Shown: positions 1 through 64,000 of the stretch, piece after piece
Numbering within the stretch: the first letter of the stretch is position 1
How the letters are laid out: each line of letters starts with the position of its first letter
NCBI GenBank assembly: GCA_965285935.1
Contig: OZ260661.1
Coordinates: forward strand, 45,632,001 to 45,696,000
Reading direction: 5' to 3'
Length of the DNA: 64,000 nt
Source of the DNA: Ophelia neglecta
Lineage: Eukaryota
The notes under the pieces: model-generated
Seen by the model: the letters and a program-made list of their open reading frames with translations, nothing else
Told to the model about the DNA's origin: nothing
Database searches by the model: none
Position numbers and translations under genes: made by a program

Positions 1-879
1 CCGTCGCACAGGCACTCATTAGGAATGTGAATTGGGCAGTCCCCAAACGTAGCCCTACAATAATTATATATAAATAGTAACGGTAATGTCCTTATTCCCT
101 CACAATTGAGATAATTTTATTCACACATTTAGTTTTGAATTCCTACAATAAATTTCCAATCATATCCCAACCGATACAATTAAATATCCGTACACTTTAA
201 TTTGAATCACTGCAAACAGTTTCCCTACATTTTAATATCAATAACAATTTCTCTGCATTTTTCTATCTCTCCAAATAAATCCCCGGGTGGCAGCTTTGTC
301 TAAGGTTCAGTAATGAGTCCAGACGCGTAGGAAGGAAAATCAAAGTGAGGGGGCCAACTTTACATCAGCAGCATAAAAAGTGGGGGGGGGGGCAAAACAT
401 ATGATGGCCCCCCCACTTTTTTAAGTCGGGGGGGGGGGGGGGGCGGGGGCATGCCCCCTGACTTTAAAAAGTGTGGGGGGGGGGGGGCATGCCACTGTAC
501 ATTGATCTTTACGTGCCAAAAAAACATTGAATAAATTCAATTATCGGGTGTGTATTGGTTTGTAAATAACCTGCCTACAGGTAACTGTTTGATGATGGTC
601 TAGCCAACTGAGGACAGACGCTACTTACCACTGCTGCATTACACTGTGACCATTTTGAGAGGGGAAAAAGTAAGAGGGTCATCATTAAAAAGTGGGTGGG
701 CCAAAACATTTGATGCCCCCCCCCCCCACTTTTTTAAGTGCCCCCGTTTTATTGTCGTTTTCCCTCAAGAAGGACTCACTCATTAAAAAAATATTGACAG
801 CCCTTTGATCCCCTGGCAATGTATATTTAACCTTGCAAGGGTATCTACAAATGGCTTAGTATTGAGCACTTTTCCCAAG

Positions 880-1714
880 AGGAGAACTCACTCATTAATA
901 AAAAAATGACAGCCCTTTGATCACCAGTAGGCTCTGTTCTGAGGTGTTGAATATCACATTTCGAATTGGGTCATAGCTAAGACGACTGAATGATTAACTG
1001 GCATCAACCTCCCATGTTGTTTATTACTTGCCGTGTTAAAATGAAAGTAACAATGTAGCATACAAATTTGATTTGACAGGTGTCAACACTTGTAAAGAAA
1101 CTTGTCATAATAGTTTATTATATCACAGCTAATTCGTCACTTTTCCTTTAGTCAACATTTGTAAAGAAACCTGTCATAATAGTTTAGTATGTCGCAGCTA
1201 ATTAATGACGTTTCCCGTACTTTTTGCTGTCAATGATATCCCAAAACATCTGGCGTTTGCAATAGTTTGTTACCAGCACATTAATCTGCCAATAATAGGA
1301 GAACTCACTCATTAATAAAAAAATGACAGCCCTTTGATCACCAGTAGGCTCTGTTCTGAGGTGTTGAATATCACATTTCGAATTGGGTCATAGCTAAGAC
1401 GACTGAATGATTAACTGGCATCAACCTCCCATGTTGTTTATTACTTGCCGTGTTAAAATGAAAGTAACAATGTAGCATACAAATTTGATTTGACAGGTGT
1501 CAACACTTGTAAAGAAACTTGTCATAATAGTTTATTATATCACAGCTAATTCGTCACTTTTCCTTTAGTCAACATTTGTAAAGAAACCTGTCATAATAGT
1601 TTAGTATGTCGCAGCTAATTCATGACGTTTCCCGTACTTTTTGCTGTCAATGATATCCCAAAACATCTGGCGTTTGCAATAGTTTGTTACCAGCACATTA
1701 ATCTGCCAATAATA
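880..1714. repeat. Direct tandem duplication, 2 x ~417 bp, near-identical
   Basis: ggagaactcactcattaata... starts at 881 and again at 1298; both copies end ...atctgccaataata. I saw one substitution (attaatgacg vs attcatgacg). Confidence 0.92.
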
Positions 1715-2447
1715 CCTCAATTTTTGCATATATTCTGCAAGTGCAAGGTTGTCCACCGGGCATATGTACATATAGCCATCGCTGTCCTTATATATACAAA
1801 CAATAACACGCGTGGGAATGAAAATAGGTCGGGTCAAGCTATAAAGGAATCCAGCGCATTGATACAAATTCAGTGAGACGTAGACTGGAAAAAAGTAGTA
1901 CAAACTGTCTATTTTGTCAGATGGTTTTGGTGATGTCGAAAACATTCTAATAAACAAACAAATCGACTTATGCAGCAAGTATGCGACAATATATTACTCA
2001 TCAAATCGGCCTCCTTTCCCAAGAAATACACAGCTGACTGTGGCGTATGAAAATTCAAAGCTGCGAGTCGTTCGTAATGAGACTGCATGGTCAGGTGTCC
2101 ACCTTCCCTTCGTAGCAGAGTACACAGGTCTCTTATCTTCGCCTGTAGCGGTGATGCGGAGAAGCTGTGCGATAAGCATTAGCACCTGCTGAGAAGGGTA
2201 GTGTCCACCCCAACCGGGTAAAATGGCGGCGATCGGCAGACGACAGAGGCGAGCGAACAGGGAAACGCGCGGGGTTCGAAGGTTTACATCGCACTGAAAT
2301 CGTCCGAAATAAAAAATTCCACGATTGGCGCCGACAGAAAGGCGTCGCCAAAAGTTGGGGGCGAACCGTCCGACAGCGGCCGAGAAAAATCGTAAACAAT
2401 TGGGTAACATATAATAAAGAAGATATATTAATGAAACTTATAATAAC

Positions 2448-5400
2448 CTCAGTAATCATTACACCAGACTGAGTCTGATTAATGATTGGAGCTAAGCCGA
2501 AGGGGTTGTCTCCTCTTAGCGCCTCGGGGTCGTCGAGTGAGTAGTATGTTATCAGACGGATCGGCGTGATCTTATCTACCGGGTTTTTCTGCCAATGGAA
2601 AAAAGATCAATAATGTATGGTGGGATATATTTTCATATTTAATAATTTGATTTTATCCTGGTATTTTTTCCAATTCCTTTCTGTAACAAACTTCTCCTGT
2701 GGTCCTGACGGCCATGACAAGACAAAAAACAAAAGTGAATCTATAACTTGCTCTGTGTAGGCGAAAAATAGTGCCGATGAAATGAACGGTGTTCTCCTTG
2801 ATCTTGATAGTTTGACCTACAACGCCCCTAATTATTCTGAATTGTGTTATACTGTAATGGTAAAAGATGTTGTGTCGCGAATAGGTCATGTAAACATGGT
2901 AAAAGAGGTGACGATGGTGTACTGATAACTGGCCACTTTCTTAATGTTGGACTGAAATTGTCTGTATATTCTCTTTGCTTTTTAATTGTATGATGGTCTT
3001 AATATTGCCAACCTGCAGCCGCTAATCGAAAACAAAAAAGTGAGGATCCGGTGGATACAGAGCTAGAGCTCTTAGCAGTCCATTGGCCAAGATATTTTAC
3101 TGGGTTGTTTTGGAAATTTCAGAGACTAAGTTGGTACCTCTGGTAATCAGGTTTTGTTTTATTCCTGTGAGCTTAACTACTCGGATCATAATTGTAGTGA
3201 TGGAAACCGAGAACTACTTTCAGCATGTAAAATCAGCATAAGGTTTATTTAAAATTTGTACTGAAGTATCCACTAATGACGAAAAATTAGCACTTCAGTT
3301 GGTCACATCTCGCCAGTATTTCATTAAATATGAGTTTGTACTCTCTTTAATTATTATTTGCACCATGACATGGCATATACAGCTAGAAAAATAACAATCG
3401 TGAGTAACTGAAGACAAACAATAACAACACAAATTCGACTAGAATTCATAGGAGTCGGTGTAACTTGTCCCTTTGAGAAACTTTATAATATAATTGTACA
3501 AGCAACATAACCATGTCCATTCAGGAATACGCTGTCGTCAAGGGCATGAACATTGAGTGATAAAATGTCATACGACCCAACACATGGAATGCTGTATATT
3601 CTAAAAAACTGACATTTTCGGAGCCAGTGGATCTGCAATAATGAAAAAAGCGTTGCTGTTTAACAAGTGAGCTACATGTTCAGGTTTTCTTGGTCCAGAA
3701 TTAGTACAGTTATATATAACTAGCAAGCTAAGTGTCATAAGTAAAAATGGTTGAAATAGCCACATATAGGCTAAATCGTTCAAATAAATACAATAGTGGC
3801 ATGACTATTTACCCTGCTAACCCTGCACTCTAAATCTACGCCCATTTATACACATCGGCCAGAAATCACTAATCAACAATGCGGCAAAGTCATCATTGCT
3901 CATTGTCAGTCACTACACCATTGTCAGTCACGTGACTTTGATGTTACAACTGTGCCAGTGATTCATGGCTTTATTAATTTTTAAAAATTTAACACTAATT
4001 ACATAATTTTCCTGTTCCTTTATTTAAGATAATTTTAATCGATTTTATAAGTTGGTTTTTCCATGCCGTGGTCCATGACTGTAGAATGATCAAGTAATTT
4101 CTTCGGGTGTCGGTAGAAAATGGAGAAAGAAACTTCGGGAAGCACCCCTCCCCCCCTCCTAATATATGGGAAGTACCCCCCCCCCCCTCCGGATATATAA
4201 TGCCATGTTGTCAGATTTCAAACAATAATTTGTTCATTTTACCCGGAACAAATTCCCATTAATTTTGTTACCTTCCGTATCATAATATGGCTGAACTAAA
4301 TACAAGTATACATCATTTATTGGCCAAATGCCGAGGAAAACAACGTTACAACAGCATACATGGCCATAGTGCGCTAGAGAAGAACATTAAATCTCAAAGT
4401 GGTCGAAATTTTCACGGAAACAATATAGGCGTATCTTTAAATCCATAAATAGCTCATTGAAAGTGGTCCAAACTTTATGGAGGTAATAATTATTATTCAG
4501 CCATATACTAAATTATAACAGTATTAACACTATTGATAGTTGTATTAAAAGCCTTGCAAAGTATGTTGTTAATAGTTTGCGAAATGTAGGACAAACATGA
4601 ACATTAATAAGTCAGACATTGGGGTAGGATGTGTTTGTATTACATAACTGAGCTGGGCTGTCATCACAGTTCGTTTGCTTGAACACTCTCCCAACATATT
4701 AATAAATAGTCTACACACATAATGTCTCTGTATGTTAGTAATTCTTGTTAAAAGGCTGGTTTGTATGAGCTGTGAGTTAATACAAAAAGAAAAATGAAAA
4801 CGAGATGAGAATGCCTACTACATGACTTACTGGCACTTGGATGTTAAAGTTCATTTCGGCTTCCCGTTCTCGTTCCAGTATGTTCCGACCCTGCCTCTCA
4901 CCCGTGGTGTTAATAAATCGAGCACGGTGTGAAAGGGATTCAAAATCGTCCACAGCGATATTCCAGTTAATTGCTGGTGGAAGAAAAATACGAAGCTGCG
5001 GATTATTTGAGCAAGATGCCGTATAAGATAGAGTATAATAGCCTATGCAAACATCAATATCTCGAGCGTAAGACTTTTGTTGCATCTGGGAGTAGAAGGA
5101 AATCCACCATCTCAGGATGTATTATGGTAAATTAAAACCACTGTGGTGCGGTACCGGCGTTCCTTTTGTCTTTGCATGGAGTGAATAAAGGATGGGTTTC
5201 CTTTTTTCCATTACAGGAGACTTTTTCATCGCATCCCGGCACCACAGGGCGGAGTACAGGTAGTCATTAAAATGTATCTATAGACTCACCATGACTTGTC
5301 GCAAGGGCCTGGGGTTTGAATGAATTCCAAGAGAATCTAAAACTGATGTCAAAACATGGAACGCTATTTCTTGAAGAAGTATTGCACATGTGTTCTCCCG

Positions 5401-8400
5401 GTTTGATGCACGTGTCTTGGAACGTGACGGTTGAAGAAATTGTGACGACCGGCCTGGAACGCACAACAAAAACGTGGTCCGACTCGTAAGCTCCCAAACT
5501 AATATCTATTCCGGGAGATAAACATTTTGATAAACATCTTATCATCCATCATAATTATGTACATGAATTCTTATGCAATTTGTCCACGTATGTTCAAATT
5601 TTTAAAAGTTATCCAACATATATCTAGTGTCATAATTTGAAAATGGAAACGTAGTGGACGCTTTTATCATTAATATAATTGTAAGAATTTTATTGCATTA
5701 GATAACGAAACATATATTTGTTTATTCTTCGTATTTTTAAGAAAGCGGTGGCCATTGTCGATTTCTTACGCCTCTTCCACAATTCTAGATAGACGACTAC
5801 CAAGCTGTTTAAGGCGCGACACTATTTCTCTCGGAATGACAACGCGATCTCTTTCAAGCGCGACCCCTTAGGGTTTGCATTGACCATAACCCGAGGCATG
5901 CCAGTTTTTATGTGTCAAATAATATGTCAATAAACATGAAACGAGCTTCGATTCAACTAATAACCGGAGTGGAGAAAATAAAAACTGGAAATCTTTCACA
6001 GTACGAAAATAAAAAGCAGATTTTAAAGAAATTAGGTTAACACATTTTTAATGTTGGCCGGTTTGCTGTACATTCGTTGATGTACTCGAATATTTCAAGT
6101 AACGAACAGCAACATATAAAACAATTTGGAACTAGTGGAAAATAGCTTGTTATTTTACTTTATATAGAAGCAGACGCTACCGTCATATCCGTTTCTATCA
6201 ATATCAAACGCTCCCGTCATCCCATATCCTAGACCACGTGGCTGCCCAGGCAGCTCATTGGCTGATATTCGCTGTGTGTAGTTGATGGATACGCCGTTAG
6301 GGGAGCCGTTAAACACATACACAGCGCCACGATTGTCGTTCTCATAGGGAGCTCCTACTATTAAGTCTGAGTGAGAATAATGGCAACAGTATTAAAAGTA
6401 CACAATGCCCGCTGTGAGATAAAATATTCTAAGGTCATCATAGCACATTTTTGTCCTAACATAAAACATACATGCGCCTTATTGGAAATATAATTTGGTA
6501 GTTATCGTTATAGGGAATAAACGATATTTATTTGTTCTTGACATGTAGGATGGACAGAAATAAATATATGAAATCCACATGAATTTTCTCCAAAGAATGT
6601 GCAGGTCTGTCTTTTTAATAATTAATCATATCAAACTACAATAGCGTGTCAGATAAATAATACTTGTTTACTGACCGGTGTAACCATCGCCATCCAGGTC
6701 TCCGGCGGAAGATATTGTTGTCCCAAATCTACTGAACTGCTGGTCGTTCTTCAATTTGGGTCCTTCAATCAAATCACCCTGTTTACAAAATTCACAAACA
6801 ATCCTCTCTGTTACTTAATCCGTTCAATATTAATGGTCTTCAACGACATTTAAGAATAAATATTGGTTAATTCTACACTCGAAAAAGGTGTTAACAAATA
6901 AATAATTGTAGCATGATTCTTTTAATTTTGAAAGTGGTCTGCACATTGAAAGGTGTGATTTAGAGAACAGTCTTATACATGTGGTTTACCTGAGTGCCGT
7001 AATACACGTACACCAGACCCTCGTCTCCTTGGCGAGTCGTGTAGAATGGTGCCCCAATAAAAAGGTCGTCCCAACCGTCTCCGTTTACATCAACAGCCAA
7101 CAGAGCAGATCCGAAACCAGACTTGTACTGGTGTTATTAAAAATACGAATTCAGATAATGTTAATTTCTACTCGATGAAAACTGACCAAATAACCGGATG
7201 TTTAATAGCACACTTTGTCTTATGCCATGCACTTAGGTTTTCGGTTAATAAATATACCAGGACAGGGAAAGAACATGTCAAATCTTGATTCATCTCAATT
7301 TATAAGATATTGGCTGAATGATATCGTGAATTCATGGCAGTTCATTAGGAGGCGGGTTCCAACGCGGGCCCCTCGTGCAAAGACAGTGAGGGTCTGGTCA
7401 CTGGAATTAGTGGGCTGCCGAAGATGGGCCAATGTACCTAGTCATATCGGGGTAGGCTGAACTGTAGCTTGGTTGCTATTCTCATATAACCGAGGCCTTC
7501 GGAAGGTACTGTCGAAAAGATGGACCTTGAGTCGAATAGAATCAAGGTTCATTCGAAAAAAAGGACGCACATGTGAAAAAGAAAGACGGAACGTATAGTC
7601 GAAAAGACGGAACGTACAGTCGAAAAGACGGAACGTACAGTCGAAAAGACGGAATGTATAGTCGAAACGACGGAAAAGACGGAACGAACAGTCGAAAAGA
7701 GGGATTGTATAGTCGCAAAGACGGAACGTATAGTCGAAAAGACGGAGCGTACAGTCGAAAAGACGGAGGGTAAACTTGAAAAGACGGAAGTTACAGTGGA
7801 AAAGACACACGGCACGTCGAAAACACGAAAGGTATAGTACAAATGTCGGAAGGCACAGTCGAAATGATTGAGACGGCTAATCCATGTTAATCTTGAGATT
7901 CAACATGATCTATAGGCTAAATGCATTGCGTGTGATACTTTAAGATACATGTATTGCATCCACCTGCGGTAACAATAGCAGTATAGTAGGCTCTAGTCCG
8001 GAGGGGGGGGGGGGGTGAAGGAGTATGAGAATGGGGGATTTGGGTGTTCCCTTCCCAGACCATCCTCTTGAGAGGTACACACCTCCCACGTCCTCGCCAT
8101 GTTCTCTGGAAGAGCAACTCCTAGACAGAGAGGGGCCAATGGAGACCAGAAACATTAATCAAGTCTGTTCATGCGGATAGGTTATCCAGTCCAGTTTCAC
8201 ACACACCTATATATCTGACCTAATTATATCTACCATTGAGACTGTAAAGAAGCAGCAATTATTCTTTACTTCTCCAATGCTTTAACTTACGCCCGATGTC
8301 TTACATAACATAATTCAGAGCTTAAAATTGGGCTTACCTGAGTCGAATTTAATCTTTTCAACAGGTAAGCATTTTGGACTTCCAGCCGATAAATAATTAC

Positions 8401-11297
8401 CTGAAATATTAAATATGTTAAGAATATGCCAGGATATGTATTATCAAGGCTCTTTTCTTTTATTATAAATGTAATTATTTATAAAAAAAAAACAACCTCC
8501 AATGTGTATCTATCATTACTGCATCTGTAAATAGCCAAGTGACCACGTGTGTGCTCATTAAATTATGATGCCAATCTTTTGCCTGTGCTGCGGGTTTATT
8601 ATTTGATAATTGACACTGGACAACAGGCAAAATGTGAAAAGATTATTTAGCTTTACTCAATGCAAATTTCTTAAATTAGATTAATGTACTTGTCCTTCCA
8701 GGTTGTAGTTCGGCGCTCCCGCCACCAAATTGTAGGAGTCTTTATCATCACTCAAGATATTACCGGTGGTGACTGCGTAGCCTTTGTGTTAAAAGCAGAC
8801 ATAAGGAAGAACTCTCAGACATAATTATCTTGACGTTCATTTGTGCCAGATGTTATAACAACTAATCAATATTAAGGGCACATACCAATGTATATAGAGC
8901 CCTTAACAATCACAGCTGCCAAACAAATTAATTGTGTTGCTTCAACAAAAGTGAAATCGAAGTTAGCTTCTGTCATGATACGAATCTGGCGTATTGCATA
9001 ATAAAATATTTACATAGATTTCATTACTTACCTAGGTTGCTGTTTTTTCGTACCGAGTACGGTATGTCACTGATAGAGTACCTCGTGTCATTAGTTAAAT
9101 AAAGCTCGACGCCACCTGGTAGTAAATATAATACAATACTGACATACTGACATACTGATATATGTGTAAGTTGAGAAGTAGATTTAGTGGTGTCGTACCA
9201 AATAGTTTCAGGAGTTCGAAGAAATGGCGGAGCTGTATTATTTTTGTATAAAAAAAGATTAACATATAAAATGGTACCAGAATTATCGTAGTGACGCTGT
9301 GGGAGACCCGGCCTACCGATGTACATATTATTATCCTGCAATTAAAATCGGGTGTACAAGAATCGTTGGGGTGAGTTTTAGATAGCCGATAGAATATCAG
9401 TGTAGTATGAAATATACAAATACATTTTAATAATCATTACTGGAAGAACAATGTTGTTGTTTACTATCATAGCGGGGCTGAATATACCTTTGCTACATGG
9501 GCTGACATTCCTGACAAAGTAGAACCAAACAGATATTTAAATTGTGTGGAATGGTTGTAGTAAACGCGGTGGCCATGACCCGTAAATCGGATTGTTTTAC
9601 TTTGCCCTTCTTCTGGGTGTCCCTCGTGTATATAGCAGATTCCATTCGGAGACCATTCATCTATACTACTATCGTTAAAGGCAACCTGATAATTATTCCT
9701 CCACAGATGGCCGCATGCCTGCAAGTTGTTCGAAGAAAATAAGTTCTCATTTACATATATGTAAATATATATTAGATCTAGGTTGAAAAAACAAAAAAGA
9801 CAGCTAGAAGTTACAATGTTATTTATAGTTACATGTATAAGTGGATATATATGGAAGACGAATTTTATATCTAAGAATTGTTCATTTATATAATTAGGTC
9901 CAGGATACAAAATACCAAACTAGTTTACAATGTTACAGGGGTTAATGTTTCCTCTTTTATTTCAAAAGATAAATATGGAGACTATCATTGATGATCATAG
10001 TCCATGTATATATAATACAGAGTCTGACAAGTAGGTGGTGTAGGTTGTACAACGTTAGGATATGCCGGTATCCGGCAAGACCCCCCCCCCCCCCCCAACC
10101 ACCAAATGATAATTCAGATATCCTTTATATATTTGTAAACCGCTTTTTCATATTGGCTTCGTGGAAATATTGATCAGTATGCTCGAGACTCGGAGTAATA
10201 ATGTGGCTGCTCTATACTTGGTAATTAATCGACATCTTTTCGGGGTTAGAAAAGACACTCGTTTATTTATTCTAAATGACAAACAAATAACAGATCCGTA
10301 TGTTGTGACCTGATAGTATTAAAGTAATTCTTGGCGAGTGCACGGTAGCCCGTATAAGGACAATCTCTACCGGTAGGCCTATGGTATAAGGGTATTAAGT
10401 TAGATATATAAATAAGTGAGTAAATAGCAATGGTTTTTTGCACATAGTCTTGTTTCAGAAGATATGCACTTGTGCAGAGCCCTTGTCAGTTTCGTCAGAA
10501 AAGTCTCATAGCTTATTATTAAAAAAGCCACCTCGTTTTTTCTCTCCAAAATGCCACCATATAGACATGTGTTATGTGCTATTTTATTTATTTATATTGA
10601 GATACAGATGTCCAAACACTGTGCACCTACCACCAGTCGGGAAGGAGAGCCGGCCCTGGAGTCAACTGATACTCCTAAAAATTGATGATCTTTGATATCT
10701 CCCCATAAATCCTTTCTGTGTGTATTTCCTAAAAAATGCAAACAGGAGAGCAATGTTAAAAAAAAGAAGACACCTTAAATGACCGAATAAAAAAACGACG
10801 TGAATTATACATAATAACCACTAATTAAGTGGATATAATCCCTTTACACTATTTGTTATTGCCTTAACCCCAGATCGGCTAGGAAAATAATAAATAACAT
10901 GCCTGTAGTTTCCAATCCTATTTGACTACAGGCTAGATCTGATAGGATGAGTGGACACATGTATATTGCTCCCGGAGACACTAAGCTGGGCACTTTACTC
11001 GAGTTGGCACGCGGAGCTCCAACCAGGAGCCTGTATATATTGAATAAGAGATTATACATTAACATCTATTCAATAATTTGCATTATGTTTTCCCAGCAAT
11101 TGTATTGTTATTTTGCCTTATACTACGTACCATGAATTTCCAGGAATTGAATGAATGGCAAGAGAAAATCCTAAGTAACTCCCAGCTGGTCCTTTATACC
11201 TAAGAGGTACGCCTTGAAGATCAATGTTATATGGGTGAACATTGCAAATCAGTCCCAAAGACATGGCAATCTCCCAAAACTGTAAATAACCCATCAT
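2448..11297 (-). CDS. Integrin alpha subunit, alpha4/alpha9-like, paralog D (partial: exons 1-14; calf/TM/tail exons absent from window)
   Basis: Exons: 11297-11131, 11030-10903 (GC donor), 10728-10631, 9718-9488, 9335-9278, 9115-9032, 8781-8690, 8400-8338, 7127-6990, 6778-6676, 6366-6181, 5505-5290, 4973-4831, 2588-2448. Open frame throughout. Exon 15 was not found in 1-2447, so the gene either continues off the left edge or is truncated. Confidence 0.85.
5141..5247. mobile_element. Small MITE-like inverted-repeat element (intron 12 of D)
   Basis: ctgtggtgcgg at 5141 and its reverse complement ccggcaccacag ending 5247. Confidence 0.45.
7560..7830. repeat. 21-bp minisatellite (AAGACGGAACGTACAGTCGAA), ~11 copies, intron 8 of D
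   Basis: Directly visible; explains the spurious repetitive ORFs 7442-7842. Imperfect inverted ends at ~7271 (gaacatgtcaaatcttgatt) and ~7910 (aatcttgagattcaacatgatc) suggest it lies in a non-autonomous DNA transposon. Confidence 0.9.
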
Positions 11298-12544
11298 TAG
11301 ATAGGTATTATTCCTGCCCTAAATGTTTAGATTTCTAGTTTGTATCACATTTAACAAGAGATCGGTTATTGTCGAGTATCCTTTGTATCATATCTTCAGT
11401 GTTAGTATAAAATTGTAATCTTCGGTATATAGCTCCTGTTCGAAAATGTCATATGATGGGTGTATCAATGTGTGTCTGCGAAACTGATAGAAGGATGTTT
11501 GAGTGTCAACTGCACTTGGTCCTTCCTGGAACCACTAAACTTGGTTTGGTTGTTCCAGGTCCTTCCCATAACGACCAACGCACACTCCGTTAATAGAAAT
11601 ATTATACACACACATATTTGTAAATTGAGCACATATACATGTATTGTATTTGCTCACCGCAATAGATTTGTCGAGCTAAGGCGAGTAATGGGAGAGTTTA
11701 GGTACAACTATGAGCTGGATCTTTAGACTGACTCATCACCATGTAATTTGGAACTAAAGGAACTTTGACAAGCAGGGAGCAATCATCAGATTCTACCCCG
11801 CTTGGGGGTATTAAGTCTCCTCGCATAGCAGGAACATGCTTTACCAGCTACCGTCAGCTGTAGGCCCACAGACCTCAGATAATTGTAAATAAAATTGTAA
11901 TGTATAGGATATTAAAATATAATATGCTAGTTTGCGATCAGGAGTTGTTTTTCCTGACGCTAGTCAAAGCACACTCAGAACGAACAGGTCAGTTGCCATG
12001 CCGTCAGGGAAACTACTAGATACTCGAAGCCCTTTTGAGGAATTGGACTGGGATTCCAAATCCAAATCATTCTAACATTAGGAATTCTACTGTATAGTAC
12101 TCAGATATATACGGCCTAATATCTATTGGACTGAATGAGGTTAATCTATTATCAGAATTGCTTATCTGTTAACAAACAATGCTAAGGAAATGTGCTTTAT
12201 TATTGACCAGAGTGTTGGTGGTGGTGGTGGGGGGGGGGGGGGGAGGCAAAACATTGTTCCCGGACGCGTCCTCAACCTCCCCCCCCCCTCATTTTTACTT
12301 GCACAATAAAAAAAAGTATAATAATACTCGTATACGTAAAACGTTACTTTAACATTTTCCTGAGTTTTATTCGAATGTTGCGTTGAAATAAATAAAGATT
12401 AAATAATTAAATAACGAGGAGTAGGCCCATTCAACCCCAAACTCTATATCTAATCATGAGTATAGTATGAAAAAGCATATTTATATCACGAGTCACTCCA
12501 ACACTGATTTTCTTTTGTTAATAAAAGGGCAACCCAAATCAGCC

Positions 12545-14512
12545 CGATAACTACTGTCAGTGTGGGTTGAGAGTAATAATATATATTGTAGAGGCCAGGC
12601 TGGTTTCAGGAAGCACCATGTTACTTCTGATAATGTATTAATATTGAGTTCACTTGTAAAAAAATACCTCTTTCAACGTAAAAAGTTGTATGCAGCCTTT
12701 TTTGACTTTCGAAAAGCTCTCGACCATGTTGTACGGGATAACGTGTATTACAAACTAATTAAAAGTGGTATAAAGGGACGCATATTAACCATAATTGAAT
12801 CTATTTATGCCCATGTAAAGTCACCTGTGAGGGGGTGGAATGACAAATTAAGTGATTGGTTTGGTTGTCCACTTGGCCTACGCCAGGGGGAGTGTCTATC
12901 TCCCATCCTGTCTGCTTTATTGATTAATGATATGGAAACTTATCTGGGCAGGAATGGGAATTCTGATTTTCCAATTTGGAGTGGAATTATCTATTACCTT
13001 CTCCTCTTCGCAGATGACTGTGTTCTATTGTCTGAGTCAGCAACAAAGTTGCAAGAGATGTTAAATGACCTTGGGACCTATTGTGATAGGTGGAACCTAG
13101 AGATAAATGTGGCAAAAACAAATATTGTAACGTTAGTTTTCAGGAACCATAAAAATACCAGTACGGGTGACTTTGTATATAAGGGTCGGAGTATTGAAGT
13201 AGTAGACGATTTTTGTTATCTGGGTACTACTTTGTCCTATAATGGTCATTGGGGAAGTAATATAAAAAAATTGCTGGCTAAAGCCAGGAAGGCTTTGTTT
13301 TGTCTATAGAGAAGAGTTTATGATAGGTATTTCACTGTACCAGAAATTATTGAATTATTTGAAAATCTAGTGGAACCTATATTGTTATTTGGCTGTGAGG
13401 TGTGGGGCTACAATACCAATTGCTGCCCTGGAAACTTTTCGCATTAATTGTTTTAAAGAACTGTTGTGTGTTAAAACTAACACAAGTACAAATATGGTCT
13501 TGTTGGCAGTAGCCCGTGTACCACTTAAATGTAAAATAGAGCCGAGGTCTGTTGGTTTTTGGGCAAGTTTGTCAATGGAACACAGTAAACGGTTGGCCAC
13601 AGATACTTTAAAATCATTGTATAAGGAACGCTTTCAAAACTGGGGTGGTTATGTAAGAGTTGAACTGCAGGGCATTGGCTTGGATGGTTGTTGGCCTGAC
13701 CCTGGTATAAGCAAAGGTGTGGCCAAAATTAAGCATTGTGTTTTTAAGGACTTATTCAGTTCACTTAAGAGTAGTAAAAGTACCCTGTTCAGATATTGCT
13801 GGAACATTGATATGGTTGGGCAGTCACCTTGGTATATTTCTAACCTGTCATACAAATTTGTGAAAATTATGTCAATGTTAAGGTTAAGGTCACATCGTCT
13901 CCGTACTGAGACTGGTACTTGGGAGGGCCTGCCTGTGGCTGATAGGTTATGCACCCAGTGCAACAGGGTGGAAGATGAAATGCATATTGTCCTAGAGTGC
14001 CCTGTATATTTGGATCTTAGAAAAAGATTTATAAATAAAAAATACTGGAAGAGACCAAGTTTGGATAATTTCATTGGCCTTTTGAATTGTAGAAATAAAA
14101 GTCAACTGGCTTGTCTGTGTAGATTTTTTGAACATGCACTGAAACTCCACAAGGACAGATTCCTGGTTTAGCACATATTTGCCTTAATTTGTCTCATGTT
14201 ATTTGTTTAAGGGTTTGGCTTATGTCTCTGCTGCCACCCTTGATATGTTATTCCTTGGGTTTGGCTCACATTTAGGGAATTAAAAAGTTTTGTTTATCTC
14301 TGTATATTTTATATTTTGTTATCGCCTATTGATGGACTCTCCTCTGCTTGTTTGTCTGCTGTTCTGGCCATGCCAGGTGTCCTACGGCACTGGCGCGCAT
14401 GTTGGGTGTATGTCACTTGTATAATATTACATTCATTTACATATAAGGTCATGTAACAGGGCAGTAATTGCCCTATAGTAATGAATAAAAATATTCGTAT
14501 TCGTATTCGTTA
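12545..14512 (+). mobile_element. 5'-truncated non-LTR retrotransposon (RTE-X-like LINE), RT plus C-terminal CCHC finger, disrupted
   Basis: RT motifs QAGFRK, FFDFRKALDHV, GLRQGECLSPIL, LLFADD, YLG. Premature TAG at 13307-13309 with the frame continuing (PILLFGCEVWG), then a frameshift near 13410-13425. C-terminal SHRLRTETG...CTQC...EDEMHIVLEC. 3' end has AATAAA followed by a (TATTCG)n tail at ~14492-14510. Clade assignment is inference. Confidence 0.88.
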
Positions 14513-14859
14513 ATAGTTTCAAATGCAGAAGTTCGATTGCAATATACCCCTTGGACATTTCAGCGACCGCCGAGGGACCGACGATTATTTTGCACCAACT
14601 CTCGCGAGATCTCGCTAGACTTACCTCAATACGCTGAACTGATGGCCTCGTGGATGGACCTACGATTCTGCTGTGTTGCCGGGTGCAGTACATCCACCAA
14701 ACAACCGCCAAATACAGGACTCCCAACTGTTTTCACCGACAGCCTCCCGGTTTTCACCAATTTTCGCCTGGTTATTAACTCATTCTCAGTAATTCTGGCG
14801 GGTTTATTTACGAGTTCAAGATCTATCACGGCATCCAAAGATACTGTCGGTTTCTACTA

Positions 14860-15100
14860 GAATTTCTCTCTGCCCTTATTTAATCAGTAATTGTAAATTG
14901 TAAAGCATTTAGTTTCTGCAGACGGTTTATTTGGGGCTGTTGGATAATCGCAGAACCCCAAACTGTAAAAGTGTAAGGGCTATAGGCCTATAACACATTT
15001 GTTTTCACTGCGTTTGCATGCTTTCTCCATTGCTGATTTAACCACATGCGTTATGACATTAGGCCTAATATTTTTTTTTATACTGCAACTACCAGTGTGT
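14860..15100 (-). mobile_element. Possible CR1/L2-group LINE 3' ORF remnant downstream of paralog C
   Basis: Minus-strand remnant PYTFTVWGSAIIQQPQINRLQKLN resembles the CR1/L2 C-terminal YCxxVW...LQKLQN segment; short and degenerate. Confidence 0.4.
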
Positions 15101-15804
15101 CGCCTCCTAGCTCGAACGTATTGCATCCTCTTTCACGGGTTTGAAAACGCCAGTTTTTTTTATACATTACTAGAGTTGCCATCGGTGTCAGTAAAGCATA
15201 TATATTTGTTGAAGGTGTATAGCGGGGGGGGGCGGATGTGAGGGAGATGGAGGGAGTGGGAGAAGAGGGAGAGGGCGAGGGGGCAGGCCCGCGGAAACGT
15301 GCCAGGGAAGAGTGGTAAGGGGTAAGAGATGGTTCGTCTGTAATTACGTTATTTTCACCATGTTATCATTTTATACTCGTTATTTTTTGTTAATCTGTAT
15401 TGTCATTAAGGAGAGACCGCTCGAATAGCGTGGCACTATTCGGTCAATCCCAGTAAATATGTTTAAACCAAATGTATATTGATCATACGGCAAACAAGAA
15501 GGAATAACAACAACCACTTGAGTCTTAACTATAGTGTTACAAAAACAACAGTGTATACATTTAGTCCAAAGATGATACAGTATATACTAGATAACAGTGG
15601 TTCGTAAATAAGTGTTGAACACTAATGTAAGGAGAATGGAACAGAAAATGCAAAAGAGCATAATAAAAAACATACAGCTTATCCCAAGCCAATAACCCCT
15701 TCCCGCCCCACTGCCATCTCAACCGTAGCTTGCCTTGACAGTACCGTTACAACCATATCAGACAAGTCCTTTGTGAGGTTTTCACAGCTCTACCACTAAG
15801 CATA

Positions 15805-18800
15805 TCACGTCTTTTTCATGACGGCACTGACATACTGTTCCATTGCAGCTTTTTCCTGCAGTAAAGTCTGGGGATTGCTATTCTGCAGTTCCTTAACAGC
15901 TTCCATTTCGTCTTCGGGCACCATGAACGACTTGGCTCGGGCTTTACTCTGCCTCTTCGCCACAACGCCCTCGTGGCGATTTCGACGGAAGAAACCAACC
16001 TGGATAATAAAACGGAGGTTTTCGGGAAAACTTTTAATCCAAAACGCACCATAAACTATACGCGCAAGTATATTTAATTGTGTTTTCCTCTTCCATAGCC
16101 AACTTTTAAGTTATTCAAAAGCAAAATTTTTAGAGATTCCCCGGTTATTTCCCCGATTGTCTTACGGATTTCCGAAATATAATTTTTCGACACTAGGAGA
16201 GCATAAATTGTTTCAGAGCTATTACATGTAATACAAATTCACGCGATATTTCATATGAATTGCGATATATTGACTAAAACGGACCTTCACGAGGACAATG
16301 ATAAGAATGATGAGAAGTAGAAGGCCTGCGAAAATGCTGACTAAAATCACCCACAAGGGCAGGCTCTGCTCTGCAGAGGGCGGGAGAATTGTTGTCTTGA
16401 TCTGAAGAGAAAAAGTCATAGAAACGCTCGGCAGTTATTTATCTGCTTGCACCTGCATTATATGAAAGGAACTAAAATCTTAGCAAAACGTTTTTTATGT
16501 CACAATACGTGCGTTTTATTGTCAAATTAACTAAGCTATCCCTGTTAACGTTTGAAGAGCAGGTGTAGAACACTTTGTGATACGGATAAATACAAACACT
16601 ATTAAGTTAATGGCCAGCCCTTTCATGATTTAACTTATCTTTGGTGAGTAATGTACCTGAATATTCTGACACAGTCCACAGTCCTCTCTTCCTATAAACC
16701 TCGGTAACTTGACATCTGACACGAAGGAAAAGCCAGCGGAGCTCTAAATACATACACACACAAAATCAGAATTGTCTTGCTTTAGAATTAGATTTATATA
16801 CATAATACCAAGTAAACCTTCTTTTGATAACAAGCACGTGTTCTTATGTGATCTAGGCCACAATGATTCTTATGATAATGTTCACGAATATTTGGCTCAG
16901 TCATTTGTTTCTCGTAAACTTTTTGCATAAGAGTTTCGGACTAGATTCGTTGACAGATTCAATATATACCTATATTGTTATCAAAAAACTCATAGGCCTA
17001 TATTGTCATAAAAAAAAATATAGGACTATATTGTCATAAAAACGCAATGTAAATTCGTTTACTGCTGAGCAGTGTTAAAAGCAAGCTGAGCTTATAAAAA
17101 GACTATGTCATTCAGAATGAGAATAGGTCGTTTACGGTTCCATCAGCAGACACTTGTAAATCCACGTTATACGTTATTGTAACTGTTTCATCGACTGCCA
17201 GATTCCGAACCTCGCACTCCATGTAATCGCCGACAACCTGCAGAAGAAAGTACACTTTCATTCAACAATATAATCCTATTTATTAGTGGAATGCCCGTTT
17301 GTTTGCTTTAAACATTAAGCAATAACTTACCAGTTTGACATTTCTTGGTTGGGGGAAAACTTTCTGACTTTGCATAGCTCCGGTTTGATTAACATTAACA
17401 TTTCCATTTTTGCGACAACTGACAAGGTTAATACCACGGGACCCTTGTGAGACCTGACAAGAAAAAATATAATGACGACCAATTTTTCACGTTTCTAATG
17501 CATTTAATTTGCAAAGATTCGTTTAATAATTTTAAGCGTATTTTCTTATTGTGACAACTTTCAAGGCTAACAAGGCCAAATAAACCAATGTACCTGAAAA
17601 TCAGAAACGGTAAAAGCGATGTCGCTACGGTCAACAGTAGGATGGATCCGTACAGTAAAGTAAGGCGCCAAGCCAGGCCCTTCATTTCGGATGTCCAACA
17701 CGTGCTTTGCTCTTTGTGACGAAGTCCCACTCTCTGTCATTTGTATGGCAACGAGCTCCTCGGGGTTAGACAGACTATAATAAAAATAAATCTAACATAT
17801 GCCTTCATTGAAAGGTGAGCTAACAAACAGACAAAGAAGAATATGAATTCACAGTTTTCGTTTGGTAAAACGACATTATCGCCCAGGAGATACGTTGCCT
17901 AACAGTGTTACCCTTTTGCTAGTAGTCGAGCCTCGTGTACAGCAGGTATTATCACGGTGACGTTGTTGTTCTTCAGTTCCTCCTCGGTTTCCGTTGAACG
18001 TGTGCTGACAACTGCTGTAAACCTCAGGTCGTTTGGCGCCAGTTTTTCAGAACAACATAGGGTGAATAAAATTGTCTGAGAGGAATTGGGAAGCATTGGA
18101 TTTCCTGTTTCACACGAAAACACTTCAGAGTCAGTCTCCTCTTCATTCATTTTCTTGACACATGATAGAGATCTGTATGGCGACACTGTGATTCCTGGAG
18201 TAAATATGAAATCCAAACGGGAATTGTATGCACCATCTTCTCCATTTAATATGTCGATTTGAAACAGTACCAGCTTCTGCTGGCCAATCACGTACGTCGT
18301 TGCGTTGGCTTTCATATCTACCGCCAGATCTGTTCTGCATATCAAATCGCGGCAGTCCTTACAGAAGTGAATCTAGGGAAAAGAAAATGACCAAATCAAA
18401 GGTTTGAGTAAATAAATAGGCGAATGAATGTCAAAATATCTCGTGCAGATGTGATGTATAGATATTGACCTCGGTAAACATTACACCAGATTGTGTCTGA
18501 TTGATGATTGGAGCCAAGCCGTTTGGGTTGTCTCTTCTTAGCTCCTCGGTGTTATTGTCGAGTGAGTAGCGTGTTGTCAAACGGATCGGCCTGATCTTGT
18601 CAGCCGGACTCTTCTGCCAATTGAAAAGAAACAATAAGGTGCATGTGTACCCAATTTAAATGAAACCGACTATGATTAAAAAACATACATCACATCATGA
18701 TGTACACATATGACATACACCTTAATCCATTGACTTGGATAAATACGTTTACTGGCAGACTTAAGATTAAATCGATTATCATTAATTAAATATTTAGTGT

Positions 18801-21800
18801 AAAATACATTGCGTATGTATACATCGCAATCGATTTATATTCACAAATGGAGATAAATACGTTCCTATATACAATATTACAATAAAGACAAAATGCATTG
18901 CTCTCTAATTACTAAGAATACCATACCTTATCATATAAGCATACATGTATATATATATATATTTAGCTACAGATTATTACTCTCGCACTTTTGTGCACTG
19001 GAATCAGGTCCAAATAACTTTGGCCTCCAACATGGAGGGGAAAGTAATAAAATCCTTAATGCAATAAACTAAAAACCATTTTTCAATAGGCTAATATTCG
19101 ATTTCATCTCGTTGTAATTGAGTATTATACTATACAATCCTGCAGCTACTTGGAGCGCTGTCTTGAGCACACGACAGAAGTAACAACATACTGGAATTTG
19201 TCAGAGGTCATAAAAGGAAACTTTAGCTTGTGGGCGGGAGCGGGAGGGGGGGGGGCTTCCCCCTCAAGTGATACTGAAAAAAAAGTCTTCCTCAACCGTC
19301 TAATTGCACCAGATTGCACTCAAGTCACACTGAGGTTGTCCCCAAGTCAAACTGAATTTGCCCTCAACTCGAACAGAAGTTGCCCCCAAGTCAAAGTGAA
19401 AGTCAAGCTGAACTAGGCGTCATTTTATATTTACCTTCAAGTTGTATCAAATACAGCTAATCAAGTTTAAGTGGCATGTAAATCACACTATTGCAGTCAA
19501 GTCAAATTACACTCGCCCCTCAAATCATTTAAGAAAAGGCAAACCAATCTTATCGGTACTATTTTATGCCCTATCTACTCCCCCCCCCCCATACAGGGGC
19601 CGCAGGAAAGCGGTAAAGAATACAAATATTGCTCCTAAAATAATGCGATCAATTAAAAATACATCATAACACACCAATACTGTTTAGTAGTTTAGTTTTT
19701 GAAGGTTATAAGAAATTAATAAACTTAAGTTATGAGCGGCTTTTATGCATTTTGTAGCCAATGTTAAAAGACGAAATTCAAAACAAATGTCGTCTGGTAC
19801 ATAGGACAGCCCTACACTATTGGCTGTCTTGAACTGTCCTAAAACATACCACAACATTGAAATCAGTATATCATTAATGCTAACAGATCATATACATGTA
19901 CAACAATACGCTGCTTAATGACAGAAAACTGCCGGAAGTCGCTCATGTACGTGACTTACAGGCACTTGGATTATGATAGTCTGTTCCGTTTCCTGATCTC
20001 GGTTCAGTACCTCCCGACCTCGACCTTCTCTCGTCGCGTTCCCGTGATTGATCAAACGAGCTCGGTGCGTTAGAGCTTCGTAATCATCCATGGAGGTATC
20101 CCAGTTAATTGCTGATAGAAGAAAATACGAATTGACGAATTGATATAGGAAAACGAGACATTACAATAAATTGTTTATGTAAATATGCTTGATATGCTTT
20201 GGGATACTGAGTACTTATAAGCTTGAATGGTAAGGCTCACCATGAATTCGCGCAAGGGCATTAGGTTGATAATAATTCCAAGAGAACTTGAAGCTAACAG
20301 CAAAGCACGGAACGCTGTTTCCTGACGACAATACACACACGTGTTCATTCAGTTTGATGCATGTGTCTTGGAGAGCGATAGTTGTCGATATTGTGATGAC
20401 TGGTCTTGAACGCACAACAAACACTTGGTCCGACTCGTAAGCTCCGACACCAAGATCTATTCAGAGACACGCGCAATAAGAACACGTTGTTTGTCTTTGT
20501 ATAAAATAGTTTCAATACACCCATCATTCCATGCCTTAGCATATCAAAGTAAAACGATGCAGATGGCAGGTCTGAGGTAATTATGAAATAGGGAGAACAA
20601 CTTAAAACATTAAATGCTTCTAATGTATACCAACCAATTTAAAACCTTTTTCATGTAAAGCAGAATAACAGTTCTGGAAGGTTATCGTACTCATAAGCAG
20701 ACGTTACCGTCATATCCGTTTCCATCTATGTCAAATGCTCCAACCATCCCATATCCTAGCCCACGTGGCTGTTCTGGCAGCTCATTGGCCGATATTCGCT
20801 GAGTATAGTTGATGGATACGCCGTTAGGGGAGCCGTTAAACACATACACAGCGCCACGATTGTCGTTCTCATAGGGAGCTCCTACTACTATGTCTGAGTG
20901 CGGATAATGACATCGGTATTTAAATGTGTTTTTGACATGATAACAGTAATATACCGTAATATATAGAGGTTGTAGGGAATGGGCAGGGCATGCCAATTTA
21001 ATAAATTGGTCATGATGTAATATGATGGCATGTCAGTTAAATAATACGCGTTTACTGACCGTTGTAGCCATCTCCATCCAGGTCTCCAGCTGACGATATG
21101 GCAGTCCCAAATCTGCTGAACTGCTGATTGTTTTTCAATTTGGGTCCTTCTATCAGATCCCCCTGTAAACGAAACTTACATAAAGCTCTCCCTGCATACA
21201 GCCATGACAACTCTAAGTCCATTCGGTCTATTGCCTGAGCCTTTTTCTAATTTTGAGTTAGTAGTGTATTGATTAAGGTAATTGACAGATAGAAATAGTC
21301 CTACTGGAGTTTACCTGAGTGCCATAATACACGTGTACCAGACCAATGTCTCCCACGTTAGTCGTGTACAATGGGGCCCCAATAAAAAGGTCGTCCCAGC
21401 CATCTCCGTTCACATCAACAGCCAATAGAGCAGATCCGAAACCAGACTTATACTGAATATAATAGCAATAGGTAAGATATGTCAACCTTTATTCAACAAT
21501 GACTGATCAGAGGTAGGCTTTTGTGATGTATTCAGATATAATAATGATTGTAAATGTTTGTTCACACAAGCAAACTCTCCCTGTTTTTATTTATTCGGAC
21601 TTATTTATGTATTGGATATTTATTGTGTCTTTTTTTCCTTAGTTGCCTTCATAAAATTGTTTAGATTTAAATTGAAGGATAGATCCTTTTTATAATCTCA
21701 TACACACTTAATCCTCACGAGGTTGCACAGAACCATCTAGAAACTTCTTACAGAGACCTTGCATGTAAAGCAGGCTACCAGTAATATTATTTCTATTATT

Positions 21801-24800
21801 TACAATTATGACTGTTTAATACAAGCTTATTTGCAGTTTGGGAACTGGAGTTTGAAACTTCTGGGCCTGCTGCTGGCGGTGAACGGTCCCTGATGTTTTT
21901 GGTATATTTAATGGACAATTCTTAACTAATGATTTGACTGTCGGGTAGCTACTCCCGTTTTTCTTACACTCTACCTAATGTGTTGTAGCATTATTATTTT
22001 TTATATTAATCGTTTAGCCAATAAGGTTTAATGTCTTAATTTTTAGTCTCTCGCCTAAATTTAGGTTTGGACGATTTGCATACTTCATCCACTGGTCTTG
22101 GAATCTATTAACATATCAATACCGATGCGATGTTCCGATCCGTTCGATCCCCTCTTACTCGTTAGTTTAGAAAAACTAAAACTAAATGTCCATTGGTCTT
22201 GGTGTTTTCCTCGTTGAGATTAGTAATTTCGTATATTGTATTTAAGTCGTAAGAGCAACCAATGAATCTACACTGAATATATAGTGCAACATAAAGAAGA
22301 GGGTAACAAAGAGTCATAAAAATAGAGTAAGAATTTGCTGAAGTGCAAAGTACGCAAGTAAAAAGCATGAAAGTATAAGGGTAGGTTATAGGCTGAGGAC
22401 ATGGTGAGGGAAATGGCTAAAAAACGCTTTGGGGACACGGTTACCTAGATGCATGGTTAGGTTGAAGGTTAGTACGGAAAGTGTTGGGAAGAAGGCACGC
22501 ATTTAAGGTACATCTCAGGTAAATCGTAGATTGACGTCGACATGAGAACAAACAGCTTTTTAATTACCCGCCACTGCAGCAAAACAATCCTGAGGTTGAG
22601 GTTCAGTATTCAACACATTTTATTATATTACTTTGGTGTTGTAGGCATCCTGTTTGTGCTCTATGCAATAACTACACCACTTGCAGTTCTATGGATAGTA
22701 TAACTAAGAGAGGGTGGAGGTTGGGGAGAAAATATCTTTTTAACGCCTCATTCGGGGGGTACAACAACCCCATAACACTCTTATTTTCCCAATACTGCGT
22801 TACCAAAAAAATTGTTCCGTCTGTTAATGCCAATAAGACATGGCAAAATAATAAAAACACATTAATCTGCTAACTTATATATTCCGTCGTGCCTGTAAAC
22901 ATTTTGAGACTCAGAGGCTATTTCTTTTTCCATCCTTTCTACTATGTCTACAATGAATTAGATCGGTCAGTGAAGGCCTGTTTCCTCATATATTAGTTAT
23001 AGGTTAGAAAAAGACTTACTTGCGTCGAATTCAATCTTCTTAAAAGGAGGGAATTCTGGACGTCCATCTTGTAAATGATTACCTAAAACATTTATTTTGT
23101 TTACTATATCAGGATATCCTCTACTTATGAACGTATATAGTGAGAAAACAGAATTAAGCAGAATGTTACTACGTTTCGAATAGGACAGTTTAGCTCATCA
23201 AACCATGACCATATTTATTGAATCAATCAAGCAATTATCATTAAAAATGGGTGAAATTAGTAAATTTAGGCCTACTTGTCCTTCCAGATTGGTGTTTGGT
23301 GCTCCCGCCACCAAACTGTACGAGTCTTTTGTATCGCTTAATACATTACCAGTCGTGATTGCGTAGCCTTTTGTACATAGCAACAGAGAAATATGGAAGA
23401 CAAGAGATGGAACTTGTTGAAGTTTCTACCAGATATAAATAGTGCAAACATTCATAGCGACTGGACAAAACTTAACACATATACAAACGCAATCAAAAAA
23501 CATCAAATTGTTTGATATTTGCTTCAGTTGTGATAGTAGTTAAGCATGTATTTCTTACCGAGGTTGCTGTTCTCTGGTACCGTGTGCGCAATATCGCTCA
23601 CAGAGAACAGCCTGCTAGTAGCTGTTATATAAAGGTCTACGCCACCTAGCGTAAGTAATTAAAATCAAAACCAAACATAATAAAATATGGATACATTGTT
23701 GAGAGCGGATGATTACAACTATCATCAAATGCTTAAACGTTCAGATGCACGTAGATAAACTATGCGCTAATGTTAACAACGACTCAGGACTCAGGGTGGA
23801 GTGTGTAGCGAATATTGTCGTTAATTTATTAACGAATGGAGGAAAACCTATTATAATATAGATTTCTTTTACTCAATGAACTGATTTAAATTACAAATCG
23901 ACTTATAAATAATTGACAGTTACCAACCGGTGGCATCGTAGTGACGCTGCGGAAGACCCGGTCTACCGATATATATGTTATTATCCTGAAAATTAAAAAC
24001 CAGTAAAGTGATATTGTTGGATAGGATCTAAAATATTATGGCGGGCCAATATACAAATTTCCTCAAACAAGGAGGCGGCGGGGGGGGGGGGGGGGATCGC
24101 ATATTTGATTGGATGCTGTTGAGAGTTTGAGAGAATAACTCTCGAAAGTAGTTTGTTATTAAACAATGGCACAAAATACGATTGTTTTTTATCCGGTTTT
24201 TGGCGAAGGGGACGTAGTATCCCGCCCCGGGATACGATACATTGGTTTTATCACTAAAATACAATTTCATTATTTAAGTAGTACTATTGCCCGATAATAA
24301 TAGTATACCTTTGCCACATGGACCGCCATTCCTGACAAGGAAAACCCATACACATCATCGACCTTCAGGGAATTGTTGGAATAAATGCGGTGAAAATAAT
24401 CCGTAAAACGGATCGTCTTAGTTCTTCCTCCTGCCAGATGTCCCTCGTGTAAGTAGCATATTCCATTGGGCGTCCAGGAATCGTATATGGAGTTGTTGAA
24501 AACTTTCTGAAAGTCGTTTCTCCAGAGGTGTCCGCATGCCTGAATGGTTGTTTCAAATAAATCCCGATAGATTTCATATCCATAAGATAGAGCAAAAGGG
24601 GGGGGGGATAATTGTCTGGGAAAGTAACGGTGACGAGGCAAATCAAAAAGACCAAAAAATGGGAAGCAAGTGGTGATGCGAATGATAATTCATAAGTAGG
24701 TTTTGAGTTTCTAAGTAGGTATTATAGGTAATTTTATTTTTCTATGCAAACTCAACATTGCTTAAGAGATTTAAATCCGCATACATTTTACATAAATAAA

Positions 24801-25956
24801 TAAAAAATAGATAGTTTTGAGTGCCGTAACAAATCAGGACGCGACACTCAGTTAATCAAGATGCTAGCTGATTGATATTTTCGGATCCAAAAACTTATTT
24901 CTGAGCATATGATATGAACCTACCATCATTCGGGAAGGGGAGCCGGCCCTGGCGGCGACTGAAACTCCTAAAAACTGATGATCTTTGATATCAGCATACT
25001 CATTTCTTATTAATGTGTTACCTGAAGATTGCAAACAGAAGAGCACTGAAGGGAAACTGGGAGAGGGTGAGAGATCGAATCCCCATATGCCCCAAGGCAA
25101 AAGATAGTCAATATCTATTATGCATTCAAACTATTCTCATAACAAAGATAGCTACGAAAGAGTTATAAAATAATATCATGCCTGTAGTGTCCAAGACAAT
25201 CTGACTACAGGCTGGATCTGAAAGGGTGTTGAGTGGACACATGTATATTGCTCCGGGAGACACTAAGCGTGGTTCTGCAGTCGAGTTGGCACGTGGAGCA
25301 CCCACCACCAGCCTATTTATATATGTATAAAAGGTTTTGAAAAAAGAATCATTTAAAAAATAATATCACACCTTGTTCAACATAAATAATTTTCCCTTAG
25401 GTGGTTAGGTTTATTGGTGTCTCAAATTCCAAGCATTCTACAATATATTTTTATTAAAGCTATACAGAAACGCATATTTATCAATAGAACATACTATATA
25501 AACTTATTTTCACACATGTGAACATGCAACAAAAAACCATACAACTGATGCAAATGTTCAAGGCACTGTCAAGCCGAGAAACCTTTGTTATTGTTTTCCC
25601 TTAAATGTTGAACGCAGTATTCATGAAAACAAAAATAACATAGTCAGCCCTAATTAAAAATACGACATTTTTTGATATCTCTTAATAAGAGGTTGAAAAG
25701 ACTGATACAACAGAAATATGAACGTTTTGAAATACTTGTTTTCACGCTTCGTCTCGGTCATCAACAAATTATTGTGTTTGTAAACTTACCACGAAGCTCC
25801 AGGAATCGTGTGAACGGCGAGAGAAAACCCCAAATAACTACCTGCTGGTCCCTTAAAACTCAGAGGAACGCCATAAAGATCAATATTGTATGCGTTAACA
25901 ACACAAAACAGTCCTAAAAGTATGGATACCCTCCACTGCAGGTGTATATAATTCAT
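15805..25956 (-). CDS. Integrin alpha subunit, alpha4/alpha9-like, paralog C (21 exons, ~1043 aa)
   Basis: Exons: 25956-25790, 25312-25182 (GC donor), 25021-24924, 24539-24309, 23985-23928, 23645-23559, 23367-23276, 23082-23020, 21452-21315, 21162-21060, 20893-20708, 20456-20241, 20111-19960, 18613-18470, 18372-17912, 17774-17594, 17453-17331, 17237-17136 (shifted donor, inferred), 16743-16657, 16401-16285, 15999-15805. TM LPLWVILVSIFAGLLLLIILIIVLVK; KVGFFRR tail ending YVSAVMKKT*. Confidence 0.9.
19270..19525. repeat. CAAGTCA-rich repeat array, likely MITE-derived (intron 13 of C)
   Basis: Repeated caagtcacac/caagtcaaac/caagtcaaag/ccctcaa units. Confidence 0.55.
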
Positions 25957-27544
25957 CCTTCGAAAGTACAGTTCAGATGCTAGTTTGTATCACAGCCCTT
26001 ACGAGATCGACTGAGTCAAGAATACTGTGTGAATCATGCCGTATCAATCACTCCCTTGCCCCGGACTTGAATAAAAATTCCATATTTCGGTCCAAATCAA
26101 GTAATTGATCGTTTGGATCGCGCTGAAGCCGGCACTACCGTTTATTGCACTCACATAAGGCCTAGCATAATTTGTGCTAGTTTTGACACCAGCTCCCTTG
26201 GTGTCAATGGCGAAGGTGGAAACCTTCGCTTACATACATAACTATATGTACCCTAAACCTCTATCGATTTAATTGACAGTAGGATTTTAAGCTTTGTACA
26301 GAGTTTCGTTGATTATCTCAAAATATGAAGAATGCGCACATGATCTTTAAACAAAAATACGCTATTCAATTGTTATTTATGAGTAATTTCTTTAGCTCAA
26401 ATGAGGGGGGGGGGGGTATATTATTTTTCATAGTTTTTATTCAGGTAACCAACTAACAAGAGGCCAATTGTTATTCCTTGAAATTCTTACCTCAATTACC
26501 AGAAACTTAAAGTTATACAGGTGACTAGGTAAGCCTGCATATATATATACATATACAAGTGAGAAATATCATTTTCATTATATTACAAAAGTTAGGACCT
26601 ATGGAAATGTTTTGGACCCCCATTTTCCACATTTTGCACTACTGAATATACAACCTCATTGACTTTGACAGATCTCAGGTCTGTGGAACTCATGAAAGGA
26701 TGTTCAATCGTTCAACAGTTCCTGTCACTTCGCCTGTCATTTAACGTATAGGCCTATAGGAATAGATGCATTGATGAAAGCTGTGTTCACTGATTCAGCA
26801 TCAAGTCATTTGGGCTAAATGGACTTTGACAAACGGCTAGCAAACCATGATGGGGGGGGGGGGGGGGGATGGGGACTCTTCCAAACAATCGCATACAAGT
26901 TGCATACAAGTTTGCAGCAGGTGGCTGCGAAACCGTACGCTTGGCTAAGGTGAAGAACATACTCTTGGCTAGGGAAATCTTACAAAAAAAGGTACCCCTG
27001 GCAAGGAATTCTGCCAAATAAAAACAAAATTTGGCCAACCTTTACGAAGTGCCCCTCCCTGCTGCCCCCTCCCTCCCCCACCCGGGACGGGCAATTCCCG
27101 GATATCAACCCTTCTCAAGTTGTTTTAACACATAACAATATAAAACGTAACAATGCTATTGGTATTGATATGGCAGATTGGAACTGGAGAACATGATATA
27201 CATGCGTTAAGGGATATTATGTAAAGATAGATGGCACTGCGGTCCTGCCATATTTTAGGTTACATCATATATATATGACGCATGGTCTTCTTGTTAGATA
27301 CGGTATACTGTTTATATGCCAATATTAATATATATATATCCCCTATATCTATAAATGTAGGATTTAGGTGTTAAAAAAAGAAGTTTAAAATTACAATTAG
27401 TTATCTAAATGGATTTATGTTGTCGTATGTTACGTTTAAAATTAAGAAAATCAGGTTTAATTATAATTTTAAATAATATAATGTATCATTCAAGTGCAGG
27501 CAATGATGTGTGCGTGTGCATGTTTGTGTGTCTGGGTTTACGTG

Positions 27545-27547
<3 letters not shown>

Positions 27548-27609
<62 letters not shown>
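27548..27609. repeat. (GA)n microsatellite followed by a G-rich tract
   Basis: About 30 GA units; G-runs 27611-27682. Confidence 0.95.
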
Positions 27610-27612
<3 letters not shown>

Positions 27613-28859
27613 GGGGCTGGGGTGGGGGGAGGGGTGGGTGGGAGGGGGTTGGGTGGGTGTGGTGTGGTGTTGTGGGGTAGGTGGATCAGATAGGCTAGGA
27701 TACCATTAATTTGATTAAGGATGCTCGTATGACTTCAGTATCAGATTGGCCTATGCTAGGGCAATGAATACGTACATGAAAGGAACGCTTACGTTACTAG
27801 TTGTTGATCAAGAAACAGGATGTTCAAGAGCTTCTGGCGGTAGAGTTCCACAAAACCAATTATTGCAAGGGCGAATGGGCCTATAATATATCAAGGATTT
27901 GATACATTGTTCCCAGCGACCCAGGAATTAAGTCGTATATTAGTAGTTATTGGAAGTAAAATAATTTCATGTTTAAGAGGGATATGAAAACAAATCCCAG
28001 TTCAGGCTGAATGCAAATGCTTTTTTTTTCCGTAGGCCTACATGTTAGCTACGCGCTTTCATGTTTACCAACCGATTTGATAGGACATGATCTACTAATC
28101 ATGGCATATTATGTGTGAATAATTCTATAACTGGACTGGTTTATTGCACAGTTTCCGCAAATTAACAAAAAGAACCTTTTCGTTAGCTTTCAACGTATAA
28201 ATCTACTCGACAAAGAGAAAAGGAAGCCGTAGAAAAATGCAAACCACGCAGATTTTTTACCAACAGAAAGCATAAATTATCTAATTTGAAAAGTTACTTA
28301 ACTGTGAGATGTACGAATCCCAAAACGCACGGTTATGTCTTACAGGTTCGATTTGGAGAGCGTACATTATTTAACGCAAGGGGGAGGGAGGTGGGCGAGG
28401 GAGGTTGATTTTAAACAGAAGCCTGAATTTCTAACGTATTTCTTATCAACCAGTGCGGATTTGAGAGGGGTAGAAAATGGGCAGTGGAACCGACAACAAT
28501 GGCTGGGGGGGGGGGGGGGGGTTGCAAGGGAAGGGCATGGGTGGGGGGCAAGGCGGGACTTGGATGGCTGGGTTGAGGGGGGGGGGGGGGGAGGAGGGAG
28601 TAATTGCAGGGCATCCAGACGTACGAACAAGTATGAGCTATATTCTGGGGTTTATGGATCAAACTTGTCATTCTTTCGTTTCGCTAACTTAATTAGTTTC
28701 GAAGTGTCCTGGAGTTTAGCACTGTGTTATAGATTTGAAGTCATTGGGTAACGTATTTTTTTAACACATAGTACATATTATACACGGTCTAGGGCCACCG
28801 TCTATAAATCCGGAATCAAATAATAGTTTTATATGAATGTACTGTTTAGCCCAAATGAA

Positions 28860-29625
28860 GAACAAAGTAAGGTACGTGTAGTTTCAGATAACACACTGCT
28901 ATCATTCTTACAGGACATTTTTGTACTTCAGATAGAGGTGACAAATAGATTCGAAAATGTTGTTACCAATCTTTAAAGCAATAAATTATACAGGGGTATA
29001 AATATAAAAGAGTGAAAGAAAGAGATTAATGTAGCTCTGTCAAAGGTTTTCTGGCCTTCGAAAGAACCCCGATACCTCTAGATATCTTCCCATAAATATA
29101 TTGGATGTGTACATTGCCAGTAAATGCGGAGTCAACTAAACATATACTTGTTCTCTCCGCTTAGCTTATTTTTTCAATTTTTACGACGACTTTGTAGGAC
29201 AGCACAAATTTACTGCGACGGCCACCGAACATCATACAATTTGTTTTCCCTTCATTATGAGTCAATCTGTTTTATTCAAGCCTATTCGGTCTTTTAAAAG
29301 GTGATGTTATAAATTAGTCTACCTACATCTTTCCCGACATGAATAAATTTAGTCATCGCAAAGGTCATTATTTCAAAGTGATAAATTATATTTGGAATAT
29401 CGTTAATGTAAATTAGAAAAAGTAACGGCCCCAGTAAGGACCCATGGGAAACGCCACATGAAAGAGACATTTGGTCCGGAAGAGTGCCTTCATAGTCAAC
29501 GTACTGTAACCTCCCATAGAGATAACACTCACACCACTGTTGTACAACGTTCCTAATCGCACAATGTTCCAATTCATACAGAAGTACAGTTCGGTCTACT
29601 GTGTCCTTGTGGGTGATTTTCAATC
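28860..29625 (-). mobile_element. Degenerate CR1/L2-group LINE RT fragment directly 3' of paralog B stop
   Basis: DTVDRTVLLYELEHCAIR...YLYGRLQYV...CGVSHGSLLGPLLFLIYINDIPN (CR1-type GVPQGSxLGPLLF.YIND); degenerate downstream part near 28900-29010. Confidence 0.8.
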
Positions 29626-29645
29626 TGCAGTTTTATAAAAACAGG

Positions 29646-32600
29646 TCAACTTTTCTTCATGACGGCGCTGACGTACTGTTCCATTGCTGCTTTTTCCTCC
29701 TGTGGGGTTTGGGGGTTACTGTGTTCGAGTTCCCTGTCAGCTTCCAGCTCTTCCTCGGATACAATGAAGGTTTCTGCTTGGATCTTGCTCTCCCTTTCCG
29801 CCGTGATGCCCTCGTGGCGATTGCGACGGAAGAAGCCCACCTGCAGTTGAAACAAGTAGAGTGAGGAGAGAAACAATAAGATTTCAGGCATCCTAATCTT
29901 GAGATCTAAAACGTAGTGGCATACATATTTATGCCCTGCAGTTTGAAAAAAAGCCTGTATGTTTCGTTAAAACGACATACGAAATACACCCCCCCCCCTT
30001 GATTACCCCCATCCTTTTTATTTCGAATAAAGCGTGTCGACTATAGTAATTTATTGGTTTGTGTCTTTGAGAAATAAGATGAAATAAAATGTACAAGCAT
30101 GGTATGATGTATTATATAGATTGACAGTGTAAACATACAGATTGGCTTTAAAAACCGACCTTCACGAGTAAAATAATAAGAATGATGAGTAGCAGGAGGC
30201 CTGCTAGAACGCCGGCTAAAATCACCCACAAGGGCACGCTCTGATCTGCAGATGGCGGGAGAATTGTTGTCGTGATCTGAATAAAAGGTGCAGAAATACT
30301 CCATAAATATTAATATTTTTGTACATATTTAAGAATATTAGTGAACTATAAACCTAGTATGTTCTTGTATCCCAACACGTGCGTAAACTAGCCCGAGAAG
30401 TAAGCAACCTTTGAGAATTTAAGAAACATTTTAGTAAGAAACATTTCTATGTAAGGAGAATTTAACATCGTTATTCATGGCCGTCTTCTTTGTAAGTGAA
30501 TAATGTACCTTAACGGTCTGACAAAGTCCACAGTCGTCTCTTCCTATAAACATAGGTAACTTGATATCGGACACGAAAGTAAAGCCAGCGGAGCTCTATA
30601 TATATAGACAATCAAAAGTGGTATTCTTTAACATTTTATAATTAACAAAAAATACGTGACAAACTGTTTTCGAACGAAGTGCTCTGTCTGTTTCTGGATA
30701 GGGAACTTGTGCCATATAATGCAATTTATATATCAAATTAATATGAAAGCGGAAATTTGAATTGAGGACTCAAAGCCAAATTATGCCGTGACAAAATGTC
30801 TCGAGACATGGCCCTATTTTTGCAAAAGGGGGTATATCATTTACCAAAAATTGATCATTGAAAGAAAGCGAATATTCCAAAAATAATAATTTTGAAAAAC
30901 AGCTACAAGTGTGAGGGAAAACGCTAATATTATCAATCAGAAATTTTATTCAAAATACAGTCTTTTTACAAACCTGGCATAATGGAAAATAACATACTTT
31001 GTGCAAGACTAATCAAAACATAAGATGTCTACTACTTTGATTAAGTGATAACAAGAAAATTTTATTAAAATCAGAAATCACCTATCATACTTTGATTCTT
31101 AGCTTCTGAAATACGCTTTTATCCGGAGACATTTCCACATCGACTTTATACGTTATGGTCACGGTTTCGTGGGCTGCCAGATTGTGAATCTCACACTCCG
31201 TGTAATCGGTAGGAACCGCCTGAAGATAGGAAAATCACATCAAACCTCATTCAGGATTGAACAAGAAAGAATTTCGGAGCAATACGCGGAACCAAATCAA
31301 TCCAAGACGCAATGCCATAATTGTCATAAAATGGAATGAAATTTACCCTAAGTACTGAAACAAAGGATTCAGCCTTTTGATACCGCCAAATATATATTTC
31401 AAGTTAAAGAGGTGTAGTGTTATTAAAACTATGTAGAAATACACTACAAAAAATAAAACTACAATATGACAACCAGTGGCCAGTATATTACATGTTCGTT
31501 CATGGGTCGACATTTTGGGGGTTTATTTACGTATGATAAGGCTGTCAAAAGTGTTAGTGAATGTTGAGCTTTTGTTTTCGGTAAGGAGCACCCAGCCCGA
31601 TTACCAAAAATTGTACTCTTATGTTTAATTCAGACTCACTATTATCCATAATATTATGCGTGAAACAATATTAACTTGAACAATATTTTATCGACAATAT
31701 CAAAGATTTAAAACATTAAAATAGCTATTGGCAGATTTGGCAAAAGCTAACAGTGCTAAACTATCTGATAAGACGAGTTTAACCAATAAGGTACATTGCC
31801 AATTGTTTTTAAAAAGATGCCAAGATTTCTCAAAAGGTTCAATATTTAGTATCTTGGAGATAAGCGGTTTGTTGTTAGTTATCGCCATTTACAGAATCAG
31901 CAGCAAATTCTTTTCTGTCAGCGGCCATGTCACATAGTATTAATAGTGTGATACCTGCATTATATTGCGTACGATTCATGATATTTTGTTGCTTCCATTT
32001 CCCTCTAATCAATTGCAAATACCCTGATTATAATTATGATGATCATGAAAATGAAAGTAGTGTTTTATTGAATGGAGCACAATTCCTCACCAGTTTTACA
32101 ATTCGTGGTTGGCTGTTATACTTCTGAGTTTGCACATCTCCGGTTTGATTATTCCCATTGCCACCTTCCATCAGACGACAACTGCCGAGTTTAACCCCAC
32201 GTGACCCTTTTAAGACCTGCCGATAAAATATAACACGTTATTTATCATGAAACTGACGGTTTTTCACCTTACTTATGAATAATTACAGTGAAACCTGCCT
32301 TAAGACCACCTCTATTATCAGACCAATACTAATACGAGGACCGGGATTTATAGTTTCAATGTTAAATAACATGTCTCAACAGACCACCTCAGAAATCAGA
32401 CCAGTATTTTCCAGTCCATTGAGTGGTCTTAATTCACAGGTTTCACTGTACTTACATTACCTTCCTCACATGTCAGCGCTGTCACGACAATTGCAGTGAC
32501 TGCTCTGACATAGGGCCTACATGTATATTTGGATGACAATCTGAGGGCTTACAGCTGAGATTGCCGAGGAGGGCCGAAGAAGGCTCGGCAGGTTGTGATC

Positions 32601-35600
32601 ACGCGTGCGAGGAAAACCGCCAACTGAACCACGGCAATGGTTGATGCTCGGCAGTGTTCGGGCAAGCAAGGGTGCGTGGATTAGTCAGCATTTTCCGGAA
32701 TTACTCGGCCGATTGACCACCTGGGATATAGGAATCTGTGACGGAATTCACTACACCAAGAATATGGTACGGTAATCCGTGACAGCTCACGTTACGCTAT
32801 CCTGTGTCATCGGTAGTAGTGCAGTGTTTGTTTAATTGAAACTGTCCACTTTCCATGATTCAGACACAAGGTACGTTCGTTATAGAATCAATAAATTGTA
32901 GATACTACTTTTGATTTCAAAATGTTGATATTCATATTGTTAATTAAATGCCGTGTTTAAAGTTTTTCTGTTAATAATTGTGCTCAAAGGGTATTATTAA
33001 TTTGTTTCAGTGGTTACCGCCGTAAATTAGAATAAAGATGATTTATTGCAAGCATTTATTATATGAAAAAACCTACGATTTTCATTCCATGAACTAGTAA
33101 TAATAATAGTATACTAGCTGGAAACCCTTGGCAACACTCTTTGATACAAAACACTCTTGCCCCACGTCCTTTCACTCACCCCTGCTCTCCCCTACACCTG
33201 CTCCCCCACTCCTGCTACTCCCTCCCCCCACCCCACTTCTGCCCCCTGGGTGCCCCGCTACCATCATCAATCTCCTGCGTCCCGCCCACCTTCTCCTCCC
33301 TCCCCTTCTCCTGCCCGGCCCCCGCCTTCGGGGTTGTTTTGAGAGCTGTAGACAGCAGGTTTCTTGAATAAGGATATTTTTTTAATATGAATTATGTAAA
33401 ATATACAGGTTTGGTTTTTAATCATACTGTAATGAAATATAAAATGTACATTGTACACAAAAACACAGATATAGATTTTATCTAAATTTTGAAAACGGGT
33501 TATTGACATCTAGGCTTCTTGAATTCCAAAATAAGGGCGTCCGAGACGCTTTTTCGCGTTTCACGCAAAGGGGGGGGGGGTCACCCAAACAATTTATGAG
33601 GAGGGGGCATTTTAAGCTTTTGGGAACTATCCTTTGTGCCCCTTTTTACGTACAAGTTTGGGATCGGGACAATCTATCTATATATGTGAATGAGTTTCTT
33701 TCCGAAACGCTTGTATCATTGTAATATAGATAATCAAAGTAGTGCACTTATGCAACCGTTAGACACAGCTGACACCACACGGCAGAAAATTGCAATGGTC
33801 AATGCGATAATTGAAAAGGTCATTTACCAACTTCTTTGTTATGCTAATAATGATAAATTTTAAACTGCCCTATGAACTAGCTATCAATCAATTTAGCCAA
33901 CACGATATAGGCCTACCTGAAAATCGGAAAGAGTGAAAGCGATGTCGCTACGGTCAACAGTTGGCAGACGAATATGTACGGTGAAATAGTGCGCTAAGCC
34001 AAGCCCTCCATTTCGAATGTCCAACACGTGCTTTGCCCTTTGTAAAGCCTTCGATTTAACCCTTTCCGCGGTTGTTTCTATGGCAACTAGCTCAGCGGGG
34101 TTAGAAAATCTAAGATGTAAATAATCAATTTGTCTTAATTTGGTCATAACTGTCATATAAATGGTAGCTGTATAAGCAGTCAACCGTTGTTGAAGCTCAG
34201 GTTATAATTTTAGGTTGAATAAAGCGATATAGGCCTATGCTAACAACATAACAACTGAACTTTTTACCCTTTTCCTAGTAGGCGAGCCTCGTGTACAGCC
34301 GGTATTATTAGTGTGACGTTGTTATTTTTCAGTTCTTCCTTCGTTTCCGTTGAGCGAGTGCTGACAATTGCTGTGAAAGTAAGGTCTTTTGGGGCCAGTT
34401 TTTCGGAACAACACATGGCGAACAATATTGTCTGAGAGGATTTTGGGAGCATCGGATTGCCTATTTGACAAGAAAACACTTCAGAGCCTGTGTCTTCGTC
34501 ATTACTGCCTTTAACACAAGATTGAGTTCTGTATGGCGAAACTGCGATTCCTTGAGTAAATATGAAATCCAAACGAGAATTGTAGGCGCCATCTTCTCCA
34601 TTCAGCATGACGATCTGAAATAGTACATGCTGCTGTTGACCAATCACGTACGTCGTAACACTGGCTTCCATCTCCACCGCCAAATCTGTTCTGCAGCTAA
34701 GATCCCGACAGCTCTTGCAGAAATGTATCTAGCGAACAGATAATGATTAAATAAAAGGTTAATTGGAGAGAAAAAAACAATATGCAAATCGACGCAGAAA
34801 TTCAATGATGGTTATATATAGTATACATATTTTTTATATCAACCTCAGTAACCATTACACCAGATTGTGTCTGATTGATGATCGGAGCCAAGCCGTACGG
34901 ATTGTCTCTTCTTAGCTCCTCGCTGTCATTATCGAGTGAGTAGCGTGTGGTCAAACGGATCGGCCTGATCTTATCTACTGGGTTTTTCTGCCAATTCACA
35001 AAAAAAGATAGGGGGCACTTTTACCTTTTTTCTTTCCTTAGTGTAATTCACCTGAGATCTTTACTGATTAAATGATTTTGGAAAGTCCTACTAAAGTATA
35101 TAACAACATTGAAATAGCCTTGTGTGATGCAATACAATTATATATTCAGCATTTCGCTAATGAATAACGTCATCTTTGCTACAAAGTATGAGAACGCCAG
35201 CTACATATACGTGACTTACTGGCACTTGGAATATGATCTTTTGGTTGGTTTCCTGCTCTAGTCCAAGTACTTCCCGACATTGCCCTTCCCTCGCCGTATT
35301 CCCGTACTCGATCACGCGAGCTCGGCGTGTAAGTGCTTCGTAATCGTCCATAGCGATATCCCAGTTAATTGCTGCCAGAAAAAAAGTGCTTAGTGACACA
35401 ACTATATAGAAAGCTCCTTTTCAATGCCAAAAGAAAAAAGATATTGATATGAATCTACGATCTGTAATAGCTCACTATTAACAATAAGTAAGATAGCCGT
35501 CATAGAGCGCCAGCTGTCGGGAAGGCGGTAAATATTGGAATCGCAAAATGTTCGGTAATGCCCCGGCTTTTCGTCTTTCTGAGTGCCTACAAGTCCATGA

Positions 35601-38600
35601 TTAACTAATCCGTAAGGCTCACCGTTAGTTCGCGCCAGAGCTTTGGGTTTGTTCGAATGCCAAGAGAACTTGAAAGTAACGGCAAAGCAAGGAACGGTTT
35701 TTCCTGAATCCAACACACACACTTTGTCCTCAGCTTTGATACACTTGTCTTGGAGATCCACGGTTGTCACTATTGTGATGACTGGCCGAGAACGAACGAC
35801 AAACACTTGGTCCGAATCGTAAGCTCCGACACCAAAATCTACTCGAAGGCGAATCATGGTGGCAGTATTGCCCATTTAATAAAGAGATAATTTTATCAGA
35901 TCAAATTCCTTTGATCAATGTATACCAACAAGTTCAAGAGTTTTAAACTTTTTCAAGTGAAGCAGAATGAGAATGTCCTAGCTAAAATGTTACAATACTT
36001 GTCAGCTAGCGTTACCGTCGTATTCGTTTCCATCGATGTCAAATGCTCCCGCCATCCCATATCCTAGACCACGTGGCTGTCCTGGCAGCTCATTGGCTGA
36101 TATTCGCTGAGTATAGTTGATGGATACGCCGTTAGGGGAGCCATTAAACACATACACAGCGCCACGATTGTCATTCTCATAAGGAGCTGCTACTACTATG
36201 TCTGAGTGAGGATAATGAATTAATTGTTGCAATAAGGACTCTGGCTGCCAGATAAAATGATACTGTCTGAAGTTATGACAACCTTTTTACTGTCCGAAAT
36301 ATACAGAAACCATACTTGTGCAAAATTATTATAGTACATGTGTAAGCTATATTGTAAATGTTTACTGACCGTTGTAACCATCGCCATCCAAATCTCCAGC
36401 GGAAGAGATAGTAGTCCCAAATCTGCTAAACTGTTTTTCGTGCTTCAATTTGGGTCCTTCTCTTAAGTCACCCTGTTTAAAAGTAACTCATTTGAAACCG
36501 TCTTTATAACACGATAGCTAATGTTTATAAAAAAAATCTCTTCCTTCACTATTTAAAACACATTCAGATTTCAAAAGAAAGCAAAATGTGCAAACAGTAG
36601 AAGAATTACATGTATATACATGTACATGAATGAGAAATTGCGAGGTAGTCCCTACCGTAATTTAATGTATTTGGAAGAGTAGAGTCCTACGCGAGCTTGG
36701 GTTTACCTGAGTGCCATAATACACGTACACCAGACCCTCGTCTCCTTGGCGAGTCGTGTAGAATGGGGCTCCAACAAAAAGGTCGTCCCAGCCGTCTCCG
36801 TTTACATCAACAGCCAATAGAGCAGATCCGAAACCAGACTTGTACTGGATTAAAAACAAATATTTAAAGTGAACTTACATATACTGAACAATAACCCGTG
36901 TTATGCGCTATGTTCTTTGAACACGATATTTTAAATTAATCATATAATTATGCTAAAGTTTAAAGAATTAATTGAAAAAAATGTCTCGTTATTGAATAAA
37001 AAGCTAAAGTGGCAGTGAACTTACTTGTTTTGAAGTTAATCGTTTTAATATGATTGAATTGTGGCCTTCAACTTGGTAAATGATAACCTAAAACATTGAT
37101 TAGGTTATGACATATAATAGATTATAATATCCTTATATTTTCTTAATATGCACATATTACATGTATATTCTGAACGAATTGTATGATAGAACTTCGTCTC
37201 AAATTGAACAGATCATATAATAAATGCGTAGAAGCGATTGTTCTAGTGACATATTTAAAATAATAGATATTCATATTGTCCGTTTCAATCTATGACTTTT
37301 AATCCAACCTACTAGACAAAATTGCAACTGGAATGTTTCCCGAATACTGAATCAAATTTTCTATATCACCAAACAAAGTCCCAAGAGACATTCCCCTATA
37401 GTCAAAGATGATAGTTAAGCTTCCAGACACTGTTATGTCATAGGTAGTTATTTTTTTTGTAAATACATTGTAGGTAAGTTGTCCCTAAATCGACCTTTTC
37501 ACTGAGCCGCGCCAGTGTCGAGCTATGCTTCTTCCCAAGTCCAATTTTATAATATAGTAAATAAAGCATTTCATTTCTATCTTTCGTATTTGATTTGTCT
37601 TTTAAGTATATCTTGGAATTAAACTTTGAAAATACATGAATTCAGATGAACCATTATAACTAGCTAATCTGTGGTATCTTGTCTCGCTGCAGTTTACTTA
37701 CCTACCTCGACTGCGACAATGAAACCATTCACTTATTGGGTCGCGCATACCAGTGACAAAAAAATGGTTCAAGCATACGCCCTATTACAAGACCGGGCGA
37801 AGGGAGAGAGGGGGGGGGGGGGCATTTATTAATCAGGATTGCGTTGAAGGGGGCCCGCGCAGTTGTTAGTTTCCATCCTCTTCAATAAGAGAAATATTCG
37901 CGCTGGGAGAATTCCCTTTTTTATATTCAGTTTTCAGTTTCTACCCTCAAAAGACATTAACCTCTCAAGTTTATCTTAAGATGATTTTTTTTGCTAGCTA
38001 AAGTCATTCCGAGTATATCGACCAAATTTGTTTCCACTACAATTGTGTCTATAGATTAGATGCACTGGACTCAAATATTTAGAATTTTGGTACATTTGGA
38101 AATTGAATAAATATACTTGTCCTTCCTGATTGTAGTTCGGTGCTCCCGCCACCAAATTTAAGGAGTCTTTTGTACCGCTCAAAATATTGCCGGTCGTGAC
38201 TGCGTAGCCTTTTCATTGCAAAGAGAAATAAGCACATCGAAGACAAGTTGTATTGTGATGTTTGTAAAAGTAGTTCCGTTGCTTAATAACTGAGCAAGTC
38301 GATATTCACTCCAGGCATGAGAAGAATCGCACCTTAACATTAAATCAGTCAAATTAATTTCACTCCTTACCGAGGTTGCTATTCTCCTGTACAGAATATG
38401 TAATGTCGCTGATAGAGTACCTTTTGGCGGTATTTGGCATGTACACGTCTACCCCACCTAGTAGTAATACATTAAATCCATAAACAAGCAATCGGAAAGT
38501 ACAGGTAAATTTATTGAGAGGAAATGATAATTATTACAAGTTTGATCAATCACTTATATTATATATATATAAATGAGAGAGTTGAGACCGGGGAGCTATG

Positions 38601-41600
38601 ATTTATTATTTATTTGTATATTATTTTAACAGTGGGTCTGGGCGTTCTATATCATATTTAGAGAATCACAGCGAAATATTTTAATGGTTATCGAATAATG
38701 AGCTTAGGCCTTTGCTTATCTAATAGCGAATTATGTGGTTTGATTTTAAACATATAATTTAAAAAAAGGAATAATACCAAATCTGGTTCCTTAATTAAAC
38801 AATAAAACATGTTCAGACGAATTATGTGTAATAAATTTACTTGTAATTTTTGGTAATGTAGGCCTATCACCAATTTGCGATGCTAATGTTCGGGGATAAG
38901 CAATTAATAGATTCTCATCTCCACCCCATCCAGAACAAAAAGTGTCAGTTTATCTATAAAAAAGATATATTGAGAACAGAACATTACCAGATGTATCCAA
39001 GGATCTCTGTGGAAGACCCGGCCTGCCAATGTATATGTTATTGTCCTGAAAAATAAAGTATCACTAAGTAGAGTTTAGTATGGCGATAAAACCCCATGGT
39101 GGTGGGTGAATAGCGGCGGTTGGTGGGGGACGGGGGCGGGGACGAGGGATCTGGAAGTACGATTCACGCCAAAAAAAATTATTTTAATCTGGCGTGAAAA
39201 ATGAATATACCGAATGGAAAAGGTACCATTAATTAACAAGTAGGCCAGAGAGAAAGTGTTCGCTCGACTACCTCCATAACTCCAAATCCCCCGCCCGCCC
39301 GGCTAAAGATTTGTCCTTCTAAATGTAGTCGATAATACAACATGTCATTGTTTACTGTATCTTGGGATACGGTATACTCTACTTTTGCCACATGGACCGC
39401 CATTCCTGACAAAGAAAACCCCTGCAGCCGTTTGTACTTCATGGAATTGTTGTAGTAAATGCGTTGGACAAAATCTGAATCTGTGAAAAACCGGATGGTT
39501 TTAGTAGTTCCTCCTTGCAGGTGTCCCTCGTGTACGTAGCAGATTCCATCGGGGGTCGACTCATTGTAATAGTTATTCCATGCGGACTGCAAGTTGTTTC
39601 TCCACAGATGTCCACACGCCTGTGATGGAGAGGGACAGGCATCATATCAAAACTCTCAATCATATATATCAGGTTACATGTGTTCATGTTACTTAATCGA
39701 ACATTAATGAAACTATATTGTTGCGCATCGACCAAAAAAGAGAAAAGAGTATTCAGATAACTTAACTGTTGTAGGGCGGACGAAGGCCAACCCTCGCTTG
39801 TACCAGAACAGCTGGTCCGTAATTTAGACCTAATATGAAAACTTGAAACTCACTATCATGCGTGAAGGAGAGCCGGCCCTGGCATCGACAGATACCCCTA
39901 AAAACTGACCATCTTTAATATCGGACCACGCCCTGAATCTGTATGTGTTACCTGTATACCCAAACAAAGAAATGATGGAGATAAAAACAGCAATTCAAGC
40001 GGGTTATTCCTGCTACATATAAGCCAATATAGGAAAGGACACCCTCCCGTGCATGGTACGGATTATTTAGGTAAAACATGATTATTTTTCAGGAAATTTT
40101 TTCAAGAAAACCTTCTTGTTATAAAAAATTAAGAAAGTACATTTTTCTTTTAATAGTCTCGATCCACAGTAATATGTTATAAGACTACTGCTTTTCACCT
40201 CGTGGGTCAGTGTATATGGGTTTGCAAATATTTACTGCGGGCTTTTGGAGCCTGACTGGTTTTTCTTGTTCACTTAAAATACTAGGAACCACAATGATTT
40301 CCTTTAAAAAAAGTCTATGCCAAGTATCGAGGGAAGGCTATTTTTTCAACATATGCAGATACATCCAAGTGTAATTTGTGTATTATCTATTTTTTTGGCA
40401 GGGTATGATTTACATACAAAAGAGAGTCACAGAGACTGAAAGAGAATGAGAGCGAATTCAATTTAAAATGAAAAATCAAAATGACTTGACAGCCCAAAAG
40501 ATATAATATGGATTATTTTACTAGGCCAGTTACAAATATTTATCAATTATATACATGCCTGTAGTGTCCAGGACAATCTGACTACAGGCTAGATCTGATA
40601 GGGTGTTGAGTGGACACATGTATATTGCTCCGGGAGACACTAAGCGTGGCTCTGCAGTCGAGTTGGCACGTGGAGCACCCACCACCAGCCTATGAGTATA
40701 ATATATTAACAAATTAAAATACACAATTGTTTGGGTTAGGGTTTTTCTAGAAATTTTACTCATGGGAAAGTTGCAATTCATTGTTTGACAACCACCACCA
40801 CCCCCTTCCAGACTCACAAGAAATGACAACACCCAAATATCTGGACGCACATAAAAAATTAAACCCGTCAATCACGGGCATATATAAGTTGTATTTCAGC
40901 ATCCGGATTAGCAGGGACACATGTTCAAAATAAATCCCTAAATAGACCTTATTTAGAGAGAACGTATTTTGAGCCACATATTTTGGTTTAAATTGGGTTG
41001 GTCATATCTGCAACGTTAGTCACCTTATAAAATTACAAGTACATTCCGTTGGCTAATCTTATGCCCATCTGAGCTGGTTAGCAATTTTGTTCACAAATGT
41101 ATGTGCCAGTGAAACGCCCACGCAGTTAAAAAAAAAATCTGCATGCACTGACACTATTTTCGTGACACCTGTTTAAAGAGACGAACTTCTTTAAAAAAAT
41201 CAGTCCAGGTTGGGACAGGGTATCATCTGCGGTGATTAAAGTATGTGCATCATTTGCTTCATCATTTGATCATTGAATATTTGAGCGAAAAGGTTACCAA
41301 AGTGCCTCCAATCTTTAAAAATGGCGATCATGCAGCTTACTCATTACCGATCAGTATGTCCGGTATACTCGTTTTCTCTAAAATTTATAATCGTAATATG
41401 TATACACCAGTGCTAAACTTTCTTGATAGGCCTCTGTTCCGCATCAGCCTTTGGTTTTCGTCAGGGCCACTCTACAAATATGGCTCTGATCATTTTGGTT
41501 GAGAAGATTTAAGCTTCAATAGATGATGGTGACTGCAAGATATTAGGCTTTTTCTGCTCGATTTTTCTGTAAGTTTTTTGACACTGTCCGTCATGCATTA

Positions 41601-42397
41601 CTTTTTGAGAAGGCAAAGCACTATTATGGTATTAGACGATTTGCCCTTCCATGCCTTAAAAGCTACATTCATAACCGATCTCAATACGTTTACTTTGATG
41701 GGTCTCAATCGAGGTCCATGGCCTCGAGTTGTGGAACAAGGGTTCTTTCTAGGTCCCATGTCTTAATATTAATGACACGGCAAATGTACATGTAACTGAT
41801 ATTCTTGTCAAGATATTGTTTGCTGATTATTCCAACGCATACATCAGAAGCAGAAAATCGTGATCAATATACAATACCATTTCTTAATGAAGAGATGGGA
41901 AAAATAACACTCTGGTTAGAAGTTAATAAATTAACCTTAAATGTTAACACAAGAAGCCATAAAATGGTTTTCGTTGGAACTAGAAGTAGATGTTATATAA
42001 ATAAACAAAGTAAGCAATGGGTTAATTTCTAGGAATATTAACATTATTGGCTTTAAAAAGGAACAGATGATTGCGGGCTTCCCGGCTAAATATTCAACTT
42101 ATACCCGGTGTTTTGTCTTATTATCTTTATAAAAATTTGAACGATAATGATGCCCCCCCCCCACACACACACACAGAATACCCATCCCACCTGACGATAT
42201 ATTATGAAAAAGCCATGAGACATATATACTCACCACGAATTTCCAGGAACTGTGTGAAAAGTGAGGGAAAACCCGAAATAACTTCCGGCTGGCCCTTTGA
42301 AATTCAGAGGAACACTTTTGAGATCAATATTGTATAATTTAACAAAGCAAAACAGCCCTAAAAGAATAGTGATCCTCGATAACTGTATACAGGCCAT
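29646..42397 (-). CDS. Integrin alpha subunit, alpha4/alpha9-like, paralog B (21 exons, ~1058 aa)
   Basis: Exons: 42397-42234, 40689-40559 (GC donor), 39951-39854, 39619-39383, 39045-38988, 38457-38371, 38208-38117, 37087-37025, 36844-36707, 36472-36370, 36201-36016, 35838-35623, 35371-35220, 34987-34844, 34728-34268, 34109-33917, 32216-32091, 31219-31091, 30595-30509, 30276-30160, 29840-29646. Same phases and motifs as A; KVGFFRR tail; no stop or frameshift found. Confidence 0.92.
32286..32448. mobile_element. Tc1/mariner-pogo-type MITE (intron 16 of B)
   Basis: TIRs CAGTGAAACCTG...CAGGTTTCACTG flanked by TA on both sides; internal AGACCAC repeats; second copy at 61053-61230. Confidence 0.85.
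41210..42010 (+). mobile_element. Degenerate CR1/L2-group LINE RT fragment in intron 1 of paralog B
   Basis: Frame-broken remnants KVPPIFKNGD, GHSTNMALIILVEKI, FDTVRH, QGFFLGP, WLEVNKLTLNV. Confidence 0.7.
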
Positions 42398-44999
42398 TGT
42401 TCAAAGGTTAATTTTCGTGTTCTGAAACACCCCAATAACCTCCTCAGGTCCATTGAAATTCAGAAAACACGTTTACTTTCGTAGTATTCGACTCCATAAA
42501 ACGTCTTTCGTAAATTGTGACATTGGGGCCAACGCGAAACAAGAATTGTCTCTATTTGCCACGGAATGTTCTTCAGAAAGTCATAGTATGTCTTTCGAGC
42601 TCATGCGATATCCACAGTGGTAAATTTACTTCGTCTGTCCTATTATAACGACACAAGCAGAATCCGGCTTCAATAGAAGTGTTATCACGAGGGTATACCC
42701 TGACTAATAAGCTTAAGCTCTAGACGGATGCGTTAATTGAATTGATGAAACGGATCTTAATAAAGGTTATTGGAGAAGACAAAAATGGAGCCAGGGATGG
42801 CAATCAGGTGATATCAGGCCGACCCAGGCGTATAATCTCTTCTTACAAACCGACGTTATTGCGTTGTCCAGTTTAACGATTTAGGAAATGGAACTTGATT
42901 GATTGTTTGGTTATCTGTTTTCTCAAGAATGATATAAAAACTGAGGTAGCTTGGCAACTATTTTGAGACATGATATGGCGGCGTTTTCTGAGTAAGATAT
43001 TGCAGAGCTTAATTAAAACCGACTTAGTTCGTTTAATTTATTTATGTAAAAGAAACTAACTTACACATAAACATACAACATTAATCAAAATTTGACATAT
43101 CGCACGAATAGGTCAACCTTAAAGCCAAGGAAAAATACAAGGATAGATATATAGTTGAAGCAATTTGTTTTCAGCAAACTGTTTGATTTGTTTACCCATG
43201 CGCATGCAATACAAATTTGGGATGAGTATGTGTTTAAGCTGGGTTATAAAGTATTATTGCTTATTTTCGCTTATTTTGAAAAGACTGTCGCTGTCGCCAT
43301 TTACTTACAGTTAAGTTTTGCATGTTTTGATAAGACAAAAAACAAAGTTGTAACGCGACAGATGGTTATTTATGATTGTGCAACCAACAATATGGTAGCT
43401 GACGTGGCTCCTTATCAATTAGACTCACGTGATCGATAAATAATATATGTATGATGCGTGTACCAAACCAACAACTGTATTATAGCAGGTTGCTTTACTA
43501 CATGATAATTATCTTTATAATGATGTCCATGTATACAGGCATGACTACGGTGCAGTGTATTTGTCACTCACAAACCATCAACAAAAACAGGGTTTTTTCT
43601 CCACATAGAACTATAATGCTAATTTGCCTGAGATTGCTGATAATTTTCCCCAAAAAAATTCAAAACTTCTCTTGCCAATACTTACTTTTATTTCAAATAC
43701 TATAAAAGCTTACGGACCACCCGCCCCCCCCCCCCTTTCTCTCTTCAACGAACCCCTAGATGTTCATTGCATTTGGTCCTTGCTTGCACCTACTCGCTTT
43801 TTTCCCGAAACGAATGTCTCCCCTTACCCCCCCCCCCCCTCCCCAAAAAAAATGGAAATACAGGAAAACTGGTGGGGGAATCATTAAATTAGGTGAACAA
43901 CTAAAAAGAAAAAAAAACTAGCCTGATAACTACACACGCAATTGAATTTAGGGCTGTAGCTCAGGTTCTTTCGTCTAGTAGGAGGAGTACCTTTCCTGCT
44001 TAGCCTATGAATACCTCACTTTAAAACAAAAATGGTAAACACTATAAGTGGATAATTCAACAATGATATATATATATTACCAATAAACAAAGTCATATTG
44101 CAGCAGAGGAGAGGAATTTAAGATAACAATGGCCCTTGTGGCACATGGTTTTCAGAATAGAATATGAATGTATGCACATCGGGACTTTAATGATCGAGCC
44201 ATAGAGAAGATGCAACCCACCAATCATAAGTCTCATTCTACCTTTCTGGTAGGCCTAATGGCTGTATACGTTGCAACCAAGCACAGTCTGTGTTTCTTAA
44301 TGCAGCATATTTGTTGCGAAGTTCTATTTTGCCCACGTTGGAATGCAATAATTTATTTCCGCACCCATTCATGCGGCACTTTGGTGACATTTAAGTAACT
44401 TAAAAATAATCGCCATTTACGACAAGGAAGTATTAACCTATCGATATGTAGCTCCAATTTCTATCTAAAACCGGAGACTACGTACACTGGCATTTAGATT
44501 GATTTTGTCTGTAATGATACGTAAAACTATCAAGAACACAGTATACAAGAAACAATGTGTTGTACGAGTAACGATGTTGCATGAAAATGGGACTACTAGA
44601 AAATCAACCAACTAATTCGCTATTGTGACACTGAGCTCCCTTTTGACACTATAAAAGAGCTGACAGCAGAATATCACAGTCAAGATTACATCATCAAAAA
44701 ATTAAGGGGATATCTTCAGGATTTCGAGTTCATTGTTATCCGGTATATAACCACTTTCTTAATTTTGACTCAATACATCTCAATACAAAAAGAGCTGCCA
44801 AATGGGTGTCCATGGAGAGACTGACCTATAATTTATACATGCAATGTGACAGATAAATAATTCTCAATAACAATGACTTGAAAATCAACCGTAGGTGAAT
44901 ATAGTTTGACTTCATTCTGATGAGGGTGACATACATTTGAATTTTACTAAACCTGTAAAGTTTTTTTGCGTTTCACTACTAAATAAAAATTACTATAGC

Positions 45000-46200
45000 C
45001 TAAATGCAATAAAAAGTTAAATGGAATTTTTTTTATAAATTGGGATGATATCAAGTAAAGATCCTTCTACACCATTGTAGTGAGAGGGAGCAGCTACTGT
45101 CAACATAGGATTATAACTCATATAGTTAGCATCTAATAGTTATACTCCTCGCCAGTGTTAGTGTTTATTTGCCATAAATATCAACTGAAATATGATAGAT
45201 TTTCCTTACCTCTAGATACATTTCTATTAGTATGTTGGATGTGTACTTTCTAAGTCAAGGGGGTGCTCTCCACTAGGGATACACTTCTATTTTTATGAGG
45301 ACATTACAAGTCTGCCCAAATTAACTGCGACGTCCTCTGAAAATATAGAGTGTTTTCCCTGCTTTGAATATCAATTAATCTGCAAGTGTGTTAATTTGGT
45401 CATCTCAGAATTAACGCCATCAATAAGTCTATAAATGTTCTTTCCAGATATGACTGCATTTAAGGTATCGGAACAAATTCAAATAGATCACGTACATGAA
45501 CAATACCGTTAATGTAAATCAGAAAAGGTTACGGCCTTATGCAGTATGGACCCCTTGGGACCACATATGAAAGAGACATTTGGCTAAAAAAGCTACCTAC
45601 TAAATCAACAAAGTATTGCCTCCCAGAGCTATATTTCTCAAATAAAACCAATTTTGTGCAACCACCCTAATTCCACAATGTTGAAATTTTCCTAGTGTCT
45701 TTTATTACAATATTAGTCTTTCACAAACGTTTTCCGTCTATGTTGTTGCGGATTGTGTTTTTTTTCACCGAGAGGATTGATGTTGGTCGGCCTGTAGCTG
45801 ACGGGTCCTGATTATTTCAGACCTATGTATTTGACTATGCTCGATTATTTGTTAGCCTTGTCTGAGGGGTATCAAAATTACGTCTTCAAATTATATTATA
45901 TTGAATCATAGTTAAATCCTAACAGGACAGTACCTGATGGTATAGCGGAATGCTATTGATATTTGTATTGACCTTTCGGTGAGAGATCATATCCGCTTGA
46001 CCCATTCCCCACCCAAACCCCAACCACACCCCGTTCTTTAATTCCAGCTTCTGCCATTGAAACACCACCAATACACGGTTCCTCCGCCACGGTGGCTGAT
46101 ATTCGAACTATATTCAGCTCTCAATTTCTTCAGACACTGGTTAGATCAGGGGTTACTGTTTCAGCGATTAAGATGGAGTAAAAACCGATAGTCAGTCGAA
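45000..46200 (-). mobile_element. Highly degenerate CR1/L2-group LINE fossil downstream of paralog A
   Basis: Minus-strand remnants SSGYDLSPK (~45970-46000), PxSYRPTNI (~45780-45806), HCGIRVVAQNWF and MSLSYVVPRGSIL (~45540-45680). DNA blocks shared with 29070-29570 (tacctctagata...ttggatgtgtac; gaaagagacatttgg). Boundaries approximate. Confidence 0.65.
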
Positions 46201-47505
46201 GTTATTACGAATCCGAATCGCCAAAAAGACAACGAGTTACTTATTTTAGTCTACGACTTTCAGTAGGCGCCCTAAGGTTCATATGTGCCGATATAATTAT
46301 TACAATTGAGTCATAGAAAATGTGGGCTATGTTTAAGACTTCTAGTAGTTACCTTTCTCATGAAATGCTACTTATCCAATGTGCTTTCTTTCTGGGTCCC
46401 TGAAGTGCCAAGAGGTGATAAAGACCAGTGTAGTGTAGTAATTGCAATGCCGCCAGGCTTGAATACATCGTCTAAACCAAATACTGGCATAGGCCTATAC
46501 TCTTTCGCCCACGAAAGAAGTATGAGCCAAAAGCACGTAACAATCTTTACCGCGTTTCGCTTGGCCGAACGTTGGACTAGAATACATGACCCCAACATGC
46601 ATTCAAAAACGTTCAATAGCAAGAAAAATATTTGTCTAGCCATAAAGCCTTTATATGAATGGTAAAAGATTACATCGTCAGTACACACAAACAAAAATAT
46701 AACATTAATGCTAAAGCTTCAATTAAAATTTTAAAATTATAAATTGGAATTGTATTCTTGGTTCATATGATTCCAGATAATACCTGTAGCACAGAATAAA
46801 TAACCATGATCTCGTACGTAGAAAATTAATAGTTTGGTCAAGGAAAATGTTAATATATTTCGGTAAATTTTCAGTTTCAGGGTGCGCGAGGTAATGGACT
46901 ATATACCGTGAGCTCGAAATTAGCATGTGCATAAATCATTTTATTTATTTTCAAAATTCCAAGAGGTTCATGGGTTTTAAATTTGAAAAAAAATCAATAC
47001 TACAACTGCAAGCTTCTAGCTTCATATTAATCTTAATTGCTCAATACTTATGATTAGAGGTAATCTATCAACAAAAAAGGAGATGCAAACGGTATAGCTT
47101 AATACAGCATGTCACTCAATTACTTCCCTCATTTCGGAAAAGTATAATTATTCAAAATATTATTGAAACAATTTCTAAAGCTCAAACGCCGTATATACAT
47201 AAAACATATTATGCTCAATATGAATTTTGGACAAATCCATAACGCAAGTTATAAAAATATTCATACAAAAAAGTTTAAGCTATATTATATCTATGAGTAA
47301 AAATGAAAAGATATTTTCTTTGCTAAAGCCTTAATATTGACCAGTGGTACCTGGCAAATGCGCCAATATTAATATTTATGTGGCTATTCGTAGCTTATGA
47401 TAAGGACTTATCGCATCATAAAAGTGAGTTCATGCTATGTCCAAATCCTTATAAATGCAAAGGGCAACAATAATTGGAAGCATCCACTTTCCGGTTAATA
47501 ACACA

Positions 47506-48760
47506 TCAACTTTCCTTTTTCTTCATGACGGCGCTCACGTACTCTTCCATGACTGCTTTTTCCTCCTGTGGAGTTTGGGGGTTAGTCTGTTCGAGTTCCT
47601 TTTCATGATCATGCTCCACCTCGTCCCCATGTTTAATACAGGATTCTTCCTGGATCTTGCTCTCCCTGACCGCCGCAATGCCCTCGTGGCGATTGCGGCG
47701 GAAGAAGCCCATCTGCATATGATACAGGTAGAGTGAAGGTTGGAAAGTCGTTGGTATCTACTATCTTTTTAATATACATTTTGTTATTTTTAACATATAA
47801 TGTGCCCATTTAAAGAATGATTCATACGTGTCTGTCTCGGAAACATGGAGCGTATGCAGCTCATGATATAAATGTAAGTTTACTGTGTAAAAGGAATTAT
47901 TGACATAAACTGACCTTCATGAGGACAATGATAAGAATGATAAATAGTATAATTCCTGCGACACCGCTGACTATTATCACCCACCAGGGCACGCTCTGGT
48001 CTGCAGAGGGGGGAAGAATTGATGTCTTGATCTGAATTGATAGTTGTAGAAACACACGGCAATTATTGGCAAGTAGTCCACCATGATTTCATATAATAGG
48101 GGCAACAATTTAGGACACGTGTTACCTCAGTAGTTGACCTTCTAAAGATAGACTGATACATGAAGACCATTATTGGGAATAAGTTGTGAAATGAATTCTC
48201 AATGCTAAATGGTGTTTAAATCAGGGGCCATGAGGCCAAATTGGCAATTTAAGCATCTTTTAATTAGTTGTTTGAATTATATTTAAAAGTCGAATTGAGT
48301 TCGGAATTGACATGTCAATTTTGAACTTAATTTTGCATGAGGCAACTAGATGATGCCATAATCACATTACTTAGAGAATTTAATGGGCCCCCAGGCTTTT
48401 GTTTTTAATAAATAATACCAAATAGAGTGCAGAAGAGATTAAATGAGCCGTAAATCCGCTAATTTATGCTACTTTTTGCTATTCCCTGATTATTTTCAGC
48501 TTTTTTTAGAAAATAATATTATTGAACTATTGCCTCTTATCACTCATGGACATATTCCGACAGTTGAAAATTACTTTTTAAAACTAACTAACTTAAAGAC
48601 ATAGTTGCGCTAGAATGCTCTACTTGGGTTATGACTCCTGTAAAGTGACCTTAAGACTCATTTCCGAATAAAGGTGTTCATATATTCTTTGTTTGTTTTA
48701 GAAGGTCAACTAAGTATCAACTGTTTAAATTGGTGCACCTATTTTATGAATTTTGGAATC

Positions 48761-48791
<31 letters not shown>

Positions 48792-51700
48792 ACTCATATG
48801 ATCCCATGTATTAACGAATGGCGTCCGAAAATGTCTGAAAATATTTCTAATCAAACACATTTGTATATAAACAAATAACAGTTTAATTAATATGTTTGTC
48901 TGTTTAAGGTAGTACCTGAATATTCTGACACAGTCCACAGTCGCCTCTTCCTATATACCTGGGTAACTTGATATCGGACACGAACGTAAAACCAGTTTCG
49001 CTCTATATATAGACAACGAGATGTACTATCCATTAGCACTTTATACTTAAGAAAACACATGTTTCAAAAGAATTCCATGTCCGGTAAATGGACATGGAAC
49101 TTTGTGCCGTACGCTGCAAGTTAAATATCTACCTATGTGAAAGCAGAATATTAAATTGAGGGCTCAGAGACAAAGTATGCTTTGTAGCAAAATGATTAGT
49201 TTTGAGATGCTATTGAGTGATATTCTTCTTACGACTCTAACGTAGTACATGTACCTGTAATTTATCAGTTGGGGCATACAGAAAAGGTTGCATCATTATT
49301 ATTACTTAAATCTAATATGTATTATTTCTGTAGTGAGTACACCAAGTGAATAAATAGAATACTAGCATTTTTATACATATGTTAGGTTATATTCGACGGT
49401 ATCGGATGTCATGCGCGTCTCGGTGCTTTGTATGGGCATTTGACCCGTATCCAGGCAAACAATTTACGTTTGAGGCTTAAACAAAAAGTCTATACAAGTT
49501 TTAACTTGTATTAAAACTAAGCGCTTTTTAGTAAACTATATTTTAAAACTAATTTCTTGGTGCAAAGATGCTTCTGGTAAATAACTATATCTTTAGCATG
49601 CGCTCCTTGTCTCGTTTAGACAATCACATGTTTTACGAGTTATAATTATTACAACCCTGTCATATTAGAAAATAAGAAAGAAAATCTCATTTGAGTTAGA
49701 TGTCAAATAGCATACTTTGAATCCAAGCCCATGAAATACGGTTTCATCCGAAGGTATTTCCACATCCACGTTATAAGTTATGGTGACTGTTTCCTTGACT
49801 GCAAGATTATGAATCTCGCACTCCGCGTAATCGTTAGAATTCGCCTGAAAAAAAAACAGGAATTTAAACCAAACTTCAGATGGTGTAGTAAAAGAATTCA
49901 GTTGGATTCTAGAGCAATCATCAGTTCCAAATCGATGTCGCAACGTTAATTGTCGCAAAAATTGCCAGAAGACAAACACTAACTACTAAACAAAGCCATA
50001 TTTTATACAATACAGAAATCGTATTTCATATCAAATGAACCTGGTATTGTAAATATGGGTAGTGTACTAAGACTGCAATATGACAATCAGATTCACCAAT
50101 TTCGGTGTTTACGGTGGGGAGGGCCCTGCCAAATATATATATATATTGATATGTGAGCAAAGAGTAGTAGCTAAACATGCTCTAAAAAAATCTTGGCCCC
50201 ATGACACTTCCCTGATATGACGTCAAAAGACTCAAAAGTGTTATGGAATGTGTACCATTTTCGAGCATGAGCATTTAGGACAGGCAAAATCGGGATTTGT
50301 CAAGTATTTCCAGAAAAATATATGGAAGAATTTGGCAGGAACTAACGTTAAATAATTATAATACAATTTTATAATTGCGATAAAAAGAAAAACATATATT
50401 TGATTTCATTGATTATATCGCAAAAATATGCAACAAAATAAGTATATTCCAGAATCTATCCGTGAATGGCATGGCCGAAATAAGATCTGCCGGATTGAAT
50501 CACCATTTTGTATAGGTAATACACGTGTCTGATTGGCCTTAACTCTCCCGCTGACCAAAGACAATAATTTTATCATAATAATGTAAATAGTTATTGCATT
50601 AAAATGGAACTCAACTCCTCACCAGGTTGTGATTTCGTGGTTGTTTGTTCAAATTCTGACTTTGCACAGGTTCGGTTTGATGTTTCCCATTGCCGTTTTC
50701 TACAAATCGACAACTGCCGAGTTTAACCCCACGGAACCCTTTTGAGACCTACAAAGAAAGTTACTAGTCATCACACTGACTGCTTTTCACGGTACTAATA
50801 AATTAAAACACAATTGAAATAGCAAAATCAAGGTATTATTTCAATGAATATATTTCCTATAATGATTAAATACAAAGCAAGCTATGTAATTGGTAAAAAT
50901 CAACTAAGCAGAAGAAAAGCACCTGTAAGCCAGAAATATTGAAGACGATGTCGCTATAGAGGTCAACAATTGGCAGACGAATGAGTACGGTAAAATTTGG
51001 AGCCAAACCAGGCCCTTCATTTCGGACGTCAATCACGTGCTTTGCTCTTTGTAAACCCTTCCCCGAAACCCCTTCCGCGGTTGTCGCTATGGCAACTAGC
51101 ATATCGGGGTTAGAAAATCTAGGATGCAAAACAATCATCTTCAAAAATAATATCCTCCTAATCAAACATGTTATATAAATGGGTGCTGAAAACAGTCGAC
51201 AAATACGAACGATCCGGTCCTAAGTTTAGATTGAATAAAGCGATATTCTAGCCGGATATGTGTTACAATATAATTACCCTTTTGCTAGTAGGCTAGCCTC
51301 GTTTATGGCCGGGATTATCACTGTGACGTTGTTGTTTTTCAGTTCCTCCTCTGTTTCCGTTGATCGAGTGCTGACAACTGCTGTAAACCTCAGGTCGTTT
51401 GGCGCCAGTTTTTCAGAACAACACACGACGAATGATATTGTCTGGGAGGAGTTGGGAAGCATTGGATTTCCTGTATCACAGGAAAATACTTCAAAATCAG
51501 TCTCCTTGTCATTACTCCCCTTGACACAAGATTGAGATCGGTATTGGGAAACTGTGATCCCTTGAGTAAATAGAAAATCCAGCCGAGAATTATAAGCACC
51601 ATCTTCTCCATTCAATATTTCGATGTGAAATAGTACCGGGTGCTGTTGTCCAATCACGTACGTCGTAGCATTGGCCATCATCTCCACCGCCAAATCTGTT

Positions 51701-54700
51701 CTGCAGATTAAATCACGGCATTTCTTGCAGAAATGCATCTAGCGAAATGAAAAAGGCCACATCAAAGGTTAGAGACAATAAATGGCATTATGAAATGTTT
51801 TTTAAATTTACTTATTATATATAGTATAATAATATGATGTTTATATTAACCTCAGTAACCATTGAACCAGATTGTGTCTGATTGATGATCGGAGCCAAGC
51901 CGTACGGATTGTCTCTTCTTAGCTCCTCGCTGTCATTGTCAAGTGAGTAGCGTGTTGTTAAACGGATCGGCCTGATCTTATCTACAGTGTTCTTCTGCCA
52001 ATGAAAAACTAAAAAGGTTTCGGGTGCATACATTTACCTTGTTTATTCCTTTTAGTTTATTGATTCTCAGGAAAGACTACGACAAAGGCAGAATCAAGTT
52101 TACTGTAGTTTCTGAAAGCTACATTAATAAACAGAACACAGACAAAGGGATGAATTATCATAAAATGTCGTCTGCCTTTGAAAGGTCCTAAATCATATTA
52201 TCAAAGTGAACTAGTGTTGTACACGCGCTGTACAAAGCACTAAATATATTCGCTATGCTGTTCAACCGAATGTTCTCAAGTACGTAACTTACTGGCACTT
52301 GGATTATAATGTTCTGTTTTGTTTCCTCCTGTAGTTCCAGGACCTCCCGACCTCGCCCTTCTCCCGTCGCGTTCCCGTGATTGATCAAACGAGCTCTGTG
52401 TGTAAGATCTTCGTAATCGTCCATAATGGTATCCCAGTTTATTGCTGAGAGAGGGGAAATATTATTTTTAGCTTCTACAGTTTATTCCTGAATCTTCCAA
52501 TTGTACTGAAGGTTAATAGAATAAGTTATTAAATTAGTGGTTCACCGTGTGTTCGCGCCAGGGCCTCGGGTTTGGAAGAATTCCATGCCAACTTGAAGCT
52601 AACCCTAAAACAAGGAACGCTGTTTCCTGAAGACAATACACACACGTGTTGCTCCGGCTTGACGCACGTGTCTTGGAGGGTAATGGTTGTCATTATTGTG
52701 ATGACTGGTCTTGAACGGACAACAAACACGTGGTTCGAGTCGTAAGCTCCGACACCAAGATCTACTCAAAGAGACACGCTATTTAACATGGGTTTTGACA
52801 TTTTTTTATTAAACCTGGATTTCAACATTTTTGCGAAGTTGGACGAAAAAACAATTCGATAACATGGAATTGGTCTAATTTTATTTTTACAAATTTGATA
52901 TTCCGAAATATAATAACACAAGTTGGTAACATTTTATACAAGTATCTGAAGTGAATCTAGATGTGATTGTGAAGCTAAAAGTGCACCTGAATGTGGATTC
53001 CAATCTTATTTCACTTTGATTAGTTTTAAGTGGTCTAAAAATAATAACCAACACTCCCCTAGCATACAAAAATAATACGAGTTGAGAGTATTTAGTGGAA
53101 TCATGTAATTTCGATTGAAGTTCAGATATATTTTGTATATAAATCAAATTCTTCTGATATATATCAACACATTCAAATGAATTACTTCCGACTTTTAAAG
53201 TTTTCGAGTGAAGTAGAATAAACGTGGAATGTAACAAGCAGACTTTATATTACCGTCATATCCGTTTCCATCTATGTCAAATGCTCCCGCCATCCCATAT
53301 CCTAGACCACGTGGCTGTCCTGGCAGCTCATTGGCCGATATTCGCTGAGTATAGTTGATGGATACACCGTTAGGGGAGCCGTTAAACACATACACAGCGC
53401 CACGATTGTCGTTCTCATAGGGAGCTCCTACTACTATGTCTGAGTGCGGATATTGAAAAAGTGGTTTAAAGGTTGACGATTCCTGCTGTAAGATTACATT
53501 TAATATGAACTTTAGTACAGCATTCTTGACGTCTGAAATATTTATAAACATCTTGAAGAGTTTCCTGAAATGGTAACTTCTTTTTATGAAAATGCAGTGC
53601 AATAAACATGAAGGGATGTCAGAATTGGTATTCCCGTGATTTAATTATTTAATTGACAAAATCAGGACCAAAATTATGATAGCATACTATAGCATATTAA
53701 TCAAATAATAAGTGTAATGACCGTTGTAACCATCGCCATCCAGATCGCCTGCCGAAGATAGTGTTGTTCCAAATCTACTGAACTGCTGGTCGCTCTTCAG
53801 CTTGGGTCCTTCGATCAAATCACCCTGTTTAAAGAAAACTTACAGTCTTGTTTACTTGACGGCTAAAGGGGACAAGTCAAATATGATTCCTCTTATGTTT
53901 TAAACAATTTTATTAATCTCGAAAGAAAGCAAAATGTGTAAACAATTTATATAAACTTAGATAAGAACGACACAACGTTTAATTACGAGTTGATCCCTAA
54001 CGTGATTTGATGTTTTTGCATGCATGGTAGAGAGAACTGTTCAACAGGACTTTACCTGAATACCATAATACACGTGTACGAGACCCTCGTCTCCCACGCG
54101 AGTCTGTTGGAATGGGGCTCCTACAAATAGGTCATCCCAGCCGTCTCCGTTGACATCAACAGCTAACAGAGCAGACCCGAAACCAGACTTAAACTGAATT
54201 AAACAAACATAATTAAGATTTTTTCTTTAACTTTAAGATCACTGGCCTTAAAAGGACAAACACTTCTTGGATATTAGTAATAGTAACTATGCATAATTTG
54301 TTTTCTACTTTTGAACGTACATTTCTGGGTAGTGTATGGCTCCCCCTTCAATCATTGGTAGCCTATGTCTAATGGACCCAGAGTCAACTATTTAACAAAG
54401 CTGTGTGTCATTTGGCAACATACGCTACATTCTGTCTCGAATGCCTGACAAGCATTATCCTTCGCGATCTCCATACACTTAATTTTGAAAGAATTTTCCT
54501 AAGTTATTTTTTGTTTTCCTGTCCTTAGATAAATTATTTGTGATGTTAAATTATAATTTTTCTAAATGAACGTTCTCGTGCAACTGTGTGCTAACCATCT
54601 CAGATACAAATTTTGGAAGAGACTATTATACTATTTGGCTTGGTTTTGCCGGCCGACTAAAAATAATGTACAAGCTTTTAAAAATATACAATACACAATA

Positions 54701-57700
54701 TTCACGCTTTCTTATAGACAAGAAAATAGCCCTCTGTATTACACATAAAACACTTCGTACACTTGTAGGAGTAGGCCTACATGTATGCTTTGGTTCTCGT
54801 TTGAAGCGTACACCTTCGTATCCTCGGCCACGATAGTTACGTTTGACTCTGGATTACTAAGGGTTTCGTTCTTCCATAGCTCACTTGGCTGTATTTGAAT
54901 CTGATATTAGCAATATTTTGTATTGGTAGTCTACCTTTGGCCTATTAATGTCGGTTGGGACACAGTTTCAATATTTGTCAGGGCTGTATTCAATCGTTCA
55001 GGGCCTGGTTCGGTGGTAGGTGGAAGCAAATGTTGTACAAACAGTCAAATGGTTTGGGAATAATTTCACTGAATATTAGTCGATGACGGAATAGTTATGG
55101 AATAGTTTCACTGAATCGTTATCTATAACACGCAAATATGTTATTATATTGTCTTAATTGTCTAAATGTAGAAAACTCGATCCGGGGGAAAATCAGTATA
55201 TCAAGGATTTGCGCAGTGGCTGGCATATGTTTTTTCTGCAGTTCGGCTATGGTACAGGACTTTCGTCTCCCAAAAATATAGCACCTCACATATAAAGTTA
55301 TAAACTGCTCTGATTGATAGAAAACCGATGTTGACAGCAATTGTTGGCGCTGTCTGAATCATGGTTCATGGTATTCAGTCAATATAATAATAAATAGTCG
55401 TACTTTGAACTCTGCTTAAAGCGTCAATCAAATCAGATATACCGATAATGTGGCAAGACGTCGGCCGAGTAACAAACTTGTGCCTCTAGAGAAATGACTG
55501 ATTATTAGCATATAGGCCCTATAGAATCTACAGGAAATTGTCTTTTAAATCTTGTAATCCATTATAATTATATACGTATCGTTTGACTTACTTGCGTTGA
55601 TTTTAATCGTATCAAAATGGAAGCATTATGGACCGAATTAAGGACCGCCAGTTGGTAAATGGTTACCTAAAACATTATCAAGGTTAAAAAATGTCAAAGA
55701 TAATTAAATATTCCTCTTTTCGAAAAATTAACACAATGAATACATTATAGAATATAAACGCATTTGAATTAGGCATATAATCTTAACGTTGATCGAATGC
55801 TAGTGTTAACATTAAAATGTATGATATTTATATAGTTCAGTTTCAATCTAAGACTTTTAATCCCACATAGCTAGACCAAATAGCAACAGAAATAAAATTT
55901 TGTGCAAAAGGAAACAAATTTGGAGAAAACTACTTGCGCCATATTAGAAATAGGATCCTATTTTGTCACTAAGTCTTGTGTCCCAAAAAACGAGTCATGC
56001 CATGAATTATTTTGATCATATATTTCATCTTAACTTAAATCTTTTGTTTAATATATTATTCCATGATTCAATATTCAGGCTTTTGATTATGAATAGTTAT
56101 TCAATATATTTGTGTCTATCATATTAGCCCTATTATATTCATCCATGGTCGGCCTATCCGCCAGAAGGCGGCCTCGGTATGGTTTATTTGTTTATATATT
56201 CAGTGAATTTCTATATTCCGGGTTGCCCAATCACTTCGAAACACTCATATCCAAACCAATTGTCTCTTCTATCAGAGTCATTGCCAGATACTCGTTCTGC
56301 GAGACTATTTAACTCGGGCGTTGCGCAGGTTGGATTCGCTTTCGCGTCAGGTTAAAGTCAAACGCGAGTCAGTTGACTCGTAAAAAAATCATTGGGAGTC
56401 AAGAATCCAAACCAGAGTCAATTGACCAGAGTCAGCTTAATAACATGCAGAATACTCATACTGCGAGTCAATTGGACTCGAGTATTGCACCAGGTCGACT
56501 CGTCTCAGCGTCTATCCTGAATGGCCTCGAACCGAACGAGAGTCAATTCACCGAGCACGCGCAACTGCTTTCTCTCAAGGCGGGAAATTTTGTGGCGTTT
56601 GGATCATGCGGTCGTAAAGATCATTGTAAGTACAACTTAATATTGTAAACCTTAGGTCAAGTATTGCGATATTGGCGTGCTTCTGATTTTATGGGAATTC
56701 ATATATCAGCATGCTTTAACATAAAATTAGAATATGGAAGAAACGAGCCTAAAATTGAAAAAAACAAGTAAAGTGTAAACTCTGTTTAGACGGTGTGCAA
56801 CCCTCAGCTCTAGTTCAGATGAGTGCATTTTCGAAGCAGGTATCCTGTTATATTCTATCTATTTTTGCAGATGTGTTGGCTCTAGGATAACAGACATCAT
56901 TTGGTTACGATCTGGAGGATTATGTGAACCATGCTGGCATAACATTGTTGTTTATAAAACGTTTATGATATATTATGACCTAAACAAATCAATTAATTTC
57001 TGGCGCCATATCTGTATTGGCCCATGAGATGCTGCAGATTTTCATACAGTGCAAATTCATAATATTCTTTTTAAAGAATAAGGAAATGTTTACAGTTCAT
57101 TGATAGTTAAAATTACAGAGGTTTGTTGGCATTGTTGATTCCTTTCGGGTTCAGTAGCAGCACCTGTGACCCTGTTGCAGACGTCCTCACTCCGATGAAG
57201 AGTCCAAATGACTCTGCTAAAGAGTGAAATGAATGTTGTCAATGGTCAAAATGTGTTTTATATATATTTTTCATAAGTGTCAAAATGACCCTGGTTAGAG
57301 TCAAAATGACCCTGCTTAAAAGTCAAAATCACTTTTAAGAGTCAAATGACTGTGGTGTAGAGTCACTATATGTTTTATAAGAGTCCCAATGACTCTGGTT
57401 AGAGTCTAGTTGACTCTGGTTAGGAATCAAATTGACTCTATTAAAAGAGTCACTATAGAATTGGCGGGGGTCAAAAAATGGACCCTGGCACAATGTAGCA
57501 ATAAGCTTGTTAAACTCGCTCGGGAAGACACAAGTGTTATACTCAATCCTGATGCAATGCTTTAAGTTACCAATGGACACAGCCACTACAAGTTTCGTAA
57601 GTTGACTTCAACAGTAAGGATCTCAAGTAGGTTAACAGAACTCGACTATTGTGTATAAGACGTTAATTTTATAATCCTATATATTTCTCTTTCGACGCAA

Positions 57701-60700
57701 TGCGCTTTTAGTTATAGAACCCAGAGAGCTAAATAAATCGTATAATTTGTATATTAATGATAATAATAATAATAATAATGGTATAGCGTTAGCTTTGTCA
57801 ATTCCGTACATATGTAACAAACTTATTTCTATTACAATTTTGTCTAGGTTTAGCCTTAGATTGACTGAACTATACACGTTATTGTTTTAACATTTTTGGA
57901 GTATCCTTTTTGACATTAATTTATATACTTGTCCTTCCAGATTGTAGTTCGGTGCTCCCGCCACCAAATTGTAGGAGTCCTTTGTATCGCTCAAGATATT
58001 ACCAGTCGTGATTGCGTAGCCTTGGCGACAATTAGAGACATAATGAAGTAAATTCACGTAGTATCATGATGTTTCTGCTGATAAATAATACTAAGTAGAC
58101 AAAACAAAAATATTAAAGGAATAAAAAAAATTGTCATTTGAGCAACGAAATAGTTTTTTTGCTGCTTACCCTATTTAGTCCACTTTTTATATTGCTAACT
58201 TCTCTATCTCCGCAAATAATAAACTCGTCTCGGTTTTTACTCTACCCCTTATTTAAATCCCTCTGAAAGGATGGTTTATTATTGTTTCGAGAAAAAATTA
58301 TGTATAGTGGAATGCCAGCTTCAGACAACAGCGTGTCTTTTCAGTGCAATTGCATGTTCATTTGGTTTGATAATGCACAGGGCATTATCAAACATACTAC
58401 TTCGTTGTACCAGATTGACCAACAAAATTGAACGGAATTTAGACAAAAAAAATCCTTCGAACGACAGCGTTCGCTTAGAAAATATTCTCGGTTCTACCTG
58501 GCGTCGAGCCTTATCTGGCTGCCATTCGAGGGGTTAAATCAGTAAATAAAACATATCTATATTAGCTATCCGTCTTAAGAAGATTTAATGCATCTGATTT
58601 TGTTTTCTTACCTAGGTAGCTGCTATTTTCCTGCGCCGAATACGGTATATTGCGTATAGGGTATGGGCTCCGAGCAGGCCTAAAATCTGGTGTGTACACG
58701 ACTATGCCTCCTGGTATACGTATAAATAACATTAACATTCACAAGAGAACGGTATTTGAACGTAAGTGAAAGGAAGGTTCAGATTGATTGTCAACTCTTG
58801 AATAAGTATGTTGTGGTTTATTTTGTTAATAGATAATTTTGCCCCTTAGTTAATATTAAATTATAATTAAGTCACTAAGCTGTAGTTTTTACTTGTTACC
58901 TTATCTTTTTCGATTAGGCCTAGCGATTTCGTTATTACAGATCACTTTTAACCATGACAGTGTTTTTAAATGAATTTAAGTAATAAGGATTACCAGAAGC
59001 TTCAGTGGAAGGCTGCGAATAACCTGGTCTACTGATGTATATTTTATCGTCCTGTAAATTGAAGTTAAGTTTCAGACAGTGGATCATCACCATATAGCAC
59101 TGCCGTAGCCATACCTTGGGAATGGACTAATGTTCACCCTTTAAGGGATCTGGGAGAATTATGCCCAAATTTGGATTCTTTGTTAAATGGCTGAGACAAC
59201 AATTTTGCACTGAATTTCGGCAAATAAACTATTGAAAAAGTGACTTTCTTTAACAGGTTACCAAGGAGAAGGGCGCGTTCGAATGCCTCGATAAAGTACC
59301 CCCCACCCTCAACCCCTAGTAGAATTTTGGACCCGGCCCATGTGTATAGTCGCCAATGATCTTTTAAACAGTAAGTATAATAATAGCGAGATATACTATA
59401 CTTTAGCCACATGGACTGCCATCCCAGACAAGTCAAATAGAGGTCCATACTTTGAGAACCGGATTGTTATGGTGTTCCCTGCTTGCAGATGTCCTTCGTG
59501 TATGTAACAGATTCCATTTGGGGGCATGATGTCGGTTCTTTTGTGTACAATTTGAAAGTTGTTTCTCCACAGATGTCCGCATGCCTGTAAAATCGTTTGA
59601 AAATTCTAATAACCTATATTAATAAAATAACGAGGTCCAAGCCTCTGTTATTGTGCAGAAAAATCAGGATTAGCGTCTCAGGGTCTTCAGTTTTAATGAG
59701 TGATAGCTAACATATCGTCCCTGTGCCATTTTGTTTTTGAGCCTCGACGGGTCATTACAAAGAGCAAAACTGAAGAAAGAACAGATAGCTTTGGGAGGCG
59801 AACCCGTCATCTTATCGCCTGCGAAAAAGCTGTAACATCGCTTGCAAGCCCTGCGTCTTAACCATTCACCCGAAGGGGCCGGTGGCGGACACGTATGCAC
59901 TTAAGTGATAGAATGGTCACACAGAATACGGAAATGTTATTGACTTTTTTTTATGTAGGCCTACCTCTGCTTTTTGAAGAAACTATCCGTTAGATACTTG
60001 AATGCGTAGCCAGAAAATTTATCTTATACTATTGCACATATAAAAACATGCACGATACCGTTATAGGCCTATGGTGGTCATGTAGTGTAAGTATTCTCTC
60101 ATGGGTGTGCAGTGGTATCAGCAATAAACGATATTATATCTAAACAGAACCTAGTGGTGGTGGGGTGCGTTGGGGTGAAAGAGGGGACGAATATGCTTAA
60201 ATTTTAAAGTTTTTTAAATAATTTTTTTTTCTATTAACCAGGGAGGGCAAGGCTAGGAGGAGGAAGGTTAGGGAAGGGTGCTGATAGAGCAATTGAGGGG
60301 AGTGTCTGAAACATAAACCTATGACTGCGGATGGTTTGGGGAAGAAAGGGGGGGGGCTCCATTGACGGGGGTTTAAATGATTAATAGATGAGATGATGAA
60401 TTGGGGGGAGGGCGTATAGTGATGTGTAGGCATTAAGTTGTTGCTGAGAAAGAAAGTGCTGCTAAGAGACTCAGGGGATTGAAAGTGAACTAAGCTAACG
60501 GGTCTTTCTAGTGGGCCAAATAAAGAAAGGGAAACATATGGTGATGCCAATTATAATACTGTGGGGGAGATAATCAGCTCCTTTATGCTAACCTCGGGCC
60601 TGTTGTTAGACATTGATATGCGACCAAGGTTTTCTCTCAAATATTGACACACGACACAATTCAATTCCTCGACCCTATAATTATGACACTGACATGTAAT

Positions 60701-61714
60701 TATTGACACAAGACACTAGTTTGTACTTGAATATTGACAAACCACCGTTGGACTTCCTTAAGGTTTACACAAACTTTAGTTTGCTGAAACATTGGACTGC
60801 ATCCGTCATTCATTATCGAAATAAACTAGAAACTCACTATCATTCGGGAAGAGGCACCGGATCTGGCGTCAAGCGAAACTCCTAAAAACTGACCATCTTT
60901 GACATCAGCCCACTTTGAATTGTCAGAATTGCCTGTAAGTATTGTTTAAATTACAGAAGAACAGCATAGGAAATAGAAGGAAACTGAAGAGAAATGTAGA
61001 CAAACTGGTCACAGTTAATAAATAAAATTCAAAATGTGTTGATAGCCCAATACAGTAAAACCTGCCCTAAAGACCACCTCTATAATTAGACCACCTGCCA
61101 ATTCAGACCACTGATATGAGGACCATGCTGTATGTTATCATTGTTAAATAACCTGTCTAAACAGACCACTTTTGAAATCAAACCAATATTTTCCAGTCCC
61201 TTTGATGGTCTTAATTCACATGTTTCACTGTATATACAATTAGGGACTTTTTTTTTATAGATTTTTGGATCCAGCCAGCTACAAAGAATAAGATATTTCG
61301 AAGTAGATATCTTGCCATACCTGTAGTGTCCAGCGCAATCTGACTACAGGCCAGATGTGATAGGCTGCCGAGGGGACACTTGTATATCACTCCTGGGGAC
61401 ACTAAGGTCGGCTGTGCAGAAGAGTTGGCTCGGGGAGCACCTACCAGCAGCCTACAAATACGTATATTAAATAGATTTTTAAACATTGTAATCCGTCCAG
61501 TAATTTATTTCATTGTGTGTTGAACATTTTAAGTTACCGACCATGATGAATTTCCGGGAATCGTGTAAGCGGCAAGAGAAAATCCCAAAAAACTTCCTGC
61601 TGGTCCCTTGTAACTTAGGGGAACACCATAAAGATCAATATTATAGGCATTAACAACGCAAAACAGTCCAAAAACAATGGCTGCCCTCCTCCACTGTATA
61701 GTACAAGCCATCAT
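47506..61714 (-). CDS. Integrin alpha subunit, alpha4/alpha9-like, paralog A (21 exons, ~1055 aa, no I-domain)
   Basis: Hand-spliced exons with GT-AG introns and frame preserved: 61714-61542, 61451-61321, 60932-60838, 59584-59402, 59051-58994, 58710-58612, 58020-57929, 55666-55592, 54193-54056, 53824-53722, 53439-53254, 52761-52546, 52444-52293, 51994-51851, 51738-51278, 51118-50923, 50748-50623, 49844-49716, 49002-48916, 48031-47915, 47712-47506. Signal peptide then YNID; FG-GAP repeats (LLVGAP, VAGAP, FVGAP, VVGAPYE); Ca loops DVNGDG, DLDGDG, DIDGNG; RSRPVI thigh start; TM VPWWVIIVSGVAGIILFIILIIVLMK; KMGFFRR tail. Confidence 0.93.
56310..57490. mobile_element. Probable non-autonomous DNA transposon with subterminal GAGTCA/TGACTC arrays (intron 7 of A)
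   Basis: Dense GAGTCA/GACTC repeats at both ends (56360-56550 and 57200-57475) around AT-rich filler; true termini not resolved. Confidence 0.5.
58253..58538. mobile_element. Possible piggyBac-type MITE (intron 6 of A)
   Basis: TTAA-bounded, imperfect inverted ends ttaaatccctctgaaagg / ccattcgaggggttaa. Confidence 0.4.
61053..61230. mobile_element. Tc1/mariner-pogo-type MITE, same family as 32286-32448 (intron 2 of A)
   Basis: TA|CAGTAAAACCTG...CATGTTTCACTG|TA; internal sequence colinear with the other copy. Confidence 0.82.
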
Positions 61715-61851
61715 CCGAAGATTAATTGTCCTGTCCCCAAATCTGACAATTGATGTGTGGCATTATCACTTTTTTATACGAAGTCGACTCAATCAAGAAT
61801 TTTTAGTAAATCAAACCACTTAGACAAGTGGGAAATACAGATGTGTCCATG

Positions 61852-61927
61852 TGCCACGGAATGGATTTTAAAAGTGGTCACGTGTCAATCGAACTCATAT
61901 TAGGTCCACAATGTCGACATTTACTAT
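61852..61927 (-). promoter_or_regulatory. Conserved upstream block shared by paralogs A and B
   Basis: tgccacggaatg...tcga(a/g)ctcat...tccaca(a/g)tg...atttact occurs ~140-210 bp upstream of the ATG in A and at 42557-42630 in B. Confidence 0.45.
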
Positions 61928-62094
61928 CAAGAGTGCAAACTTATCTCATTCGCGTAGAATATTTCACGAGCATTTGCGTTTAAACTTCAAAATATATAGT
62001 GTGTCTTTCACAAAATGATAGACCGAGTATAAGCGAATGATAGCAGAATTTAAGGTCTTTGATGTATGGGGTACAATGCCTGCCAATATTCTAT

Positions 62095-62375
62095 TGTGAT
62101 ATTCAACATTACATTATGCAACATGATTATCCTATTATGTATTATGAATATGTCATTATGCAACATGATAATCCTATAATGTATTATGAACATGTCATTA
62201 TGCAACATGATAATCCTATGTATTTTGAACATTTCATTATGCAACATGATAATCCTATTATATATATTATGATAGTGTCATTGTGCAACATGACAGACGT
62301 ACAATCGTATCATGAACATGTCATTACGCAACATGACAATCATATAATGAATTCTGAATATGTCAATATGCAGCA
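62095..62375. repeat. ~42-bp minisatellite (CATGTCATTATGCAACATGATAATCCTATAATGTATTATGAA) upstream of A
   Basis: About 6 degenerate tandem units; gives rise to the spurious ORF 62059-62499. Confidence 0.85.
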
Positions 62376-62679
62376 TTGTACACATTTATTCTGCATTCTA
62401 CATGTACATTATGGCTATTCCATTTTGTTACGTGCTCCGTGTATTACGGCACTGCTGACATTCCATTACGCTATTCACAAGTGTATTTTCATTATCTAAT
62501 TTACATTATGTTATTTGTATTATGAACGGTGCATCATGTAAAATGCCATTCTCGGTGTGCCATTATGTTAGTTCTACTTCGTATTATGAAAAGTCTCATT
62601 ATGATGCACGAGGGCGCCACCAATCGATTTAAGTCGCCGGTTTTTGTGGTAGAACCTAAACCCCGGAGGTAATTCGGCG

Positions 62680-62775
62680 GAGCTATGCACTTACATGTAT
62701 AAGCTCCGCGGGCCGCGAAGCTATGCACTTACATGTATAAGCACAATCTCGCGGAGCTGTGCACTTACATGTATT
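62680..62775. repeat. Three copies of GAGCTATGCACTTACATGTATAAG
   Basis: Seen at ~62680, ~62718 and ~62754. Confidence 0.8.
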
Positions 62776-64000
62776 AGATTATTGAAAGCGCGGAGGTCCC
62801 GGAGGTAGACTTGTAATCTCATATGCCGGGATTTTAAGCCAAATGTTTCTTCTTTGCGGGTTCAGCTTTTGGATTTTTTTTTGCATGCCTGATATAAATT
62901 CATACAACTGCTCCCGAGTAAACTTGAAGCAGCCAATGTGGCTTTATATTACAAAGGTCGCAAAACGTCAAAGACACCATATTTTTGACAGCCGGCTGAC
63001 GTAGATGTGCCAGGGTTTTTATGTTTTCTTGTGTCTATTCGTTTACAATTTTTTTTATGTATGCCATTCAAATGGACGTAATAGTATGCCATTTAAATAT
63101 GCATTATAGTATGCGATTGAAATGTGCTTTAACCAAAGTTTGATCGATCCTTGTTTCATTCAGTTTCAAACCACACCGACCAGCCATAAATGATTCCTCA
63201 CATATTTCGATATTAGTCAGATATATGTATCATTGGAAAGAAAGTGTGTTGGATTTTTCTTTCTAGAAAATAAAAATCAACACAAAAGTTCAAAACAATA
63301 TCTTACACCTTTTATCATCTATCACATTTAGGAACACATTTTTTGCTTGTCCATGTGCTCCTTTTGTAATTCTTTAACAGGGCATCTATGTTCCCTTTTC
63401 ACATTTTCTGGGACCATTATGTCCCATATTCTTCATAAAGAGAAAATACCAATTTAATGAGTAAATTGGTTATGACTGATTTGTACCTTTATTAACATTT
63501 CTTTCTATGTGTGGCATATCATCCAATGTGCCTCACAGTCAAAACAGTTTTTTTTTGTAGAAATATGAAGCAACAAAAACCAAAACTGTCATAAACATAT
63601 TGAAATTTTGTAGAATGTTTATATAGCACAAAGAGTTTTGTTTCTTTCATCAGCAAGGTGTTGGTGCTTCTAAGGAATAATTGGCAAACACACCCAATGC
63701 TCAATTGCCTCTTAGTTGGTGACACAGTTTAATGTGTTAAAACAATAATCCACCAATGAATGAACACTAACTTCAAAGTTTAACCTGCCACGTGCCTCCC
63801 ACCCTCCCCCGTCCACTCCTCCCGTCATGGGTCCTATCTTAGCCCCTCGTTCTCAGAGAGGTGTTGCACCATTAGAGTCCACAGTAAATGAAAACAAAAT
63901 AATTCATTTGAAACTGTTTGAAGCATTAAATATAATGATTAATTGTGATGAAAAAATATAAACTTTTATTCCCCCTTACCAGCCCAAAGAGTAAGACATG

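What the first reader, a model, noticed from the sequence alone, without database searches (positions are those of the whole stretch)
2448..61714. Tandem array of at least four I-domain-less alpha4/alpha9-like integrin alpha genes in an invertebrate-type genome
Seen: four same-strand paralogs with identical exon phases, three complete and intact. Known: vertebrate ITGA4 and ITGA9 are single, unlinked genes important in leukocyte adhesion; ACGHRWKN and GFFRR-type signatures match that clade. Inference: a lineage-specific expansion, possibly a blood-cell/coelomocyte adhesion or immune-recognition receptor family.
Basis: partly seen in the sequence, partly recalled or inferred. Interest (0 to 1): 0.75.

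Follow-up and report, generated by a model that had tools for sequence, protein, structure and literature searches.

The report
Tandem array of integrin alpha genes
The window holds four of six neighbouring copies of a cell-adhesion receptor gene (integrin alpha, without the I-domain) in an unnamed invertebrate; the copies look intact and functional, which makes this a family expansion of a kind already seen in flies, sea squirts and oysters.

Summary
Four same-strand (minus) integrin alpha paralogs lie at the stated coordinates. A, B and C are complete. D is complete only with its last seven exons, which lie just outside the window. Each gene has 21 exons with identical phases, an open frame of 1033-1045 codons, a signal peptide, FG-GAP propeller, thigh and calf-1 domains, a transmembrane segment and a GFFRR tail. 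There is no I-domain.

The array is larger than reported. Two more copies (E, and the divergent F) follow downstream, giving six genes in about 104 kb. D is a chimera made by a roughly 15-kb tandem duplication with breakpoints in intron 13: exons 1-13 are 97% identical to E, and exons 14-20 are 92% identical to C.

dN/dS is 0.21-0.38 for every pair among A-E, so the copies are under purifying selection.

Exon-by-exon likelihood placement puts the array on the alpha4/alpha9/PS3-like side of the family (RELL 0.93). The PS1 and PS2 stems are worse by 24-25 lnL. Orthology to vertebrate alpha4/alpha9 is not resolved.

No RNA data were found, so the proposed blood-cell or immune role is untested. 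Verdict: a real, ordinary lineage-specific expansion and a new member of a known kind.

The parts
47506..61714 (-). Gene A: complete integrin alpha gene, 21 exons, CDS 3129 nt (1042 codons)
   Evidence: exons: 61714..61542; 61451..61321; 60932..60838; 59584..59402; 59051..58994; 58710..58612; 58020..57929; 55666..55592 (exon 7b); 54193..54056; 53824..53722; 53439..53254; 52761..52546; 52444..52284; 51994..51851; 51738..51278; 51118..50923; 50748..50623; 49820..49740; 49002..48916; 48031..47915; 47712..47506. All introns are AG/GT and there is no internal stop. Pfam hits: FG-GAP, Integrin_A_Ig_1, Integrin_A_Ig_2 and the Integrin_alpha tail.
29646..42397 (-). Gene B: complete integrin alpha gene, 21 exons, CDS 3138 nt (1045 codons)
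   Evidence: exons: 42397..42234; 40689..40559 (GC donor); 39951..39854; 39619..39383; 39045..38988; 38457..38371; 38208..38117; 37087..37025; 36844..36707; 36472..36370; 36201..36016; 35838..35623; 35371..35211; 34987..34844; 34728..34268; 34109..33917; 32216..32091; 31195..31115; 30595..30509; 30276..30160; 29840..29646.
15805..25956 (-). Gene C: complete integrin alpha gene, 21 exons, CDS 3120 nt (1039 codons)
   Evidence: exons: 25956..25790; 25312..25182 (GC donor); 25021..24924; 24539..24309; 23985..23928; 23645..23559; 23367..23276; 23082..23020; 21452..21315; 21162..21060; 20893..20708; 20456..20241; 20111..19951; 18613..18470; 18372..17912; 17774..17594; 17453..17331; 17216..17136; 16743..16657; 16401..16285; 15999..15805.
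2448..11297 (-). Gene D, exons 1-13. Exons 14-20 lie outside the window at -1084..-3589. Whole CDS is 3102 nt (1033 codons). D is a chimeric copy.
   Evidence: exons in the window: 11297..11131; 11030..10903 (GC donor); 10728..10631; 9718..9488; 9335..9278; 9115..9032; 8781..8690; 8400..8338; 7127..6990; 6778..6676; 6366..6181; 5505..5290; 4973..4822; 2588..2448. Exons 1-13 are 96.9% aa identical to E, and exons 14-20 are 92.0% identical to C.
59402..59584 (-). Exon 4 of A (homologues: 39383-39619, 24309-24539, 9488-9718). Starts with ACGHLWRN. It is a variable, indel-rich propeller loop region and lacks the two cysteines of the PC...CQAG stretch seen in the references.
   Evidence: mean aa identity 56%, 58 gapped positions over 6 pairs.
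53254..54193 (-). Exons 8-10 of A: the three Ca-binding FG-GAP blades (DVNGDGWDD, DLDGDGYN, DIDGNGYD). This is the most conserved part of the paralogs.
   Evidence: aa identity 88%, 88% and 94%.
47506..48031 (-). Exons 19-20 of A: transmembrane segment, GFFRRNRHEG, and an acidic tail of about 60 residues ending in YVSAVMKK
2425..18436 (-). Duplication unit 1 (C exon 14 through D exon 13). Its copy, unit 2, lies at -1017..-15998 (D exon 14 through E exon 13).
   Evidence: blastn: 14845-18436 vs -4580..-1017 is 89.7% identical; 9846-12511 vs -7196..-4580 is 88.2%; 4775-9839 vs -13394..-8381 is 92.3%; 2425-4775 vs -15998..-13646 is 98.0%.
1..2424 (.). High-copy repeat that fills D's 3.5-kb intron 13, including a 417-bp unit x2 at 880-1714. 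It lies at the junction of the duplication.
   Evidence: word depth is 7,800-108,000 here against about 20-90 beyond 2425, and contigs end at 2425. One search finds the tandem repeat. In the other paralogs intron 13 is about 100 nt.
12560..14171 (+). Reverse-transcriptase fragment (retroelement) between C and D, inside the 2.3-kb stretch that unit 2 lacks
   Evidence: PF00078 RVT_1, E 1.3e-21, for 12560-13309; homology gap 12511-14845.

Best explanation
The window carries four members (A-D) of a six-gene, head-to-tail array of integrin alpha-subunit genes on the minus strand of contig C1 (about 45.590-45.694 Mb).

Each gene encodes a type-I membrane protein of about 1040 residues. It has a signal peptide, a seven-bladed FG-GAP beta-propeller with three Ca-binding loops and no inserted I-domain, thigh and calf Ig-like domains, one transmembrane helix, a GFFRR hinge and a long acidic tail. 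It has no furin-type cleavage site.

The array grew by tandem duplication through unequal crossing-over. The latest event duplicated about 15 kb between the intron-13 positions of two neighbouring genes. That event created gene D as a fusion of an E-like 5' two-thirds with a C-like 3' third.

The genes belong to the third, non-PS1/non-PS2 group of I-domain-less alpha subunits (alpha4/alpha9/PS3-like). They are kept by purifying selection.

Inferred, not shown: each alpha pairs with one of the genome's three or more beta subunits. The paralogs differ mainly in ligand specificity, because the variable exons 3-7b encode upper propeller loops while the Ca-binding blades and legs are conserved. A blood-cell or immune role is possible by analogy only.
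For: Anatomy:
- Pfam finds FG-GAP (E 6e-11), Integrin_A_Ig_1, Integrin_A_Ig_2 (E 1.4e-14) and the Integrin_alpha tail on single exons.
- All four models have 21 exons, equal phases and open frames.
- Of the 21 exons, 16 align collinearly to full-length I-less references.
- In D the introns around exons 4-7 are only 153-251 nt, which leaves no room for I-domain exons.
- No RxKR motif occurs in any exon of A-D.

Array extent:
- Six loci lie in C1 45.593-45.686 Mb, out of 11 alpha loci in the genome.
- None were found in the 40 kb fetched on either side.

Duplication:
- blastn blocks are 88-98% identical and include introns and intergenic DNA.
- Amino-acid identity is mosaic: D/E 96.9% in exons 1-13, C/D 92.0% in exons 14-20.

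Selection: dN/dS is 0.21-0.38 for all 10 pairs among A-E in both gene halves.

Clade:
- In the fixed-topology placement summed over 16 exons and 908 columns, the best three branches are all on the alpha4-like side.
- The central branch is worse by 10.6 lnL, the PS1 stem by 24.4, the PS2 stem by 25.3, and positions inside PS1 or PS2 by more than 91.
- RELL is 0.93 for the alpha4-like side, and 11 of 16 exons individually place best there.
- The CGH[RL]W motif is restricted to the alpha4 set.
- The in-genome PS1 and PS2 orthologues are the most distant alpha loci.
Against: - No transcript evidence exists. The only runs found are three runs of one sample, of unknown kind and kept as contigs. Splice sites, the GC donors and expression are therefore predictions.
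- The clade signal is modest. A test with free topologies gave the alpha4-like side the best score by 59-79 lnL, but with a standard error of about 70 and RELL 0.74. BLAST sums favour the alpha4 set only slightly.
- Against human chains, alpha-4 is best for exons 2 and 10. Alpha-5 is best for exon 8. Alpha-IIb and alpha-V are best for exon 11, with alpha-4 last. Exons 4 and 14 hit no integrin at all.
- Five of 21 exons (6, 7b, 12, 16, 18) could not be aligned and were dropped.
- The array is a long branch, and the alpha4-like side has the longest reference branches, so long-branch attraction is possible.
- Calf-2 is not recognised by Pfam exon by exon.
- E lacks a recognisable complete exon 16 and the conserved C-terminus. 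F is only partly modelled, with 16 of 21 exons.
Confidence: 0.85

Rival explanations
1. The array is an independent old lineage of alpha subunits. It would branch on the central branch between the alpha4-like and the PS1+PS2 groups, not be a member of the alpha4/alpha9/PS3-like group. Its CGHLW motif would then be ancestral or convergent.
For: - The central branch is only 10.6 lnL worse, with RELL 0.05.
- Identity to every reference is just 33-40% on the alignable exons.
- Human-chain comparisons are mixed.
- The array lost two cysteines that all three reference groups keep in exon 4.
Against: - The three best placements all lie on the alpha4-like side.
- 11 of 16 exons place best there.
- CGH[RL]W occurs in 71 of 110 alpha4-set proteins and in 0 of 239 PS1-set and PS2-set proteins.
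- GAPRANSS-type exon 2 is seen only in alpha4-set references: 9 of 110 against 0 of 239.
Confidence: 0.1
2. Part of the array (D, with the D/E and C/D blocks) is an assembly artefact: two haplotypes laid in tandem. The true locus would then have five genes.
For: - The blocks are 88-98% identical, including non-coding DNA.
- The junction is filled by a very high-copy repeat at which short-read contigs break.
- Only one sample is available, and contig depth cannot give copy number.
Against: - There is no N in the window or the fetched flanks.
- dS is 0.186 between C and D in exons 14-20 and 0.062 between D and E in exons 1-13. Together with a 2.3-kb insertion and many indels, this is far above ordinary allelic divergence.
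- Contigs matching D at 97% or better are present in all 3 runs from 2425 to about 5400, and to about 5800-6000 in two of the three.
- D has an open frame across the junction, and dN/dS is 0.22-0.25 for both blocks.
Confidence: 0.05
3. The genes belong to the PS1 (laminin-type) or PS2 (RGD-type) clade, or are one-to-one orthologues of separate ancient genes.
For: - Single exons place best with PS1 (exons 1, 5, 10) or PS2 (exons 14, 17, 20).
- The exon 8 profile scores best with human alpha-5, and exon 11 with alpha-IIb and alpha-V.
Against: - The summed placement is 24.4 lnL worse on the PS1 stem and 25.3 worse on the PS2 stem, with RELL 0.01 and 0.005.
- The genome already has one clear PS1 orthologue (44-50% identity to PS1 references over up to 13 HSPs) and one PS2 orthologue on contig C2.
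- The six array genes are each other's nearest relatives and lie in tandem.
- The CAHRY and CAPRY motifs are absent, as is a furin site.
Confidence: 0.02
4. The copies are decaying pseudogenes or unexpressed relics.
For: No RNA evidence was found. E has a damaged exon 16 and an altered C-terminus.
Against: - A, B, C and D have open frames of 1033-1045 codons with conserved splice sites.
- dN/dS is 0.21-0.38 for all pairs, including the youngest blocks.
- Per-exon dN/dS is 0.05-0.75, never above 1.
Confidence: 0.05

Closest known systems
Vertebrate integrin alpha4 / alpha9 (ITGA4, ITGA9)
   Same: - Both lack an I-domain.
- Both have a CGH[RL]W motif at the start of the blade-2/3 region. Vertebrate alpha-4 references read CGHRWKN.
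- Both have a GAPxxNxS-type exon 2.
- The array has no furin-type cleavage site. That alpha4/alpha9 are uncleaved at the heavy/light site is recalled, not tested.
- Human alpha-4 is the best solved chain for exons 2 and 10.
- The placement is on the same side of the tree.
   Different: - Identity is only about 33-40% on alignable exons, and orthology is not resolved.
- The two cysteines of the PC...CQAG stretch are lost.
- The cytoplasmic tail is about 60 residues after GFFRR, with its own conserved end.
- The hinge is GFFRR rather than GFFKR, which is not diagnostic.
Drosophila alphaPS3 / alphaPS4 / alphaPS5
   Same: A lineage-specific small family of I-domain-less alpha subunits outside PS1 and PS2, with closely linked genes. 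[quoted passage not shown] Insect PS3-type proteins fall on the same side of my reference tree.
   Different: This is a different phylum-level lineage. The array's PS1 and PS2 orthologues resemble nemertean, brachiopod and annelid sequences most. There are six genes in one array rather than two linked plus one apart. No functional data exist here.
Ciona intestinalis alpha5-alpha8 tandem duplicates
   Same: Both are recent tandem duplication of integrin alpha genes with retained exon sizes. Both are a lineage-specific clade. The Ciona authors link such clades to blood cells and innate immunity (passages of Ewan et al. 2005, PMC1145181).
   Different: The Ciona genes carry an A/I-domain and belong to the I-domain-related clade. 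The genes here have none.
Oyster-specific alpha integrins (Crassostrea gigas, 8 alpha / 3 beta)
   Same: An expanded and divergent alpha repertoire in a spiralian, with 3 beta subunits. Here there are 11 alpha loci and at least 3 beta loci. The oyster genes are proposed to have immune functions in haemocytes (abstract and passages of Lv et al. 2020, PMC7390872).
   Different: In the passages I saw, the oyster genes are listed on different scaffolds, and the word 'tandem' does not occur in that paper's main text. That paper states that alpha4/alpha9-type receptors are generally lost in invertebrates, which my reference tree and this array do not bear out.

Membership tests
Integrin alpha subunit | FG-GAP beta-propeller repeats with Ca-binding DxDxDG loops | tested here: met
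   PF01839 is above its cut-off on exons 8 and 10 of A and weak on exon 9. The motifs are DVNGDGWDD, DLDGDGYN and DIDGNGYD in all four window genes.
Integrin alpha subunit | Thigh, calf-1 and calf-2 Ig-like leg domains | tested here: inconclusive
   Integrin_A_Ig_1 matches exons 11 and 13 just below its cut-off (25.6 and 20.9 bits against 26). Integrin_A_Ig_2 matches exon 14 at 54.7 bits against a cut-off of 24. Calf-2 (PF20806) is not recognised on exons 15-18 taken singly, although exons 15 and 17 align to that region of the references.
Integrin alpha subunit | Single transmembrane helix followed by a GFFxR hinge | tested here: met
   The hydrophobic stretch is in exon 19 and GFFRRNRHEG in exon 20. 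It sits at 47695, 29823 and 15982, and in D outside the window. PF00357 is weak at 17.5 bits.
Integrin alpha subunit | Forms a heterodimer with a beta subunit | not testable with these tools
   At least three beta loci exist in the genome. Pairing is inferred.
alpha4/alpha9/PS3-like group | No inserted I (vWA) domain | tested here: met
   Exons 1-11 are collinear with I-less references. Introns between exons 4 and 7 are 153-592 nt in A-D. No vWA hit was seen on any exon scanned.
alpha4/alpha9/PS3-like group | Falls on the alpha4-like side of the split from PS1+PS2 in a tree | tested here: met
   RELL 0.93. The central branch is -10.6 lnL and the PS1 and PS2 stems are -24.4 and -25.3. The test was done exon by exon on 16 of 21 exons, with 44 references and a fixed FastTree topology in which the PS1+PS2 split has support 1.0.
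alpha4/alpha9/PS3-like group | CGH[RL]W motif | tested here: met
   ACGHLWRN is invariant in 4 of 4 window genes. The motif occurs in 71 of 110 alpha4-set references, 0 of 120 PS1-set and 0 of 119 PS2-set.
Vertebrate alpha4/alpha9 orthologue | Sister to vertebrate ITGA4/ITGA9 to the exclusion of other invertebrate alpha4-like genes | tested here: inconclusive
   The stem of vertebrate alpha-4 (0), Owenia P0036 (-0.55) and the stem of the protostome alpha4-like group (-1.08) cannot be told apart. No vertebrate alpha-9 was in the reference set.
PS1 (laminin-type, alpha3/6/7) | Groups with PS1; CAHRY-type motif | tested here: not met
   The PS1 stem is -24.4 lnL and positions inside PS1 are -92.6. 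The motif in the array is CGHLW. A separate PS1 orthologue lies at C2:21.96 Mb.
PS2 (RGD-type, alpha5/8/V/IIb) | Groups with PS2; CAPRY-type motif | tested here: not met
   The PS2 stem is -25.3 lnL and positions inside PS2 are -91.2. The motif differs. A separate PS2 orthologue lies at C2:52.00 Mb.

The most novel reading that the evidence does not exclude
The array is a diversifying receptor repertoire. Unequal crossing-over at a fixed intron (intron 13) recombines ligand-binding head modules (exons 1-13) with leg, membrane and tail modules (exons 14-20), as it did for gene D. Meanwhile the upper propeller loops (exons 3-7b) diverge by substitutions and indels. Together these would give an invertebrate blood-cell lineage a set of alpha subunits with distinct recognition specificities that share signalling through a private, conserved cytoplasmic motif.
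Probability: 0.15. Interest if true: 0.6.

Novelty: new member of a known kind. Interest (0 to 1): 0.35.

Why it matters
The locus adds a clean, well-resolved example of how integrin alpha repertoires expand outside vertebrates. It has six linked genes, a dated series of duplications and one gene caught as a fresh head/leg chimera. It also shows that the third (alpha4/alpha9/PS3-like) group, not PS1 or PS2, is the part of the family that expands in this lineage: nine of the eleven alpha loci fall outside PS1 and PS2.

If expression turned out to be restricted to coelomocytes or haemocytes, it would match the pattern reported for Ciona, flies and oysters, where lineage-specific alpha subunits serve innate immunity. 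As it stands this is a sound annotation result rather than a surprise.

Tried and rejected
Searches and tests that gave little or were rejected:
- The search of protein representatives with the 154-aa calf-1 exon gave only 8 hits, the best at 41% identity. No close relative of these genes, and no protein of this species, is in that library.
- A PDB search with the same exon gave nothing at E 0.01. The exon 4 profile gave no integrin hit.
- The first likelihood test used free within-group topologies. It timed out once, and with -fast it was too noisy (standard error about 70 lnL). I replaced it with a fixed-topology placement.
- The summed BLAST score per reference separates the groups only weakly.
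- Fragment alignment placed exons 6, 7b, 12, 16 and 18 inconsistently, so I dropped them from the placement.
- The look-up of sequencing runs found no RNA run. Read laying on contigs cannot give copy number, so expression and the haplotype question stay open.
- The search of earlier findings gave two neighbouring first-reader notes. It gave nothing for 'integrin' or for taxon words.
- I could not name the organism. Run labels are coded, and I had no protein search left for a marker gene.
- I considered a Dscam-like cassette locus and rejected it, because every unit has its own ATG, signal peptide, transmembrane exon and stop.
- I did not request supplements of the cited papers.

Full report
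WHAT IS THERE. The window is G000:C1:45632001-45696000 of a 762-Mb assembly in 223 contigs. GC is about 38% and there is no N.

A six-frame motif scan found the FG-GAP/Ca-loop peptide SGFGSALLAVDVNGDGWDD four times. It found GFFRR followed by NRHEG three times. All hits are on the minus strand.

An all-against-all comparison of stop-free minus-strand segments showed four collinear series of about 20 conserved blocks. Pfam on single blocks of the first series gave:
- FG-GAP (42.4 bits)
- Integrin_A_Ig_1 (25.6 bits)
- Integrin_A_Ig_2 (54.7 bits)
- the Integrin_alpha tail (17.5 bits)
All, with more. These are integrin alpha genes.

GENE MODELS. I aligned the paralogous blocks with their flanks. 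I then chose shared AG and GT columns, corrected three donors where the script had taken the second GT of GTRAGT, extended exon 2, and found exon 7b of gene A.

The result is 21 exons per gene with identical phases, and open frames of 1042 (A), 1045 (B), 1039 (C) and 1033 (D) codons. All introns are AG/GT except intron 2 of B-E, which has a GC donor (CAG|GCATG). I prefer this donor to an upstream GT because the 8 extra codons are conserved and align to the references.

The frame check carried at most 2 nt across each junction.

THE ARRAY IS SIX GENES. A genome-wide scan with Integrin_A_Ig_2 gave 11 loci, six of them in C1 45.593-45.684 Mb. A profile of exon 10 gave the same 11.

With the flanks fetched, tblastn of A's exons shows:
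- D's exons 14-20 just outside the window (-1084..-3589)
- a fifth gene E (-5764..-19831)
- a sixth, divergent gene F (about -26100..-41840)
- nothing in the 40 kb upstream of A or in the 38 kb beyond F

E has 20 recognisable exons. Its exon 16 is only partly recognisable and its C-terminus differs. F is modelled for 16 of 21 exons.

HOW IT GREW. Self-blastn shows that -15998..-4580 (E exons 1-13 plus upstream DNA) matches 2425..12511 (D exons 1-13 plus upstream DNA) at 88-98%, introns included. It also shows that -4580..-1017 (D exons 14-20 plus downstream DNA) matches 14845..18436 (the same part of C) at 89.7%.

This is one tandem duplication of about 15 kb whose ends lie in intron 13. D is the fusion gene at the junction. 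Protein identities agree: D/E 96.9% in exons 1-13 but 86.0% in exons 14-20, and C/D 92.0% in exons 14-20 but 72.7% in exons 1-13.

Intron 13 is about 100 nt in A, B, C and E but 3.5 kb in D. The window part of that intron (1-2424) is a very high-copy repeat. Word depth there is 7,800-108,000, against roughly 20-90 further on, and short-read contigs stop at 2425. It contains a 417-bp unit twice.

The upper copy also holds a 2.3-kb insertion with a reverse-transcriptase fragment. The older duplications (A, B, C, and the D/E ancestor) have dS 0.43-0.72, and F is saturated.

ARE THEY FUNCTIONAL? dN/dS is 0.21-0.38 for all ten pairs among A-E, in both halves, including the young blocks. Per exon it is 0.05-0.75.

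Variation is uneven:
- Exons 6, 7b and 4 are 45-56% identical with indels.
- Exons 7-10 are 86-94% identical.

This agrees with the neighbouring first-reader note on hypervariable loops. dS also varies by exon (0.2-1.8), which suggests gene conversion or a mosaic history. That is an inference.

No RNA run was found. The three runs that hold the stretch are one sample, of unknown kind, kept as contigs. Expression is therefore unknown.

WHICH KIND OF ALPHA? There is no I-domain. Exons align collinearly to I-less references, and the introns where an I-domain would sit are 153-592 nt. No RxKR site occurs, whereas such a site is present in 102 of 120 PS1-set, 81 of 119 PS2-set and 38 of 110 alpha4-set references.

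I collected three reference sets with the word search:
- an octopus alpha4-like query
- a Pycnogonum PS2-type query
- an amphioxus ITGA6 query

A FastTree of 74 representatives recovers PS1, PS2 and a PS1+PS2 branch, each at 100. The alpha4/alpha9/PS3-like sequences fall on the other side.

For the placement I used 44 references and 16 alignable exons (908 columns; exons 6, 7b, 12, 16 and 18 were dropped). I attached the array to each of the 85 branches of the fixed reference tree and summed the exon likelihoods. The results were:
- The best three branches are all on the alpha4-like side: stem of vertebrate alpha-4 at 0, Owenia P0036 at -0.55, stem of the protostome alpha4-like group at -1.08.
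- The central branch is at -10.6, the PS1 stem at -24.4 and the PS2 stem at -25.3.
- Positions inside PS1 or PS2 are below -91.
- RELL is 0.93 for the alpha4-like side, 0.05 for the central branch, 0.01 for the PS1 stem and 0.005 for the PS2 stem.
- 11 of 16 exons place best on the alpha4-like side.

Results against this reading, in full:
- The earlier free-topology test was not significant.
- BLAST sums differ little.
- Among human solved chains, alpha-4 is best only for exons 2 and 10. Alpha-5 wins exon 8. Alpha-IIb and alpha-V win exon 11, with alpha-4 last. Exons 4 and 14 hit nothing.
- The array is a long branch.

Motifs:
- ACGHLWRN is present, not ACGHRWKN. CGHRW is absent from the window.
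- CGH[RL]W is specific to the alpha4 set: 71 of 110 against 0 of 239.
- GFFRR is not specific: 9 of 110, 10 of 120 and 14 of 119.

THE REST OF THE FAMILY. The other five alpha loci are:
- a clear PS1 orthologue at C2:21.96 Mb, whose best matches are JGI, Lineus and Lingula PS1-type proteins at 44-50% identity
- a PS2 orthologue at C2:52.00 Mb, whose best matches are Owenia and Lingula alpha-8
- three divergent genes (C1:87.88 Mb and a tandem pair at C9:44.45/44.48 Mb), which are the array's nearest relatives at 39-42% identity

At least three beta loci exist, two of them in tandem. The PS1 and PS2 matches suggest a spiralian animal, but I could not name it.

COMPARISON WITH WHAT IS KNOWN. Linked, lineage-specific alpha genes outside PS1 and PS2 are described for Drosophila alphaPS3/4/5 (passages of PMC2180234). 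Tandem alpha duplicates are described for Ciona, though with an A-domain (passages of PMC1145181). An expanded, partly oyster-specific repertoire with haemocyte functions is described for Crassostrea gigas (abstract and passages of PMC7390872). PMC2784866 gave nothing useful.

My five paper searches found no description of a six-gene alpha4-like array. Because the species name is hidden from me, I cannot say that this locus is not in print.

VERDICT. The clade call is supported at the level of the broad alpha4/alpha9/PS3-like group. The functional reading is untested. This is a new member of a known kind, and the chimeric gene D is its most instructive detail.

Noticed in passing
window 1-2424 (continues to about -1017 in L008): A very high-copy repeat fills intron 13 of gene D. 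Word depth is 7,800-108,000, against about 20-90 in the unique sequence next to it. It includes a 417-bp unit repeated twice at 880-1714, with an inner 69-bp repeat.
   Followed up: partly
window 12560-14171 (+): A retroelement remnant: an ORF with reverse transcriptase (PF00078, E 1.3e-21) followed by a second ORF of 260 aa with no Pfam hit. It lies in the C-D intergenic stretch that the younger duplicate lacks.
   Followed up: partly
window 47506-47712, 29646-29840, 15805-15999: The cytoplasmic tail is about 60 residues after GFFRR.
   Followed up: partly
window 59402-59584 and homologues: Exon 4 of all six genes lacks the two cysteines of the PC...CQAG stretch that PS1, PS2 and alpha4-like references keep. 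It reads (G)FSLSGMAVHVAK instead, so a conserved propeller disulfide is probably lost.
   Followed up: no
window 62088-62935 and about 64288-65114 (partly in L004): An inverted pair of about 850-bp repeats, 81.6% identical, lies upstream of gene A. It is probably a transposon remnant.
   Followed up: no
G000:C9:44.45 and 44.48 Mb; G000:C2:27.20 and 27.23 Mb: A second tandem pair of divergent alpha genes and a tandem pair of integrin beta genes lie elsewhere in the genome.
   Followed up: partly
window 40559, 25182, 10903 (and E): Intron 2 of B, C, D and E appears to use a GC donor (CAG|GCATG), where A and F have GT. This is unverified without RNA.
   Followed up: partly

Follow-up and report, generated by a model that had tools for sequence, protein, structure and literature searches.

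A tandem array of integrin-alpha genes

The window, the whole 64,000-nt stretch analysed, is OZ260661.1:45,632,001-45,696,000 of Ophelia neglecta (GCA_965285935.1), forward strand; negative positions lie outside it, before position 1. It carries genes A-D of an array in which six intact integrin-alpha genes, each of 21 exons, follow one another in tandem; genes E and F lie upstream. All six 21-exon models have open frames and canonical splice sites.

47506..61714, minus strand: gene A, 21 exons, 1047 aa; 20 of 20 introns GT-AG, internal stops absent
29646..42397, minus strand: gene B, 1050 aa in 21 exons; GC-AG intron 2
15805..25956, minus strand: gene C, 1043 aa in 21 exons; GC-AG intron 2; the type from which the D 3' half derives
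1..11297, minus strand: gene D, exons 1-14, continuing to -3589 outside the window; 1037 aa
-5764 to -19831: gene E, after D
-26180 to -41841: gene F, after E

Judged from their predicted products, A-F are integrin-alpha genes, with an FG-GAP beta-propeller that carries calcium-binding loops, thigh and calf domains, and a single membrane span followed by GFFxR. Pfam scans placed the thigh (PF08441, exon 12) and calf-1 (PF20805, exon 15) families above cut-off, as well as FG-GAP (PF01839) in exon 9 of C, with exon 11 just under; exon 11 also matches alpha4 and alphaV chains. A hydrophobic exon 20 and GFFRR occur in all six models, PF00357 was matched below cut-off only, and the Atlas confirmed only the calf-1 family. 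With exon 11 as query, the phage collection gave no match and a word-indexed protein search gave one weak match among 18 candidates, while HMMER with exon 15 gave nine matches, the best at 39%; a close orthologue was therefore not found in these searches. C1 and C9 carry further integrin-alpha-like loci, whose match to exon 15 is 28-29%. Within the array, the tree of A, B, C and E is close to a star, with silent divergence of ~0.4 per site, and F is the outgroup to A-E. A first-pass annotation of the window had described the introns as barely alignable, which is true of A, B, C and E but not of D versus E or D versus C.

Gene D as a likely hybrid of E and C

Neither E nor F had entered that annotation, nor had the main event at the locus, a D gene with an E-like head, a C-like tail and a single switch. 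Over exons 1-15 the D and E proteins agree at 751 of 770 residues (98%), and over exons 16-21 D and C agree at 259 of 267 (97%); the remaining halves (D versus C head, D versus E tail) show 74-75% amino acid identity. Trees unite D with E for exons 1-15 (97% support) and D with C for exons 16-21 (96%), and the E-like and C-like identity of D extends to introns and intergenic DNA. The one E-to-C switch falls in register where exon 15 ends, around -1500 to -1549, outside the window. Informative sites carry the E state as far as -1500; from -1506 onward they carry the C state, except for a single stray E-type site at -1719.

11298..17950, minus strand: half of the tandemly duplicated unit (C tail and C-to-D intergenic DNA), repeated at -1506 to -5763 (D tail and D-to-E intergenic DNA)
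1..2424, minus strand: the portion inside the window of a 3421-bp insertion that D intron 14 carries and E lacks; a young high-copy repeat with a Helitron-like 3' end
12512..14844, plus strand: remnant of a non-LTR retroelement (RVT_1), present in the C-to-D but not the D-to-E intergenic copy

Because a single in-register switch between flanking paralogues coincides with tandemly duplicated introns and intergenic DNA, we read D as a likely unequal-crossover hybrid of the FCGR2C type, joining an E head to a C tail, and likely a product of crossing-over, not of conversion.

Divergence of D and E near the predicted ligand site

Intron divergence between D and E reaches 8.6% in introns 2-7 versus 1.6% in introns 8-14, with a peak near exon 6.

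8401..10902, minus strand: D/E divergence peak, D intron 2 to intron 7, ~2.5 kb wide, introns included
9032-9115, minus strand: D exon 6; 6 replacement and 3 silent differences from E and a one-codon indel

In alignment, exon 6 falls on the loop by which RGD integrins bind ligand. PMC5225454 assigns contact with the ligand Arg to Asp218 of alphaV and Asp227 of alpha5. In an indirect alignment through relative P0003, with low identity in this region and numbering transferred by count, four genes (A, B, C and E) have Glu at the corresponding column, D has Lys and F has Val, the RGD-binding Asp being absent from A-F at that position. D and E differ most around exons 5-7, which are predicted to form the loops that bind ligand. 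Positive selection was not seen in exons 3-6 and 8 among pairs of A, B, C and E, where replacement differences per site are fewer than silent ones. The loops may be spared by selection or merely by lack of homology.

The peak may instead be old allelic polymorphism, in which case D would be recent and drawn from two diverged alleles, exons 3-7 would represent ancient, possibly balanced lineages, and later D/E conversion would be unneeded. Unequal crossing-over should take the two copies of each half from different chromatids, and the 1.6% divergence of introns 8-14 resembles that between alleles of C. Some age for D is nevertheless suggested by the C/D copies of introns and intergenic DNA, which differ by 2-10% with many indels and carry transposon insertions private to each copy, although such divergence is not decisive in a polymorphic species. 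We consider an allelic origin a serious possibility, if not the expected one; it is compatible with the crossover and conversion history proposed below and alters only its last step.

Exon-sized collapse of silent divergence

The first-pass annotation had interpreted near-identity of single exons between changing paralogue pairs as a gene-conversion patchwork. All six of its counts are present in the sequence, and conversion is likely for exons 11 and 2 and less certain for 9 and 14, but is not supported for exon 15 A/C or exon 5 C/D, which are background. Our conversion tests compared paralogue with paralogue within one genome.

25182..25312, minus strand: exon 2 of C; 4/131 nt differences from B, identity ending at the splice sites
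40559..40689, minus strand: exon 2 of B, partner of C in the B/C tract
53254..53439, minus strand: exon 11 of A; by alignment the counterpart of alphaV residues 358-419, in the late propeller blades; ~15 nt of acceptor-side intron shared with C
36016..36201, minus strand: exon 11 of B
20708..20893, minus strand: exon 11 of C
6181..6366, minus strand: exon 11 of D

Exon 2 of B and C differs at 4 of 131 nt, as first counted, and at 3 of 41 synonymous codons versus a 29% background (P=7e-4, just missing the Bonferroni line of 4e-4 for 126 tests). In exon 11, A and C show the reported 5 differences in 186 nt, with 2 of 59 synonymous codons differing versus a background of 0.30 (P=3e-7), and among A, B, C and E only 5 of 21 fourfold sites vary versus 88 of 143 elsewhere (P=0.0017). 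A GENECONV-like permutation on silent sites was significant after Bonferroni correction for both exon 11 A/C and exon 2 B/C (0.016 and 0.024-0.036). A genome search for further exon 11 donor copies returned only the five cluster copies.

The same patterns could arise without conversion between any of A, B, C and E, through star-like duplications, purifying selection on FG-GAP exons and silent-rate variation, leaving the D hybrid as the sole exchange. Several cluster-wide tests agree with that view. Recombination signal by PHI is strong on all sites (P=0.0008) and lost on silent sites (P=0.31), informative-site heterogeneity behaves similarly (P=0.0002 and P=0.095), and GC3 is not raised in the converted exons (0.487 for exons 2, 9, 11 and 14 versus 0.474 and 0.469). 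The AU test keeps one quartet, since none of the 12 exon blocks rejects the best overall arrangement, AB|CE (the lowest P being 0.08), and per-exon trees including F are mostly weakly supported. Because the tree is also near-star, pair-switching topology alone is a weak argument for conversion. Simulated exons as low as exon 11 arose in 43% of runs at a rate CV of 0.5 (5% at CV 0.3), so that the exon 11 case leans on gene F as a control.

Constraint and rate variation fit less well with the details of the two exons. The exon 2 drop is confined to B/C, the other five pairs standing at 0.32, and star-tree simulations with exon-specific rates gave P ~0.005 for it at three levels of rate variation. 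Exon 11 is low among A-E yet not versus F (0.65 at fourfold sites of exon 11 versus 0.72, F being near saturation); exon 10, although equally conserved, stays variable (18/27 synonymous columns versus 14/54 in exon 11, P=6e-4); and A and C share 18-19 of 25 acceptor-side intron bases at exon 11. A history free of conversion therefore seems improbable to us. The synonymous drop in exon 2 B/C and exon 11 A-E is local, specific to a pair or group, and beyond what constraint explains, and these exons were likely homogenised by interparalog gene conversion. In line with the first-pass annotation, the variable exons 3-6 and 8 retain more silent variation (50/68 versus 229/502 synonymous columns, P=1.5e-5).

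36707..36844, minus strand: exon 9 of B; 6/138 nt differences from D and from E
6990..7127, minus strand: exon 9 of D; no differences from E
A 51866..51937 and B 34859-34930, minus strand: exon 14 A/B 72-nt identical run
A 51423-51368 and C 18057-18002, minus strand: exon 15 A/C 56-nt identical run

Evidence at the other reported tracts is graded. Exon 9 of B and D has the 6 differences in 138 nt originally counted, 5 of 44 synonymous codons differ (P=9e-4), and permutation was significant on all polymorphic sites, with no segment on silent sites; an older conversion between B and D,E is probable. The exon 14 A/B run, given earlier as ~70 nt, measures 72 nt, with 5 of 45 synonymous codons differing (P=0.01) and permutation significant on all polymorphic sites, the silent-site signal being lost after correction, and conversion here is suggestive only. 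For exon 15 A/C, a 56-nt run is present and not listed for B, but silent divergence is at background (39/128, P=0.83). Likewise, the exon 5 peptide GLPQRHYD is common to C and D, and also to E, with silent divergence again at background (5/16, P=0.67). We rejected both as conversions, and the conversion-free history fully accounts for them.

Read contigs and assembly integrity

Short-read contigs came from three runs of a single sample, which may be that of the assembly itself. Relative to the median over single-copy C, contig depth, which is not copy number, was 2-3x over the shared C/D 3' half, ~2x over exon 2 and 3.5-4.9x over exon 11. The D-specific junction base was found in two of three runs, in contigs that may be mosaics across a 42-nt C/E identity tract. 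Among the C-tail variants listed, 20 of 24 are D alleles, and each duplicated half has at least one allele matching neither assembled copy in all three runs. Contigs from run X1 have a hole at 16691-17087.

These contigs argue against misassembly and, being built from raw reads, against the polishing cross-talk that the first-pass annotation had named as a refuter. That D is a false duplication joining an E allele to a C allele, with cross-talk producing the near-identical exons, draws on D/E and D/C divergence (1-14%) that overlaps the allelic divergence of C contigs (545-681 nt with 8-17 differences), on the junction adjoining the 42-nt tract and on the possible identity of the runs with the assembly's sample, but it is very unlikely given 264 kb of N-free sequence, an in-register junction within an exon, the raised depth over the shared half with alleles fitting neither copy, the raised depth at exons 2 and 11 that true matches to several genomic copies would produce, and a 565-nt contig over C exons 9-10 with 0 differences.

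Discussion

Integrin alphas are usually regarded as slowly evolving matrix receptors, and to our knowledge the origin of lineage-specific invertebrate integrin-alpha groups has been little studied. We are fairly confident that this locus is an array of six integrin-alpha genes in which D likely arose by unequal crossing-over, and in which exon-sized gene conversion likely removed silent differences between paralogues from exons 11 and 2 and, with less certainty, from exons 9 and 14. In the history that we propose, A, B, C and E split and their introns then diverged, so that only conserved exons would have kept enough homology for ectopic recombination. Short conversions would have homogenised those exons, exon 11 repeatedly and among all five of A-E. 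E would then have mispaired with C in the longest exon (exon 15, 461 nt), and a crossover at the 42-nt C/E identity would have duplicated ~15-19 kb, giving a predicted D receptor with the E propeller and thigh on the C lower leg, membrane span and cytoplasmic tail. Later conversion may have made D and E alike again between intron 8 and exon 15; alternatively, the two may have derived from two diverged alleles.

More speculatively, and with considerable doubt, the locus might behave like an immune-receptor cluster, in which conversion keeps the beta-pairing and calcium scaffold uniform, selection protects ligand loops (as in the D/E charge reversal, Glu/Lys, at the RGD-Asp position) and unequal crossing-over recombines heads and signalling tails as segregating copy-number variants. 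The mechanisms are textbook knowledge, which limits the surprise; the gene family is new for them, and paper listings and abstract openings, with subscription papers outside scope, gave no conversion or hybrid genes among integrin alphas. The array would place integrins alongside Fc receptors, opsins and protocadherins in the way their genes recombine. Furthermore, D/E (98% identical heads, differing near exon 6) and D/C (97% identical tails) form a natural domain-swap series for ligand specificity and signalling.

Lineage-specific alphas have been described in other invertebrates, including six oyster-specific alphas and insect alphaPS3 (PMC7390872, in part). Like those, the genes here lack an I domain and are distant from named subfamilies, being 24-29% identical to the full-length relatives found; unlike here, 'tandem', 'duplication' and 'gene conversion' have 0 occurrences in that paper. 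Teleost clustered protocadherins, from extracts of PMC1852091, are likewise tandem adhesion receptors with homogenised structural and divergent specificity regions. In the teleost clusters, however, identity exceeds 99% along extended 3' portions of single large exons and GC3 is raised, as in fugu, whereas here the tracts are exon-sized, partly decayed and without a GC3 rise, in separate 21-exon genes with changing partners. Red/green opsins under conversion (PMC3924837, as excerpted) similarly show a paralogue divergence peak beside near-identical introns, as in D/E introns 2-7 versus 8-14, although the peak here is ~2.5 kb wide, includes introns and may be allelic in origin. FCGR2C differs as an Ig-family receptor with an 82-kb unit, compared with an integrin-alpha gene read from the sequence of one genome, a unit of 15-19 kb and a junction in a leg-domain exon. 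As in D, it is a receptor hybrid in a tandem cluster, with its first exons from one flanking paralogue, its last from the other and the intervening DNA duplicated.

A tandem cluster of six integrin-alpha genes

Self-comparison of the window revealed four collinear copies of one multi-exon gene, whose minus-strand translations carry integrin-alpha motifs; the host genome is 762 Mb and its genes are spliced. Searching the genome with exon 11 located a fifth copy upstream, and the analysis was extended into flanking DNA, by 110 kb on the upstream side and 90 kb on the downstream side. Exon boundaries derived from alignments between gene copies gave six genes of 21 exons apiece, with open frames of 1011-1053 aa (negative coordinates lie upstream of window base 1):

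61714-47506, minus strand, gene A, copy alignment model
42397-29646, minus strand, gene B, copy alignment model
25956-15805, minus strand, gene C, copy alignment model
11297 to -3589, minus strand, gene D, copy alignment model
-5764 to -19831, minus strand, gene E, copy alignment model
-26180 to -41841, minus strand, gene F, copy alignment model

Introns are GT-AG throughout except intron 2, which the models predict to be GC-AG in B (40558), C (25181), D (10902) and E; A and F have GT-AG there too. For exon 18 of A and B, where a second candidate donor lies 24 nt downstream, the donor was chosen by homology. In a family scan, exons of C matched FG-GAP, thigh and calf-1 families, with an integrin-related family in 5 of the 8 scanned exons (above cut-off in 3). 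Protein identity is 70-76% among A, B, C and E, 43-45% between F and the others, and just 24-29% for the full-length relatives found outside the cluster. Three in-frame peculiarities were observed: A exon 4 (59584-59402) lacks ~16 residues of one loop, E exon 17 (-17025 to -17081) has 57 nt versus 123-138 in the other genes, and the E tail (exon 21) is shorter than and different from the other copies.

Further FG-GAP loci lie at C1:87.88 Mb, C9:44.45-44.48 Mb, C1:107.38-107.44 Mb and C2:81.03 Mb (C1 being the contig of the window), two of them apparently pairs; those at C1:87.88 Mb and on C9 match exon 15 at 28-29%. Immediately past gene F lies a tandem pair of MFS transporter ORFs, each in a single frame (L006:8282-9484, L007:3863-5113); the flank also holds an ankyrin-repeat ORF (L004) and an RT/RNase H retroelement (L002-L003). 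A dispersed 180-bp repeat occurs at window 61050-61238 and 32284-32456, with further copies in the flanks, and minisatellites of 42-bp and 21-bp units at 62088-62935 and 7500-7867.

Gene D joins an E-type head to a C-type tail

The clearest exchange in the cluster, missing from the first-pass annotation, is gene D, which equals E at 751/770 aa over exons 1-15 and C at 259/267 aa over exons 16-21. Its introns split the same way, E-type then C-type, and the C-to-D spacer is duplicated as the D-to-E spacer. Diagnostic sites are E-type up to -1500 and C-type from -1506, a switch point adjoining a 42-nt C/E identity with which exon 15, longer than any other exon, ends. By sequence comparison, D matches the product expected of unequal crossing-over between E and C, and would be predicted to combine propeller, thigh and calf-1 from E with calf-2, membrane span and tail from C. 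D/E divergence is 8.6% in introns 2-7 versus 1.6% in introns 8-14 and maximal at exons 5-7, a peak that may equally be frozen allelic divergence or of the conversion type.

The region is covered by short-read contigs from three runs on a single sample, possibly the one that was assembled; they serve as an assembly check, not a replicate. Summed depth over gene C 15500-16690 was 47-72, 25-34 and 58-75 in the three runs, where 13 single-copy C bins had medians of 23.5, 11.4 and 24.2; such depth does not measure copy number, and a contig may be a mosaic. Depth within gene C was ~2x at the exon 2 bin and 3.5-4.9x higher at the exon 11 bin. Among the 40 of 273 variants listed, 24 fall on the C tail (20 D alleles, 1 E allele, 3 neither), the D-specific junction base appearing in 2/3 runs. 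Of 23 variants checked across the E head and adjoining spacer, 18 are D alleles and 5 match neither copy (35 of the 40 rows shown were covered; 5 in a retroelement were excluded). False duplication of D predicts single depth and two alleles; raised depth and extra alleles were seen, and it is therefore unlikely. D-type contigs have ~3-4x the depth of C-type over the shared tail (window 15500-17950). Depth, which is not a copy number, hints at extra D-like copies in this sample.

D intron 14 also holds a 3421-bp insertion missing in E (window -997 to 2424; L011:9004-10000 plus window 1-2424), which terminates in a short hairpin then CTAG, carries a 417-bp tandem duplication at 877-1714, and which we take to be Helitron-like. 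Its 3' 157 nt show at least 99% identity at 40/40 scored places (880 candidates), so the family is young and high-copy. Retroelement remnants, one in each copy of the duplicated unit, lie at window 12512-14844 (with RVT_1) and L011:1634-2804; contigs of 2/3 runs join across the latter.

Probable conversion in few exons

The near-identities that the first-pass annotation ascribed to conversion were reproduced on recount: 4/131 differences in exon 2 (B/C), 6/138 in exon 9 (B/D), 5/186 in exon 11 (A/C), identical runs of 72 nt in exon 14 (A/B) and 56 nt in exon 15 (A/C), and an exon 5 peptide common to C and D in translation. Background silent divergence is 0.37-0.44 per site among A, B, C and E, and ~0.8 versus F. 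Differing synonymous codons number 2/59 in A/C exon 11 and 3/41 in B/C exon 2 (background ~0.3), 5/44 in B/D exon 9 and 5/45 in A/B exon 14; the counts for A/C exon 15 (39/128) and C/D exon 5 (5/16) equal background, and neither stands as conversion. D was excluded from most tests because it is mosaic. In GENECONV-like permutation, B/C exon 2 and A/C exons 11-12 survived six-pair correction on silent polymorphic sites; B/E exon 9, A/B exon 14, A/B exon 21 and C/E exon 21 were significant on all sites only. The B/C exon 2 drop had P ~0.005 in star-tree simulations with exon-specific rates.

Exon 11 has low silent divergence in every pair among A-E, with 5/21 fourfold sites variable versus 88/143 elsewhere. 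F is as diverged from the others there as elsewhere (0.65 vs 0.72), and exon 10 approaches exon 11 in protein conservation, yet its silent divergence is not low. Against conversion, an exon as low as exon 11 arose in 43% of simulations at exon-rate CV 0.5. PHI was significant on all sites and not on silent sites, AU tests rejected the quartet AB/CE (A with B, C with E) in 0/12 exon blocks, exons 16-19 and 21 rejected both alternatives to it, and GC3 showed no rise in converted exons. Thus, the case for interparalog conversion rests on collapsed branch length in few exons, not on proven topology switching. Near-identity tracts stop at splice sites or within ~15 nt of them, as would be expected if exons alone retain homology.

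The 3' parts of A (exons 16-21, 51118-47506) and B (exons 16-21, 34109-29646) group strongly (AU P ~0.001 versus alternatives), in contrast to the weak grouping of exons 1-15; A/B exon 21 has 6/43 silent differences. Judged from these trees, an older crossover or long conversion is possibly responsible.

The proposed sparing of variable loops is borne out as a pattern. A, B, C and E share 53-66% protein identity in exons 3-6 and 8 and 89-92% in exons 9-11, and 50/68 silent columns vary in the former versus 229/502 in other exons. Lower homology accounts for this as well as selection does, and replacement rates exceeding silent rates were not found. An arthropod alphaV-like protein served as the bridge to alpha5 and alphaV: in this indirect alignment of low identity, the last part of exon 6 lies opposite the loop bearing the Arg-binding Asp (Asp227 in alpha5, Asp218 in alphaV; PMC5225454). 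At the Asp position the same alignment puts Glu for A, B, C and E, and Lys for D.

Comparison with known systems

Lineage-specific alpha-integrin groups have been described from oyster and from insects, in a source that mentions neither tandem duplication nor conversion (PMC7390872). Titles and abstract openings from searches of the open literature showed neither conversion nor hybrid genes described for integrin alphas. D would resemble human FCGR2C, an unequal-crossover hybrid gene (PMC6786274), as a hybrid of flanking genes. The D/E peak at exons 5-7 resembles the one seen between the red and green opsin paralogues, which diverge most at a peak while conversion acts on them (PMC3924837), an allelic origin being equally possible. 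Like the teleost protocadherin clusters (PMC1852091), the integrin cluster has spared specificity regions, but it lacks their long, GC3-raised, >99% identical tracts. The parallel with MHC clusters that the first-pass annotation suggested would be a tentative one. Overall, the patchwork is real, its probable mechanisms are known ones, and the gene family is a new instance of them.

What the first reader, a model, noticed from the sequence alone, without database searches (positions are those of the whole stretch)
47506..47712. Unusually long cytoplasmic tail with a conserved, unrecognised C-terminal tyrosine motif
Seen: the last exon encodes 64-68 aa in A, B (29646-29840) and C (15805-15999): GFFRRNRHEG-x4-R(E/Q)SK, a variable acidic spacer, then (S/T)NPQT-x2-(E/Q)EKAxME(E/Q)YVSAVMKK. 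The terminal ~16 aa are almost invariant while the spacer drifts. Known: alpha4/alpha9 tails are about 30 aa and bind paxillin. Inference: a dedicated signalling/adaptor-binding helix with an acidic-context Tyr (kinase target), an RxS site, and a Thr-Pro site present in A/B but lost in C. It is not a canonical ITIM, ITAM or NPxY.
Basis: partly seen in the sequence, partly recalled or inferred. Interest (0 to 1): 0.7.

Follow-up and report, generated by a model that had tools for sequence, protein, structure and literature searches.

The report
Conserved helix in invertebrate integrin tails
A cluster of six cell-adhesion receptor (integrin alpha) genes in an invertebrate animal carries, at the inner end of five of them, a short conserved segment not found in the databases searched that is predicted to fold as a helix and likely docks an unknown signalling partner; the tail's length itself is not exceptional.

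Summary
The exon is real. It is the last of 21 GT-AG exons of an intact, I-domain-less integrin alpha gene (A, 1055 aa), one of six tandem paralogues (A-F) in a probably spiralian animal. The clade is alpha4/9- or PS3-like.

The conserved unit is L-x2-[ST]-NPQTP-x-[EQ]-EKA-x-M-x2-YV, not 'YVSAVMKK'. It survives in paralogue F (36% identical in the calf-1 exon) and in one outside sequence (P0121). It is under purifying selection (pS 0.25-0.91 against pN 0.04-0.28, the recent C/D pair excepted), so conversion does not explain it.

AlphaFold2 gives an extended NPQT, then a helix starting at the Pro. Thr is the N-cap and the Tyr lies on the hydrophobic side, which fits a docking helix with a Thr-Pro switch better than a phosphotyrosine motif.

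- Tail length is upper-range, not exceptional (4 of 23 relatives are 57 aa or longer; human alphaL is 57).
- The RxS site is not conserved.
- 'Thr-Pro lost in C' is not corroborated by sequencing-run contigs.

The partner is unknown. Paxillin (as for alpha4) is the best guess; TRAF2/3 through Px(Q/E)E is the boldest rival.

The parts
47506..47712 (-). Gene A exon 21: cytoplasmic tail (68 aa + stop), xGFFRR membrane-proximal motif, acidic spacer, distal motif
   Evidence: Pfam Integrin_alpha E 0.003, below cut-off; a contig in each of 2 DNA runs (X1, X3) spans it with 2 differences over 2.5 kb, and none is listed inside the exon (table cut)
47524..47595 (-). Gene A distal motif LEQTNPQTPQEEKAVMEEYVSAVM: extended segment, Thr N-cap (47572-47574), predicted helix with Tyr (47539-47541)
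   Evidence: conservation; pN much lower than pS; coil 41-46, helix 47-66, pLDDT 89 at 51-60
47915..48031 (-). Gene A exon 20: transmembrane segment ending in Lys, phase-0 intron
47506..61714 (-). Integrin alpha gene A, 21 exons, all GT-AG, open frame of 1055 aa, three DxDxDG cation loops, no room for an I domain
29646..42397 (-). Integrin alpha gene B (tail exon 29646-29840, full motif)
   Evidence: some exon borders approximate
15805..25956 (-). Integrin alpha gene C (tail exon 15805-15999; the assembly reads Thr-Leu at 15862-15867, run contigs read Thr-Pro)
2448..11297 (-). 5' 14 exons of integrin alpha gene D, a hybrid of E-like exons 1-15 and C-like exons 16-21; its tail exon (full motif) lies just left of the window at G000:C1:45628411-45628605; E and F follow further left

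Best explanation
The exon encodes the cytoplasmic tail of a lineage-specific, alpha4/9-like integrin alpha subunit whose last ~22 residues are kept by purifying selection and are predicted to form a Thr-capped amphipathic helix that likely docks one adhesion-signalling adaptor, most likely paxillin as with vertebrate alpha4, likely switched by phosphorylation of the Thr-Pro. Step by step: (1) SHOWN in sequence: GFFRR sits at the membrane in the canonical place; its clasp with the beta tail is established for the family. (2) SHOWN: a poorly conserved acidic spacer of about 25 aa separates it from the motif; INFERRED to be a flexible tether. (3) PREDICTED: L-x2-[ST]-NPQT is extended, Thr caps a helix, and M, Y, V and the +8 M/L line one face. 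(4) INFERRED: this roughly 20-residue unit folds on a partner surface, with the Tyr as a buried anchor rather than a primary phosphotyrosine. (5) INFERRED: PQTP is a proline-directed (MAPK/CDK-type) site with a second Ser/Thr four residues upstream (GSK3-type spacing; both consensus readings recalled), and phosphorylation would tune binding as at APP Thr668. (6) GUESSED: the partner is paxillin (about 0.25 overall); an unidentified adaptor is at least as likely.
For: Selection: pS far above pN in the motif. The 16-residue window from NPQT has 11 positions invariant across A, B, D and F, against 1-3 in spacer windows and a protein mean of 5.8; only 6% of windows reach it, mostly FG-GAP cores. 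The motif survives in F, 36% identical to A in the calf-1 exon, and in the outside 48-aa P0121 (E 9e-7 among 1.84 billion proteins). Structure: two AlphaFold2 runs place the helix start exactly at the Pro after Thr (A: H47-66; F: H44-59; pLDDT 82-89 in the motif). A TxxE capping box is present in A, B, F and P0121. APP's VTPEER capping box with a phospho-Thr that alters adaptor binding is a precedent (PMC1762327, passages). Pointers to paxillin, all weak: human alpha4 is the best solved match (55.7 bits against 39.2 for the next); the alpha4 tail binds paxillin LD3/LD4 through a C-terminal helix needing E983 and Y991 (PMC3561355, passages), and the same E-x7-Y spacing occurs in A, B, F and P0121; tails A-D share E[EQ]YVxxVMK with this animal's FAK FAT domain (shuffle p 0.001-0.012), which binds paxillin LD motifs (PMC7703752, passages); paxillin with LD motifs is in the genome.
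Against: No partner is identified and expression is untested. AlphaFold2 ran on 5-6 sequences (mean pLDDT 69, pTM 0.30-0.33) and tends to call short peptides helical; in run 1 it also made the spacer helical. The hydrophobic moment is modest (0.25-0.30). The FAT likeness is absent in F and P0121 (p 0.24 and 0.35), lies in the part of the motif that varies at depth, and was noticed after the fact. E-x7-Y is a two-residue match and is lost in C and D (Gln); nothing else of the alpha4 paxillin site is kept. Paralogue E has an open frame but has lost the helix, and three sister genes lack the whole motif, so it is dispensable in the clade. No vertebrate alpha4/9 was in the tree.
Confidence: 0.55

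Rival explanations
1. The central P-x-[Q/E]-E is a TRAF2/3/5-binding motif, so these integrins would recruit TRAF adaptors directly and signal like TNF-receptor-family immune receptors; the M..YV helix would bind a second partner.
For: Px(Q/E)E is the major TRAF1/2/3/5 motif (PMC6125299, passages). It is present in A, B, D, E, F and P0121 (6 of 7), and in C if the contig reading holds. The exchange seen at P0 is exactly Q/E, and the motif persists in helix-less E. 0 of 23 other fetched alpha tails have it. The genome holds 119 TRAF-MATH matches, including a TRAF2-like gene whose groove residues (R-x-Y, Ser triad) look intact (orthology assigned from recalled motifs).
Against: The motif is four residues long and appears in 4-15% of shuffled tails. 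TPxE is fully explained as a helix cap, and the model places these residues in the first helical turn. P2 is Lys, whereas acidic or polar residues are favoured. It leaves L, NPQ and KAxMxxYV unexplained.
Confidence: 0.12
2. One reading: the Tyr is phosphorylated by a Src-type kinase and read by an SH2 or PTB domain.
For: The Tyr-Val pair is invariant in the six motif-bearing tails, with acidic residues upstream.
Against: No ITIM, ITSM, ITAM, NPxY or YxxPhi match in any of the 7 tails. Positions Y+2 and Y+3 vary (SA, QS, KQ). The Tyr lies mid-helix on the hydrophobic side, and kinases and SH2 domains take extended peptides (established knowledge). The sister gene at C1:87.87 Mb shows what a Tyr-motif tail looks like in this clade (YEAV, YETL).
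Confidence: 0.12
3. The helix is an LD-like ligand of a four-helix-bundle domain (FAK FAT, vinculin tail, talin rod), linking the alpha tail directly to the adhesome as the CD4 and DCC-P3 tails do with FAK.
For: It is a short acidic amphipathic helix. FAK FAT binds non-LD receptor-tail helices of CD4 and DCC (PMC7703752, passage; PMC5818605, abstract start). FAK is in the genome.
Against: The LD consensus is not met in any tail. The conserved hydrophobic positions are 0, +3, +4 and +8, not 0, +3, +4 and +7 (position +7 is V, A or N). It does not explain NPQTP.
Confidence: 0.1
4. The motif works in cis or in trafficking: it folds back on the alpha/beta clasp, or controls turnover as a phosphodegron (Thr-Pro-x-x-Glu), with no dedicated signalling adaptor.
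For: A [P]x(T)PxxE pattern is present in A, B, D, F and P0121 (degron consensus recalled). Folded-back alpha tails are known for alphaIIb, alphaM, alphaX and alphaL (PMC3561355, passage).
Against: Neither AlphaFold2 model supports a confident tertiary fold (pTM 0.30-0.33). A degron does not need the M..YV face.
Confidence: 0.08
5. The similarity is neutral: recent duplication or gene conversion.
For: C and D are 93-100% identical over exons 16-21, and D and E over most of exons 1-15, so recombination does occur in the array.
Against: Synonymous sites in the motif are near saturation against F (pS 0.82-0.91) and 0.25-0.61 among A, B and C. The motif is also in P0121.
Confidence: 0.03

Closest known systems
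Vertebrate integrin alpha4 (and alpha9) cytoplasmic tail, paxillin-binding
   Same: Best solved match of the FG-GAP exon profile; no I domain; the tail has a membrane-proximal GFFKR-type motif and a C-terminal helix with a required Glu and Tyr eight residues apart (PMC3561355), a spacing seen in A, B, F and P0121
   Different: The tail is twice as long (62-68 against 32 aa), with an acidic spacer. There is no RRDSWSY-like sequence, and the NPQTP cap has no counterpart. Orthology to alpha4/9 was not tested with vertebrate sequences.
Arthropod alphaPS3 / 'alpha4/9-like' and mollusc lineage-specific alpha integrins
   Same: A-F plus three sister genes form one clade (SH-aLRT 100) inside a group (99) with tick, insect and Mactra sequences, outside PS1 and PS2 (quick tree). 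Lineage-specific expansion is described in oyster (six of eight alphas; PMC7390872, passages). Tick tails are also 46-64 aa with Ser-Pro sites.
   Different: 0 of 23 fetched tails carry NPxT, [ML]xxY[VI] or Px[QE]E.
APP intracellular domain Thr668-Pro capping box (VTPEER)
   Same: A receptor-tail TPxE helix cap whose Thr is a proline-directed phosphosite that changes adaptor binding (PMC1762327, passages)
   Different: Unrelated protein. No downstream GYENPTY/NPxY here, and the NP dipeptide lies upstream of the cap. An analogy only.
TRAF-interacting motif Px(Q/E)E of CD30, CD40 and OX40
   Same: Consensus met in 6 of 7 tails
   Different: Embedded in a predicted helix start; Lys at P2; no report of TRAF binding to an integrin alpha tail surfaced in one search (listing only)
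LD motifs and LD-like receptor-tail helices (CD4, DCC-P3)
   Same: Short acidic amphipathic helix
   Different: LDxLLxxL is not met; the hydrophobic register differs

Membership tests
Integrin alpha subunit | Signal peptide, FG-GAP beta-propeller with DxDxDG cation loops | tested here: met
   PF01839 above cut-off in 2 of the exon frames scanned; three loops in 6 of 6 paralogues; hydrophobic N-terminus in exon 1
Integrin alpha subunit | Thigh and calf Ig-like domains, one TM helix, KxGFF(K/R)R | tested here: met
   PF08441 and PF20805 above cut-off; TM + K|xGFFRR; PF00357 just under cut-off (17.7-18.4 against 20.2 for A and B)
Integrin alpha subunit | Heterodimer with a beta subunit, expressed at the surface | not testable with these tools
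   Three loci with beta-type tails exist in the genome; pairing and expression untested
alpha4/alpha9 subfamily | Monophyly with vertebrate alpha4/alpha9 | tested here: inconclusive
   Best solved hit is alpha4; the clade lies outside PS1/PS2 (quick tree; the careful search did not finish); no vertebrate sequence could be put in the tree; the oyster paper reports such genes as lineage-specific instead
alpha4/alpha9 subfamily | alpha4-type paxillin site (E983, S988, Y991 context) | tested here: not met
   Only the E-x7-Y spacing matches, in 4 of 7 tails; the intervening sequence differs from the one printed in PMC3561355
ITIM / ITSM / ITAM / NPxY / YxxPhi tyrosine motifs | Consensus match around the Tyr | tested here: not met
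   0 of 7 tails for each pattern (patterns recalled)
LD motif | LDxLLxxL consensus | tested here: not met
   0 of 7; consensus from PMC7703752
TRAF2/3/5-interacting motif | Px(Q/E)E | tested here: met
   6 of 7 in the assembly, C only in the contig reading; chance 4-15% per tail
TRAF2/3/5-interacting motif | Binds the TRAF-C groove | not testable with these tools
   Needs a binding assay
Thr-Pro helix capping-box switch (APP Thr668 type) | T-x-x-E at the start of a helix | tested here: met
   A, B, F and P0121 by pattern; the helix starts at the Pro in both models; C and D have Gln at N3
Thr-Pro helix capping-box switch (APP Thr668 type) | Phosphorylation of the Thr changes partner binding | not testable with these tools
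   Needs experiment

The most novel reading that the evidence does not exclude
These integrins are immune-type signalling receptors: the alpha tail recruits TRAF2/3-like adaptors directly through Px(Q/E)E, gated by phosphorylation of the adjacent Thr-Pro, in an animal with a greatly expanded TRAF family. D and E, which share a near-identical head but differ in keeping or lacking the tail helix, act as a paired signalling and decoy receptor.
Probability: 0.12. Interest if true: 0.75.

Novelty: new variant of a known kind. Interest (0 to 1): 0.36.

Why it matters
Alpha-subunit tails give integrins their subunit-specific signalling, yet beyond GFFKR few motifs are defined and almost none in spiralians. 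This is a well-bounded, selected 22-residue motif with natural controls in the same genome: E lacks the helix but shares D's head, three sister genes lack the motif, and one has a Tyr-rich tail instead. A single pull-down could therefore name a new alpha-tail adaptor. If the partner is paxillin, it would suggest that alpha4-type signalling is old or convergent. If it is a TRAF, it would be a new integrin-to-immune-signalling link. As it stands it is a narrow-lineage motif with no known partner.

Tried and rejected
- Homologue searches: the calf-1 exon found nothing among longer proteins. The FG-GAP profile found only distant integrins (at most 56% identity among the 120 listed of 308) and bacterial repeats. 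The tail profile with P0121 found only P0121 among 1255 short candidates.
- The JGI metagenome scan gave 597 pattern hits and none was confirmed.
- The tail profile against solved structures gave only chance hits, E about 4.
- ESM Atlas: no usable hit for the F tail; generic integrin Ig2/PS3 clusters for the calf exon.
- P0122 (repeat-rich) was rejected as a compositional hit. P0123 (three NPQTP..DY[I] repeats, different spacing, no TM context) is treated as convergent.
- Own-genome search with P0121 found the five motif-bearing tails plus three non-significant hits, E 2-4.5.
- Expression: no RNA holder listed; only 3 DNA-type runs of one sample could be laid.
- Complex prediction of the TRAF2-like MATH domain with the A tail: no answer, score 0.02, controls not folded, no evidence either way. 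A FAT-domain job was never run.
- The careful tree did not finish; the quick tree is reported.
- A GFFRRPENL string at 29069 has no splice acceptor and is rejected as an alternative tail.
- Exon shuffling from FAK is rejected as the motif's origin, because the shared letters lie in the part absent from F and P0121.
- Literature: searches showed no description of this motif; 'NPQTP' with 'integrin' gave one unrelated laminin paper (listing only). The oyster paper's full-length alignment (Fig. S6) is a picture and could not be read, so oyster tails are unchecked. Subscription journals are largely not covered.
- Three look-ups of earlier scan findings gave nothing that bears on this locus.

Full report
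1. WHAT IS THERE. The window is G000:C1:45632001-45696000 of a 762-Mb animal genome. The finding's exon translates on the minus strand to MGFFRRNRHEG...TNPQTPQEEKAVMEEYVSAVMKKKES*. It is the last of 21 exons of gene A (61714 to 47506). All introns are GT-AG and the spliced frame is open for 1055 aa, with FG-GAP, thigh and calf Pfam hits, three DxDxDG loops, a TM exon ending in Lys and a phase-0 intron. Exon-wise tblastn over 264 kb shows six tandem paralogues A-F and no more. All six models are open, although some borders in B-F are approximate and exon 17 was not found in E (315-bp gap, probably deleted in frame) or F (unresolved). No alternative xGFF exon exists behind any TM exon (6 of 6).

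2. WHICH INTEGRIN. Human alpha4 is the best solved match of the FG-GAP exon profile (55.7 bits; next 39.2). The genome has five further alpha loci. Three share the array's exon layout, one groups with PS1 and one with PS2-type sequences. In a 30-row quick IQ-TREE tree, A-F plus the three sisters form a clade (SH-aLRT 100) within a group (99) holding tick and insect alpha4/9- or PS3-like proteins and a bivalve protein (the careful search did not finish; no vertebrate rows). The host's PS1 pairs with an annelid PS1 (99), the only spiralian PS1 in the tree, so the host is probably spiralian (inference). Lineage-specific alpha expansions are described in oyster (PMC7390872, passages read; Fig. S6 not readable).

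3. IS THE MOTIF REAL? Yes. In the 20 codons from NPQT, pS is 0.25-0.91 and pN 0.04-0.28 in 9 of 10 pairs; only C/D is near zero for both. F is 36% identical to A in the calf-1 exon and 40% over the tail but 60% in the motif. The 16-residue motif window ranks in the top 6% of windows of the protein, with spacer windows at 1-3 invariant residues. An unfiltered HMMER search of 1.84 billion proteins gave 3 hits at E 0.001 or better. One, the 48-aa P0121 from a 745-bp ENA contig, reads ...LESSNPQTPEEEKAVMENYVKQNLHTY and is best matched to F. That it comes from another animal is inferred from its divergence. With it the invariant core is L..NPQT...EKA.M..YV. SAVMKK is confined to A-D, and E has lost the helix (NHQTPLQENARQYGKR*). 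The three sister genes lack the motif, as do 23 of 23 other fetched tails.

4. Length: upper range but not exceptional (23-64 aa in 23 relatives, 4 of them 57 or longer; alphaL 57 aa, PMC3561355 passage; a sister gene has 122 aa). RxS: not in F. Thr-Pro in C: the assembly has Thr-Leu, but contigs of 3 of 3 runs (one sample) read the Pro codon at about twice single-copy depth, consistent with C and D collapsed, so the loss is uncorroborated. Tyr: no ITIM, ITSM, ITAM, NPxY or YxxPhi match in 0 of 7 tails (patterns recalled).

5. HOW IT MOST LIKELY WORKS. AlphaFold2 on the tail alignments gives coil through NPQT and a helix starting at the Pro in both A and F (pLDDT 82-89 there; overall 69, pTM about 0.3). 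M, Y, V and the +8 M/L fall on one side, with a modest moment of 0.25-0.30 and the Tyr 34-65 degrees off its axis. A conserved extended segment plus a capped amphipathic helix at the end of a drifting acidic tether is best read as a fold-on-binding docking site (inference). PQTP and the Ser/Thr four residues upstream would give a kinase switch, with APP's VTPEER/Thr668 as precedent (PMC1762327, passages). For the partner I commit to paxillin, weakly, on three pointers. Alpha4's C-terminal tail helix binds paxillin LD3/LD4 and needs a Glu and Tyr eight apart (PMC3561355, passages), a spacing kept in 4 of 7 tails. A-D share E[EQ]YVxxVMK with this animal's FAK FAT domain; the pattern occurs 5 times in the genome, in four tails and FAK, with 1 control hit, and the pattern was built from that match (shuffle p 0.001-0.012, but 0.24 and 0.35 for F and P0121; that this stretch is FAT helix 2 is recalled). 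Paxillin is present. Against this: none of these pointers touches the most deeply conserved residues. Confidence is 0.55 for the docking helix and about 0.25 for paxillin.

6. RIVALS. TRAF recruitment (0.12): Px(Q/E)E (PMC6125299, passages) is in 6 of 7 tails and 0 of 23 others, in a genome with 119 TRAF-MATH matches. It arises in 4-15% of shuffles and doubles as the helix cap. Phosphotyrosine motif (0.12), LD-like FAT ligand (0.10; consensus not met; precedent in PMC7703752 passages and the PMC5818605 abstract start), cis or turnover role (0.08) and neutral conversion (0.03) follow. PMC4342575 and PMC3697994 were read as passages and added only background on GFFKR binders and TRAFs.

7. NOVELTY. 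The gene is a member of a known family. The distal motif matched no Pfam family, solved structure or paper in ten searches (open-access library only, figures not searchable). It is a new variant of a known kind: real, selected and directly testable, but narrow in range and with no identified partner. Interest 0.36.

Noticed in passing
L036:4446-4814 (G000:C1:87872446-87872814, minus): A sister integrin alpha gene with the same exon layout ends in a 122-aa tail with seven Tyr in acidic contexts (YEAV, YEEA, NPYETL, EDYMLP, LYEEP, SYLQHY); three fit YxxPhi. It looks far more like a phosphotyrosine scaffold than the tail in this finding.
   Followed up: partly
window 2448-11297 and L017 (gene D), L016-L017 (gene E): D is a recombinant: exons 2-15 are 81-100% identical to E (mostly 93% or more), and exons 16-21 are 93-100% identical to C, as expected from unequal crossing-over. 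E has lost the tail helix and apparently exon 17, so one head exists with two tails.
   Followed up: partly
L048:1600-1626 (G000:C5:46367618-46367644, minus): The FAK FAT domain shares E[EQ]YVxxVMK with tails A-D; these are the only five genome matches.
   Followed up: partly
L056-L067 and many other places on C1, C5, C9: 119 matches to the TRAF MATH family (PF21355), dozens near full length and clustered: a large TRAF expansion.
   Followed up: partly
L027-L031 (G000:C9:44444649-44483641): Two more sister alpha genes in tandem with 52- and 33-aa tails, and an extra short GFFKR exon at C9:44463319 that may be an alternative or orphan tail.
   Followed up: partly
window 15863-15864: The assembly's AA differs from GG in all laid contigs of three runs; possible consensus error or allele.
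   Followed up: yes
window about 61050-61240 (intron 2 of A): A very high-copy repeat: summed contig depth 128,000-244,000 against 10-35 nearby; a second repeat region lies at 62000-63000.
   Followed up: no
window 877-1714: A 421-bp direct duplication, 99.5% identical, inside an intron of D.
   Followed up: no
L008-L009 (G000:C1:45541106-45545340, plus): Consecutive long frames resembling gag, reverse transcriptase and tyrosine recombinase, that is a DIRS-like retroelement (labels recalled, not scanned).
   Followed up: no
L012-L013 (G000:C1:45580282-45587113, minus): Two similar frames of about 400 aa directly downstream of gene F that look like major-facilitator transporters (label recalled).
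   Followed up: no
P0123 (unnamed Logan/ENA record): A 158-aa protein with three repeats of NPQTP-x7-DYI, one residue shorter than the tail motif; probably convergent.
   Followed up: no

What the first reader, a model, noticed from the sequence alone, without database searches (positions are those of the whole stretch)
58612..59584. Hypervariable, indel-rich beta-propeller loops (exons 4-6, 8) inside an otherwise conserved scaffold
Seen: between invariant anchors ACGHLWRN, PxGICYxHEGH, TIRF and LSGMxxHVAK the loops differ almost completely. First loop: NFQIVHKRTDIMP (A), NLQSAWNNYYNEST (B), DFQKVFNNSIYDSWT (C), NYQVAFNDSSIDEWS (D). Exon 4 is 61/79/77/77 aa, exon 6 is 99/87/87/84 nt and exon 8 is 75/63/63/63 nt; all indels are in frame. 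Exon 11 is near-invariant. Known: blades 2-4 form the ligand-binding face of I-less alpha subunits. Inference: diversifying selection on ligand specificity, a variable-receptor-like use of integrins.
Basis: partly seen in the sequence, partly recalled or inferred. Interest (0 to 1): 0.8.

Follow-up and report, generated by a model that had tools for sequence, protein, structure and literature searches.

The report
Variable binding-face loops in tandem integrins
Six neighbouring copies of an integrin alpha gene differ mainly in the surface loops that in human alpha4 line the ligand-binding groove. This is the usual way integrin paralogs diverge, and the loops change at about the neutral rate with no detectable positive selection.

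Summary
The window holds four minus-strand paralogs (A to D) of an I-domain-less, alpha4/alpha9-like integrin alpha gene. They belong to an array of six. Genes A to E have 21 exons and intact reading frames of 1010 to 1058 codons. The stated anchors, loop sequences and exon sizes (exon 4: 61/79/77/77 aa; exon 6: 99/87/87/84 nt; exon 8: 75/63/63/63 nt) all hold.

I mapped the loops through an alignment to alpha4, an AlphaFold model that matches crystal structure 3V4V, and the alpha4beta7 structure paper. The exon 4 loops are the W2 beta2-beta3 and W2 beta4-beta1 loops. The exon 5/6 junction is the W3 beta2-beta3 turn (alpha4 Tyr187). The end of exon 6 is the W3 beta4-beta1 loop. All four lie on the ligand-binding face. 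The indels in exon 6 and exon 8 lie in beta3-beta4 turns on the opposite face.

Diversifying selection is not shown. Loop dN/dS is 0.39 to 0.74, and about 1 in the youngest pair. A nearly-neutral site model suffices (M2a versus M1a, p = 0.88).

The scaffold is only partly conserved, because thigh and calf exons are as divergent as exons 4 to 8. The best-conserved exons show a mosaic pattern typical of gene conversion. Gene D is an E/C crossover chimera.

This is an ordinary lineage-specific integrin expansion, a new member of a known kind.

The parts
47506..61711 (-). Gene A: integrin alpha paralog, 21 exons, 1054 codons, intact ORF
   Evidence: Exon model and ORF check; Pfam FG-GAP, Integrin_A_Ig_1 and Integrin_A_Ig_2 hits on its exons
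59402..59584 (-). Gene A exon 4 (61 aa): W2 beta2 strand to W3 beta1 strand; holds loops 1 and 2
   Evidence: Acceptor ttacag, donor gtatag; alignment; same-sample contigs cover it with 0 differences in run X1
59519..59560 (-). Loop 1 of A (14 aa): W2 beta2-beta3 loop, head end of the ligand groove in alpha4
   Evidence: Aligns to alpha4 mature residues 118-128, between model strands 108-112 and 131-135; loop role from PMC3255974
59432..59455 (-). Loop 2 of A (8 aa, against 24-27 aa in B-E): W2 beta4-beta1 loop
   Evidence: Aligns to alpha4 mature residues 149-165, between strands 145-147 and 171-173
58994..59051 (-). Gene A exon 5 (58 nt): W3 beta2 strand plus the variable W3 beta2-beta3 turn (58994-59021), 4 residues longer than in alpha4
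   Evidence: Aligns to alpha4 mature residues 176-190, including Tyr187/Trp188/Gly190; the turn is central to the ligand site
58612..58710 (-). Gene A exon 6 (99 nt): W3 beta3 strand, W3 beta3-beta4 turn with a 3-4 aa insertion (58658-58693), then W3 beta4-beta1 loop (58616-58645)
57929..58020 (-). Gene A exon 7 (92 nt): W4 beta1-beta2 and the conserved W4 beta2-beta3 loop; 77-90% amino-acid identity among paralogs
55592..55666 (-). Gene A exon 8 (75 nt): W4 beta3-beta4 hairpin with a 4-aa insertion (variable part 55616-55654); lies on the face opposite the ligand site
29646..42397 (-). Gene B: 21 exons, 1058 codons; exon 4 at 39619-39383, exon 5 at 39045-38988, exon 6 at 38457-38371, exon 8 at 37087-37025
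15805..25956 (-). Gene C: 21 exons, 1043 codons; exon 4 at 24539-24309, exon 5 at 23985-23928, exon 6 at 23645-23559, exon 8 at 23082-23020
1..11294 (-). Gene D, exons 1-14 (exons 15-21 lie 1.1-3.6 kb beyond the window start): 1036 codons; exon 4 at 9718-9488, exon 5 at 9335-9278, exon 6 at 9115-9032, exon 8 at 8400-8338. It is a chimera: E-like up to the end of exon 15, then C-like.

Best explanation
This is a tandem array of six alpha4/alpha9-class, I-domain-less integrin alpha-subunit genes, made by repeated tandem duplication and unequal crossing-over. Gene D is a recent E-5'/C-3' crossover product. Each copy keeps a complete, constrained integrin architecture: signal peptide, seven-bladed FG-GAP propeller with three Ca2+ loops, thigh and calf Ig-like domains, a transmembrane helix and a GFFRR motif.

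The copies differ most in surface loops of blades W2-W3. In alpha4beta7 these loops build the alpha-side wall of the ligand groove. Each paralog, paired with a beta subunit, therefore most likely presents a differently shaped groove and binds different ligands; this step is inferred.

The loops change at roughly the neutral rate through substitutions and in-frame indels. The strands around them are under strong purifying selection. Several scaffold exons are additionally kept alike by gene conversion between copies. Exons 4-6 and 8 show no recent conversion. This is the usual mode of integrin alpha paralog divergence, not a special diversification mechanism.
For: Six colinear copies lie on one strand. 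A-E have intact 21-exon ORFs. Pfam finds FG-GAP, Integrin_A_Ig_1 and Integrin_A_Ig_2, and the Ca2+ loops, TM helix and GFFRR motif are visible in the exon alignments. The closest named relatives are alpha4/alpha9-like proteins.

Loop assignment rests on the alignment to rodent alpha4, which reproduces the Tyr187-Gly190 numbering. It also rests on the AF2 strand map (pLDDT 90.8), validated against 3V4V with TM 0.97, and on the published roles of these loops.

Loop dN/dS is 0.39-0.74, against 0.09-0.17 in adjoining anchors and 0.23-0.28 in the rest of the propeller. M1a places 32% of exon 4-8 sites at omega = 1, and M2a gives no improvement. Between D and E, top-face loops show 8 nonsynonymous to 2 synonymous changes, against 11 to 26 elsewhere (Fisher p = 0.009).

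The nearest paralog pair changes from exon to exon: e2 B=C 0.97, e9 B=D 0.96, e11 A=C 0.97, e14 A=B 0.94. Exons 4, 5, 6 and 8 are uniformly 0.58-0.81. dS is 0.07-0.5 in exons 7, 9, 11 and 14, against about 1 or more in exons 4, 5, 6 and 8. The D chimera is shown by 91-100% identity to E, introns included, up to exon 15, and 92-98% identity to C after it.
Against: No expression data exist. No RNA run holds the locus, so none of the copies is shown to be transcribed or to pair with a beta subunit. Ligand-specificity differences are inferred from homology to alpha4, which is only about 35-55% identical even in conserved exons. Exon 4 alone finds no integrin in the PDB by sequence.

Selection tests use five paralogs with saturated dS in the loops, uncertain loop alignment and a mosaic history, so their power to detect omega > 1 is low. 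The loops were also delimited after seeing their variability. Low dS in scaffold exons whose flanking introns cannot be aligned could reflect synonymous-site constraint instead of conversion.
Confidence: 0.68

Rival explanations
1. Diversifying (positive) selection on ligand specificity. The array would be a germline-diversified recognition receptor set, for example for pathogens, gametes or allorecognition. Selection would keep the loops different and resist homogenisation by gene conversion.
For: Variable segments concentrate on the ligand-binding face. In the youngest pair, D-E, replacements cluster in these loops at N:S = 8:2, against 11:26 elsewhere. Scaffold exons are homogenised while exons 4-6 and 8 are not. 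Species-specific alpha-integrin expansions with proposed immune roles are described in oyster (PMC7390872).
Against: No comparison gives dN/dS significantly above 1. M2a versus M1a gives LRT 0.26, p = 0.88. Escape from conversion is also expected passively once sequences are too divergent to pair. There are only six genes and no cassette exons. About a third of the variable columns lie in beta3-beta4 turns on the opposite face. Calf exons 16-18 have equal or higher dN/dS.
Confidence: 0.2
2. Functionally redundant duplicates. The loops would simply be unconstrained surface that drifts, with divergence in expression and not in binding. Some copies, such as E with its truncated exon 17 and short tail, or A with its shortened loop 2, may be on the way to loss.
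For: Loops fit the omega = 1 class. E has a 57-nt exon 17, against 123-126 nt in the others, and a shortened tail. The array shows ongoing birth by unequal crossover. There is no expression evidence.
Against: All five modelled copies keep intact ORFs of about 3.1 kb at gene-wide dS of about 0.5, with gene-wide dN/dS of 0.26-0.32. All loop indels are in frame. The anchors next to the loops are among the most constrained parts (0.09-0.17). The homologous loops are specificity determinants in alpha4.
Confidence: 0.1
3. Artefact. The apparent loops would come from mis-modelled exons, assembly errors or pseudogenes.
For: Models are homology- and splice-site-based only, without RNA support. A decoy exon-8-like piece exists in A.
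Against: Exon boundaries are conserved with canonical AG/GT (or a conserved GC) in all copies, and every model gives an open frame. Independent contigs of the sample reproduce exon 4 of A with no differences.
Confidence: 0.02

Closest known systems
Vertebrate integrin alpha4 / alpha9 (ITGA4, ITGA9), e.g. alpha4beta7 headpiece PDB 3V4P/3V4V
   Same: No I domain. Shares the CGH(L/R)W(R/K)N strand motif at W2 beta2, seven FG-GAP blades with three Ca2+ loops, thigh and calf domains and a GFF(K/R)R motif. The variable segments align to the W2 beta2-beta3, W2 beta4-beta1, W3 beta2-beta3 and W3 beta4-beta1 loops that form the alpha4 wall of the ligand groove.
   Different: Only about 35-55% identical, and only in the conserved exons. 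It lacks the Cys pair of the alpha4 W2 beta4-beta1 loop. Its W3 beta2-beta3 turn is 4 residues longer and lacks the Tyr-Trp of alpha4. It is present as six tandem copies instead of single genes.
Drosophila alphaPS3 / alphaPS4 / alphaPS5
   Same: A small lineage-specific family of related integrin alpha genes, partly closely linked on one chromosome arm and of unknown ligand specificity (Hynes and Zhao 2000, PMC2180234). One hit in the word search is annotated alphaPS5-like.
   Different: No orthology was shown. This array is larger (six genes), strictly tandem and co-oriented, and shows a recent crossover chimera and exon-wise conversion.
[quoted passage not shown]
   Same: A lineage-specific expansion of alpha integrins with high sequence variability, proposed to serve immune recognition (PMC7390872).
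   Different: That paper reports neither tandem organisation nor loop-level analysis in the passages I read. Relatedness to the present genes was not tested, and the exhaustive search with exon 15 found no close relative in any named species.

Membership tests
Integrin alpha subunit | N-terminal seven-bladed beta-propeller built of FG-GAP repeats | tested here: met
   Pfam FG-GAP hits on exons 9 and 11 of A (E = 6e-11 and 1e-5). Exons 1-12 align colinearly with the propeller of alpha4 and invertebrate alpha4-like proteins.
Integrin alpha subunit | Ca2+-binding Dx[DN]xDGxxD loops in the last blades | tested here: met
   Three such motifs are read directly in exons 9, 10/11 and 11/12 and are conserved in A-E. 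Metal binding itself was not tested.
Integrin alpha subunit | Thigh and calf Ig-like domains after the propeller | tested here: met
   Integrin_A_Ig_1 hits exon 12 at 25.6 bits, just under the 26-bit cut-off. Integrin_A_Ig_2 hits exon 15 at 54.7 bits, above its 24-bit cut-off.
Integrin alpha subunit | Single transmembrane helix followed by a GFFKR-type motif | tested here: met
   Exon 20 encodes a hydrophobic stretch, and exon 21 begins with (V/M/G)GFFRRNRHEG in A-E.
Integrin alpha subunit | Heterodimer with a beta subunit at the cell surface | not testable with these tools
   No expression or interaction data. Folding the joined model with a beta subunit was left out.
I-domain-less alpha4/alpha9 class | No von Willebrand A (I) domain inserted between blades 2 and 3 | tested here: met
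   Exons 4-5 run from W2 into W3 with only a 8-27 residue loop between them. No extra exon copies were found in these introns.
I-domain-less alpha4/alpha9 class | Closest similarity to alpha4/alpha9 rather than to the RGD-binding (alphaV/alpha5/PS2) or laminin-binding (alpha3/6/7/PS1) classes | tested here: inconclusive
   The relatives used here were collected with an octopus alpha4-like protein as query, so the set is biased. Within it, vertebrate alpha4 and an annelid protein score best. The CGH-W-(K/R)N motif is shared. No phylogeny against all classes was built.
Diversified (variable) recognition receptor family under positive selection | dN/dS above 1 at binding-site residues | tested here: not met
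   Loop dN/dS is 0.39-0.74, and about 1 for D-E. M2a versus M1a gives p = 0.88. Power is low.
Diversified (variable) recognition receptor family under positive selection | A diversification mechanism beyond ordinary paralogy (many genes, cassette exons, somatic change) | tested here: not met
   There are six genes in the array and eleven propeller-exon matches genome-wide. No additional exon 4-6 copies lie in the introns. The one extra exon-8-like piece, in A, carries a stop codon.

The most novel reading that the evidence does not exclude
The loop exons are kept different by selection while the scaffold exons are homogenised by conversion. The array would then be a germline-encoded panel of integrin heads tuned to different non-self or mating ligands, that is, an integrin-based diversified recognition system in an invertebrate.
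Probability: 0.12. Interest if true: 0.7.

Novelty: new member of a known kind. Interest (0 to 1): 0.3.

Why it matters
If the copies are expressed, this array is a compact natural series in which the alpha-side wall of the integrin ligand groove varies on a nearly constant frame. Such a series would be useful for asking how loop length and sequence set specificity in alpha4-type integrins. It is also a clear example of birth by unequal crossover combined with exon-wise concerted evolution. It does not by itself show a new kind of variable receptor.

Tried and rejected
1. My first guess at exons between exon 4 and exon 7 was wrong. It rested on a GGG(F/Y)-containing open frame that looked alike in A and B, but C and D lack it, and alignment to alpha4 shows that exon 4 joins directly to the exon encoding the W3 beta2 strand.

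2. An exon-8-like piece at 56979 in A was rejected because it has an in-frame TAA. The real exon 8 is at 55666-55592.

3. An unconstrained splice-site dynamic-programming search chose wrong frames for exons 15-21, so I replaced it with phase-checked boundaries.

All later scripts used coordinates only.

5. Exon 4 alone, searched against PDB sequences, gave only chance hits.

6. The exhaustive protein search with exon 15 found only five weak relatives and none close, so no ortholog set for site models could be assembled.

7. Adding single exons as fragments to a homolog alignment misplaced the short exons. I used a local in-script alignment of the models instead.

8. The joined spliced proteins were not sent to any search or folding tool. 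Structure mapping therefore uses rodent alpha4 as a proxy.

9. Sequencing runs: no RNA run was found. Three DNA runs from one sample served only to confirm the assembly and to glimpse heterozygosity.

10. The model of the sixth copy, F, was not completed, because exons 6, 8 and 17 were not anchored.

11. I did not try to identify the organism, because names are coded.

Full report
**Observation**

Self-comparison of all open frames shows four colinear copies in the window. A search of the whole assembly with one propeller exon shows six copies in a row on this contig and five more distant matches elsewhere. I fetched the flanks and built exon models from paralog alignments of every exon with its splice sites.

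Genes A (61711-47506), B (42397-29646), C (25956-15805), D (11294 to 3.6 kb beyond the window start) and E each have 21 exons. Their reading frames are open and run to 1054, 1058, 1043, 1036 and 1010 codons. A sixth copy, F, is much more divergent. Its exon 4 still shows the same anchors with different loops, but I did not complete its model.

- Exon 4 is 183/237/231/231 nt in A/B/C/D.
- Exon 6 is 99/87/87/84 nt.
- Exon 8 is 75/63/63/63 nt.

The stated coordinates 58612-59584 run from the end of exon 6 to the start of exon 4 of gene A. Exon 8 of A lies at 55666-55592. Contigs from the sample's own sequencing runs cover exon 4 of A without a difference.

**What the genes are**

Pfam finds FG-GAP repeats and the two integrin alpha Ig-like domains on single exons. 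The exon translations show a signal peptide, three Ca2+-loop motifs, a transmembrane stretch and GFFRR. No I domain lies between blades 2 and 3.

An exhaustive search with exon 15 found only five weak relatives. A word search seeded with the octopus relative returned alpha4, alpha9 and alpha4-like proteins. Our exons are about 35-55% identical to these in the conserved parts. I file the genes as integrin alpha subunits of the alpha4/alpha9 type, but the class assignment is not backed by a full phylogeny.

**Where the variable segments sit**

Exon 4 alone finds no integrin in the PDB by sequence. I therefore aligned the models locally with thirteen alpha4-type proteins. The alignment reproduces the published numbering of the alpha4 Tyr187-Trp188-Thr-Gly190 turn.

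An AlphaFold model of rodent alpha4 residues 34-480 has pLDDT 90.8. It superposes on the alpha4beta7 crystal structure 3V4V with TM 0.97 and rmsd 1.7 Å, and it supplies the strand map. With it, the segments map as follows:
- The first exon 4 loop lies between W2 beta2 and beta3.
- The second exon 4 loop lies between W2 beta4 and W3 beta1.
- The variable half of exon 5, with the first codon of exon 6, is the W3 beta2-beta3 turn.
- The end of exon 6 is the W3 beta4-beta1 loop.

Yu et al. 2012 (PMC3255974) state that these loops lie on the propeller face that binds the beta I domain and forms the ligand site. They state that the W3 beta2-beta3 turn with Tyr187 is central to that site. They also state that the W1 beta4-beta1, W2 beta2-beta3 and W2 beta4-beta1 loops differ greatly in length and conformation among alpha4, alphaV, alphaIIb and alphaX.

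The 3-4 residue indel in exon 6 and the 4-residue indel in exon 8 fall in the W3 and W4 beta3-beta4 turns. By the alternation of loops in an antiparallel sheet, these lie on the opposite face. That placement is an inference from topology. The W4 beta2-beta3 loop, at the leg end of the groove, is conserved among the paralogs (exon 7).

One departure from vertebrate integrins is that the W3 beta2-beta3 turn is four residues longer here. It also lacks the aromatic pair and varies among copies, whereas it is the one well-conserved loop in vertebrates.

**Selection**

Nei-Gojobori estimates per exon give dN/dS of 0.06-0.73 for exons 4, 5, 6 and 8. That is no higher than exons 12-13 and lower than calf exons 16-18.

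Restricted to the loop columns, dN/dS is 0.39-0.74 for the old pairs. The adjoining anchors give 0.09-0.17, the rest of the propeller 0.23-0.28 and the legs 0.25-0.40.

I wrote a codon-model likelihood script for exons 4-8 of A-E. It prefers a nearly-neutral two-class model strongly over one ratio (LRT 49.3), with 32% of sites at omega = 1. Adding a class with omega > 1 gains nothing (LRT 0.26, p = 0.88).

In the youngest pair, D and E, the top-face loops carry 8 replacement and 2 silent changes in 56 codons. The other 688 codons carry 11 and 26 (Fisher p = 0.009). This shows that the loops are where replacements are tolerated or favoured, at a ratio near 1.

Power is low: there are five sequences, silent sites in the loops are saturated, loop alignment is uncertain, the history is mosaic, and the loops were delimited after the fact. 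The honest reading is that the rate is neutral-like and positive selection is neither shown nor excluded.

**History of the array**

Gene D is 91-100% identical to E, introns included, from upstream of exon 1 to the end of exon 15. From there to its 3' end it is 92-98% identical to C. This is the product expected from an unequal crossover between E and C.

Among the older copies the introns cannot be aligned, yet the closest pair changes from exon to exon. B and C are 97% identical in exon 2, B and D 96% in exon 9, A and C 97% in exon 11, and A and B 94% in exon 14. Silent divergence is 0.07-0.5 in exons 7, 9, 11 and 14, against about 1 or more in exons 4, 5, 6 and 8.

This mosaic is best explained by short gene-conversion tracts in the exons that are still similar enough to pair. 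Constraint on silent sites may contribute.

The scaffold is not uniformly conserved either. Exons 1, 3, 12, 13, 16-18 and 21 have mean identities of 0.58-0.69, and exons 16-18 have indels.

**No special diversification mechanism**

A lenient search of the whole 134-kb region with the exon 3-9 peptides of all copies found no extra copies of exons 4-6 in any intron. The single extra exon-8-like piece, in intron 7 of A, has an in-frame stop.

**Comparison with what is known**

Lineage-specific small families of integrin alpha genes are known. Examples are the partly linked alphaPS3/4/5 genes of Drosophila (PMC2180234) and a species-specific branch of six alpha integrins in oyster with proposed immune roles (PMC7390872). 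That integrin alpha paralogs differ chiefly in the W1-W3 top-face loops is textbook structure. The present array is a further, well-preserved example with a clear record of crossover and conversion.

- The joined spliced proteins were not sent to any search or folding tool. Searches were done exon by exon by reference, and structural mapping used a fetched alpha4 protein as a proxy.
Coordinates were used instead.
- No RNA run holds the locus, so expression and splicing are unconfirmed.
- The alternative-haplotype contigs differ by 6-9% in the introns of A. They show three differences in exon 5 (one silent, Tyr to Phe, Asp to Gly) and at most one unlisted difference that could fall in exon 4. 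Most differences were not listed, so no polymorphism test was possible.

**Verdict**

Diversifying selection and a variable-receptor role are not supported by the tests that could be run.

Noticed in passing
window 56909-56979 (minus strand), intron 7 of gene A: A decoy exon-8-like piece with a good acceptor. It begins like exon 8 of B-E but carries an in-frame TAA after 19 codons and has no in-frame donor. It is probably a decayed exon duplicate. Intron 7 of A is 2.3 kb up to the real exon 8, and the span from exon 7 to exon 9 is 3.7 kb, against 1.2-1.8 kb in B-D.
   Followed up: partly
window 40557-40558, 25180-25181, 10901-10902 (first two intron bases after exon 2 of B, C, D): The exon 2 donor is GC in B, C, D and E but GT in A. 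This is a conserved GC-AG intron within the family.
   Followed up: partly
window about 848-1993 (intron 14 of gene D): A tandem repeat with a period of about 417 nt, with copies 80-100% alike at the translated level. Intron 14 of D is about 3.5 kb, and most of it has no counterpart in E or C.
   Followed up: no
window about 61016-61283 (intron 2 of gene A); related piece at 32379-32456 in gene B: A very high-copy repeat. Summed contig depth is 10^5 to 10^6, against about 20-30 in the neighbouring sequence, with many rearranged joints. It is presumably a transposable element fragment.
   Followed up: no
window 49716-49742 (A) and 31091-31114 (B), end of exon 18: A and B stay open for 8 more codons past the donor position used by C, D and E, which have an in-frame TGA there. 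Exon 18 may therefore be 129 nt in A and B and 102 nt in C-E, or A and B may use the upstream donor too. This is undecided without RNA.
   Followed up: partly
window 47506-47712 (exon 21 of A) and homologous exons of B-D: The cytoplasmic tail after GFFRRNRHEG is 50-60 residues long, with a C-terminal stretch conserved in A-D (acidic run, then a Tyr-containing motif before a Lys-rich end). E has lost most of it. This matches another note on this window.
   Followed up: partly
L007/L003, window coordinates -17025 to -17081 (gene E exon 17): Gene E has a truncated exon 17 (57 nt against 123-126 nt) with a strong donor, and a shorter tail. It may be a diverging or decaying copy.
   Followed up: partly
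window 58994-59051 and flanking introns of gene A: Contigs of a second haplotype from the same sample differ by 6-9% in introns. They show three differences in exon 5 (59025 silent, 59038 Tyr to Phe, 59047 Asp to Gly). Heterozygosity at this locus is very high.
   Followed up: partly
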